This document shows positions 1-64,000 of a stretch of DNA of 64,000 bases, piece after piece. Positions within the stretch are counted from its first letter, which is position 1. Every line of letters starts with the position of its first letter. Origin of the DNA: Styela clava. Its lineage: Eukaryota. The notes under the pieces were generated by a model. The model was not told the origin of the DNA. It saw only the letters and a list, made by a program, of their open reading frames with translations, and made no database searches. The position numbers and the translations under genes are program-made. The stretch is taken from contig NC_135251.1 of NCBI RefSeq assembly GCF_964204865.1, forward strand, positions 9,176,001 to 9,240,000, in the 5' to 3' direction.

Positions 1-58
1 AATCACAAAAGAAGGTGGCCTGTTGCTTTTATTCAAAATATAATCCTATTCATTTTAG

Positions 59-1264
59 GAAACACAATAGAATCCCCGGAAACTACATCGCAACCCACAA
101 CCTATCCACCACTAACAACAACAGTCGCTGAAACTGCTGAAAATATAAAAACACCATCCAGTCATTATGGTATAACAAACACAGTCACTGAGCCTTCAAT
201 TTCATCGCAAGCAACCGACGATTGCAAAAACGATCCCATGACGATTTCTCCTCAAACAATCGGAATGATTATCGGGATGATTGTTATGGCATTCATCCTA
301 CAAATTACAGCATTCAAAGCATATTTTTATTGGAAAAATAGGTGAGCTTGGAGTTGAGTTTTTAATTATCGATCTTTAGATCGTGGTTAAATCTGCTTCA
401 AATTTTGCATGTGCATTTATTATAATTAGCGAATTATTAATTAATTAGTGATGGGACACGCAGTGTCACTATAGAGTCCTAAATCGAAACCGCAGTTTCG
501 ATCGATAAGTCTTCGGTCTCCGACTGATATTTTTCTGAGTTTTTTCATATTTCTCGATTTGCAATAACTAGTTTTCATTTTTCCTCTCTTGGAACATAAA
601 TTATACAACTAATATTTTTTCAAATACATATGTTTGAAAGTAGTATCAAAGCTTTTTGATATTTATTCCGGAAAAAATGAATATCCGGAACTCTTCACGA
701 GTCACCGTCGGGTAAAATTATTAATTAGCTTTCTCATGCACAATGTCAGAAAATATACTTTACTGAGAAAACAAACTGTAACAAAATAAATTGAATAACA
801 AAATAAGCTATAACCATATATGTGATCTTAAGTCAAATATTATTCAAAATAAAAGTTTTATTCCATGGCTCTATAGAATACTTTAAGATTTCTTAAATTT
901 CTTCAAATTTGATTTACAATTAAATTTGAATACATTTTTAACCTCCAGAAATCGGTCACAAGAACGACAACATCAGACCAATACTCGTGCTATGAACAGC
1001 CCCTTACCAGTTCCAACGCCAACTCCTTTGTATGAAGAAGTGAATAATCCACTACCCGTGACTGAAGTTGGAGCAACATCGCAAATCATGATACCAATAG
1101 ATAACGCAGGATATTTGTCTTCCATTAATGTTAATACGTCACGTACAAGGAATACCCAGGCATCCCCACAAGCTGTGATGGCATCATCAAGTCAAGGTGA
1201 ATATGAAGTTGCGTATGTAAATGCGCCCGAATCTGATTATATTACTCCAGAAACTTTGCACTAA
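59..1264 (+). CDS. 3' part (last two coding exons) of a type I transmembrane receptor-like protein: S/T/P-rich stalk, single TM, Tyr-motif cytoplasmic tail; 5' exons lie before the window
   Basis: Exon 59-341 (ttttag|...AATAG|gtgagc) reads NTIESPETTSQPTTYPPLTTT...QTIGMIIGMIVMAFILQITAFKAYFYWKN, a hydrophobic TM followed by a basic stop-transfer. The phase-2 intron joins exon 949-1264 (ctccag|A AAT CGG), in frame with track ORF 926-1264, which ends ...YEVAYVNAPESDYITPETLH*. Confidence 0.8.
371..535 (-). mobile_element. Truncated copy of the DINE/HINE-like interspersed repeat seen at 59108-59715
   Basis: The reverse complement matches 59110-59305 (ggagaccgaagacttatcgatc...tatagtgacactgcgtgtcccatcactaattaat...atgcacatgcaaa-tttgaagcagatt) with an internal deletion. 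Confidence 0.75.
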
Positions 1265-4124
1265 AATACGATTTTGTTCTGTATTCTAAAACAGACGAAC
1301 TGCTAATATTTGTATCGGAAATACATTGTATAGACTATTTTTGACCTTAGTAAGATGGCGGCCCTGATGTGAAATTTCGTTCTGATTCTTGAACGATTTC
1401 GACTGAAAATATTTGAAAAAGAAATATGTTAACTAGACTATTTATATAGCCTCATGGAGATGGAGCATCGGACTTTTCACTATTAAATCAAAGGACGATA
1501 AACAAATTTTATTTTACGTTCTCCATTATGCTCTTAGAACTTTGGTTCTTGAGGCGGTGTCAGCGGTCGCTTAGATGTCACAAAGCAACTTTAGGGAGAG
1601 CACAAAGAAATTTTGACTTTGACACAGTAAAACATGAATTGCAAGAATAATTTTCCAATGCTTGTTTCCTAGTGTGTCTCTCTTTGATACGTTACTCGGT
1701 ATTAAAACAAAATTTCAAAACATTATGGAAACGAAACATGATATGAAAGTTGTACTTTCCCAAACAAAACTCAAAATAGATGACTTTGTGAAATACAAGC
1801 AATTGCACTTATCACTTTGAACTGCAATGATGACATGCATTGAATGAATGCTTGATATCAAGCGTTGCTTTGCTGCTTGACTTTAATTCTTCAGTGGACC
1901 GCGAGTCATCAAAAAATTGTACGGTGACCGTTATGCATATTTTTTCAAAAAGTTCGAGTACTAATGTTTTAGAAAGGCAATCAATTAACGCCAACCATAC
2001 TATCTAACTTCACTTTTTTAGATTTTTTTGTAAGTAATATGCGTTTTGGATTTATTATACTTTAGATCTATGTTCTGAGATGAAGTGCTTTAAAGCATAG
2101 TGCCATATTTCACTCACGCCCACGTGAACAACAGTGTGACTTCCAAATTAAATATTAAAAAAAGGAGATATTGTATAAATATTTTTATCTATTGCATTTT
2201 GTTAAATTAATTCCTATTTCATGTACATATCGGCTCCATGTAGGCCTTGATTATAAATATTAGGTTTTGATAAGGGGTCCTGCGGGATGTTTTGTGTGTT
2301 CTTATGAAAACCAGCAAATGTTCACAAACCCAAATTAGACAGTTACACAACTAAGAGGAATATGTTAGTTCCATGAACTTCTTCTGATAAACGATTTGAT
2401 TAGCAATGCGACAGTGCCCTCATACTTTCCTAATTTTAAGCAATAATGTGGGCAAAGCAAATGTAAAATGCAACTAGTTTTTAATTAATTAAATCTGTTA
2501 TTACTTTATCAAGTAGGAGTTATCGGGTATTGTTCGGTACGGCCTATCGTTACAGCTTTTTGAACAATTTTAAGAACAGTGGATGTCAGTGTCTATGTCA
2601 ATGGTCGTAGAACGGTTTATTCATTCAAATGCAAGATATGAAAATGCCAGACAATTTTCTGATTACGTTTACAGGACTGTTGCGTTTGAATAGTCATATC
2701 CTGGTTTACGCTATAGCATTGTTTGCCTTCTTGCAGTGTAGAATAATGAAATGGCCATGAACAGAAGATGTTCGTTTACGTTCCTTTAACAAAAATTTGT
2801 CCGATAGTTCAACTGCCCATTAACGCCAATCAAATATATCTAACTTCAACCCATTGTTTTTTATCATTTTATCTGTTTCTTATGTAAGTAATGGATTTTA
2901 TTCAACTTTCACTTCATGTCAAAAGATGAAGTTCTCAATGTATATATTAAGTTTTATTAATGTTTTCTCATTCGTCTCATTTCAATTTCATATTGGATCG
3001 ATTAGAAATATTATGTTTGAGTAAGGTTGGTCGGGGTCACGGTTGGCAATATTTTATGTAATTTCAAAAAAATAAAATAAAATGGATACAATTATATACA
3101 TATTCATGTTTAACCTAAAATAAAAATGAAAATCTTCTTAACATCCATGCATCTATTGAGTTTATATTAATTTCTAGTCAAACACGTTATTTCATTTCTC
3201 TATTCCTTACATGTGATCTCATGAATATCGTCGAATATTTTGAATCCTAAATAAGATCTATATGAGAGTAAGGGATTTTATAGATATCACAGTTACACAT
3301 TGTGCTTTGTAATGATCGGAAATCCTATATATCTGTCTTAGTATAATCTCGTATAAACAAAGGTAGCAATGACATTTGAAACTTATTTAGTAACTTTGTA
3401 AATTATTTTTGATGTTTCTTATTGTCGTACTTGTATAAATATTTGGAATAAAACTGTATAACAGTTTTACTTTTGATTGATATCCTATGTTATTGGGCAA
3501 TTTTTCAGTAGCGTCAGCGTCATGTTAGTAAACGATTTTCACAGACAATATATGAAGAGGTAAACTAGGTCGATTGCCGCAGTACAGGTTTCTCATTCAC
3601 ATTCAAAATTTAAAATGCCAGAAAACTTTCCGAATTTTTTTTTTATAGAACTTGCAATTTTCGGATCGTCATATTCTGGCTTCACGCTGCAGCATTGTTT
3701 GTCGTTTCGCCACGTAAGATTGGATTACCCTTGTGCAAAATTACATGCAAATGAACTTTGAGTCTCCAGTTACCAGACTTAGTTGCAAATCATGACTAAG
3801 TCCGCTTGATCTCAATATTGCCATGCGGTGATGCATCTCACTCATGGACGTAACGGGACGGGACACCTTAATAAAAATTTCTTCAAAACAATGGACTAAA
3901 CGAAGATATTCAAGTCCAAAAGTTTTTCACAATCCTGATGCTTGTCATTATTTAAAAAAAAAACGTATTTTATGACCTCCAACAAGTTCCGACTAGGAGA
4001 AAACAGACGGATTGACATTCTTAAATCAGACGGATTGACGTTCTTATCCACTTCACGCGTGTATGAACCAGAAACAGGATTTAAAAACAAGAGACATAAA
4101 TATAAAAATTTATTCCAAATTCAG

Positions 4125-4380
4125 CCGTAATTTTACCTCGCGACAGTCATAATCTATGCTGTTTATAACGAAGACGAATAACTGGAAAATTTTCCGCTTA
4201 TAGGTTTTCTGTGTGCAAAATTGAGAAGCGCATTTGATGCAACATGTGCTAGACTATTCTGGTGGAATCTACCAGGGTTTCTGTTTGCAAAATCATGGCA
4301 TAATGTCACCATAAACAGAGCGGATAAAAAAAAAAAACTGGTTGACAATGAAACTTCTGTTTAAATACACGTGTCATTGA
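4125..4380 (+). pseudogene. Relic last exon of a third claudin-like paralog
   Basis: Homologous to 14968-15170 (reads ..VIIYAVYNEDE*LENFPLIGFLCAKLRSAFDATCARLFWWNLPGFLFAKSW..). It has an in-frame TAA and an apparent indel at the start. The downstream flank 4360-4570 matches 32450-32648. Confidence 0.75.
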
Positions 4381-5728
4381 CGGACCTTCATAGTCCATTC
4401 GACCTCCAACCATTGACATTTGTCTTGCCAGAAACGGTTAATTTTTAACAAGTTTTAATCGTCTGAAAATAAAATGAAGATAAATTAAACTCCAATTTCC
4501 ATATTTTCAATTACTAACAGCATACTTAATTTAGAGTAAAATATATCTGGATCTGTAGTAGAAAAGCCGAAAAATCTGTTGTTTTGGAACATGTGGAATA
4601 AAACATACGTACATAACGCACAAACTAATTGAGTAACAAAAATTAACGGTAACGGATAAAACTTTAACAGATTAGATTAATTCATTAATCTAACTAACCT
4701 GTCGTTATTGTCGTAGTTTGAATTGTCTTTCATTCATAATTTAAATTAATCATTACCGGATGTATTTCAGTCTATTGAATTATAATTTACTTTTATCGTG
4801 CCTTTGTCTTTGCCTCTTGATGGTAACAATCTATGGCGCGCTATAATTTTTGCAATGATTCCATCTTTTTGCCACCGACATTTGCTATAACAGTATAACA
4901 TATGCGAATGTATTAGTCAATTTTTCAATCTATCAACATTAGACTACATACTTTAATAAGAATATATATCTGAAATTTTTATACGGCTTCTATCACAGAA
5001 GTATATTTATTAGCGGCTATGTCATACATCCAAGCAACATATAGATTTCACCGTTAGCCCGCTCATGTCTTCGGTTTACACGGGAACTTTTGCTAGAAAC
5101 GCTGATAAAGAGCAGTAACTAATTTTAACAATGTTTAAATGTTGCATATATATACATTTTTCAGGTAAATTGCGTAAAACAATCAAATTCTAATAAAGGT
5201 AGAAACGAGAATATCGGTCAAAGACTGATAGTCCGGCAGATAAGGGGACCTTTTTGGCCCAAGTTTGATTTCAGACCTAAAGTTTTTTTTATTTGTTATT
5301 ATTTATCTTGGGGTCATTACCCATCATTTATACATGGTTGTGGAGTTTGCAGCCTTGAGCAATTTTTTTTACGGCTCGATATTTGTATTAGTGTTTTTCG
5401 TCAAACCTGTGCATCATAATGACGCACAACCTGAACAATAACCTGTTACAATACTATGTTTAGGTTGTGCGCAATCTTGGTGCACAAACTACGCAAGCAT
5501 CAACTTTACTAGGAAATGAAATCAATAACTTTTAGGTATTTGTTGATATGGAAATACTGTCGAAACAAACGCGTAAAATAAAGAGTACTATTTTAAAATA
5601 CCCGTTTTTGTTGCAATTAACAATACAAGCCTGCTAATGCAGTCGCCAGTGTTTCAAGTGGATATACACCCGGTGGAGAACAGTCAATTATTTGTTAGCG
5701 AGAATTGTTATGCAGCGGAATGATCACG

Positions 5729-6042
5729 ACGACGCGGTGAATAATAATGATATCACGAGAACAAGAATGAGAAAATTGCTACTTTTATAGTATATCCCTG
5801 GGAAAGAATGTAGTTCATTCTAATGTTCTATGCCAATGCTTTTCAAACTACCAAAGATTCTCAACACTTTTGCTTGTTCTCTTCTACGACGCGGTGAATA
5901 ATAATGATATCACGAGAACAAGAATGAGAAAATTGCTACTTTTATAGTATATCCCTGGGAAAGAATGTAGTTCATTTTAATGTTCTATGCCAATGCTTTC
6001 CAAACTACCAAAGACTCTCAACACTTTTGCTTGTTCTCTTCT
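5729..6042. repeat. Tandem direct duplication, 2 x 157 bp
   Basis: The unit acgacgcggtgaataataatg...ttttgcttgttctcttct occurs at 5729-5885 and 5886-6042 with about 3 substitutions. Confidence 0.95.
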
Positions 6043-7949
6043 ATAAAAATACATTGTTATTATATATTCGCATTTCCACTGTTTGTTCATACTCCCAGAT
6101 AACCGATCAGCGGCCTCCAAGGAGTTCGGGATCCTCTTTTAAGAAACCCTGTCATAAACCAAAAGAGGCGACCGTGCCTCTCTTGCCTGTTGTCCTGCTG
6201 TCTTTGGAATTCAGCTACAACAAAAATTTCACGAAAATGTATTTTTAAATTTTATGATTTTATTAATATTCTCAACAATGAATAATATACGGGTGGTAAA
6301 ATGTCAAGTCATTCCAACAACATGGTCATGTTTTGCAATTTACAACCAATATTTTGTATGTAACTTTGTTTGACAGAGCCCCAAGAGCTCTAACTACAAA
6401 TATCAAAAATGTGAGGCCAAATAGGTCACACTACAACATTGCTGTATTTACGATAGATAACAGCTTTACCAAAAAGAATTACATGAAAAATGGTAAAATA
6501 AAGATCAATTCAACAATATCTACTTGGTGATATGCATCTGTTGATGATTTTATGTGTTTGTTTAGGAAGTTTAATAACAGAATTAATTGTGGTTGTTGGG
6601 GATGTTTTAAAAAAAGGTTGCATGGAAAAAAGTTTTCACAAAATGTTAAGATTTGATAGTAGTGGAGAAGTAGAAAAATACTTCCATGTTTTTTTTTTCG
6701 TTTGATAACCACGCCACAGAACTTCCCCGATAAGTATACGCAGCAATTGCGAGAGGCAGAAATGCCAAGATGTGATTTCATCGCATTGCAAACCAATATT
6801 AGCAATTCTTATATATATTCGCGCATTCCCATCTGAACAGCGTGGAAAAGATTATACCCATCTACACACTTTAAGAACTATGTCAGATGAGCGTCATATT
6901 ATCGAATATCAGTAAAGGAATAGTGCAATGGGAAAAGACATATAAGGCGGAACTTTCAGTAGTATGCAATCAAATAATCTTATTGTAGAATATATATTAA
7001 AAAAGATTTCGTCACGCCAACTGCAGTTCGAAACTTTTTGTCTCTGGCTGAGCTTAGATACCAATTGGCACTCATGTAAACTGGTAAAACTGTAAGGTGC
7101 ACTAAGCAGATACTAAGAGTATCCATCCCCCAACTGTCATTTGAGTGGTTACTGCTGTTTTTATTGCAGATGTTACTGATCCTTTTGTATTAAAGATTTA
7201 CTGGCAACACTGATTTAAGGATGTTGGAAACCAACACGCAATATTACAAAACTTACTCTCAACACACGGTTTGAATGAATGAAAATGCTTAAACTAGTAT
7301 ACTTTAGAACAGCATACAAATTCCATGGAATGAAATCATACACAAAAGCTCGTCAAAAACCTATAGCTGAATAATCAAGTGGAATTTGATGCATATGCGC
7401 AAAAATGTGCGCGTTACTATACGTACAACCGAAGCACGCAGGAAAATGTGTGCGATGTACTAGTATTCAAAACGTTTGACTCAACAATTTTGGCATAACA
7501 GGTGCACATCTCGGTTTCGCATACGCATACCTTCTATCTCCACAAGAATATATCAATTTTGCCAAAGTCAGTGCAGCACTGAAAGGTTACGGTTCTTCCA
7601 AAAGAAAACACGTTACACATTTTTAGATACCAGTGGATAGTTTTACATTGTCATGTACGGAGTGAAAGACGAGGTCAAATATTCCAATCCAATTCAACTA
7701 ACAAAAAATATTTCCCAAGTCCCTGAGCTTAAACTAGGTAAACGAAATGCGCGCGACAACGCAAATGTAGTTTGAAGAGCGCAATAGAAAGTGGCTAGAT
7801 GCTGCCGATGGATCTTGGCTTTTATTAGTGAAATAAACTACCATTTATTCTACTAAAATTGAATTTCTGACATTAGAAGGAGATTCAATGTTACTATGCA
7901 TGCAAAACTAAACCATGTAGTTATGAAATAATAGTTTTTAACAAAAAGG

Positions 7950-8050
7950 CGCTTCTGAAGTATTCGTACCAAGATGGCGCACAACCTGAACACTGTATGT
8001 TTACCAGATTAGGGTTCAGGATGTGCGTCGTCTTGGACCGAATACTTTAA
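7950..8050. mobile_element. Short hairpin MITE related to the GGTTAG-containing MITE family; a similar copy lies at ~5409-5486
   Basis: gaagtattcgtaccaagatggcgcacaacctgaac ... gttcaggatgtgcgtcgtcttggaccgaatacttt is an imperfect inverted repeat. It shares the ccaagatggcg motif with 35641-35875. Confidence 0.5.
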
Positions 8051-10708
8051 ATCCACTCAACAATAAAAAAAACTTTATGTCCCAAAACAATGTTAAGGCC
8101 CGATTCTGCCGGACTACAAGTCCCTATTGCCCTCTGGACAAGACACAATTTCTCTCATGCGGAGAAATAAAATTTTGTGTTTTTAGCACTTCTACCAATC
8201 TAATATATATGTATAAGAGATTCGAGCAACCGTTTCCTCATTACTATTAAAATATTGTAGCTACTACAACTACAATTTAAATAGGATTGTAACTTTATGA
8301 GATTGAAATACGAAGACAACAAAATTTTATCGTTTCTCATGCCAAAACCTCAACCTCATTCTGAAAACCTCTTTTCATACTGGCTCGCTCATCAAGCAAA
8401 ATGACTGACGCTTCGAGATTGACTATGCATTCTAGGTCAATACGTAGTAATATTTCGACATACGCAAGAATTTATTATGAAATAATTGACTCATTGAAAT
8501 AACGTAGCCCTATAACGGGTTTAAATAAACCATGTATCCTATTTGGTGTAAAAATATCACCCTTTTAAATTAATATAGACTATAAAAATCTATCCAGTGA
8601 ATGACCTCTGTGAGATTGATTTGATATCAAATTGAATGAAATCGAAGAAAATGACTCAAAACGAATACCATATTATTAAATACAAACGCACATATATTAA
8701 TAATGCAACACAATGCATATTGAATATTGGGTTAAGTAAACACCTCTTTTGCGATCACAACGAGGGATACATTTGAATAACCTGATGACGCACGTTTCCT
8801 ACCTGCCAATTGATTTTGTTACATTATAATATTTATTCATTTTTCATATCGCGCATTGTTTTTGCATGACGAAAATAAATATCTGAATCTGAATCTGAAC
8901 ACTGGTGAACATGCCGATGTAGAGGAACTTCCGCAATGCGATAGAAGATGCGGATTTTTTAGTATTATATATACATTAAACTCTTACGTAAATGACATAA
9001 ATATTAGAAAATAAATTAGGATCTGTCCTGAAAATGCCCTTAAAACACAGCAGTTTACAGAGAGTTGTGGACAAACAAAAAATTTGACTAGCTCCAAATG
9101 CTAGTGTTGAACTAGTGCAAATGACTTGAGAAAGCACATGAGTGATCTAATTCAGTATCATATGACCCACCTTTGGGAGAATTTTAATACCTCACTGTTA
9201 TCGACACTGATCTATAAGAGCGCCTCGCCATAAGACGTTCAATACGCAAATGACCATCATTGCCGGACGAAACTACAGTCAACATCAGCATGACGTAAGA
9301 AGCGTGTGGCTCAAGATTCGTGTTGTGAGTGACGTAGTGTGTGTGACGTAGCGTGTGTGACGTAGCGTGTGTGGGTGGGGTACAAAATTCATGATGCATT
9401 TTGGTAAGTGTCAACTGCTATTTCCTTCTGAATCTGCTCAATTAAATTCACGTCATGTGTAGTGGCAATCGACTAGATACATCTTCTGTTGCATTGGTAT
9501 TCAAAAACGTAACAAAATATAATTTTGTTGACTTTAAAGTAAGATTCGATACAATTTCGATTCCATTGCCGTCTCACTTATATTTCTATGCAATTACAGT
9601 GTGCTATGAAACCTAATCAAGACCCAAGCAAGTTTAAAGCTCATGCGATGGAAAAAAGCTAATGTACCGAAAACCTTTTCTCATTTTTGCACAGTAATTA
9701 AAATTAAAATAAAAAGTGCAGGATGGTACCCAGAATAACAAACAAGTATTTTAAACATATTCTGGAGATACCGAAACTTTTGAGCAGACCATCCTATATT
9801 ACTGAAATTTTTCGGTACAATAATACACAAATAGAAGTTCAACTGTGAAGATGTTAAATATTTTTTTTTCAGTTTCGTAGAAGTAATTAGGTAATTTTTG
9901 GTTCTGTTATATTATTTTTTACCACGAAGTAATATTATTTTCATTACTTTAATTGCAATTCAGATTTTCTCATTATCCACAAAATCAACAAATTGTAATG
10001 TAAGTATAACTGTCTCTACAAGATTACAGTCTACTTCAGGAAATGATTTTTCGTGTTCTTTTCTACCGAATACAGTTCGAATTTTAAATAAAACAGAAAC
10101 ATGGCTTTTACTTAAACAGATATGCGTTTATTAGACATTCTAGACCGACCTTCAAATAACGCATGCAAAACCAATTCCTTCCACGATCGAAATTTGCCCT
10201 CTAAAAACTAACCGTGTTTGTTAAACATTGAGACACATTTATATTATTATAATAATTTATGGATGGGTTTGAATCACGCCACATTAATCTTCTGTAAGAA
10301 ATGCAATAAACGACAAAGACATGTTAAGAATGAATCGAACTGAAAGGTGTTATGACAAGGAGATACCAATAAACTCTGTACATCCTATTAATATGGTACA
10401 CCATTTATAGTTTTGGTACACCCTGGGGTGTGCTGTACACTCAGTTGCCAAGCACCGTTCGAGACAGACCTTCAAATAACGAATGCGAAATAAAATCCGC
10501 CCACGATTGAAATTTGCCCACTAAAAACTAATTGTGTTTGTTAAACATTGAGACATGTGGTTGTGACTGGCATACTGGTAGGATTTATTCGCATCACATT
10601 AAGTATCCCTATACACCCGTGGACACACCGAAAAGGTTGGACTACACCTCGATGACGAGCATTGTTTTAGACAGACCTTTACACAATATAGCGATCGGAA
10701 ACCGCCCA

Positions 10709-10942
10709 CCTATCGATCTTGTGGCGTGTATCCTTCGCTTTGACTCACTAGCGACACCGCGTGTCTCATCACTAATTAATTAAAACTCGTTAATGATACA
10801 AATAATTTATCCAAAATCAATAGACTTCTGGTCCGAGATATGATGAAAGCACATGCAACCTAGCTTTCGTGAGATATCGCGAATGTCTAACAGAAAAACA
10901 AATACCTATCAACATATCTACCGATCGGGATCGATAAGTAAT
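10709..10942 (+). mobile_element. DINE/HINE-like repeat copy without the expanded microsatellite; duplicated at ~28684-28920
   Basis: The core gcgtgtc(c/t)catcactaattaatt...aaaatcaatagacttctggtccgagatatgatgaa.gcacatgcaa...gtgagatatcgcg is shared with 59180-59330. It is flanked by inverted tatcgatc / gatcgataag. Confidence 0.65.
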
Positions 10943-13425
10943 ACCGAATACAAAACCAGAATTCACAGACAATCGAAAATTGCCCGCTACTGACTGTGCT
11001 TATTGGACACTGAGACACATTTATATGACGATCATAACCTTTTTGCCCAAAATGCATGAAACGACAAAGGTATGTTGAGATACCAATGTGATCCGAAATA
11101 AAACATGAATAAATGAATAATTCAGCATGTAGCAGTGAAAACATTTGTTTTAGAGTTCGCCTAATAATGATGTTATTCGAAGAAAGTGGTGCAAAGCTTC
11201 TCATTTCTCCTGAAAAGACTGGTTATGTTAGCATGAATACTCCTATTTGCTATATTAGAAAGCAGTGACATTTCAATACTGAAATCTGATAAATCTTTGT
11301 GTACTTTCTTTGCTGGGAATTTTGGTACTCCCGTTGTATGTATACCAGGTTAGGGTTAGGCCCTAAATTTATTCCGTTTTTCCTTTTCTTAGTTCAATTA
11401 CGAGTTCAGGACTGTCTGCGTTAGGTAAATGAATACACCCCCTGCCCATAGGCTTCAGTCTCCGAACACAACTTTATATAAAATAGGCGAACAAAATTAG
11501 TTCCCTCCCTATTGATACACATACTTCTAAAGCGACAGAATTTCTCCAAGCTCATTTATGGTCTATGTGGTTAGATCAGACATGCAGCCTTCACATATAC
11601 ATTCATTATTATATTTATAATTAGCTCATATATGTTATGTGCATAAAATAGTGGAGTCATTAGAAAGCGAGTCGAGGCATTAAAATTTTCCGAGATTTTC
11701 GGGATAGTTATAGACACTTATCAGTGGTAATATTTTTATCTTTTTCGAACAGACTAAATAATAGTCATCTACCACACCTTTGGGCAAGCGTTCATAGCGA
11801 TTTGTTGTCCGAGCCATTACAGAATGGCAAATGTTCATATACACAGATGAAAGCGATTAATATTGTCGAAAAATTCTAAAGCGGCAATGGGGAATGCGCG
11901 AAAAAAAATGTTTTTACACCCCCACATTTTGTTTGTTTTTAAGGTATAAATATTCTCTGACCCTACACATCGTTGTTGTAATAAATATTGAGCTTATTTT
12001 CGACAAAATTGTATTTATCTTTTCGTGTGATCCATAGACATCGTAGTTTCATTTGAAATATGTGAGCTAGGAAATCAGAAATTTTTCAAAACTCATTTTT
12101 AATTCATATACTTTTGTATGGTCATATATAGATAAATAATAATTCAGGCGTTGTTTCAAATGAAGATAAACTAATTAAACTTGTCCACAATTATCACACT
12201 AAACACGCATCACTACTATTTTGTGATATTTTCTCAATTCGCAATGTCCTATGTTTTAAATTTACACCCGAATGCATTTAAATATTTTGTATTTGATTCG
12301 CACGAAAGCAGCAATCCATGAAACCAAAATCTCGACATAAAAGTTGCCTTCTTGCTCGGATGAATTGTAACAGTGTTCCCAATTGCAAATATTTTATCGT
12401 TGGTCATAAATAAATCCTCATAACTGGAGGCATCTCAATATTTGAAATGTTTTTGCATTTAGATTTAATTTCACTAATACATGCTCTTAATGAAATATTT
12501 TATCTTCAAATGGATTTCAATGCGTAAAGAATAAGAGGAGCGCATTAATCCAAAACAGAACTAGTTCTGTTGTATGGCCTAAAATGAACTACAGTGTCAA
12601 GCTGAATTGTGAAAATAAATTCCAGTACAGGATTAGAAATACTCCTTATGAAAGGTTCATACTTCTATGGTCGTTATAAAATTTAATTTTTTTCCAAAAT
12701 AAATCTTGATAATGTTTTTCTACATTCGTTTCAGCAACTATTTTGCAAAACCGAGAAATTGGGTTCAGCAAGAATTTGGAAGTTGAAAATGCTTTAGTGA
12801 GTTAAATTTAGTATAAAGTGCGGTGTGAGTGAAACTAATGTAAAATCATATGAGTTTGATTCATTTTTTATAAGAAATCAGTGGAACAAGAGAAGCCAGA
12901 ATTCTCCGATACACCTATTGATACACAGTCGTGAAGTCTCAATGGTGTGATATTTTGTAAACAAGAAATGGAAAGATTAATTAGTAATTTGAAACGTTTT
13001 TTAAAGGGGGGTCTGGGAGCTTAAATCACAGACGATTCATTTCAATCTTGCTATAATGTAAAATGTGACTCAAGTTATGTGTGTTCTTAAGGTGGCTGTT
13101 GAATTTCTACAACAGTTTAGATTGCATTGAATGATTATACTGTACAATCGAGTGAATTTAAAATTCGAATTTCGTTTAACTCTTTATTAGTTAACACGAA
13201 CCAATAAATGTTTTTATAGAGTACGAAGAGCGAAAAGAAATTGACACCTAACTTCTAATAAATTTGCCATTAAAGTGTGTTTTTGAGGTATTTTAGAGAG
13301 TATTTTTGATTATTATGAATTATTCTATTCACATTTTTTTCCTAAAACCTTGAAATTTTTTTCTTTTTGTTTTTTACAGTTTTACATTTTTTACAATATT
13401 CAGTGTCTTTTGTCTTTCTGCAAAA

Positions 13426-15170
13426 ATGACAATTGACGATTGTTGTGAAGCTGAGTGCAATGTTAACAAATGTAATGATAGGAAAGGCTGCGACAAGTTC
13501 TGTGCAGTATTGCTGGCGGTGTATTCGATTTACAGCTTGATATCAACCATTGCAACCATTATATCGAACAGATGGCTCGTTGCCAACAACGAAAGTGCAT
13601 CGCAAGGGCTGTCACAGCTATGTGGTGTTGGAAATGAAGTCAACTGTACCAGCTCAAATAGTTGTGTACAATGCAAGGACATCGAAGGAAAGACGCATTG
13701 CGAGTCATTTGGTGAGTATAAATAGAAATTGGATATTTTATTTTTTTAGTCGCAATTTTGTCGCCTGTGCTTGTTGGCAGTCAGGATAAAAAGACTTCCT
13801 AGAAACTCTGCATAAAAAAAATTGTGGGCTAAAGTTTGAAAATTAACAATAATATAATAACAGTGAAGCTCCAGAAATTCACTTAAATTTAAAATTGATT
13901 TCAACTTACTTGCATTTAGTGAAAGACAGAGTAGTAATAAACTCAAAATATTTTTTAAAGAGTAAACCTATAAAATTTATTTAAGAATAACAATACCAAA
14001 GCAAAAATCCAACAATATAATATCAAACGTCTTCATAGTATAGTTTAAGTATCTTCTCCCTAAAATATTATACAATGCAAAGGTCAATAAATTCTTAAAA
14101 ATCACGTATTTTTCTCACTACCTTCCTCCACCACCTTTCATTTTGAAAACGCTCATATTTCTTTTAAACTATTTCAGACCGTGGATTTGACGAAAAAGTT
14201 GGGTTCAGTCTTTTAATTGTCTCTGCATCACTTCGATTCATTTCCTGCGGCCTTTCCACCGTCGTTGATTGGTTTGTCACCATCAACAAGTGTTGCTCAA
14301 ACTGTTCTAGCCCGCAATTTGTGACCATTGTTACAATAGAATCTATTGCTGGTGCTGCTTATTTTCTACTATTTCCATTATGTGATTTGTTCTATCAAAT
14401 TTTAAAGACTTGAAAAAAAAACTTTTTAGTTCCATTCAACTCATCAGTTTTTTCAAAACATTATAATGACTTATCTGAACGTTTGATTGCGCAATCTCTT
14501 ACCCAAATAGACTCATATAGACAATTCATTTCATTTAATATTCGACAGTCATCGCCCATAATCGTGGATATCTCCAATTATTTAACTTCTAAACTCAGTT
14601 TTCCGTCCTAATAAAAAAATAGAATTAACAGCAATATTCGAGTCCAATGTTTCTCACAAACTCGATGCTTGTCGTTATAAAAAAAAAACATATTCCTAAA
14701 AAAATTCTTTGAAACAAAAAACAAGACAAATGAGACAAAATATTAGAATACAAATGTTTCTGATTAGCATTCATTTCCAATTCATGAGTTCACGAGTGTA
14801 AGAGTGAAAAGTCAAGTGACCCAATGCGAAAACAAGTACAAACTTTTTTTTTTATTTCAGCATTTAAAATAGGCTGATTGACATTCTTTTCCAATTTAGG
14901 AGTGTAAGAACCTGAGACAATGTTTACAAATTAAATGACATAATTAATAAAGTTTATTTTATTTAAGCTATAATGGATCTCACAACAGCCATAATCTACG
15001 TCTTTTATAATGAAGACAAAAAACTGGAAGATATTCCGCTCATAGGTTCTTTGTGTGCAAGATTGGGAGGCGCATTCGGCTCAACATGTGCCAGAGTATT
15101 TTCGTTGATTCTACCAGTGATTCTATTTCTAAAATCATGGTATGAAGGCCCCATTGACAGAGCTAATTAA
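13426..15170 (+). CDS. Cys-rich claudin/PMP22-like four-TM membrane protein, 3 exons, 220 aa
   Basis: Exons 13426-13711 (G|gtgagt), 14178-14351 (tttcag|..G|gtgctg) and 14968-15170 (ttaag|) total 663 nt in one open frame. TM1 (AVLLAVYSIYSLISTIATII) is followed by W...GLSQLC...C, a variant of the claudin W-GLW-C-C signature. Three further hydrophobic segments follow, and AATAAA lies at ~15272. Confidence 0.75.
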
Positions 15171-17947
15171 GTAAACAAAAGAACAAGCTGAAAAAGAAAA
15201 CTCTAATCTAGCAACGTAACTAAACGTATCGTTTGATGAACTTTAAAACTTCAATTGTGGGCCTTTTTCTCAATAAAAATGACCAAATTTATCCAGTTTC
15301 AATCGTTACAAATTTAAGTGAAGATAAATAAAACTGAAGCTTTTAAATTTTCAATTCAGTAATATAACTCCAATTCAATTCACTAACTAACAACATACTG
15401 TTAATTCTAATATACTAATTGTGCAAATGTGCATATCTGACATTCTGTATATATGGATGTATAGCATATCGAAGTGTTCTGCTATCATAAATTTTACTCA
15501 GTACGAACGTACATCAATTAATGCCAGAGTATATGATGAGATATCAATTGGTACTTATTCGGGGTACAAATATGTGGAATAAAGAAAACTCCTAGATCAA
15601 GTGTTTGTTAGTTGACAAGCAAGTTTAATAGAATTGCATTTGTATGTAGGATTAAGTGATATTTTGTACACTCGTAATATTATTATCGTGAAAATATTAA
15701 GATGTAATTTCCACGCTTCCAATCAACTGCACAAGATACCAAGTAAGAGAAGAAATATATTATGCTTTGTGAACACAACAATTGATCCTGGTGAACAAAA
15801 CTAACAATCTGAAATTATAATAGTTAAGTCGTTATTCAACGATTAAGTAAATCCGCAATTATTGACTTTATTTCAAAGCCATTCTTAAGTCAACAAGCAT
15901 TGTATACCCAATGTATACTTGATATGTTCCGTATAATGCAATATTTCTGTATGTGTTACTGCCTGCAACATAGTATCTGACGAACTTGGAGCGCTAGGGG
16001 GCAGAGCCGGCAGTAAGATCTGCAACCATTGCACAACTGCATGTGAACGTACTCAGTTTTCAAACCAAAAATTAAAAGTAAATTCATGAAGTAAATTTAT
16101 TTACGGATTAACGGTGTAAGAACAACTCGCCAATTATTCCGTACCCATTAATATTACATTCATTGTCATCTTTTAATAGAATAAAAACATAAAAAACATT
16201 TATTAATGGAATACATTTATTTTTACGGTTCACAGATGTAACAACAAATAAGCGGCGTTCCCTCACATATACAGTATACGTGAAATATTGTCGATGCGTG
16301 TGGAATATACAGTTCGCCGAAACAGATGCCGAAACAAATTGTATGCACATTAAATTTACAGCAATAGCTTTGTATATAAGTAGCATTAATTTCCCACTCT
16401 TTTTGAGATCCAATTTTAGTGAATATGAATCTCCCAACTTGAATTATTTGCATTAATTTTGCATACACATTTGCTTGTGTTCTTATAAACATATGAGCAT
16501 GGAAGCAGGCTCGTAGCCAGTATTTTCAAAAAAGCGGGTTTCAAAATCGAAAATTCCCTTTCTGAAACAGTCGCCGAGATTACGCGCTAGTGAAACGAGC
16601 CGACTTTCTAAGCGTATAACGACTTTACTGTAGTGTAAAATATTCGCTTCATGTCAGCAACGAGAATCTATTTTTTTTCTCTATCATTATATTAGTGTAA
16701 CGTAACCTGCGGTTGGGTCTTCTTGCGTCAAAATGAAAACATTACTTCTCTGAAATACCACGTCAATCTGTTGACATAAAAATAAGTATTTAGTACTTGT
16801 ATACTATTTAGTTTTGAAACTTATATTTGCAATCTTGCGAATTCGTTATCGCCGTTAGAAAAAATTTCAAGACCTTCAATAAAATCCCGTAGAGTACAAT
16901 TAAATATATATAAAGTACATCAGTATATCGAAAATACATATTCATCGCTTCGAAATCCGCACATATTTTAAAAATCTTGCGTTATTTATTCAATTGTCTT
17001 CAATTTAGCATGCTTTTGCGTCGACAAAATAAAAGCATCACTTCTCTAAAATACCGGGGCAATTCGCAGAAATAAAAACGTGTAATAAACTCCCCGATTA
17101 AGTTTTGCCCGATTTAGTTTGAAAGCATCATGGCAAAACAATTATGTATACTTAAAATTTCAAATTAAAGTTATAATGATGATAAAAATGAAAATAAATT
17201 TTGACATTTATTACAGATTACCATAACTCTAATATGCAGCAAATTTAAATACAATATTGGTTAAACAAGTAAATAGAATACACAAAGGCTCGAATCACAA
17301 TAAAACTTTCCAATTTTAAAGTTTGAAAATTACTGATATACTTGCATTTGATACGAAGGTAAAAATTTAAGTTAGTCAAAAAACAATGAAATATTTGTAG
17401 AATCTGTAATTAACGTGGACTAAAAAATTATTAGATATTGAGAAGATGCCTTAGCAATGACCGGACAGTAATGTGTTAATTTCCAATATTTCCCGATTGA
17501 ACAATAAATAGGCCTACGCATGAAATACATCACACCCACCATTGTCTTTAAGGACAGAAACGTACATACAATAATGATATGCCATCATATTAAAAAAAAG
17601 GACTCACACGCAAGAAAAACAATCTGTAGTTAGAGTGAAAAATGTAAAATATTCTCGCATGTTTAACACACATTTTATTGAAACTTAAGTTATCGATTGT
17701 AGTTTTTGAAAACAGCGATGAGCAACAGACGCCATGTAATCTTAATAAACAGATATAAAAATAAAATGAGACACGGCATAACAAGAATAGCTACAACAAA
17801 ATAATTATAATATTGATAGGTACAGAATTTAAAAAAATGACGACGTCACGTATTTTGCAATGCCAGAACTGTGACATACTTTTAAATTTTAATTTACTTT
17901 TTATTTAGCTGGTTTGAAAAATACAAGAATTGCCTCATTTTGCGAAG

Positions 17948-20900
17948 TTAAGTTTTTTTCCTTAATTTCATTTCAGTGAGTTTTTCGAGAATGAAAATTG
18001 CGCTTCCACAACCACCAATATATCCCAGTATTATAGTTTCTTCGGTCCTTATAGTAGATCCCGTTCAAATTCAGATAACCACAGCTATTATTAAACCACC
18101 ATGGCCCTTTACGATCGAGTGCACAATTTCCCGCGGATCCATAGTTATCAAAATCTTCTGTAGTGAAGTACATTTCGTTGTGGTAAAGCATTTATTTCAT
18201 CTTGGATTGGTCCAGAATTGTCTCCAACTTTCAATCGATATTTGTCTCGCCCAGAGGAAATATTGAATATCTTGTAGAATAATTCGTTGCAACTTAAAAG
18301 TCATTTGTAGGACCCTTAGGGCGACTCGTTAATTTGGAACTCGCGGTAATCAAAGGAAAAATAAATATGACGTTTTGATAATTCAAATTTACTGAGTCAT
18401 TTTAAGTCCTCGGAATTTGAACAAAACTTGTCAAACAGTAAAATTAAAATTGTGATACTCACATAAGATACAACACACATAACATGAACGCCGCTATTGC
18501 CAAAATTATTGATCAGTTACTTGTATTGAGTGCAAACCATCTATAATAAAATATCTTGTAGTCGATGAGTCTACGAAGCGAGAGTTTCGTCGAGGTATGA
18601 TAATGATGAACAAAAAGGAAACTTGGATCGCTTGCTTTCTCTCCATTCAATGACCAATGTATTTAAAATTCCCGAGACTGGCAAATTTTTCTTTTAGGAT
18701 TTTAGGAGTTAATGTTAGAACAAATGCATTACTACTTTATTTTATGATTTTTTTCTGGCCTTCCAAGGAACTTCTATGGTTTACCCCTTTATTTAACCTA
18801 CTTCTAAAAACGTGCGACTTCAAGTGGATTTTTCTCAGATAGATGATATCAACGAGTGTTTTTATGTCTATTTACATTTGTATAAACTGGTTCTTGAACA
18901 TAGACTGAATGACTGCTTTTTGGTGTTGCCGAATTCGCACGTCATTCAAAAATCATGTTCTGTTGTTTCAGTAAAAAATAGACAATGACACATTTCAATG
19001 AATATTGAAATAATTGCTTTTTAATTTTTTGTTCTTTCTTTTTTAATCTTACCCAATATTTACTTTTATTTCTAGGTCTAATAGTTAACTACTCAACCAT
19101 ATTTAGCATACGTGATATTTCCTTCAAAATCTCCCAAATCTATTCTGAGTTCGTAGTTTGCATTCTTCGTCAGCTGGTGTATTGTCTCCAAACCTGTAAT
19201 TAAATAACATCAAAACTATAAACAAAGAAAGAGATATAACACCAAAACGAAGGAACAGTTTAAACTATTATATCAAAATGCATACAAGTTAGCATAAGTA
19301 ACCCTGACCAATACGTTGTGAAATAAAATTAAAATCGTTGTCTGCGGTAAAATATTTAGAAGAAATTTGTAATTTAAAACTTGGAAACTACCGTAATTTT
19401 TTTTTAAATAATTTCTTCTTTGTACATTTTTCATTGGAACTTTATAAATTATGATTTAAAATATTGCCGTTCTGATAATTCAGAACATTTGATTCAAATT
19501 CGAAGAGTCCGAGTTAATCAGTTAGTCTCTTTAGAAAATATTTAGGCAACAATATACTTTTAGTCACCACGACCTCATGATCAGCAGTTTGTGATTTTAC
19601 ATTAATTGTTGATCCACCTTACCCAACCAAAATTCGTTGTTCAATTTTCCGAATCCTTTTGCATAATCTTCCCAGTTTCTACGAAAGTTTTCTGAACCAT
19701 CGCGTCTACGTTGAAAAACCTTTAAAAAATTTACGAGTTTGAATTTGTTATATATAGTTTTTTTCTATCGTCATGAGCTAATATCGTTTCCCTGGAAGCA
19801 TATCCGCTTCTAACAATAATGTATTTATTAATTCCAAAATGTGTTTATCAAGTTTTATTGTGACCCGGTGGCATAAAATTTAGTTTTGCTTTGACAAATA
19901 ATAATGCCAAGAAGCTGTAAACCGTGGTTTCATCAGTAATTTTCTAATATTGCACGAAGTCTAGGAATACTTAATCTAACCAATATATTACCAGCGTTTC
20001 TACACGATTTCATGTTGAATTTAAATCAATCGGCGTAATTCAGGTTTACTAATTAATGAAATCAAATCAATGTTCAATAACAAAGATAAAACACTAACTT
20101 ACAATCCAACCGCCTCCGTCAGTTTCAAGATCGCAATAAACCTCAATTGGTTTATCTTCATATTCCGGATAAATATCAAAAACGCCACCAGTTGCATTCA
20201 ACACATTTGCTTTGGAACGAATGACTTTTGTGCCATCTGTTGGAAAGTTTAAAAAAAAAGACTATTAATTTGTAAAAATGGTTTATATTTTGCATATTTA
20301 TTAAAATTATCATGGCAATATTTTTCGAAAGTTTATCTTTGTAACAAATTACATTTGGTAATGGGGTAAAACGAGTAAATGTATTAGTGTTAAAAATGTG
20401 CCTGGCTCGCATGATTTTTTGTAAGGAAAACATCCTGAAACACCGATTACTAATACTTGAGATAAGAAATATTAAAAAGATAAATTGAATTAGGAATTCA
20501 TTTTTTATATGCTCTTAAACTGACATAAAATATCAAAAGGTATACATTTTAAATAACAATTTCAGCTGACGTTTTTCAACAAGATTTTTTTTTTATGAGT
20601 GCAGCAATTTCTAAAATATAATATTTAATGTTTCTTAAGTTTAAACATGTTGCAAACGAATTCATTCAGAAAGCGGTAAAGAATTTCATACCTCGTCAAT
20701 GTAGAACCTTCATTTTTAGTAATATGAAATTTGAGTGTTAATTAAGGGGCCATATTTGCAAATTCGCCTTGGGTTATTTGACTCAATTATGTATTTTAAG
20801 TATCTTTGGACATTGCGCAATAAGTTTGTGATTTTTTTTCAGATAAATTATTGCGATTACCGTGGTGTAGATTGTCATCGGTTATACTAACAATATTTTA

Positions 20901-21532
20901 TTTATAATTAATATAGAAATTATAAAACTCACCAGAACCGTCGTCTTTCTGTAAAAAAATAAACAAACTGATAAATAATTAGGTATTTTATTTATAGTAT
21001 CCCCCAAAGTATGCAAAACAAGAAAAATTGTCTAATATTTTGTTTTGAACACAACGTAATCTGTCAGAATCATTTGAAAAAACAAAGCGAACTTATTGAT
21101 TATTTTGCTAAATTGTTGTTGTTGATAATTTGAGATATCTTCTTACTTGGCAATCTCCCACCGATACCAATTTCCCGTTGACCAACTTTTTGATGCAAAC
21201 TCCATCTATAAGAAATAAACGTTTGTTAGAAATACTATAAGATAAGCAAAGCAAAAAAATATTTAAAAATGTTTCATGTGTAACGTTTGAAATTTAAACT
21301 TCGTCTTTATAACAAATAAATTGTTTGTATTCTAAATTAGTTTTGAAGTTTTGCTTTTTTCAATACGACAGAAACCTAAATCTGAACTATATTTTAGTTG
21401 AAATTCATTTGTTCAAACAATGAATAAATATTATTTTTCTAAAAAAAAACTTACCAGGAACTTTAACACCAAGTGTATAATCAGTAAGGCATAAAAAAAA
21501 AGTAGAACCCCATAAATTGATATGAAAATCAT
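17948..21532 (-). pseudogene. Secreted fibrinogen-related domain (FReD; ficolin/tenascin/angiopoietin-like C-terminal domain) gene, left copy, disabled
   Basis: Mirror of the right copy, with the motifs [42 protein letters not shown] and NCALDRKGPWWF. It shares the exon-1 and last-exon frameshifts. Private changes are the first FReD Cys to Gly (GAT GGC) and a +1 frameshift near the C-terminus (HSRKTH*). Confidence 0.85.
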
Positions 21533-22818
21533 TTCGTTAAATTCTATTGTGCGAAACTTTTTGATGCAAGGAATCAAAGATAAAAAAGAAATATTGAATA
21601 ACTTGTGTAATTCGTCTTCAGCATTTTAATATCTGCTAATAGAAATCCAACATTGATAATCCAAAAAATACATATACATATTATTCTTTTGAACCAAACG
21701 TGGTGGTTGTTGGCCCAGATCTCAGGGTATTTTTGAAAAGTACACAGTAGCGCTTATTAGCAATGACGTCTTGTACAAAACTATTTGAAGCGAAACACGT
21801 ATGAAAACGTTGTAATAGAACGACCACCGACCCATAATATACCCATAAATAACTTGAATTAACACATTATGAATCTAAGTGATTGCTTTCAATTTGCGCA
21901 AGGTGTATGAAAATAAAGCAATCGCTGTAACAGAATTTAAAACCACAGCAATTATAAATGATGCAATAACAAATAATATGTCGTCAGTCATTTTGCTTGA
22001 TGAGCGAGCCAGTAAAAGAGGTTTTCAGAATGAGGTTGAGGTCTTGGCATGAGAAACGATAAAATTTTGTTGTCTTCGTATTTCAATCCCATAAAATTAC
22101 AATCCTATTTAAATTGTAGTTGAAGTAGCTACAAAATTTTAATAGCAATGACGAAACCATGGCTGAATTCTTTTATATTTATATATTAGATTGGTAGAAG
22201 TGCTAAAAACACAAAATTATATTTCTCCGCATGAGAGAAGTTGTGTCTTGTCCAGGGGACAATTAGGACTTGGTATTATAGTAAAGATATATGAAATATA
22301 AAAAACGAGTAGATAGATTTCGTTCACATCTGAAACAATTTTATTATTACTGATGACCAACAGAAACTGACATGTTATTTGTTATTGCATCATTTATAAT
22401 TCCTGTGGTTTTAAATTCTGTTACAGCGATTGCTTTATTTTCATACACATTGAGCAAATTGAAAGCAATCACTTAGATTCATAATGTGTTAGTTCAAGAT
22501 ATTTATGGGTATATTATGGGTCGGTGGTCGTTCTAGCACAACGTTTTCATACGTGTTTCGCTTCAAATAGTTTTGTACAAGACCTCATTGCTAATTAGCG
22601 CTACTGTCTACTTTTCAAAAATACCCTGAGATCTGGGCCAACCACCACCACGTTTGGTTCAAAAGAATAATATGTATATGTATTTTTTTTGATTATCAAT
22701 GTTGGATTTTTATTAGCAGATATTAAAATGCGGAAGACGAATTACACAAGTTATTCAATATTTCTTTTTTATCTTGGTTTCCTTGCATCAAAAATTTCGC
22801 ACAATAGAATTTAACGAA

Positions 22819-25800
22819 ATGACTTTCATATCAATTTATGGGGTTCTACTTTTTTTTTATGCCTTACTGATTATACACTTGGTGTTAAAGTTCCTAGTAA
22901 GTTTATAGTTCAGATTTAGGTTTCTGTCGTATTGAAAAAAGCAAAACTTCAAAACTAATTTTGAATACAAACAATTTCTTTGTTATAAAGACGAAGTTTA
23001 AATTTCAAACGTTACACATAAAACATTTTTAAATATTTTTTTGCTTTGCTTATCTTATAGTATTTCTAACAAACGTTTATTTCTTATAAATGGAGTTTGC
23101 ATCAAAAAGTTGGTCAACGGGAAATTGGTATCGGTGGGAGATTGCCAAGTAAGAAGATATCTCAAATTATCAACAACAACAATTTAGCAATATAATCAAT
23201 AAGTTCGCTTTGTTTCTTTCAAATGATTCTGACAGATTACGTTGTGTTTGAAACAAAATATTAGACAATTTTTCTTGTTTTGCATACTTTGGGGGATACT
23301 ATAAATAAAAAACCTAATTATTAATCAGTTTGTTTATTTTTTTACAGAAAGACGACGGTTCTGGTGAGTTTTATAATTTCTATATTAATTATAAATAAAA
23401 TATTGTTAGTATAACCGATGACAATCTACACCACGGTAATCGCAATAATTTATTTGAAAAATCACAAACTTATTGCGCAATGTCCCAAGATACTTAAAAT
23501 ACATAATTGAGTCAAATAACCCAAGGCGAATTTGCAAATATGGCCCATTAATTAACACTCAAATTTCATATTACTGAAAATGAAGGTACTACATTGACGA
23601 GGTATGAAATTCTTTACCGCTTTCTGAATGAATTCGTTTGCAACATGTTTAAAATTAAGAAACATTAAATATTATATTTTAGACATTGCTGCACTCATAA
23701 AAAAAAAATCTTGCTGAAAAACGTCAGCTGAAATTGTTATTTAAAATGTATACCTTTTGATATTTTATGTCAGTTTAAGAGCATATAAAAAGTGAATTCC
23801 TAATTCAATTTATCTTTTTAATATTTCTTATCTCAAGTATTAGTAATCGGTGTTTCAGGATGTTTTCCTTACAAAAAATCATGCAAGCCAGGCACATTTT
23901 TAACACTAATACATTTACTCGTTTCACCCCATTACCAAATGTAATTTGTTACAAAGATAAACTTTCGAAAAATATTGCCATGATAATTTTAATAAATATG
24001 CAAAATATAAACCATTTTTACAAATTAATAGTCTTTTTTTTTTTGAGTTTTTCCAACAGATTGCACAAAAGTCATTCGTTCCAAAGCAAAAGTGTTGAAT
24101 GCAACTGGTGGCGTTTTTGATATTTATCCGAAATATGAAGATAAACCAATTGAGGTTTATTGCGATCTTGAAACTGACGGAGGCGGTTGGATTCTAAGTT
24201 AGTTTTTTATCTTTGTTATTAAACATTGATTTGATTTCATTAATTAGTAAACCTGAATTACGGCGATTGATTTAAATTCAACATGAAATCGTGTAGAAAC
24301 GCTGGTAATATATTTGTTAGATTAAGTATTCTTAGACTTTGTGCAATATTAAAAAATTACTGATGAAACCACGGTTAACAGCTTCTTGGCATTATTATTT
24401 GTCAAAGCAAAACTAAATTTTATGCCACCGGGTCACTATAAAACTTGATAAACACATTTTGGAATTATTAATTACATTATTGTTAGAAGCGGATATGCTT
24501 CCAGGGAAACGATATTAGCTCATGACGATAGAAAAAAATATATATACCAAATTCAAACTCGTAAATTTTTAAAGGTTTTTCAACGTAGACGCGATGGTTC
24601 AGAAAACTTTCGTAGAAACTGGACAGATTATGCAAAGGGATTCGGGAAGTTGAACAACGAATTTTGGTTGGGTAAGGTGGATCAACAATTAATGTAAAAT
24701 CACAAACTGCTGATCATGAGGTCGTGATGAATAAAAATATATTGTTGCCTAAATATTGTTTAAAGAGACTAACTGACTAACTCGGACTCTTCGAATTTGA
24801 ACCAAATGTTCTGAATTAACAGAACGGCAATATTTTAAATCATAATTTATAAATTTCTAATGAAAAATGTACAAAGAAGAAATTATTTTAAAAAAAATTA
24901 CGGTAGTTTCCAAGTTTTAAATTACAAATTTCTTCTAAATATTTTACCGCAGACAACGATTTTAATTTTATTTCATAACGTATTGGTCAGGGTTTCTTAA
25001 GCTAATTTGCATGCATTTTGATTTAATAGTTTAAACTGTTCCTTCGTTTTGGTTTTATATCTCTTTCTTTGTTTATAGTTTTGATGTTATTTAATTACAG
25101 GTTTGGAGACAATACACCAACTGACGAAGAATGCAAACTACGAACTCAGAATAGATTTGGGAGATTTTGAAGGAAATACCACGTATGCTAAATATGGTTG
25201 AGTAGTTTAACCATTAGACCAAGAAATAAAAGTAAATATTGGGTAAGATTAAAAAAGGAAAAACAAAAAATTAAAAAGCAATTATTTCAATAATCATTGA
25301 AATGTGTCATTGCCTATTTTTTACTGAAACAACAGAACATGATTTTTGAATGACGTGCGAATTCGGCAACACCAAAAAGCAGTCATTCAGTCTATGTTCA
25401 AGAACCAGTTTATACAAATGTAAATAGACATAAAAACACTCGTTGATATCATCTATCTGAGAAAAATCCACTTGAAGTCGCACGTTTTTAGAAGTAGGTT
25501 AAATAAAGGGGTAAACCATAGAAGTTCCTTGGAAGGCCAGAAAAAAATCATAAAATAAAGTAGTAATGCATTTGTTCTAACATTAACTCCTAAAACCCTA
25601 AAAGAAAAATTTGCCAGTCTCGGGAATTTTAAATACATTGGTCATTGAATGGAGAGAAAGCAAGCGATCCAAGTTTCCCTTTTGTTCTTCATTATCATAC
25701 CTCGACGAAACTCTCGCTTCGTAGACTCATCGACTACAAGATATTTTATTATAGATGGTTTGCACTCAATCCAAGTAACTGATCAATAATTTTGGCAATA

Positions 25801-26346
25801 GCGGCGTTCATGTTATGTGTGTTGTATCTTATGTGAGTATCACAATTTTAATTTTACTGTTTGACAAGTTTTGTTCAAATTCCGAGGACTTAAAATGACT
25901 CAGTAAATTTGAATTAATAAAACGTCATATTTATTTTACCTTTGATTACCGCGAGTTCCAAATTAACGAGTTGCGCTAAGGGTCCTACAAATGACTTTTA
26001 AGTTGCAACTAATTATTCTACAAGATATTCAATATTTCCTCTGGGCGAGACAAATATCGATTGAAAGTTGGAGATCATTCTGGACCAATCCAAGATGAAA
26101 TAAATGCTTTACCACAACGAAATGTACTTCACTACAGAAGATTTTGATAACTATGGATCCGCGGGAAATTGTGCACTCGATCGTAAAGGGCCATGGTGGT
26201 TTGATAATAGCTGTGGTTATCTGAATTTGAACGGGATCTACTATAAGGACCGAAGAAACGATAATACTGGGATATATTGGTGGTTGTGGAAGCGCAATTT
26301 TCATTCTCTAAAACTCACTGAAATGAAATTAAGGAAAAAAACTTAA
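22819..26346 (+). pseudogene. Secreted FReD protein gene, right copy, disabled (7 exons)
   Basis: Exons: 22819-22896 (signal-peptide-like), 23090-23148, 23348-23363 (16-nt microexon), 24060-24193 (DCTK..GGVFDIYP..VYCDLETDGGGWI), 24575-24671 ([14 protein letters not shown]), 25101-~25197 (LETIHQLT..YELRIDLGDFEG..YAKY) and ~26024-26346 (FNISS..KYRLKVGDHSG..YHNEMYFTTEDFDN..SLKLTEMKLR). Lesions: exon-2 acceptor AG>AA, exon-4 donor GT>CT, extra ATAA at 26100-26103, and a T9 run that puts exon 1 out of frame. Confidence 0.88.
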
Positions 26347-29300
26347 CTTCGCAAAATGAGGCAATTCTTGTATTTTTCAAACCAGCTAAATAAAAAGTAA
26401 ATTAAAATTTAAAAGTATGTCACAGTTCTGGCATTGCAAAATACGTGACGTCGTCATTTTTTTAAATTCTGTACCTATCAATATTATAATTATTTTGTTG
26501 TAGCTATTCTTGTTATGCCGTGTCTCATTTTATTTTTATATCTGTTTATTAAGATTACATGGCGTCTGTTGCTCATCGCTGTTTTCAAAAACTACAATCG
26601 ATAACTTAAGTTTCAATAAAATGTGTGTTAAACATGCGAGAATATTTCACCTTGATACTAGGGCTGCCAATTGATTTTGTTACATTGTATTATTTATTCA
26701 TTTTTCATATCGCGCATTATTTTTGCATGACGAAAATAAATATCTAAATCTGAATCTGCTGAACACTGGTAAACATGCCGATGTAGAGGAACATCCTCAA
26801 TGCGATAAATGAAGAGGATTTTTTTATGGTCATAAAAATTCCAATACCTTTCAGTTCTCAACACTGATCTCTAGGAGCGCTCCGCCACAAGACGTTCAAT
26901 ACGCAAATGCCCTTCATTGCTGGACGAAAGTACAGTCGACTACAGCTACATAATGACGTACCGTGTGTGGGCGGGGCACAAAAGTCATGATGCATTTTGG
27001 TAAATGGCAACAGCTATTCCCTTCTGAAGCCGCTCGATAAAATTTACGTCATGTAGTAGTAATCGACTAGATACATTTTCTGTTGCATTGGTATTCAAAA
27101 ACGTAACAAAATATAATTTTGTTGACTTTAAAGTAAGATTCGATACAATTTCGATTCCATTGCCGTCTTACTTATATTTCTATGCAATGACGGTGTGCTA
27201 TGAAATCTTATCAAGACCCAAGCAAGTTTGGAGCTCAAGCGATGGAAAAGAGCTAATGTACCGAAAACCTTTTCTCATTTTTGCACATTAATTAAAATTA
27301 AAATAAAAAGTTCCACAAGTACAGGATGGTACCAGAACAAACAACAAAATTCAAAGTATTTTAAACATATTCTGGAGATACCGTAACTTTTGAGCAGACC
27401 ATCCTATATTACTGAAATTTTTCGGTACAATAATACACAAATAGTTCAACTGTGAAGATGTTAAATATATTTTTTTCATTTTCAAGTAATTAGGTAATTT
27501 TTGGTTCTGTTATATTATTTTTTACCACGAACTAATATTATTTTCATTACTTTAATTGCAATTCAGATTTTCTCATTATCCACAGAATCAACAAATTGTA
27601 ATGTAAGTATAACTGTCTCTAGAAAATTACAGTCTACTTCAGGAAATGATTTTTCGTATTCTTTTCTACCGAATACAGTTCGAATTTCAAATAAAACAGA
27701 AACATGGCTTTTACTTAAACAGATATGCGTTCATTAGACATTCTTGGCCGACCTTCAAATAACGCATGCAAAACCAAATCCACCAACGATCGAAATCTGC
27801 CCACTAAAAACCAATCGTGTTTGTTAAACATTGAGACACATTTATATTATTATAATATTTTACGGATGGGTTTGAATCACGCCACATAAATCTTCTGTGA
27901 AAAATGCAATAAACGACAAAGACATGTTAATCGAACTGAGAGGTGTTATGACAAGGAGATACCAATAAACTCTGTACATCCTATTAATATGGTACACCAT
28001 TTATAGTTTTGGTACACCCTGCTGGGGTGTGCTGTACGCTCAGTTGTCGAGCACTGTTCGAGACAGACCTTGAAATAACGAATGAGAAATAAAATCCGCC
28101 CACGATCGAAATTGACCACTAAAAACAAATTGTGTTTGGTAAACATTGAGGCATGTTGTTGTGACTGGCATACTGGTAGAATAGTTCGCATCACATTATC
28201 CTTTTGTAAAAAATACATAAAACGACAAAGATATGCTTGAAATGAATCGAAATGATACAAAGCTATTATTACAATCAGATAACAATAAAACCCTGTACAC
28301 CCTATAGATGTGGTACATCCGGGGTATGATGTACACTTAGTTGCCGAGCAATGTTTGAGACAAACCTTTATATAACGAATGCGAAACTAAAATACGCCCA
28401 CGATTGAAATTTGCTTACTAAAGTATCTGAAATTGACATTATGATACGCAGATTCGATGTGAACGGGTTAAACACATATGTTTTTGTTTTATTTTTAACA
28501 GGTTGCCAATTTTCTATAACTGTATAAATACATATGAAAATAGCGTAATTGTCTACCTCACAATACTCGGTACCGGTATACCCCTATACACCCGTGGACA
28601 CACCGAAAAGGTTGTGCTACACTTCTATGACGAACATTGTTTTAGACAGACCTCCACACAATATAGCGATCGGCGACCGCCCACCTATCGATCTTGTGGC
28701 GTGTATCCTTCGCTTTGACTCACTAGCGACACCGCGTGTCCCATCACTAATTAATTATCAACTCGTTAATTATACAAATGATTCATCCAAAATCAATAGA
28801 CTTCTGGTCCGAGATATGATGAAAGCACATGCAACCTAGCTTTCGTGAGATATCGCGAATGTCGAACAGACAAAAAAATACCTATCAACATACTTACCGA
28901 TCGGGATCAATAAGTAATAACGAATACAAAACCAGAATCCACAGACAATCGAAAATTGCCCGCTACTGACTGTGCTTATTGAACACTGAGACACATTTAT
29001 ATGACGATCATAACCTTTTTGCCCAAAATGCATAAAACGACAAAGGTATGTTGAGATACCAATGTGATCCGAAATAAAACATGAATAAATGAATAATTCA
29101 GCATGTAGCAGTTTAAACATTTGTTTTAGAGTTCGCCTAATAATGATGTTATTCGATGAAAGTGGTGCAAAGCTTCTTATTTCTCCTGAAAAGACTGGTT
29201 ATGTTAGCCTGAACACTCCTATTGGCTAAATTAGAAAGCAGGGACATTTTAATACTGAAATCAGATGAATCTTTGTGTACTTTTTTTGCTGGGAATTTTG

Positions 29301-30963
29301 GTACTCCCATTGTATGTATACCAGGTTAGGGTTAGACCCTAAATTTATTCCGATTTTCCTTTTCTTAGTTCAATTACGAGTTCAGGACTGTCTGCGTTAG
29401 GTAAGTGAATACATCCCCTGCTCATAGGCTGCAGTCCCCGAACACCAATTTATGTAAAATAGGCGAACAAAATTAGTTACCTTCATATTGATTTGGAATT
29501 TTTCCAAGCCCATTTATGGTCTATGCGGTTAGATCAGACATGCAGCCTTCACATATACATTTATCATTATATTTATAATTAGCTCATATATGTCATGTGC
29601 ATTAAATAGTGGAGTCATTAGAAAGCGAGTTGAGGCATTAATATTTTCCAAGATTTTCTGGGTAGTTATAGACACTTATCAGTGGTATTATTCTTTGCTT
29701 TTTCGAACGGACTAAATAATAGTAATCTACCACACCTTCGGGCAAGCGTTCATAGCGATTTGTTGTCCGAGCCATTACAGAATGGCAAATGTTCATATAC
29801 ACAGCAGAAAGCGAATAAAATTGTCAAAAAGTGGTAAAGCGGCAATGGGGAATGAGCAAAAAATAAATGTTTTTACACTCCCACATTTTGTTTGTTTTTA
29901 AGGTATAAATATTCTTTGACCCTACACATCGTTGTTGTAATAAATAATAAGCTTATTTTCGACAAAATTGTATTTATCTTTTCGTGTGATCCATAGACAT
30001 CGTAGTTTCATTTGAAATATGAGAGCTAGGAAAGCAGAAATTTTTCAAAACTCATTTTTAATTCATATACTTTTGTATGGTCATATGTAGATAAATAATA
30101 ATTAAGGCGTTGTTTCAAATGAAAATAAAAAGCAAACTAATTAAACTTGTCCACAATTATCACACTAAACACGCATCACCACTATTTTGTGATATTTTCT
30201 CGATTCGCAATGTCCTATGTTTTAAATTCACTTCCGAATGCATTTAAATATTTTGTATTTGATTCGCACGAAAGCAGCAAACAATGCAACCAAAGTCCCG
30301 ATATAAAAGTTTCCTCCTTGCTCGCATGAATTGTAACAGTGTTCCCAAATGCAAATATTGTAATGTTGGTCACAAATAAATCCACATAACTGAAAGTATC
30401 TGATTATTTGAAATGTTTTGGGGCTAAAAGTTAATGCAAATAATACAGGCTCTCAATGAAATCTTTCATCTTTAAATGGATTTCAATGCGTAAAGGATGA
30501 GGGTAGCGCATTGATCCAAAACCTAATCGTTTCCGTTGTATGACATTGAATGAACTACAATGTCAAGATGAAATGCCAAAATGAATTCCAGTATAGGATT
30601 ATGAATACTCCATATGAAGGGTCCATACTTCCCTCAACGTTATTAAATTTTTAAGTCCATTTATATTTTCGGATTTTTAATCAAAATTAACAGGGTTATA
30701 CTCCTTCATTGGCTAAATAAAACCAATATATATTTTTAACGAAAAATATGAGTGCAATAGAAAAAAGGCCAGAAGTTTTACTAAAATGGTAAAGAAATTT
30801 TGCGACCAATGCCTAATAAATATGTAATGAAATCTTGTTTTCGGGTACTTGTCGTATCTTTGATTTTTATGAATTCGTCGATTCGATTATTTCCCCAAAT
30901 ACTTTTAATTCTTTTTCTACAGATTATTATTTTTGTACAATATTCAGTGTCTTTCTGCAAAAA

Positions 30964-32420
30964 ATGAAAATCGACGATTGTTGTGAAGCTGATTGTAATG
31001 TTAACAAATGTAATGTAAGAACAGGCTTCGACAAGCTTTGTGCAGTATTATTGGGGGGGTATTCGATTTACAGCTTGTTATCGACAATTGTGACCATTAT
31101 ATCGAACAGATGGCTCGATGCAACAACGAAAGTGCATCTCAAGGGCTATCATAGCTATGCGGTATTGGAAATGAAGTCAACTGCACAAGCTCAATTAGTT
31201 GTATACAATGCAATGACACTGAACAAGAGACGCATTGCAAATCATTTAGTAAGTATAAATATAAATAGGATGTTTGTCGGTCATCGGTCTTCAGACTGCC
31301 CAGACTGGCTGAAAGAGTAGTTATAGAATTAGAATACGAGACAGTGAACTTCTAAAATATATTTGACAATGGCATAGCAAAAAACAAACAATATAATATC
31401 AAACACTTGGTATAATTTGAGTAACACCTCACTTAATAAATTCTACAATACAAAAGTATATGAACCACCTATTTCATCGCACTCCATTTTTTGGTACCAC
31501 TTATAATTCATTCCATTCATTTCAGAACGTGGAATCGACGAAAAAGTTGCATTCGGTCCATTGTCTCTGCATCACTTCGTTTCATTTCTTGCAGCCTTTC
31601 TGACGTCGTTGATTGGTTTCACCATCAAAAAGTGTTGCTCTGAATGTTCGAGACCGCACTTTGTGACCATTGTTACATTGGAGTCTATTGCAGGTGCTTA
31701 TTTTCTACTTTGCTTATTTTCTACGGTATGATATTTCTATCAAGTCTTTATTCATGTATTATCGGTTTTAAAATAATTTTTAGTTCGATTCAACTTATCA
31801 GTTTTTTCAAAACATTATAATGACTTAACTTAAAGTTCGACTGCGCGATACTAGAGATACTAATATAGACACCATACGTTTTTGAAATGATTTTACGATT
31901 AACATTTGGAGCTCATCGACTATGATCGTAGCTGGTTATGAAGAGTTTAGGATCTCTCCAATCTATTCAACTTTTTAAAGCCAATTGGTCATCGTAATAA
32001 AACGTATTAAATAAAGATTTTCGAGTTCAAATGTTCCCCACAAACTCGATGCTTGTCATTATAAACAAATACTCACTAAAAATGTATTCGAAACAAAAAA
32101 CTAGACGAAAATATTCGAATGCAAAGGTTTCTGATTGACATTCTTTTCTAATTCATGAGAGTAATTTCAAATGATATAATTGAAAAATCTATTTTAATTT
32201 CACCTTCATGGATCTTGCCACAGCCATAATCTACGCTGTTTATAACAAAGACAAAAACTGGAAGATATTCCTCGCATAGGTTCTCTGTGTGCAAGATTTG
32301 GAGTCGCATTCGGTGCGACATGTGCTAGAGTATTCTGGCTGATTCTACCATGGATTCTATTTGTAAAATGATGGTATAGCGCACCATTGACTGAGCGGAT
32401 AAAGAAACAAAAGAACAAGA
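30964..32420 (+). pseudogene. Claudin/PMP22-like paralog, frameshifted
   Basis: ATG at 30964 (MKIDDCCEADCNVNKC..). There is a 1-nt deletion after NRWL in exon 1. Exon 2 (31526-~31693) has 4-nt and 2-nt deletions relative to 14178-14351. The exon 3 acceptor AG is missing and there is a TCA>TGA change in KSWY. Confidence 0.85.
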
Positions 32421-33331
32421 TGAAAATGAAAATACTAATCTAGCCTAGTAAATACACGTATCGTTTTATGAACCTTCATGTCAATACAGCTTCAATCGTT
32501 GACATTTGTCTCGACAGGAATGACTAATTTTTTAGCAGATTTCGAAATAAACTAAAAATAAATCAAACGGAAGTTTTCATGTTTTTTATTACCAACAGCA
32601 TACTATTTTAGAGTAATACATATTTGGATCTGTTGCAGAAAAAAGCCACCCCGCCGTCACTCAAAATAAAAAAAAATATTCATTATCCAGTCATTCATTC
32701 CTAACCCGAACCCTAATTGATAATTACTAATTTTTTATTTTAAACGTGCGGAGGTCTTTTTCTCAAATCTCACATTTTTGCAGTCTACTAAAGTTTCAAT
32801 TCTTTTTGCATGCTTATGTATATAATCATTGGAAGGGCGCTTAATTGAGCAAGAACACAAATTGGCTATGGCAACATTTAACATAAACCAGGAAAGTAAA
32901 ACGTTGTTCCGGTGAATAAACATATATAGTTATTCGCAGCTTTCACATTGCGTGTCTGTCTGCTTTTGTAGCAAATATCGGCCGTTTATAGATAAACGGA
33001 ATATGGAATATTTGTTTAGTTTTAAAAATCACAAATTGAATTTTTCCCGATTATATTTATTGATTCCAAATTATCTTCTCATGTCAATTAAAATATACTA
33101 ATCGTGCGAATATGCCTATCTGTGTAGTGTAGTGAGGTTTTTCTGCTATCATGACTTTCACTCAGTCAGAACGCTCAAAAATCCATGCCAGAGTATATAA
33201 TGATATATCAATTGGTACTGGTGCGTGTACAAATATGTGGAATAAAGAAAACTCCTAGATCGAGTGTTAGTTAGTTAAAAAGCAAGTTTAATAGAATTGC
33301 ATTGGTATGTAGTGTTGAGTGATATTTTGTA

Positions 33332-33569
33332 GGTGCTCCCGCGTAGTATGTAAACCAACATGGCGGGCACCGGAACGCAGTATGTGTATCAGGTTAGGGT
33401 TAGGCCATAATTTCTGGTACAGATACTACGGAAGTCACTTGGCTATTCCCCGAACTGGTAATAGAACTAAAATAAGTTAAATCGGAGTGAAATCATGGCC
33501 TAACCCTAACCTGGTACACATATTACGTTCCGGTGTCCGCCATCTTGTTTCACATACTACGGGAGCACC
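33332..33569. mobile_element. Hairpin MITE with ~85-bp TIRs containing GGTTAGGGTTAGG; 8-bp TSD
   Basis: Termini ggtgctccc...gggagcacc, flanked by attttgta / atttcgta. The paralogous site at ~15661 in duplication copy 1 is empty. Confidence 0.9.
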
Positions 33570-35640
33570 ATTTCGTACATTAGTAATATTATATCTTGAT
33601 AATATCGTGCCGTATTTTCCACGCTTTGAGTAAACTGCACAAGATGGCAAGTGGAAGAAGAAATGTGTTATGCGTTTCGAACACAACAATCGATCCTGGT
33701 GAACGAAGCTAACAATCTGAAATTATAATAGTTAAGTCGTTATTCAACGATTAATTATTAGCCGCAATTGTTGACTTTATTTCGAGTCCATTCTTAATTC
33801 AACAAACATTGTATAATCAATATATAGTTTATATGTTACGTATTAATTAAGCAATATTTCTGGATGAAATTGCCGATGCACGTGTACATATAGGTCGTTA
33901 AAACAGATGCCCAGATAAAATATGAATACAAAACATTTAATTGCTTTCTATAAAATAAAAAACAGATAAAAAATTAACCATGAGTTTTTGAGTCTTAATT
34001 AATTCATCATTTACATTTCGAATACATTTCCATATAAAGTTTAGATTTTCCACAGAGAAGAACTTAACTTTTTAACTTTAAACGTGAATGAAAAATGCCC
34101 CTCCGTCATGAAATTATATTTTAGTAAAATCTCCAGATTTAGAATCTCACAACTTAAATTATTTTTTTTTTGTGCAATTTATTCAAAAAAAAATTGCATA
34201 TTTCCTTGTGTTCTTATGAATCTATATGTAATCATGTCTGCATGGCGCACCTAAATTCCCAACCCGCGAATAAGATGATTTAGTTTGGCCGTTGAGCTTC
34301 TGGCTACTCATTTAAAGTTAAAGTGTTAAAATGGTTTCCGACGGCATGGTTTCCGACGTTGTTATATTTTTGGCATAGATACAACAGTCACGAATTTTTT
34401 TTTTTATGTTCGTGCTAGCTGTATAACTGCAACAAACAACGAATGGTGAAGTAATTTGCTGAAAGTGGCATTTACAATCTAACTTATTTTTAGAGTTGTT
34501 GAGTGAATACCAGATATTGGATGTTGTAATAAATGATTTGAGGCAGATACAGACATACATTTAGCAGTACGTTTATCAACCTTGTGCAAACAATCTTTGT
34601 TTGATGAATTGCATTTAATTAGCATAGTTGAAAAAATATCTAAGCTCCGAAGTCTTATTGATACTGATCATTTTTTCACAGTTTACCTTTGAAATATCAG
34701 CTTACAAATACATGCCGCCATTGGAGATCATATCAGCCACCAAATTAATCACGGTCAAATAATCTAAGTCTGTTTTGCTAAGAAATGATTTTAAAAAATT
34801 GTGTAAGTAAGATACTTGGATGATGTCGCGCTACCCGCATTCTGTTTCGAGTATATTAACTTATGGGAGAAACGAAATAGGACCATTTCAATTTTATCAT
34901 GGTCATAATGACATTTCAGTATTGGGTTACACCCCGTGCGATAAATACGAAGTTACATCTTCGCCTAGTGTATCCGGCACCAAGGTAATTCTATCAGAAA
35001 TTAAATACTAAATATAAACAGCTTTGTCAATTGTATTTTTCTGCAAATCAATAACGGTTACTACAATCTTCATTCTTAACGATTTAGATAAATTAAACAT
35101 TCAACATTTTAACCAAAATATAAACGATGAAAATCAGTAACACCAATGTAAATTAATAAAAGGCTAGTAATGTATTAACAAAATAATTTTAATTGTTCTT
35201 TACAGATCATTCAATATTTGTCACATTTGATGAGATGTTAATAAATATACACGCGCTGATGATACCGAATGCTGAATTTATTACAATCACAAGAATTACA
35301 GCAGTCCGACTAACATTTTAAATTTTCTACTTCGCTTATCACGCCGATAATTGATTGATGATTGATTGCTCACCGGAGAGAAAAACATTTCTTTCATCTT
35401 GAGAAACCTTTCACACAACTGTCTAAATATTCTAAAACTCTATAACCATCCCGGTAAGTATGACCAGTGGCGTAAATTAAACTGTGTGGTGTGATACAAT
35501 ATGAAATGACGGATACTACGTTAGTTTTGTGAAAAATGAATAAATGAAAAAAACATTTTGCTCACCCCGAGTAAGATTTAGTTGAGAATCTGAACCTCAG
35601 AATTCAAAGAACCAAGAGTTGAAATAATAATTTAAAATTC

Positions 35641-35875
35641 GGTGCTCCCGAAGTATGCGAACCAAGATGGCGGACATCGGAACGTAACATGGGTAACAGG
35701 TTAGGGTTAGGCGATAATTTTTTTCAATTTTCCTTAATTTAGTCTTATTATCAGTTCGAAAACTAGCCAAGAGCCTCCCGTAGTATTTATAGCTGAAATT
35801 ATGGCCTAACCCTAACCTAGTACACATATTACATTCCGATGTCCGCCATCTTGGTTCGCATACTTCGGGAGCCCC
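35641..35875. mobile_element. Second copy of the GGTTAG hairpin MITE; partial copies at ~11324-11370 and ~29300-29345
   Basis: ggtgctcccgaagtatgcgaaccaagatggcggacatcggaa...caggttagggttagg / cctaaccctaacc...tccgatgtccgccatcttggttcgcatacttcgggagcccc, flanked by aaaattc / aaaattg. Confidence 0.88.
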
Positions 35876-36989
35876 AAAATTGCAGCCACAACCATTCTAT
35901 GATATCGCAATCCAAAATTAGACCAAATATCAATATCTTTCTTTAGCCTTTTATTGTTGTCTGCCTGTACCGTCGTGTTTTAATATTATAGATTTGAATT
36001 ACATCGCACGCGACCGAATTTTAATTTGTGCGACAACTCTTGCAGCCACAGCTATTCTATGATATAGCAAGCAATCAAAAATCCGATAGGACATCAATTT
36101 ATATCAGCAAGTTTTCTTTCCTGATTGATCGAGCGTGTTCTGGGTATCCAGTTACAAATACTTCTTTGAATAAATACGTTTGATTTTTCTACTACATTTT
36201 CAGACTTGTATCACGGGTGTCTCTACTCGCGCCTTCCATCACCCTAAAGTACCATTTTCTTTTATTCTTTTATATTGTTTATTCATAAAGTGAACTTTAG
36301 TATGGTGGAAAATTAAATTACTAATTACGGAGTGAATGAAAATTGAATGGACATGTAACCAATTGGTATTAAACAAGAAGCAAGACTAATTCAACAAGCA
36401 TCAGTGCAAACGCCGATCACAAACGATTGTGCTATATTCGCAAAGTATGAATGGATTATATATTAATGTTTAAGAGTATATCGAATTTTTTCTGACAAAA
36501 TATGACCATGCTGCACGGTCTATTATTAGATCTTTTTTCATTTATGTTAAGCCACTGTTGTGAACATGACGAAGACAAAATCAACATAATTTGTTTTGCT
36601 TGCAAATGTACATAAGTATTTTATCTTCAAATCTAAAATAACGTAGTTCTTGGTGCTCTTTAATTCAAATATATATTCCAGATGTCAAGAATATTTGTGA
36701 ATGTACATGAATTAACCCCACATTTTCATTTTAATTCCTGAAGGCTATTGTCTGTATTTCCTGATATATGTTTATATTTCACTTTTAGACTAGCATTAAA
36801 ACTGTACAAGAAAAGTCAAACTTCTGTTAATATGTTTTATTACTCTGCGTTATAGAATTGTTAAATAAACAGTGCTTAAACAAGGCCAACAACTATTAAA
36901 TTATTAATATTCCTAATTCCTATTAAATATTCCTATTAAATAAAAATAACATACATACAGTTTGCAACATCTTTAAAAATGACCAACAT

Positions 36990-39900
36990 TTAACCAAAAC
37001 AAAAATTAAATACCTCAAATACATTTCTAAGTCCCAAAGCAAATACAAGTACTACCAGTATCAGAAAATTACGACGTACTTTATTTTCTTCATTCACAAT
37101 TTTGATATTATCTTCAATCTCGTTGCTCAGGTTGTTTCGTTCTTGCTGCACAATTGCTGACATTTTTGTCTTCAATAGGTTTGTCTTTCGATCAAACATT
37201 TCCATTGCTGTTATTTTATGCTGATTACACAAGTTTTGAATTGTAGAATCATATCTTTGAGTATGCTGAAATATAAATATGGTATTACAAATAAAACACG
37301 GTATGTTAGTTACCATATATTGCTTAAGGCGGTATGTATCAAAATTACGAAAGAAGGCATACGATTAGATGTCATTGTTTAAAAACGTTCGCTATAACAT
37401 TATTTAATTAAAGTAGTACGATTTTTTTGGAATTTCAATTATTACTTAATGTGTCTGGGGGATAAGTGTTATGATTTTTTTGCCAATTTTTGCCAATTAG
37501 ATAATTAGTGAAACTTAACTGGCCCATTCAAGTCAGAAATGATTATAAGTGGTAAACATATAAAATATTTGATTTTTTTTTTTTTTCTACAGAATAAACA
37601 AATCAATGTATATTTTTAACTATGATATAGAATTTTCAGTGAGACTTGTCCTACTTACGTTTCGCATTTTGTTCACAAAAAGATTGTATGCTTCGCTTCT
37701 CGCTGTTTTAACTTGAGATTTGTTTGTCTCCTAATTTAAAAATAAAAATAAAAAAGAATTATAAAAAATACAAAGAGAAACCACATCTACCATCTATTTT
37801 TTATTTTATATAAGTTAGTTGTTTAATTTCTTTTATCCCATCATTAGTTTGTCAAAAGTAGAACAAATATTCACACACATGCTCTTGTTTCTCGAGTTGT
37901 ACTCTAGCTTGTTCTGTCTTGTTCTTACTCTTGAATATTGAAAACTTATTCTCTATTTCTTGTCCCAATTCCTCTTTATTATCCTTGGTGATACTGTTAC
38001 AAATAATTAGAAGCATACTGAAGTTATCTAGTAATTGGCCACTGCTAATGGAAAAATTTAATTGTATATTACCCAAGTATTATGCAAATGTGATATATCT
38101 AATATTGGAAGAAGTGAAAATGTTAGTTTCTATCGTCGATTGAAGCATGAATATCTTATCAGGAAAATTAGGAATGTGGAAATAAAGTTTTTGGTAAAAG
38201 TAGCAATAGAAATAATTCAGGATATGTTTAAAATGATAAAAAAATGAGGTAGACACGTTGAATTATAAATAATTTATTTTCTTACTGAATGACTCCCTAA
38301 ACTGATGGATCGCTGCCCACAATTGCAATTTTCCAAATGTATAAATTTTTTGGGCAAACCTGTGCTGCAGCTTATTAAGACATTTAAAGCATACTTGTCG
38401 CTGCCTGAAGCTCTTTCAAAGCTTGTAAAAGCATTCTCTTTGAGCGCTGTGTGCTTTTCCATGAGATTTGTGTCGCTCGGAGGTGAAGAGTATTGAGATA
38501 TATGCTGTAGAAAAACAGTTACACATCTTTAATAATGACAATCACTTAAATATTATTTGTTCATATCAGTAAAACTGAAATATTAAAACATAACAAATGT
38601 CAGAAAATGGTTTATGCAATAATATTACCAAAAACTGGTTTTTCATTAATAATTTTTTATAAGATTAATCAATTTAATGTTTAATTAACTCCAATGAACA
38701 TACTTACCATTTCCATGCTGTCGCAATAATCTCTCACTACTTTCTTTGTTTCCCTGCGTTTCTAAAAACACGTAATATCCTATCAGCAGATTTAACAACA
38801 ACAACAACAGTTGATAACGCAGGAGGAAAATTAGCCAATTTCACAAGATTTTTTAAACATTGAACAAATAGGAATATCTAAAAGTTATAAAGAAATTGAC
38901 TGAACAATGAGTTTAAAAAATATATCTTTTCGTATTTTTTGGCGAGTGACATAAGTAATTTCTGTGAATATAAATTCAGGTAATATCTCGTTTTATTTGC
39001 AATATTAACCAAGTCGCAACGTTATACATACGCTTAGACGAACGCATGTTTTCTTTTGCTTTTGAATTTCCAAAAGCACGCTATGCCTCGATATTGATTA
39101 TTGTTTGCAGCGATTAAGCAACACAAAGACAATCTATATTCACCTTTTTTTCAAAATCTGCATCCTCGTTGTTTTTATTTATTGTCTTGAATATTTCAAA
39201 TCTATTATCCATCAATGATACCAGTTTTTCGAGATCTTTTGCAGTGTCACAATTTCTGCACAAAACATACACAAGAAATATTAAACAACACAGAAATTGA
39301 GTAAATTTTAGTATAAATACCATTAAGCAGTGATCAATCTGGCCAAACGGAAAAGTCTTAATAAAGCTTGCAAGCTTGAGGATATTTTCATAAAATCTCC
39401 GATTTTTTTTTATCAGTGGCGTTGGGCTATCTGATGTGGTTCCTAACCGTTGTGGTCCGCAGACCGATGAAGCTCCAAAAGGTATTTATGCCGGTCCGCG
39501 AAGCTTTTAAGGCGGTCCTGTTGAAATATGTTGTTTTGCAGTTTATAGTCAACAGGCAACCGCTTGGTTACCGAAAAGAAAATCTTGCGGTGATTTATAA
39601 AAACTTTTGAACAGCGGTTAATCTTTTTCAATGCGCACTTAACTGCTTTTAAACGGCTTATTTTACCACATTAGCAACACTGGATTGATATCTGTTGTTT
39701 GAATTAGCAAGAAAGTCACACGAGTGGGCTTCGAGAAAAACGCTTAGCTAAACGTCTAGAATTCATCGTTTTATAAATACGACCGATTTCAGTAAAGCAT
39801 GACAGGACAATTTTTTTAGGAGGCTCTCGATTTGGAAGATATGCATATAAGTGGCTCGTTCTGTTGGATATTCCATACATTATTGCCTTTAGTCATTTAA

Positions 39901-42900
39901 TTTTAACCCTGCCATATTTAGATTTGTTCCCATTGTGTTTCGTAGACGTTATCAAATAATAAAAAAAATTAATCGTTGATAATAATAATACGGTATCAGT
40001 ATATATGTAAAGCAACCATAAAGAATTCAAACGTATTATACCCAATTTTATATTTTTATATACACCAGAATGAGAGCCAATTCAAGATGTTTACGAGGGT
40101 TTCATTCATGCCTTACCTTGTTCGTTGATATGAAACGCTTATATATATTATTAGCAATACCGAAGGCTACCCCCGTCAACGTGCATTGACGACGAAGGAA
40201 GTGGAGCAATCTGTATATTATACGATATGATACGAGTAAAAACAATAATAGCAAACTTGAATAAACAGCTAATTCAATTCTAGCATTCATCGACCATTGA
40301 ATAAAATAATTATCGAATAATCAAATCACCGATCCCTTTTTAAAAATTTAAATAAATATTAATTACTTCATAGCAGAGTTGCTGACGAATAGACCCACAA
40401 GCTGCTTTGTTGCTACTTATTGTGGCCTGTTATACTCGTATTATAATTATACGCATTTTGATGTCTATTGTGTTAATAATACCAAATTGTAAGTCACCCA
40501 ACGCGCCAATCATGACAAATATTTCCCTAAATATAATTTGGAATTACTCAGCAGCGGTTGTAGCTGTAGGGTATCGCTTTGTTGGGAATTCACACAAGAA
40601 TACGTTTGTATTCTTGAAAATAATTATTCAAAACCAGAACTTAATCCTTCTTTGGGCCTGTGTTTACTGACTAACAAATATTCTATTCACTAATTACCTG
40701 GTATTGCATCACAAATGAGAGCGATATTCAACGAGATTACACCGCAGCATCATTTCGCGGTAAAGAACAAATCATACGTCTCTAAAAATCTACGAGTAAA
40801 AGTGGCCCTAATGTTTGGTGAGTAATTTGATATTGAAAATGACAATCAAAATCGGAGTAGTTATTGCATAATTGATGGTAGAGTTGCCGTCATATTGCGT
40901 GTTTGATAAGTGTGATATAAATTTCCCCGACGGCGTCTTGGCGACGAGTAATCACAAATTTCGATGTCCCCGTTTTGATACGTCGCCCAAACCCGTTGTT
41001 GAATCTTGCGGGTGGCAAAAACAATAAGTACACTTGTTTTAGCCCACACCACCCCCTCAAAGCACGTCGTAACGCTACTCAACTTTTTGATTTTTTTAAT
41101 ACGTTTATATTTGATGGTTTTGAAAGTTAATCTAAATTGGATGAATTATTATCAGTAGCAAACCTTTAGACCACGGCATTGTTTTGAGACAAAATTACTA
41201 TCAGGAATGAGTTTATCATTTTTGAGATTATTTTTTCCACAAATTAAATAAGAAGACAAAATTTATTGTATTTTCATTTCATCATAAGTGAGTGCAATTA
41301 GAGTTTCAAAGATTTTGCGCAGAACATCAATTATTCTTCGCAAAAAAGTTTTCTCTTTTGAGAAGTGACGTAATTCCGGACATTGTTCCAAGCCATTGTA
41401 TGGAATCACCAAAACTCTAAATTTGTGACTTAGAGCCCTTAATTCCTTTTAAATATTTTTCACGACTCCCTAGTTCTAGCATTGTGCATCTAGGTACCAC
41501 CATTAACATATACAGTGTCTCGTACTAAGGAATTTCAGAATCATGAAACTTTACAAAATCTACTCGTTTATATATAATTGTGACGCAACTACCGCCTCTC
41601 GTCGAACACTGGTTGTAGCTTCAATATCACCAACCTATATTTCTCCATATTGTTTGCCAACAATGGCTGTTATTGACTATAGAGCGGGGGTTCTCAAACG
41701 GAGACCGGTGGCCCCTAAAGGGGGCCACGAAGCAGTTCAAGGGGGGCTTCGGCACAAGGCTAGTCCCGTTCAGGCGTTCACCGCAGTTTTATTACCTGAA
41801 TAGATTATTTGTGATCACAGGGTGTATTCTGTTTCTGAATTGTTTGATCATAAGGGAATACCAATCAAAATAGTTCACGGGTAGGCAGTCTAACCTGCAG
41901 ATGGACGATTTCGCTAGACTGCGAGACAATCTTCAGAATCGTATTATAGACGCACAAATCCAAATGTAAAGTCCTAATGCCCAAAATACGAAAATGAAAC
42001 TACGGTTATGTTGATTTTAAATAAGTAAATCGAGATGAGAGAGAATTACTTGCATTGCTCGTATGTAATGAGCAATGAATCATTACGTCCATCTAAACTC
42101 CAAAACCACCGCGACAAACATCGCCCCCAGCAGGTAGAAGGCATTGACATCAGTTTCATGGTTGTCAAGCGAGTTAGATTTAGAGGAAACTAGATCCAGA
42201 AACCGTCTTGATGTTGACAGAGAAATTTGTCAGGCTATATCAAAGGGGGTGCCTAATATAAGAAACGTCGTCAGTTGGTCCCAAGTGCAAGATTTCCAAT
42301 GATTATATTTTTAAAAAGCTTCAACTCTTTTTGTCTGTAGTACTATTCAACACGTGTATTTTTTGGAATGGCGAACGGGGGCCACGAGTGCAAAAAGGTT
42401 GGGAACCACTGCCTTGTTCAAAGCATAAGCGAGGATAAGTCGTATAAAAATAGTTCATTCACCACTCACATGCTTGAACAAAGCTCCTTGAATTTGTCTT
42501 TAGCCATCTTTTGAAATTTTGAGTTTTCTGCTTGTAGATTATCGCAGCTTGCACCATTGATTAAAAGCTAAATTATTTTATAATGAATGAAACAGTGTGA
42601 TTCATAACTATTACTTGTTGTCGCACTTTATTTCAGCAAACGAACCTTGTACAAGAGAACATGGCGAAACAACATAGCTCTCAAAAAGGTATTGTAAAAA
42701 TAATTGCTGTTTTTTTTATATTTTACTGTTGCCATGTAACAATATTTAGGTCTGTAAAATACTACAGATTCATTATTTTTCCATTTCTCTAAAAAAACAA
42801 TTTACAATAAATATTTTTAGAAATTATCGTCTAATTTTTCAAATGTCTTTGATTAAACACATGTTGAAACTCAATGAGTCAAGAGGAGGGCAGCTTTGTT

Positions 42901-45900
42901 AAAAAGTAAATAGTAAACAGCCAAGAAGTTAAATGACTGAATTTATACTTTCGTATTGATATGGATTACCTTGTTCATTTCCGTTTCATAAATATCTAAT
43001 GCTTCCTGAACAAATTGACCAGATATCATTGTCTGCAAATAAATAAACAATGTTTATTCACTATTTTTGTTTGTTTTTGAAAATCCTGATCGAAAAAATA
43101 TACGATGACAGAAATAAGGGAGTATGCCATTGTTTGTAACAAAATTTCAATTGTTACTTTGCAAAATTATCGAATATGTACTGAACTAATTGTTGAATGT
43201 GAATTTTAATCCTTGGAGGAACACAAGTATTTTTTCTATCTGCATAAAAATATGATCTCATATTCTCGAGACAATGAGATCATTGATATTCCTGCGAAAT
43301 CTATGCCATTCCAATTTATTTTACAATATATGTACAATACATTTGACCTTAATTACTGCGCCGATGGTATAAACCGGCAATAATATTAATCTTGCTCAAC
43401 TAAAATTTATCTTATCAAAAACGAAACGAACCAGTTCTTGATTGGTCAAAAATATACCATCTTGCCAAAAAAGTAATAAATAAAGATAAGGATTTATCTA
43501 CAAAACGGAGAAATCCCAAACGCCTTTAAATAGATAACTTAACCCATAGTGAAGGAGAAAAAAGGAGACGAAACAACACGCAACAATAATATAATGATAT
43601 TGATTGATAAAAAATGAGCTAGATGTATGACATCGTTCAATGAAGGATGTGCCATGGTTGTTTGCTACAAATTTTAGTAAGTGTGTACTAGTGTATTCTT
43701 AGTGTATCAGATTTCACTCAATGAATGAATTTTTGAAATTGTAAATTTCCTACCTCCCTCATTTCTTGCAAATGTATGTTATTGTCATTGCTCTGCTTGT
43801 AAATGCTATTGAATCTCTCTTCCATTTTATTATTCAATTTTTGTCTGTACTCTTGCACATTCTCAGATGGAAGACTTGGATTTCTGAAACAGTATTTAAA
43901 GAGCCCGAATGTTACTAATACTAATAATAAATATATTATTGATTGATTATAATTAGTTTTTGAACCCTCAATTGGCAACAATAACCCTCGAGTTGAAGGT
44001 TGTTTTCTACAAATTTTTAGGTATTAGATCGCATATCTAAATTACGAGTGGAGACGTGCCCTATAGCATCCTATCGTTGAATACGCTGAATAGAACTTTA
44101 GCATACGATTTTATAAATCTATGAGTGATTTTTTTGAGCTTATTGGTTGACGATGAAAAACTAATTTTAAAGTGACAATACAGAATTGAATGAGTAAACT
44201 CGGCTTTGTAGAGTTCAGAATATAACATCACAAATTAAGCCATTGAAATATCTCAAAATATCATTTACTGGCAGTGGTAACTTTATCGGAATGACTTAAT
44301 TAAAAACATTCTTCAATTTTTTTTCATTTTTTTGCCCCAAATTTCCTTGCATTCTGTAGAAAATAGCATACGTCATCTACACCTATTTAATCTCACATAT
44401 TCGCAATTAATCCATTGAAGTCTTTTGCAGCTTTTTCTCTGTATTCGTTATGTTTTTGGATGAAATCATTATTTTTCTCCCATTTATCATCTGAAGTAAT
44501 CTGAGATGAAATCATAGGTAAAAGTTTATGGAAAAATTCAAATAACAATCATTTATTAAAAAAAATGTGTTGACACTTACTTGGAAAAGTTTTTTATCAA
44601 ATGAATTGAATAACAACTACAAACAAACACTATCGAAATTTTTTACTCAATACAATTTCATCTATTGCATTATTATTTTGCCAATATCAAGATTCGGATT
44701 CTATTAATAGAACCAAAATCAACATTTTTGGGGCCTAGAACAGTACACTTAGTGGCCAATTAAATCTTTCTCTCAATATCTAGGTCCTCGCATCTGGAAC
44801 ATATACATTGTTAGCAATTACTGAAATGAACAGGACAGCTAGCGGGGGTAAAGAGCGCGACAGTGAGATTTTAAATTTACAGTATAAGGCAGATATTATG
44901 TTGAATAATACGACTACAGTTCTGTCTTTGACTTTTTCCGAAATTAAACTATTATAACTGGTCTTGATCTTTGTTTAAATTACCTGTCTCATCAGTTGAT
45001 CATATTCATTCACTGCATTTTCAACGTGTTGTTCATATTTCAATCCTAAATCTCTCTGAAAAAAATTAAATAGGTCATTATTAAGTTTTACTTCTAAAAA
45101 ACCGGTTATATCGGATTTCGATCTGTCAACAACAAAAATATAAATACAACGAGAGGATTGAAATTGCATCCGGGCATGTAACAATTAATTTTGGCTCAAT
45201 TTTACTTTATGTTTATCACCCTATTGTCGATAATATCTGCATTACTACTAGAGCTGGGAAAAATACTCGAATAACGAATAAAAACTCGAATAACGGATAG
45301 CAAATCGAATATTAAAATATTCGAATATCCGGTACTACATGACCTGCGCCGCTTTTCTTGGACACGAACTCGCGCGTTTATAAATCAGTCGTGAATTGCA
45401 AGAATTCATCTAGCGTTCACTGACAGACCAAAACAGACACATATGAGAAGTCGTTGTCTTTGCGTTATGGAGTTTTTTTATTTTATTTTACGTATAACGT
45501 ATCGTTTCATTCCCTATTTTGCAAAAAACGTACCGAAAATTCCGTAAGTTAAGAAGCGTAAAACCAGATGAGGTATTTTAATCAAATTTACTAGATTTCA
45601 AACCTCCTATGCCCGGTGATATGTAATTAACCGTTTCTTGCATGACCGGGACATTAAATTTATTAAATTGGGATTTAAAATGACGTTTCGAGAGATTATA
45701 CATTGGAAAAGGCGATTTTATGTCATCAGAAAATCAGAGTTATATAAATAGCATCGATTTCAAAATGACCAGACAAGGTTTTTTTTTTTAAAAGCTGGTA
45801 TTAGTTACATGAGTGTGAAAAACACTTATTGAGTTGTAACCGGATAAGAAAAGACAAACCATGCTCCCTTCAATGTACTTTCTATCAGCTCTGCAAAGGT

Positions 45901-48900
45901 CCTTCCATCCTTGAACAAGTAATGTTTCGATATTTCGAAAATGTGAACATCTTACTCAACCATGCATGGTTGGTGGAGTGTTAAAATTGTAAACAAGAGC
46001 AGAACGTAAAACAATTACGTTGTAACAACGTACACTGGCACATTTACGAAATGTCGCATCTATTTTTATTGAATATGATTGCATTCGTTGTATTTTAAAG
46101 CATTATAGTGGTGTCAGCCGTGACATTATCAATATCGTCAAGTGAAGTATGAAATTTGCAAACTCTTTAAACAAAATTATGAATTACTCCGTAATGATTT
46201 TAGCTATAATAACCGTTGGGGTATTGTTTTGTTGAAAAAAGAATGTTAAAACTTGAGGGAATTATTTATACATACCGTATGACCCATGAAATGTATCTGT
46301 AAAAACCAAAATGAATTTCCTAATTTTCAATACCTTGTTGTTTTCATTCACACGCTTTACATTTTCTGTAAAGTACTGTTCCATGTTTGTAGACAATTTT
46401 TCACGAGTATTTTTCACTGTAGCATAATCATCATATTTCGCTATTTCTGTATCATACTCTTCCAAGCATTTTTCGTACTCGGTCTTTCGAAGACTTTCAA
46501 TGTCCATGCAGTATTCGTCTCCATACTAAAAAATGTGTGATAAATGTTATATATCTTCGTTAAACATATTAATTTGAAGATTTAGAGATGTCCCTGCGCT
46601 TGTGAGTTGATCATTATATTTTTATTTGCAGCACTAAGCATAACACTTACCTGGGAAAACGCTTCTTGAAACTTGGTCATAACTTCACTCGCTTCTTGAT
46701 TAATTCCCAGTTTATCCATATGCTGAAAAATATTAGGACATTCATGTTAAAATCGACACCGATAGTAAAAGTGCCCCCCGTGCGGTTGAATTGGGTAATT
46801 ATGTTGATTCAATTTTATTCACTATTTTTTTTGAGGGGGGGGGGGGGTTTCTAAATGAGGATTTTTGATGACAGAGGTACGGGAGTATGCCATCGTTATA
46901 GTTACCCGTCTAACCTCACAAATATAATAATGATATATGAGATCGTTCAATGAATGATGTGCCATTCAATATTGATTGTTTGCTACAAAATTATGATACA
47001 CAACAAGTGTATTTCTTCAAATTTTACTCAATGAATAAATTTTTAAATTAAAAATGTTCTACCTCTTTCACTTCTTGTAAATGTATGTTATTGTCATTGC
47101 TCTGCTTGTGAATGCTATTGAATCTCTCTTCCATTTTTTTATCCAATTTTTGTCTGTACTCTTGCACATCCTCGTGTGGCAGACTTGGACTTCTGAAACA
47201 GTATTTAAAGAGCCCGAATGTTACTAATACAAATAATAAATATAATATTGATGAATTATAATTAGTCTTTAACCCTTTTTTGGCAACAATAACACTTGAG
47301 TAAAAGGTTGTTTTCTACAAATTTTAGGGCATTGGGTCGCATATCTAAATTAAGAGTGGAGACGTGCCCTTTAGCATCACCTCGTTGAATACGCTGAATG
47401 GAACTTTAGCATACGATTTTATAAAGCTATGAGTGACGTTTTAGGGCTTATTGGTTGACAATGAAAAACTAATTGTAAAGTGACAATACGAAATTGAATT
47501 AGTACACTCGGCTTTGTAGAGTTCAAAACATAACATCACAAATTAAACATCTGGAATATCTCGCCCATTTACTGCCAGCGGCAACTATATCGGGATGACT
47601 AATTTAAAAACATTTTTCTATTTTTTATTTTTATGACCAAAATATTCTTGCATTCTGCTAAAAATACTATATGTGTCTACATCCATTCAATCTTACATAT
47701 TCGCAATTAATCTATTGAAGTCTTCCGCAGCTTTTTCTCTGTATTCGTTATGTTTTTGAATGAAATCAATATTTTTCTCCCATTTACCATCTGAAGTAAT
47801 CTAAAATAAAATCATATGTAATAATTTATCGAAAAATTCAAATAAAAATCATTTATTAAAAAAAATGTGTTGACACTTACTTGGAAAAGTTTAATGAAAA
47901 AAACCTAAAGAATCCAATGAATTGAATAACGAACAAAGAGAATAACAACTACAAACAAAAACTCTCGAAATTTTTTTATTCAATACAATTTCATCTATTG
48001 AAATATTATTTTGCCAATATCAAAATTCAGATTCTATTAATAGAACCAAACTCAACATTTTTGGGGCCTATAGAACAGTTCACTTAGTGACCAATTAAAT
48101 CTTTCTTTCAATATCTAGGTCCTCGCATCTGGAACAAATACATTGTTAGCAATTACTGAAATGAACGGGACAGCTAGCGGGGGTAAAGGGCGCGACAGTG
48201 AGATTTTAAATTTACAGTTTAATGCAGATATTATGTTGAATAATACGATTACAGTTCTGTCTTTGCCTTTTTCCGAAATTAAACTATCATAACTGGTTTT
48301 GATTTTTGTTTAAATTACCTGTCTCATCATTTGATCATATTCATCCACTGCATTTTCAACGTGTTGTTCATATTTCAATCCTAAATCTCTCTGAAAAAAA
48401 TTGAATAGGTCATTATTCGATTTTACTTCTGATAAACCGGTTATATCGGACTTCGATCTGTCAACAAAAAAATATATAAAAAATACAACGAGAAGATTGA
48501 AATTGCATCCGGGCTTATCACAATTAATTTTGGCTCAATTTTACTTTATGTTTATCACCCTATGGTCGATAATATCTGCATTCACTCGGTAAATTTTATT
48601 GTCATTTTAGGGGTAAAAAATTAAAGAATCGTGTCGGTAAACCGATTCACCGACTAAAGTCGGTAATATTCACCGATATTGGAGGCGTGGCGTTAGTCGA
48701 TGTTGCGCGCGAACTATGGTAAAGGAGAGCAGCCAATCAGACGATACATTTCAAACGAGGAAATTATTACGCGCGATTTTTTGTTGCTTTACTCCAGTGT
48801 TTCCCAACCCGAGTCCGCGGTCTCAAATGAGTCCGCGGAGCGTTTGAATGAGTCCGCAACGAACCAGAAATTCAGCCACTTTGCGATTTACGTTAGAATG

Positions 48901-51900
48901 TACACAAAACATAAAAAGTCATGTGTATATCCGCGGGTTCAATCTATATGCGGTCGCTAAAACCCATGGGTTAGGGTTCAAATATTCGTAAAACAAAACA
49001 TAAAAAATTCCATAGGTGCAATAGTATACAAGTGCAATTGTCGTGGGTTCAAATGTACGTGGGTTTAAATGTAATAGAACCGGATTTCACAACTCACTTG
49101 TGGATTTTCGACGAAAACACGTCAATGGTGGCAACCCAAATTTCCTAAATTGAAAAGCGGCAATACAAAATACTAAGAATAAAACGAAGAACACGATAAG
49201 TTTTGTTTTATGATGGTCCGCGACCGATTAAAAACGCTTTTTCGACATTGCAAATCGCAAAATTTTGGCTGCTACCGTACCAGGGCAATTTCCCTTAGGA
49301 TTATTTGCTTTACTGCCTCCACATTGGTACGTACAGTACTGGCGTAGGTGTTGTACGAACAGCTCAGATTTGACAAATTCACAAAAATACGAATCAAAAC
49401 AAAATATAATCGGGCACTTTACCACGCATTTTGGTGTTCACGGATTGTCATCATATTTTCTGAGTAGTATTGCTTTCATTTCGTCAACACAACCGCAGAT
49501 TAAAATGATCACAATAAAATTAATAATAAACCATGGCGATTAATATGTATTTTTGATTTAATAATATACCTCAAATATATTTTTAATAAGTACTAAATCA
49601 AGTTGTACTTTCTAAAAATTTATATATATATAGCAGATAGTAGGATTTTTCTAACGGTTATAACAAATTCGCAAGATCGCAAAAAATATGTATCAAAACT
49701 AAGTATATATAATCGAACAATATATTCTCACATTATTATGTTCACAGATTGCCATTGAATTTTTTTTATTTTAGAGAAGTAATGCTTTCATCTTGTCGTA
49801 ATTCAACGCAACCGCGAATTATCATGAACACAATTAAGTTAAAATAGGAATACATCTTAAATTCTCGTCGTTGTCATGAATCGAATATTGTGCGACAGAA
49901 AAGGCCATTGTTGAAATTCGTTAAAATTCTGTTGTGTTCGGTTTTATTGCCTGTTCACACAGAGTATACGGTTGCAATAAACGCACCTTGAGTCCGCAGA
50001 GGGTTTCGCCGGTGAGAAAATAGTCCGCGACCAAAAAAGGTTGGGAAACGCTGCTTTACTCCATAATTTGTCCGTTCGATTGACGAATACCAGACTATTG
50101 AACTTTGATATGACGATATTTACGTCAGTCGACAGCAGTTATACCTTAGTTGCCTTTGTTATTACTGAATTGGCAGTATTTCTGTAAGGCAATGCAGCTT
50201 GGAGTCAATAATGTCAGTGTAGGAGATGTGTTGTTTAGCGTTGAATATTGTATTGTATTGAATATTGTATTGTTTAGTGTGATTGTAGTAGGGCATGATC
50301 TACCGTACCAATTAATATATTCTGCTTTAAAGCTATACCAGTCCAGCAGTCTGCCAGTATAGCAGTACAAGTTTGGTTAGACCATCGTACGACGTACGTA
50401 CTGACGTAAGTAGGCTACATCCATGTTACACTGTTATGTCTATGGATACATAACACAGCATAAACTTGATTCGTATTTCCAGCAATTCTCGATTTTTGTC
50501 ATTACTGCAGTACACTGACAAATGCCAGAATGCAGAAATATAAATACAGTATTCCCTCGCTCAGTCTATACAGATCTAGGCTTTCTGGATTTTTTTGGTA
50601 TCTAATTACGGAATTAAGATCAACAGACGCTTCGTGTCGATCGCAGATCTACGGGGAACAAGAGACTAGGAAAAGGGGTGATGTTAAACCATTAATCTGT
50701 TACTGCATTGCAGCATTAATGGACTGTAGCTTGAAGAATATGGCTTTGAAATATACAGGTATCAATTAATTATATGCCTATATATTTATTTACTGATTAG
50801 ATTTATATACAGAATTTGAGCATATTTTATATTACATATTTAAAAATTGTTTCAAGCTTTATTGGAAGTAATTAGATATTCCGATATTTGATTTAGGCCC
50901 GCCCAATTTACTGGTACATACATGCTTTGAGTTTGTAAAATTAGAAATGCACATAAATTACTCATTATACAAGTATAATAAAGTTTGGGTATGTATACAT
51001 TTCCAACAACAGTGGTTTCCCTTTAGAAAACTGAAGAATCTAATTAGGAAGGCATGAACAAATTGTCTGCCACAGCACTTGACTATGGGAAACTCCAGGC
51101 TTAGGCTTCAAAAAATTTGACATTATTGGATTTACTAACATGTTATTTCAAGGAAAAAGAAATATTTGAGGTTGGGTATAATGTTAATTCTAAATTGCAA
51201 AAAGAGATACTTTGTCATCTGCTTTGGGAATATGTATTTGGGGTGTAATTTCAGGGAGTATTAAATGTTTGATTTCTTTTGAATATAATTCCAGATACCG
51301 CTTCCATCTGATCTACAAAGTTATGCAATTTACTGGAAAACTCTGTATCGATTGATTGGCCTTTGATTTTTGGCAACTGAAGGAGAAAAACAAATATGAA
51401 AGTTTACAGAAAGGTTGGATATTGTAATGAATGCTAGTACTCGTTATTGAATATTTTCAGAAGTTGCAAAAAGACTGGATTGGTTGATTGAATACTAAAA
51501 AATGTTGAATTTTATTCGCAAATCGAATAGTATTTTCAAATTTTGCCTTTTTTATTGAAACTTCTTGTACATTCCATTTCAGATAACTTGAAGATATGAA
51601 AAAGAAAATGCCATGATTTTGTGAAAGCAATGGAATAGTGCAATACATTCAGCACGGACAACACTAACCCGAAAAAACTCCTCTTCTGCGAAAACCATTC
51701 TCTTCTTGGATTTCAGGGGCTGTCAATAGAAACTTGTTTGAAGTGGCTATGTAAATGGACACCCTGCAAGCAAAAACTTCTAAACGAGAAGTTCCTGCCT
51801 ACCTCGCGTTTCTATAGTTTCACTATACAATTTTCCATATTCTATCATTTTTCAAACTTTTATCATTCATTTCACGTTCAGATTTATTTTATAAATAAAT

Positions 51901-54900
51901 CTTGTTACCTATAAAATAGTCTGTGATTTTACTGTTCTTGTCCTGTAAAGTGTAAAAAAGCCAGGATATTTACGGTAATTTTTACCAGGTTCTGAATATA
52001 AATTCACCGAATTTGAAATGTAAATTCACAGGTTAGCGCCGGTAAATATTACTGCGTATTGCCGGTGAAAATTACCGGAAAAAAATGTAAGAATTACTAG
52101 GTGTACCCTGTAAAATTCACAGATGATCTACAGCATTTTTACCGAAAATTCGAGTAATTTTTACCCTAAAATCATATTAAAATTTCACAACTATATTCCT
52201 GAATATATAATGCAAGGCGATTGCCGGTAAATATTTCTTAGAGTGCTGGCAAAATTACTCGAATAACGAATAGCAACTCGAATAACGGATAGCAAATCGA
52301 ATATAAAAATATTCGAATATCCGGTATTACATGACCTGCGCCGTTTTCTTGGACACGAACTCGCGCGTCTTTGAATCAGTCGTGAATTGCAAGAATTCAC
52401 CCAGCGTTCGCTGCCAGACCAAAACAGACACATATGAGAAGTCGTTGTCTTTGCGTTATGGGTTTTTATTTTTTTATTTTACGTATAACTTATCGTTTCA
52501 TTCCGTATTTTGCAAAAAAACGAACCGAACATTCCGTGAATTAAGAAGCGTAAAACCAGATGAGTTATTTTAATTAAATTTACTGGATTTCAAACCTCCT
52601 ATGCCCGGTGATATGTAATTAACCGTTTCTTGCATGACCGGAACATTAAATTTATTAAATTGGGATTTAAAATGACGTTTTGATCGATTATACATTGGAA
52701 AAGGCGATTTTATATCATCAGAAAATTAGAGTTATATAAATAGCATCGATTTCAAAATGACCAGTCAAAGTTTTTTCAAAAGCTGGTATTAGTTACATGA
52801 GTGTGAAAAACACTTATTGAGTTGTAACCGGATAGGAAATGACAAGCCATGCTCCCTTCAATGTACTTTCTATAAGCTCTGCAAAGGTCCTTCCATCCTT
52901 GACCAAGAAATGTTTCGATATTTCGAAAATGTGAACATCTTACTCAACCATGCATGGTTGAGTGGGAGTGTTAAAATTGTAAACAAGAGCAGAACGTAAA
53001 ACAATTACGTTGTAATAACGTATACACTGGCTCATTTACGAAATGTCGCACCTATTTTTATTGAATATGATTGCATTCGTTGTATTTTAAAGCATTATAG
53101 TAGTGTCAGCCGTGACTTTATCAACATCGTCAAGAGAAGTATGAAATTTGCAAACTCTTTAAACAAAATTGTGAATTACTCGGTAATGATTTTAGCTATA
53201 ATAACCGTTGGGGTATTGTTTTGTTGAAAATGTATCTGTAAAAACCAAAATGAATTTCCTAATTTTCAATACCTTGTTGTTTTCATTCACACGCTTTACA
53301 TTTTCTGTAAAGTACTGTTCCATGTTTGTAGACAATTTTTCACGAGTATTTTTCACTGTAGCATAATCATCATATTTCGCTATTTCTGTATCATACTCTT
53401 CCAAGCATTTTTCGTACTCGCTCTTTCGAAGACTTTCAATGTCCATGCAGTATTCGTCTCCATACTAAAAAAGTGTGATAAATGTTATATATCTTCGTTA
53501 AACCTATTAACTTGAGGATTTAGAGATGTCCCTGCGCTTGTGAGTTAATCATTATATTTTTATTTGCAGCACTAAGCATAACACTTACCTGAGAAAACGC
53601 TTCTTGAAACTTGGTCATAACTTGACTCGCTTCTTGATTAATTCCAAGTTTATCCATTTGCTGGAAAATATTAGGACATTCATGTTAAAATCGACACCGT
53701 TAGTAAAAGTGCCCCTATGCGGTTGAATTGTGTAATTATGTTGATTCATTTTTTTTCACTATTTTTTTTTTTTTTTAAATCCTAAATGAGGATTTTTGAT
53801 GACAGAGGTACAGGAGTATGCCATTGTTATAGTTACCCGTCTTACGTCACGAATATAATAATGATATATGACATCGTTCAATGAATGATGTGCCATTCAA
53901 TATTGATTGTTTGCAACAAAATTATGATACACAACTAATGAATTTCTTCAAATTTAACTCAATGAATAAATTTTTAAATTAAAAATGTTCTACCTCCTTC
54001 ACTTCTTGTAAATGTATGTTATTGTCATTGCTTTGCTTGTGAATGCTATTGAATCTCTCTTCCATTTTATTATCCAATTTTTGTCTGTACTCTTGCACAT
54101 CCTCAGATGGAAGACTTGGACTTCTGAAACAGTATTTAAAGAGCCCGAATGTTACTAATACTAATAATAAATATAATATTGATTGATTATAATTAGTCTT
54201 TAACCCTTTATTGGCAACAATAACACTTGAGTAAAAGGTTGTTTTCTACAAATTTTAGGGCATTAGGTCGCATATCTAAATTAGGAGTGGAGACGTGCCC
54301 TTTAGCATCACCTCGTTGAATACGCTGAATGGAACTTTAGCATACGATTTTATAAAGCTATGAGTGACGTTTTAGGGCTTATTGGTTGACGATGAAAAAC
54401 TAATTGTAAAGTGACAATACGAAATTGAATTAGTACACTCGGCTTTGTAGAGTTCAAAACATAACATCACAAATTAAACATCTGGAATATCTCGCCCATT
54501 TACTGCCAGCGGCAACTATATCGGGATGACTAATTTAAAAACATTTTTCTATTTTTTATTTTTATGACCAAAATATTCTTGCATTCTGCTAAAAATACTA
54601 TATGTTGTCTACATCCATTTAATCTCACAAATTTGTAATTAATCTATTGAAGTCCTCCGCAGCTTTTTTTCTGTATTCGTCATGTTTTTGAATGAAATCA
54701 ATATTTTTCCCCCATTTACCATCTGAAGTAATCTAAAATAAAATCACATGTAATAGTTTATTAAAAAGTTCAAATAAGAATCATTTATTGTAAAAGATGA
54801 GTTGACACTTACTTGGAAAAGTTTTTTTTATGAATATTTGAATAACGAACGACCCGAATAACAACTACAAACAAACTCTATCGAAACTTTTATCTCAATA

Positions 54901-57900
54901 CAATTTCATCTATTAAATTATTATTTTTTCCAATATTAAGATTCAGATTCTTTTGATACAATCAAACTCAACATTTTTGAGGTCTAGAACAGTTCACCTA
55001 GTGGCCAATTAAATCTTTCTTACAATATCTAGGTCCTCGAATCTGGAACATATAGATTGTTAGCAATTACTGAAATGAACGGGACAGCTAGCGGGGGTAA
55101 AGAGCGCATCAGTAAGATTTTGAACTTACAGCATAATGCAGATATTAAGTTGAATATTACGACTACAGTTCTGTCTTTACCTATTTCCAAAATTTAACTA
55201 TCATAACTGGTTTGATCTTTGTTTAAGTTACCTGTTTCATCAGCCGATCGTATTCATTCACTGTATTTTCAACGTGTTGTTCATATTTCAATCCTAAATG
55301 TCTCTGAATCAAATTAAATAGAATATAACTCAATTATACTTCCAATAAACCAGTTGTATCAAACTTTGGGCTGTCAACAAGAATAATATAAGTACAAAGA
55401 AAGGGTTGAAATTGCTGAAAATTCACCCTCAGCGTTCGCGAACAGACCAAAACAGACACATTTGAGAAGTCGTTGTCTTTGGGTTATGGTGATTTTTTAT
55501 TATTTTATTTGACGTATAACGAATCGTTTCATTCCCTATTTTGCAAATAACGCACGGACCATTTCGTAAATTTAGAAACGTCAAACCAAATAAGGTATTT
55601 TAAATAAAAATTTACCTGATTTTAAATCTCGTATGCCCGGTGACATGTAATTAAAAAAATAAAATTATTTTTTCTGTATCATAGATAGCAATTTTCCGTA
55701 GCATGTAATGCTTTTTAGACCCCCAAGACTGCTAAAACACGCGTATTCCAGCGTTCGATCGGACCCGCGACCTGTTTTGATCTAACTTGACAAATAAAAA
55801 TTTCAGCCCCCCCCCCCCTCTTTGAAAATTTCTGGATACGCCCCATGAACAAGTAATGATTCGAAAATGTAAACATCCTACTCAACCATGCATGGCCGGT
55901 AGAATGTTAAAATTGTAAACAAGAGTAGAACGTAAAACAATTACGTTCTAACAACGTACACTGGCTCTTTACGAAATGCCGCGCCTATTTTTATAGAATA
56001 TGATTGCATTCGTTGTATTTTAAAGCATTATAGTAGTGTCAGTGGAGATATTATCAACATCGTCAAGTGAAGTATGAAATTTGCAAACTCTTTAAACAAA
56101 ATTGTGAATTACTCGGTAATGGTTTTAGCTATAATAACCGTTGGGGTATTGTTTGTTGAAAATTTTTTTTTAAAACTTGAGTGAGTTAGTTATACATAAC
56201 GTATGACCCATGATATGTATCTGTGAAAACAAATATGAATTTCTTAATTTTCAATACCTTGTTGTTTTCATTCACACGCTTTACATTTTCCGTAAAGTAC
56301 TGTTCCATGTTTGTAGACAATTTTTCACGAGTATTTTTCACTGTAGCATAATCATCATATTTTGCTATTTCTGCATCAAACTGTTCCAAGCATTTTTTGT
56401 ACTCGGTCTTTCGAAGACTTTCAATGTCCATGCAGTATTCGTCTTCATACTTGAAAAAAATATGATAAATGTTATTTTTATCTTCGCTAAACCTATTAAT
56501 TTGGGGATTTCGAGATGTCCCTGCGCTTGTGAGTTGATCATTATATTTTTATTTGCAGCATTAAGCATAACACTTACCTGGGAAAACGCTTCTTGAAACT
56601 TGGTCATAACTTCACTCGCTTCTTGATTAATTCCCAGTTTATCCATTTGCTGAAAAATATTAGGACATTCATGTTAAAATCGACACCGATAGTAAAAGTG
56701 CCCCTGTGCGGTTGAATTGGGTAATTATGTTGATTCATTTTCATTCAGTGTTTCTGTTTGTTTTTGGAATTTCTAAATGAGGAAATATACGATGACATAA
56801 GTGCAGGAGTATGCAATTGTTATAGTTACCCGTCTTATGTCACAATTATACTAATGATATATGACATCGTTCAATAAATGATGTGCCATTCAATATTGAT
56901 TGTTTGCTACAAAATTATGATACACAATTAGTGTATTTCTTTGAATTTTACCCAGTGGATAAATTTTTAAATAAAAAATGTTCTACCTCCTTCACTTCTT
57001 GTAAATGTCTGTTATTGTCATTGCTTTGCTTGTGAATGCCGTTGAATCTCTTTTTAATTTTATCATCTAATTTTTGTCTGTACTCTTGCACATCCTCGTG
57101 AGGAAGACTTGGATTTCTGAATCAGTATTTGAAGTTGTACAAAAATGAACAAGTATTTAGGCAATGACGTTTCATAAGTAAACGCAGGTATATATAATTC
57201 AGCTTTGGTTGAGCGTAGATTTATCAGATTAAAACTAAAGGATCCGTATTTAAAGGTGTTTGTTTATTAATGTATGATTTCAATTTGAATGGTTAATAAA
57301 AGCTATTATCTTATAAGTATATCCTTATCGTACACGTTTGTAGTTAACACAAACAAGTAAACAAATTAGCATCGTCAGAAACTGTCCGGAATATAAATAG
57401 CATCGAAGTGTTGAACTTTGAAAGCTGGTATGAATCACTTAATAATAACAAATAAATAAAATTAATAATAATTAAATGACAGCCGTGAATTCTTATAAAT
57501 GAGTTTAAGTTTGCTTAGAATGTATTTTTAGTAATCCACCACATCCTTTGCACAATATTGTTTTTAAAAATGTGAATATTTTTCTCCACCATGCATGGCG
57601 GAGGTCGCTTTGCTGCGCCTAATATAGTCGGCAATTCTTTTCAAAGTTTTTATGCATAAATATTTAGGGCGTGAAGTCATGAAATCGTTAAGTGAAGTGT
57701 TGATTTTGCAAATTCCGTAAATACAATTAAGAATGTCTCGGTAACTATTGAAGCTACAAAATTGGTCGTGGTGTTATTTTATTGAAAAATAACGGAAGAA
57801 AACGATAAACATAATATCAATTAGCAATAATTAGTGCTTAACCCTCCGCTAAACACAACAACCCTAAAGTACAAAATTGCTTTCTACAAATTTTTGGTCA

Positions 57901-60900
57901 TTGGGACGCATATCGCAAATAAGATTGGGAACGCGCTCTTTGGCGCCATCTCGCGGAATAGAACTTTAGTATACGCCCTAAAAAGTTAACAAAATTATTT
58001 TTTACTGCCATTTTTATTTCCCAAATAGATTTCATTGCATTCTGATAAAGATACGATATCTTGTCCACAACCATTAAACTTACATATTTGCAATTAATCT
58101 ATTGAAGCCTTTCGCAGCTTCTTCCTTGTATCCTTTATGTTTGCGTATGAAGTCATTATTCATTTCCCATTTACCATCTGAAGTAATCTGAAATACATCA
58201 AATGTTATAGTTCACAAAAAATTTCAAATGAAAAAAAAACTGCTCACAAGATTTTCATCAGTTTTAGGCATCTTTGATACATAAATCTCGAGTTTAATGT
58301 GATATTTCTATTCGAATATATCATAAGAAAATAATCATAATTAATAGAAAGGTTGAGTTCACACTAACATACAATTTTTTTTTAAACAAATAATGAACAA
58401 CACGAATAATAAATACAAACAAACACTATCAAATTTCCATCTTCGTCTTTTTTTTTTTTTTTCTATTAAAATTTTGTACAAATAACAAATTTTCAATTCG
58501 AAGGTTATTCAACCAAGATTTTAAAAATTTCAATATATTCAGAATATATTGATGCAGCCACACTTAACCTAGAACAATTCATGTATCAGCCAATTAATTT
58601 TTATTACATATCTGTTACCTTGTTACCAATTCTTAAAAACTAGACTGGGGGTGGAAGTAGAGAGCGCGACAGGACGATTTCAAAGCATGATGCAAATATT
58701 ATTTTGGAAAATACGACTCTGTGTGTGACATTTTTTCTTTTTAAAAGTGACCATTCATATCTGAATCTGTGTTTAAATTACCTGTTTCATCAGTCGATCA
58801 TATTCATTCACTGCTATTTCAACGTGTTGTTCATATTTCAATCCTAAGTCTCTCTAGAAAAAATAAAATAGGTTATAATTCAGTTATATTTACAATAAAC
58901 TATTTTTATCAAACTTTGTTCTGTCAACAACAATAAATATAAAATTAACAAAAATGTTGAAATTACATCCAGGCATATCACACTTAATTTTAGTAGCAAT
59001 AATACTTTATGTTCATCACCAGAATGTTGATAATATATGCAATACTACACAAATTCACAAATTTCAAAACAGATTGCAAACAGCTTAGATACACTCTAAT
59101 ATTAAAACGAGAAAATTGGTCGGAGACCGAAGACTTATCGATCCAAACTGCGGTTTCGATTCATGACCTTATAGTGACACTGCGTGTCCCATCACTAATT
59201 AATTGATAACTCGCTAATTATACGACATAATTTATCTAAAATCAATAGGTTTCTGGTCCGAGATATGATGAATGCACATGCAAATTTGAAGCAGATTCAA
59301 CCACGCCTCCGTGAGATATCGCGTGCATCTAACATACAGACAAACAGATAGACAAACAGACAGACAAACAGACAGACAGACAAACAGACAAACAGACAAA
59401 CAGACAAACAGACAAACAGACAAACAGACAAACAGACAAACAGACAAACAGACAAACAGACAAACAGACAAACAGACAAACAGACGAACAGACGAACAGA
59501 CGAACAGACGAACAGACGAACAGACGAACAGACGAACAGACGAACAGACGAACAGACGAACAGACGAACAGACGAACAGACGAACAGACGAACAGACGAA
59601 CAGACGAACAGACGAACAGACGAACAGACGAACAGACGAACAGACGAACAGACGAACAGACGAACAGACGAACAGACAAACAGAGAGACAATCACTATCC
59701 CTACTTTCGATTGTAGCACCAATGATTAATGATGCTGTTTTTACTACTGAAGGGTAATTTTCATTTTAATTATTAAAAGGAAAGTATCTATATTTTCGCA
59801 GAAACATTTTGATTTTTCTTGTAGTTTTACTCCTTATATTAAAAAGGCAACGGGCCACAAGAATTTCGGCGTAATGAGAATGGGCCACGAAAGAAGTACG
59901 TTTGAGAAGCACTGGATTGAACAATATGTCTGAAACAGGAAAGTGATATACGATGGTTCAAATTAGGGTAAAGTAATAGATTCAGATTGAGGTTCAGATA
60001 ATTTATTTGTATATTTGTGTTTCTTTACGTTAAAATTAATTTGAAAACTCAAACATAATCGAAATTTACAATGAGATTTTAAAAATGACATGTATGTAGA
60101 AAAACAAATATTAATTTCCTAATTTTCAATACCTTGTTGTTTTCATTAAAACGCTTCACATGATCTGTAAAGTACTGTTCCATGTTTCTAGACAATTTTT
60201 CACGAGTATTTTTCACTGTAGCAACGTCATCATATTTCCTGGTTAGTGAATCATACTGTCTCAAGCCTTTTTTGTACTCGGTCTTTTGAAGATTTTCAAT
60301 GTCCATGCAGTATTCGTTTGCATACTTGAAAAAATATAAAATATTTCAAAAATTTAGGATTTAGAGATTTGTCTACGTTTGTTAATTATTTCTTTTTCGA
60401 TTTTTTTTAGTATTTTTTTAGAATTTTTGAAGCACCAAGCAAAACACTTACCTGAGAAAACGTTTCTTGAAACTTGGACAAAACGTCACTTGCTTTTTCG
60501 TTGATACTAAGTTTATCAATTCGCTGAAAAATATGGAGACATGTATGTTAATGTATTTTCAACAAATATGTAACTATGATGTATTGTAAATATGTGATTC
60601 GATTAAAAATCATCAATCTTTTTCAAAGGTGATGCCGAGTTTGCGCAAATATATACTTGTGCAATTTAGTTACACATTTTCACCCACGCCGATAGTAAAA
60701 TGCCCCAATGCGGCGGAGTCGAGTTATTAGGTTAATCCATGCTGACAAGATTCGAGCTAGAATAAATTGATATTTTAATAATGCATCATACCTTTTCCAA
60801 TTCTTTCTTTTCTTCCGCGTATAATCTTCTCTTTTCAAATATTTTGTAATTAGTAGATAAACGTTGTTCTAAAGCTTTCCGTTTGTTTTTGATCACACTC

Positions 60901-62405
60901 GGCATCACTCGTAGCCAGTCTTTAGTTTGCCTATCAAATTCCAGCAATATGGAATCACTCAATGTCTTGTTTATTCTTTCAAGATCCTTTTTCGAGAGTT
61001 TCGTGAGATCCTGAATTGAAAACTTACTTTATAGCACTGTTTATCCTTGATTAAAGGTTATTGGATAACACGACATTACTAATGAGTTATCAGATGGTGT
61101 TTATACCGCGTATTAAATGTATTATGCATTATTTTGTGTCACTCAGTGACAATAGATTAAAAATAACATCAAGAATATCATAAAATTTTAATTGGCAATC
61201 GCCATATTCGCTACTCACATGTTCTCCCATTGTTCCTATGTACTGAGTTACCATGGCGGATGATAAGTTATTGATTTCTTCTATTACTTTGGACTGTATT
61301 ACAACAGAAATTTTTTTATTCAAAATCAAATGATTTTAATCATCATTAATAAATAAATCTTGAAAAACCACTGATATTTATAAAAAGTATATTATTCTTT
61401 ATATTTGGGACTGTGAAATGAAATAAATAGAAATACCAAGGCTATGTATTGGCAGTCATTCAAGCGTATGTTTCCAATATTTTGGAAATACCCAATGTTT
61501 CTTTTTGACATTTTCTAACCAATTTGTTACAACTTGGGCGATCGGGTAGGTATGAATTTAAAACAAATTTCTCTTCCCAAACAATGTTTAACCCCAAGAT
61601 CGGGGCTTACGCTTTGACCAAAGTCTAAAGAAAAATCGAATCAAAGGTCGGTATTTGAAATCTAATCTTGGCAATATTGATTCAATAGAGAAACTGTCAA
61701 AAACATTCTGTTGTATTCCACTCAACTTACAGAAATGGTATGATAAATTGAAAAAAAAATTATTTTTTTTTCTATAAATTCATTTTAGAAACCATTCTAA
61801 ATATTACGCCTGATACAAGATAGAATAGAACAAAGTTTTTTGAATACGTATTCAGTTTCGGGTACGGTATCAACAATCATCATGTGAGCTCACAATGCCA
61901 CACGTGTTTTCAAAAGTAGATCTGTATGTTGTATTACCATAGTAAATATATAAAAAAACAATCAAAATAAAAAATTAAAAAATACATAACATAGTCGATT
62001 CACTAGAACCTTTTTTCTAAGATAAAAAAAGTAATGAAAATCGAATTTAGCACCTTTCTTGTTTCATTCTCCTGCTCCACAATTCTATAATAATCTTCAC
62101 ATTCTTTTATTGCATGTTGATGTGCTTTATCTCTGTCACTCTCTTCTCCCAATGTTGATATTTCATAAAATGTTATCGTGGCTTCGCCAACTGCATTATC
62201 GTGAAATTCACGGAGAACATCGGTGTCGGCAATTTCTTCGTGAACAATCTAAAAACGAGGTAACAGTTAACAATTGCATTACTATTTTTATATATTATTG
62301 GTTCCCAATTGGATTATCAGACATTTCTATTACCTCTGTCATCACTTCTTTGTATCTGCGTACAGCTCTTTGAACAGCTTCATCATTATTAGCTCGAACT
62401 GTGTT
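36990..62405 (-). CDS. Large multi-exon protein made of ~13 tandem atlastin/GBP-like three-helix-bundle repeats (putative GB1/RHD3-family large GTPase, C-terminal portion; 5' end beyond the window)
   Basis: 32 GT-AG exons, 3741 nt, one open frame (~1246 aa), listed 5' to 3'. Leading exons: 62334-62405, 62054-62248, 61219-61293, 60792-61010. Cassette 1: 60452-60523, 60133-60324, 58782-58853, 58084-58187, 56987-57116. Cassette 2: 56578-56649, 56258-56449, 55232-55303, 54629-54732, 53994-54123. Cassette 3: 53589-53660, 53273-53464, 48319-48390, 47697-47800, 47063-47192. Cassette 4: 46651-46722, 46334-46525, 44984-45055, 44397-44500, 43754-43883. Final exons: 42970-43032, 42470-42567, 39144-39255, 38708-38761, 38395-38504, 37879-37993, 37659-37730, 36990-37265. 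The first unit, NTVRANNDEAVQRAVRRYKEVMTE-IVHEEIADTDVLREFHDNAVGEATITFYEISTLG..ECEDYYRIVEQENE, resembles the helical domain that follows the atlastin/GBP GTPase (recalled pattern ANNxAAV..A..xY...M...L...H......A...F....MG). Confidence 0.8.
41685..42411 (+). mobile_element. hAT (Buster/Charlie-like) internal-deletion derivative with a BED-finger transposase remnant
   Basis: Termini c(g)ggggttctcaaac / ggttgggaaccactg, with subterminal gggggccacga at both ends. 42052-42126 encodes HCSYVMSNESLRPSKLQNHRDKHRP, like the Buster-type C..C..VLSNESMKPSKLKRH motif. The TSD is not preserved. Confidence 0.75.
48583..52245. mobile_element. ~3.66 kb insertion with CACTC...GAGTG termini and ggtaaa/ttacc-rich subterminal repeats (CACTA/CMC-like, non-autonomous), unique to one cassette intron
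   Basis: Absent at the paralogous site ~45243 (ctgcatt|actactagag|ctggg). The left end ggtaaattttattgtcattttaggggtaaaaaatt matches the reverse complement of 52135-52187. No intact transposase was recognised. Confidence 0.65.
48795..50053. mobile_element. Non-autonomous hAT element (1259 bp) nested in the CACTC element
   Basis: TIRs cagtgtttcccaacc / ggttgggaaacgctg, a perfect 8-bp TSD ctttactc (48787-48794 and 50054-50061), and repeated subterminal gtccgc motifs. Confidence 0.92.
59108..59715 (+). mobile_element. DINE-1/HINE-like interspersed element with an internal microsatellite
   Basis: The conserved core is shared with 371-535, 10709-10942 and 28684-28920, and is followed by a (CAGA)-based microsatellite. 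The family class is inferred from architecture only. Confidence 0.55.
59337..59690. repeat. Compound octamer microsatellite: (CAGACAAA)n then (CAGACGAA)24
   Basis: Read directly. The switch is at 59481 and CAGACGAA units run to 59672. It explains the spurious ORFs at 59232-59757. Confidence 0.97.
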
Positions 62406-62599
62406 CTGAAAGATTACAAATTTTGCAATATTTATAGTTTCATTTATTTGCTGAGTTTGAATTACATTACAGAAGTACTATGCACGACGTTATAAACACT
62501 TGATTACCTTTATGTATTAATTTGTATTGAAAAGATGACAGATAAAAACGACCATTCGGTTATAATAGAGTGTTGTTTGAATTTATTTATTTATTATTA

Positions 62600-64000
62600 T
62601 TGAAGATTTTCAATGTCCATGCAGTATTCGTTTGCATACTTGAAAAAATATAAAATGTTCCAAAAATTTAGGATTTAGAGATTTGTCTACGTTTGTTATT
62701 TATTTCTTTTTCGATTTTTTTTAGTATTTTTTTTAAATTTCTGAAGCACCAAGCAAAACACTTACCTGAGAAAACGTTTCTTGAAACTTGGACAAAACGT
62801 CACTTGCTTTTTCGTTGATATTAAGTTTATCAATTCGCTGAAAAATATGGAGACATGTATGTTAATGTATTTTCAACAAATATGTAACTATGATGTATTG
62901 TAAATATGTGATTCGATTAAAAATCATCAATCTTTTTCAAAGGTGATGCCGAGTTTGCGCAAATATATACTTGTGCAATTTAGTTACACATTTTCACCCA
63001 CGCCGATAGTAAAATGCCCCAATGCGGCGGAGTCGAGTAATTAGGTTAATCTATGCTGACAAGATTCGAGCTAGAATAAATTGATATTTTAATAACGCAT
63101 CATACCTTTTCCAATTCTTTCTTTTCTTCCGCGTATAATCTTCTCTTTTCAAATATTTTGTAATTAGTAGATAAACGTTGTTCTAAAGCTTTCCGTTTGT
63201 TTTTGATCACACTCGGCATCACTCGTATCCAGTCTTTAGTTTGCCTATCAAATTCCAGCACTATTGAATCACTCAATGTCTTGTTTATTCTTTCAAGATC
63301 CTTTTTCGAGAGTTTCGTGAGATCCTGAATTGAAAACTTACTTTATAGCAATGTTTATCCTTGATTAAAGGTTATTAGATAACACGACATTACTAATGAG
63401 TTATCAGATGGTGTTTATACCGCGTATTAAATGTATTATGCATTATTTTGTGTCACTCAGTGACAATAGATTAAAAATAACATCAAGAATATCATAAAAT
63501 TTTAATTGGCAATCGCCATATTCGCTACTCACATGTTCTCTCATTGTTTCTATGTACTGAGTTTCCGTGGCGGATGATAAGTTGTTGATTTCTTCTATTA
63601 CTTTGGAGTTGGACTGTATTACAACAGAAATTTTTTTATTCAAAATCAAATGATTTTAATCATCAATAATAAATAAATCTTGATAAACCACTGATATTTA
63701 TAAAAAGTATATTATTCTTTATATTTGTGACTGTGAAATGAAATAAATAGAAATACCAAGGCTATGTATTGGCAGTCATTCAAGCGTATGTTTCTAATAT
63801 TTTGGAAATACCCAATGTTTCTTTTTGACATTTTCTAACCAATTTGTTACAACTTGGGCGATCGGGTAGGTATGAATTTAAAACAAATTTCCCTTCCCAA
63901 ACAATGTTTAACCCCAAGATCGGGGCTTACGCTTTGACCAAAGTCTAAAGAAAAATCAAATCAAAGGTCGGTATTTGAAATCTAATCTTGGCAATATTGA
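62600..64000 (-). repeat. Recent tandem duplication of 60286-61680 (runs off the window end) carrying exon copies 63533-63613, 63106-63324, 62766-62837 and a truncated exon at 62600-62638
   Basis: Near-identical at an offset of 2314-2320 bp. The breakpoint falls inside the 192-nt exon, giving ..MDIENLQ TAA TAA TAA. Confidence 0.92.

What the first reader, a model, noticed from the sequence alone, without database searches (positions are those of the whole stretch)
36990..64000. Candidate giant atlastin/GBP-family protein with a serially repeated three-helix-bundle stalk
Seen: 32 exons splice into one ~1246-aa open frame made of about 13 repeats of ~88-102 aa. Each has a short helix-1 exon ending in a Y/F-x3-M/F motif, then a segment like L...H......A...F, then a last helix ending ..F/Y....N. 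No stop or frameshift was found in these exons, although nearby genes are decayed. Established: atlastins carry one three-helix bundle after the GTPase and GBPs a short helical middle domain. The first unit here (RANNDEAVQRAVRRYKEVM..LREFHDNAVGEATITF..LG) closely follows that pattern. Inference: a dynamin-superfamily GB1/RHD3 GTPase whose stalk has been multiplied into a long spectrin-like rod, for example a long-range membrane tether or an immune GTPase with extended reach. I am not aware of this architecture being characterised. The GTPase domain itself is not in the window.
Basis: partly seen in the sequence, partly recalled or inferred. Interest (0 to 1): 0.85.

Follow-up and report, generated by a model that had tools for sequence, protein, structure and literature searches.

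The report
Giant atlastin-like GTPase, 15-bundle stalk
This stretch is the 3' three quarters of a real, expressed sea-squirt (Styela clava) gene for a 1784-residue atlastin-family GTPase whose single three-helix bundle has been multiplied about 15-fold into a rod ending in a membrane anchor; public databases list it only as "uncharacterized".

Summary
Window 36990-63613 (minus strand) holds 35 of the 43 exons of Styela clava LOC120336938. My exon model equals RefSeq XP_077966091.1 (1784 aa) exon for exon. The atlastin-type G domain lies 1.1-3.7 kb beyond the window end; its best solved relative is atlastin-3 (E 1.5e-55).

Fifteen 88-102-aa repeats follow, plus one orphan helix-1 exon and a C-terminal hydrophobic tail. 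The repeats arose by tandem duplication of 2.3-kb and 3.3-kb exon blocks, with introns 75-98% identical and dN/dS 0.3-0.5.

Spliced RNA contigs join G-domain exons to the first repeats at the predicted borders. AlphaFold models of two paralogues show alternating long and short helices, that is, chained three-helix bundles. The best structural matches are the atlastin-1 bundle (Z 12.2) and the RNF112 middle domain (Z 13.2).

Serial bundles are already known from Sey1p (four) and GBP1 (two), so this is an extreme variant of a known design. Paralogues and isoforms carry 7, 13 or 15 repeats.

This copy has lost the switch-I Thr and the G3 Asp (YTQG). A membrane-anchored long tether or GBP-like immune scaffold is inferred, not shown.

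The parts
63106..63613 (-). Repeat R2 (residues 415-514): helix-1 exon 63533-63613 and helix-2/3 exon 63106-63324
   Evidence: Open frames with AG/GT borders. Exact match to P0028. RNA contig X1 record 1 joins both exons with 0-1 mismatches.
62766..62837 (-). Orphan helix-1 exon (residues 515-538), left by the 2.3-kb tandem duplication; it is followed directly by another helix-1 exon
   Evidence: RNA contig X1 record 1 joins R2 to this exon and this exon to the R1' helix-1 exon, with canonical CT..AC ends.
62054..62405 (-). Repeat R1' (residues 539-627): exons 62334-62405 and 62054-62248. It is a 98% copy of the atlastin-type first bundle R1, which lies beyond the window.
60792..61293 (-). Repeat R2' (residues 628-725): exons 61219-61293 and 60792-61010
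   Evidence: The joint 624/893 of L008 (R3 helix-1 exon to the R2' helix-2/3 exon) is seen in RNA contigs X2 and X3.
60133..60523 (-). Repeat R3 (residues 726-813): exons 60452-60523 and 60133-60324
   Evidence: RNA contigs X2 record 6 and X3 record 11 cover both exons.
56987..58853 (-). Repeat R4 (residues 814-915), 3-exon type: 58782-58853, about 58084-58187, 56987-57116
   Evidence: The loose ends of the X2 and X3 contigs read the start of this helix-1 exon.
56258..56649 (-). Repeat R5 (residues 916-1003), 2-exon type: 56578-56649 and 56258-56449
53994..55303 (-). Repeat R6 (residues 1004-1105), 3-exon type: 55232-55303, about 54629-54732, 53994-54123
53273..53660 (-). Repeat R7 (residues 1106-1193), 2-exon type: 53589-53660 and 53273-53464
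47063..48390 (-). Repeat R8 (residues 1194-1295), 3-exon type: 48319-48390, about 47697-47800, 47063-47192
46334..46722 (-). Repeat R9 (residues 1296-1383), 2-exon type: 46651-46722 and 46334-46525
43754..45055 (-). Repeat R10 (residues 1384-1485), 3-exon type: 44984-45055, about 44397-44500, 43754-43883
39144..43032 (-). Repeat R11 (residues 1486-1576): 42970-43032, about 42470-42567, 39144-39255, with a 3.2-kb intron
37879..38761 (-). Repeat R12 (residues 1577-1669): 38708-38761, about 38395-38504, 37879-37993
36990..37730 (-). Repeat R13 and the C terminus (residues 1670-1784): helix-1 exon 37659-37730, last exon 36993-37265, stop codon 36990-36992
36993..37079 (-). C-terminal hydrophobic tail (last 29 residues, core FLILVVLVFALGL): predicted membrane anchor
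   Evidence: Kyte-Doolittle 19-residue mean is 2.2-2.7 in the near-identical P0001, P0006 and P0007. Several paralogues also end in hydrophobic tails.
48650..52300 (.). Nested dispersed repeats inserted in the intron between R7 and R8. This insertion explains the 6.9-kb spacing of one unit.
   Evidence: More than 100 matches across the genome. It is also present in the duplicate gene.

Best explanation
SHOWN.
- The finding is the 3' 27 kb (35 of 43 exons) of Styela clava LOC120336938.
- The 1784-aa product has three parts. Residues 1-325 are an atlastin-type GB1/RHD3 G domain, encoded just beyond the window. Residues 326-1755 are 15 tandem repeats of 86-102 aa plus one orphan helix. The protein ends in a hydrophobic tail of about 29 residues.
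- Repeat R1 is the canonical atlastin three-helix bundle (3HB). The other repeats share its three-helix pattern, and most keep a separate phase-0 helix-1 exon of about 24 residues.
- The stalk grew by tandem duplication of exon blocks. A 3.3-kb block (one 88-aa plus one 102-aa repeat) occurs four times. A very recent 2.3-kb block (R1, R2 and one helix) occurs twice.

PREDICTED.
- The repeats fold as chained 3HBs in which helix 3 of one unit runs on as helix 1 of the next. This is the Sey1p and spectrin type of linkage.
- The G domains pair head to head across the nucleotide pocket.

INFERRED MECHANISM (about 40% likely).
- The tail anchors the protein in an organelle membrane, with everything else in the cytosol.
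- The rod would be roughly 60-70 nm long if each bundle adds 4-5 nm. It holds the G domain far from the membrane.
- There the head pairs with the head of another family member on a second membrane or on a pathogen-containing compartment. That would give a long-range tether or coat.
- Reach would be set by repeat number, which varies through exon-block duplication and in-frame exon skipping.
- This copy has lost the switch-I Thr and the G3 Asp. Its head is therefore more likely a nucleotide-binding or pairing module than a hydrolysing motor.

The confidence figure of 0.6 blends about 0.9 for the gene identity and architecture with about 0.4 for the mechanism.
For: Gene model.
- All 43 exons have AG/GT borders and no stops. 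They are identical, in order, to P0028.

Family.
- Pfam finds GBP (E 9e-45) and GBP_C over residues 297-433 on the 13-repeat form P0001.
- Atlastin-3 matches at E 1.5e-55, aligned over residues 10-403. RNF112 is the only other solved relative (E 3.7e-21), and no GBP chain reaches E 0.001.
- A single G-domain exon hits only atlastins.

Transcription.
- RNA-like contigs carry canonical splice joints exactly at the predicted borders: E5-E6, E6-R1, R1-R2, R2-orphan helix and orphan helix-R1' in run X1, with 0-1 mismatches.
- In runs X2 and X3 the joints run from R2 through R3 into R4. One 1010-nt contig extends 469 nt further downstream.
- The DNA run X9 shows none of these joints.

Fold.
- The AF2 model of P0003 (pLDDT 80.7) shows helices of 53-63 residues alternating with helices of 19-24 residues through seven repeats.
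- A 32%-identical paralogue, P0009, gives the same pattern with about eight units and C-terminal hydrophobic helices.
- VIA-align matches are given.
- All 15 repeats align in register.

Constraint.
- dN/dS between the 3.3-kb units is 0.32-0.53, and dS is close to intron divergence.

Variable length.
- Family members carry 7 repeats (P0002, P0008), 13 (P0001) or 15 (P0028, P0006).
- Isoforms differ by exactly one 190-aa double repeat.

Head pairing.
- The ESMFold2 homodimer of residues 1-420 with GTP and Mg scores ipSAE 0.76, against 0.24 for the best control. In calibration, 21 of 30 true pairs and 0 of 23 single chains reached the mark.
- The runs agree in at least 70% of contacts, and the partner pLDDT is at least 81.
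- The interface comprises the P-loop 42-45 and residues 84-87, 121-127, 149-159 and 198-203.

Precedent.
- Sey1p has four serial 3HBs, and its stalk length matters for fusion (PMC4576867).
Against: - G2 and G3 residues are lost in this gene and in its near-identical duplicate (HRNG, YTQG). The eight paralogue exons aligned all keep DTQG, and the paralogues with a readable switch I, apart from the 7-repeat P0002 forms, keep the Thr. The head may not cycle.
- The recent 2.3-kb duplication leaves two helix-1 exons in a row, which should disturb one bundle.
- dN/dS of 0.3-0.5 indicates only moderate constraint.
- Beyond R1, sequence similarity between repeat types is weak (z 0-6). VIA-align Z values of 12-13 lie in the range that helical bundles can reach without kinship (tool note).
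- Foldseek on the whole rod gave no significant E-value.
- The dimer prediction may be recalled from solved atlastin dimers.
- The tail is short and carries an Arg in this copy. Its membrane insertion and target organelle are untested.
- Direct RNA evidence here covers only the first 6 kb. R5-R13 rest on RefSeq models and on sequence integrity.
- No relative outside Styela clava with a long stalk was found.
Confidence: 0.6

Rival explanations
1. GBP-like immune effector. The protein is a member of a fast-evolving, lineage-specific defence GTPase family. Its long rod builds a coat or reaches pathogen compartments, and membrane tethering as such is not its role.
For: - The family is large: at least 106 PF02263 exon matches in the genome, and more than 20 Styela proteins.
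- The genes lie in tandem two-gene modules that occur three times.
- Repeat number varies between copies, and the genes are recombinant-looking between assemblies.
- No long-stalk relative was found outside the species.
Against: No expression data under infection were available, because the runs are coded and their tissue and condition are unknown. There is no CaaX box. The sequence is nearer to atlastin than to GBP. This rival overlaps with the main reading and does not exclude it.
Confidence: 0.3
2. Catalytically dead paralogue drifting towards loss. Unequal crossing-over inflates the phase-0 exon array neutrally, and the product has little or no function.
For: - The G2 Thr and the G3 Asp are lost only in this gene and its duplicate.
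- An orphan helix has been inserted in frame.
- dN/dS is 0.3-0.5 rather than below 0.2.
- A transposon-laden intron is present.
Against: - 1784 codons across 43 exons are free of stops in an AT-rich genome, and all splice sites are intact.
- dN is below dS in all six unit comparisons.
- The gene is transcribed and correctly spliced, including the duplication-specific joint.
- The same 1784-aa form is annotated in an earlier RefSeq annotation (XP_039260671).
- The serial-bundle stalk is kept in a paralogue only 32% identical.
Confidence: 0.2
3. The repeat count is partly an assembly artefact. The 2.3-kb duplication, or the whole second gene 131.5 kb away, reflects mis-joined haplotypes, and the true gene has 13 repeats.
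For: - The duplicate gene is 98.2-99.6% identical over 32 kb, introns included. That range is also expected of alleles.
- RNA contigs of runs X2 and X3 carry only one copy of R1-R2.
- P0001 has 13 repeats.
Against: - RNA contig X1 record 1 reads the duplication-specific junction (orphan helix to R1' helix 1) with 0-1 mismatches.
- 1784-aa models exist both in an earlier RefSeq annotation (XP_039260671) and in the annotation of this contig.
- The X2 and X3 contigs match the 7-repeat P0002-type gene rather than this gene. Their R4 reads 'YGQH' as in P0002.
Confidence: 0.12

Closest known systems
Atlastin-1/-3 (human; PDB 3QNU, 5VGR)
   Same: G-domain sequence matches at E 1e-51 to 1e-55, and the alignment runs into the first three-helix bundle. 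R1 superposes on atlastin-1 residues 344-434 (Z 12.2, 21% identity). A head-to-head G dimer is predicted.
   Different: There are 15 bundles instead of one. A single hydrophobic segment at the very C terminus replaces the TM hairpin plus amphipathic tail. This copy lacks the switch-I Thr and the G3 Asp. A canonical atlastin gene exists elsewhere in the genome, around C4:10.10 Mb.
Sey1p / RHD3 (PDB 5CA8; PMC4576867)
   Same: [quoted passage not shown] Stalk length matters for fusion. VIA-align gives Z 10.3 over 308 residues.
   Different: Sey1p has four bundles, two TM segments and a different G-domain subfamily (PF05879). The Styela protein has 15 bundles, sits in the atlastin clade and is encoded by modular duplicated exons.
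RNF112 / ZNF179 (PDB 9JJU; PMC12012479)
   Same: It has a GB1/RHD3 G domain followed by a three-helix middle domain. That domain is the best structural match of repeat R2 (Z 13.2, rmsd 1.4 A over 88 residues). The sequence hit is E 3.7e-21.
   Different: RNF112 has an N-terminal RING domain and only one bundle.
Guanylate-binding protein 1 (PDB 1F5N)
   Same: It carries Pfam GBP and part of GBP_C. Its stalk begins with two three-helix bundles. It belongs to a multigene family of the kind seen in immune defence.
   Different: No GBP chain reaches E 0.001 by sequence. There is no back-folding long helix and no CaaX box.
Spectrin repeats (PDB 3EDV, 1U4Q, 3FB2)
   Same: The predicted rod consists of three-helix units of about 90-100 residues linked by continuous helices. 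Two or three consecutive units superpose at Z 8.2-9.2.
   Different: There is no Pfam spectrin match and no sequence kinship. This is a likeness of design, not membership.
BmAtlastin-n of Bombyx mori (PMC4926086)
   Same: It is a non-canonical atlastin paralogue with a G domain, a coiled-coil middle region and no TM hairpin. It has an antiviral role. The nearest protein-atlas cluster to the Styela protein is an arthropod GB1/RHD3 group of about 750 aa.
   Different: It is 770 aa with no reported tail anchor and no described serial bundles.

Membership tests
GB1/RHD3-type GTPases (Pfam PF02263, GBP/atlastin G domain) | G-domain profile match above the curated cut-off | tested here: met
   PF02263 scores 153 bits (cut-off 21.1) on P0001 and P0002. 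Exon-wise matches lie at C2:9241674-9243623, directly upstream of the window.
GB1/RHD3-type GTPases | Nucleotide motifs G1 (GxxRxGKS), G2 Thr, G3 DTxG and G4 RD | tested here: not met
   G1 (GSYRTGKS) and G4 (RDW) are present. G3 reads YTQG and switch I reads HRNG in this gene and its duplicate. The 13-repeat form P0001 and gene C (P0008) have DTQG and HTKG.
Atlastin | Closest sequence kinship of the G domain is to atlastins | tested here: met
   Atlastin-3 scores E 1.5e-55 and atlastin-1 E 7e-51. RNF112 scores 3.7e-21. No GBP scores below 1e-3.
Atlastin | A three-helix bundle directly after the G domain | tested here: met
   The HMMER alignment continues to residue 403 on the atlastin-3 bundle. 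The model of R1 matches atlastin-1 residues 344-434 at Z 12.2.
Atlastin | Two adjacent TM segments followed by a cytosolic amphipathic tail | tested here: not met
   There is only one hydrophobic stretch, and it lies at the extreme C terminus (residues about 1755-1784) with nothing after it.
Atlastin | GTP-dependent homotypic ER fusion | not testable with these tools
   This needs biochemical reconstitution or cell biology.
Guanylate-binding proteins | Full GBP_C helical domain (middle domain plus back-folding effector helix) and, in many members, a CaaX box | tested here: not met
   GBP_C matches only profile positions 6-140 of 297. The C terminus ends ...NFCFG, with no CaaX.
Sey1p/RHD3-like serial-3HB stalk (design, not clade) | Successive three-helix bundles in which helix 3 continues as helix 1 of the next | tested here: met
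   This is a prediction only. Long helices of 53-63 residues alternate with short helices of 19-24 residues in P0003 and P0009. The topology is as described for Sey1p.
Spectrin repeat (Pfam PF00435) | Profile match | tested here: not met
   Pfam returns only GBP and GBP_C at significant levels.
Tail-anchored membrane proteins | A single TM segment within about 30 residues of the C terminus and no signal peptide | tested here: inconclusive
   The hydrophobicity is high (Kyte-Doolittle 2.2-2.7), but the uninterrupted core has only 13 residues before an Arg in this copy. Insertion was not tested.

The most novel reading that the evidence does not exclude
A natural 'adjustable-reach' dynamin-superfamily tether. 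A tail-anchored atlastin-clade GTPase carries its pairing head on a rod of three-helix bundles. The rod's length (7, 13 or 15 units, plus or minus one 190-aa double unit in isoforms) is tuned by duplication and in-frame skipping of modular exons. This sets the distance over which membranes, or host and pathogen compartments, are captured. The catalytically altered 15-unit copies act as non-hydrolysing partners of active paralogues.
Probability: 0.2. Interest if true: 0.8.

Novelty: new variant of a known kind. Interest (0 to 1): 0.6.

Why it matters
Stalk length is thought to matter for how atlastin, Sey1p and GBPs tether, fuse or coat membranes. The described stalks in this superfamily hold only one, two or four bundles. 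One chordate species here offers a natural series: a canonical atlastin with one bundle, and paralogues with about 7, 8, 13 and 15 bundles. The series includes copies with and without the catalytic residues, and isoforms that differ by one double unit. That makes it possible to ask directly how stalk length and GTP hydrolysis contribute to tethering. It also gives a clear case of protein elongation by phase-compatible exon-block duplication. In addition, it corrects misleading database names, such as 'sporulation-specific protein 15-like', 'interaptin-like', 'uveal autoantigen...-like' and 'MLP1-like'. These names hide an atlastin-family expansion in tunicates.

Tried and rejected
- Pfam on ten single exons found nothing meaningful.
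- phmmer of one helix-2/3 exon against solved structures gave only a chance hit.
- tRNA and Rfam scans of 36-64 kb found nothing.
- Foldseek with the whole 859-residue rod gave no E-value at or below 0.001. The domain-level signal came from VIA-align instead.
- A profile of helix-2/3 exons searched against 1.84 billion representatives found only two proteins, both from Styela. The search therefore cannot say whether other tunicates have such stalks.
- Two word-indexed homologue searches gave almost only Styela proteins.
- Pairwise alignment of different repeat types is weak (z mostly 0-5). Common origin of all repeats with R1 rests on register, exon structure and predicted fold, not on pairwise scores.
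- Paper searches for Styela, ascidians or tunicates together with atlastin or GBP found nothing relevant.
- 'Not co-transcribed' is rejected for the 5' part of the gene.
- 'Separate tandem pseudogene fragments' is rejected because of the intact frame and splice sites.
- The joined spliced model of the window gene was not sent to any search tool. Exons were searched by reference, and the public proteins returned by the tools (P0028 identical, P0006 99.3% identical) stood in for it.


Full report
WHERE AND WHAT.
The window is G000:C2:9176001-9240000 of a 377-Mb assembly. The protein matches name the organism as the ascidian Styela clava. In what follows, coordinates above 64000 are window-equivalent positions in locus L005.

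The stretch 36990-64000 is AT-rich. Its DNA is itself tandemly repeated. Units of 3.0-3.5 kb, one of them stretched to 6.9 kb, lie between 43.7 and 60.3 kb. Two 2.3-kb units that are 98% identical lie between 60.3 and 64.9 kb. The similarity runs through the introns.

EXON MODEL.
I read the minus strand in three frames and marked AG and GT positions. This gave a chain of short open exons.
- Helix-1 exons are usually 24 codons long (range 18-27), with phase 0 at both ends. They end in Y/F-x3-M/F.
- In the 2-exon repeats (88-100 aa), helices 2 and 3 share one exon of 64-73 codons.
- In the 3-exon repeats (91-102 aa), helices 2 and 3 are separate exons split in phase 2.

A tblastn guide and an exon-by-exon check gave 43 exons and 1784 codons, with no stop and with consensus splice dinucleotides. 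All 43 exon translations occur exactly and in order in P0028. This is XP_077966091.1, 'uncharacterized protein LOC120336938 isoform X1', annotated on this same contig.

Thirty-five exons, encoding residues 415-1784, lie in the window. They comprise 14 full repeats, one orphan helix-1 exon and the C-terminal tail.

THE G DOMAIN.
PF02263 exon matches lie on the minus strand at C2:9241674-9243623, directly upstream of the window. The start codon is at 67662. Six exons encode 325 residues with the P-loop GSYRTGKS and the RDW motif.

One G-domain exon hits only atlastins among solved structures (E 1e-8). The near-identical P0006 matches atlastin-3 at E 1.5e-55 over residues 10-403. That span covers the whole G domain and continues through repeat R1 onto the atlastin three-helix bundle. 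RNF112 follows at 3.7e-21, and no GBP passes 1e-3. Pfam adds a partial GBP_C match over residues 297-433 of P0001.

A canonical atlastin is encoded elsewhere (C4, about 10.10 Mb). Its switch-II exon is close to human atlastin-3.

Two catalytic positions are changed in this gene and in its duplicate. G3 reads YTQG and switch I reads HRNG. All eight paralogue exons I aligned have DTQG. The paralogues with a readable switch I keep the Thr, except the 7-repeat P0002 forms, which also read HRNG.

TRANSCRIPTION.
I laid three RNA-like runs and one DNA run on L008 (C2:9235900-9241890, window-equivalent 59900-65890).

The RNA-like contigs lie only on predicted exons. They carry joints with CT..AC ends, which are GT..AG on the gene's strand, at the predicted borders. 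The one exception is the R3 helix-1|helix-2/3 joint, which was placed 3 nt off with GA..TG ends.
- Run X1 matches this locus with 0-1 mismatches. It shows E5-E6, E6-R1 helix 1, R1-R2, R2 helix 1-helix 2/3, R2-orphan helix and orphan helix-R1' helix 1. The last of these joints exists only if the 2.3-kb duplication is real and transcribed.
- Runs X2 and X3 give R2-R3-R4. One 1143-nt contig reaches from E5 to R3 with a single R1-R2 copy. One 1010-nt contig reaches 469 nt further downstream.
- The R4 of the X2 and X3 contigs reads as in P0002, and their G-domain exons differ by about 10%. They therefore come from the 7-repeat relative, not from this gene.
- The DNA run has none of these joints.

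Direct RNA evidence thus covers only the first 6 kb of the gene. The rest relies on the RefSeq models, on intact frames and splice sites, and on dN below dS.

ORIGIN OF THE REPEATS.
The four 3.3-kb units each carry one 88-aa and one 102-aa repeat in five exons. They differ by dS 0.09-0.30 and dN 0.04-0.13, giving dN/dS of 0.32-0.53. Intron divergence is 0.02-0.27. These are recent duplications under moderate purifying selection.

The 2.3-kb duplication copied R1, R2 and the helix-1 exon of R3. This left two helix-1 exons in a row.

Relatives carry other repeat numbers.
- P0001 has 13 repeats (1571 aa) and intact catalytic motifs.
- P0002 and P0008 have 7 repeats (about 1100 aa), followed by a further helical stretch and an amphipathic-looking C-terminal end. 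They have no hydrophobic tail.
- RefSeq isoforms of 1381 and 1594 aa lack exactly one 190-aa double repeat.

The earlier scan note on the same stretch (s1-823079) pointed to this phase-0 'accordion'. My phase analysis and the isoform arithmetic agree with it. Whether the isoforms are real or are modelling artefacts in repeated exons is not shown.

FOLD.
The AlphaFold2 model of P0003 is an 859-aa isoform of the P0002 gene. It holds repeat types R1-R4 and R11-R13 and has a mean pLDDT of 80.7. It shows helices of 53-63 residues alternating with helices of 19-24 residues. Helix 3 of each unit therefore continues as helix 1 of the next.

A paralogue only 32% identical (P0009, 1103 aa) gives the same pattern with about eight units and C-terminal hydrophobic helices.

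Foldseek on the whole rod was not significant. VIA-align against 48,161 chains gave the following:
- R2 matches the three-helix middle domain of RNF112 (Z 13.2, rmsd 1.4 A, 88 residues).
- R1 matches the atlastin-1 bundle (Z 12.2, rmsd 2.5 A, 89 residues, 21% identity).
- Sey1p matches at Z 10.3.
- Spectrin double and triple repeats match at Z 8.2-9.2.

The tool warns that helical bundles can reach such Z values without kinship. The fold is therefore supported, while kinship of R2-R13 with R1 is only likely. It rests on register, on the largely shared exon design and on position.

HEAD PAIRING.
ESMFold2 folded residues 1-420 as a homodimer with GTP and Mg. The score was 0.76 against 0.24 for the best control. 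In calibration the mark was reached by 21 of 30 true pairs and by 0 of 23 single chains. The runs agree in at least 70% of contacts, and the partner pLDDT is at least 81. The interface is made of the P-loop, the switch regions and the G4 region. Atlastin dimers are solved, so this shows likeness, not binding.

COMPARISON WITH WHAT IS KNOWN.
In fact Sey1p has a stalk of four three-helix bundles with just this helix-sharing linkage. GBP1 begins with two such bundles. Shortening the Sey1p stalk abolishes fusion (PMC4576867). RNF112 and atlastin have one bundle (PMC12012479).

What is new here:
- the number of bundles, 15, with 7 to 15 within one subfamily;
- the modular duplicated exons;
- a terminal hydrophobic tail in place of a TM hairpin;
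- its occurrence in the atlastin clade of a chordate.

No paper on this was found. The proteins are in RefSeq under uninformative or misleading names. I file it as a new variant of a known kind.

FUNCTION.
Nothing here measures function. The most likely reading (about 40%) is a membrane-anchored rod that holds a pairing head 60-70 nm from its membrane. It would serve as a long-range tether, or as a partner of active paralogues.

A GBP-like defence role (about 30%, and not exclusive) fits the family dynamics and the silkworm precedent. A drifting, nearly functionless copy (about 20%) fits the lost catalytic residues and the orphan helix. It fits poorly with 1784 open codons, correct splicing and dN below dS.

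Noticed in passing
window 36001-64000 and beyond, compared with G000:C2:9080565-9112477: The whole giant gene is present twice on the contig, 131.5 kb apart. The copies are 98.2-99.6% identical over 32 kb, including the introns, the transposon insertion and the YTQG change. They are annotated as LOC120336938 (window) and LOC120335724 and differ at 12 residues. This could be a recent segmental duplication or a retained haplotype; it is undecided.
   Followed up: partly
G000:C2 about 9.00-9.02, 9.08-9.12 and 9.21-9.255 Mb: A two-gene module occurs three times in the same orientation. It consists of a long-stalk atlastin-like gene followed upstream by a 580-aa 'atlastin-2-like' gene (P0021, P0022).
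   Followed up: partly
L005:2601-2756 (window-equivalent 66601-66756) and 67194-67334: In this gene and its duplicate, the G3 Asp is Tyr (YTQG) and the switch-I Thr-Lys is Arg-Asn (HRNG). The 7-repeat P0002 forms also read HRNG but keep DTQG, and P0013 reads NTQG. All other paralogues checked keep the residues.
   Followed up: yes
window 48650-52300: A 3.65-kb insertion of nested dispersed repeats lies in the intron between R7 and R8. Its pieces occur more than 100 times across the genome.
   Followed up: yes
window 59360-59684: An (ACAGACGA) microsatellite of about 40 units lies in the intron between R3 and R4. It creates long spurious ORFs on both strands.
   Followed up: no
L008 (C2:9235900-9241890), RNA contigs of runs X2 and X3: Transcripts from other individuals match a 7-repeat gene (P0002 type). 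Its 5' half resembles this gene and its 3' half resembles gene C (P0008). This suggests recombinant gene arrangements between haplotypes.
   Followed up: partly
proteins P0009, P0010, P0013, P0015 (other contigs): Several more distant Styela atlastin-like paralogues of 730-1120 aa also end in a C-terminal hydrophobic segment. Tail anchoring may therefore be a family trait.
   Followed up: partly
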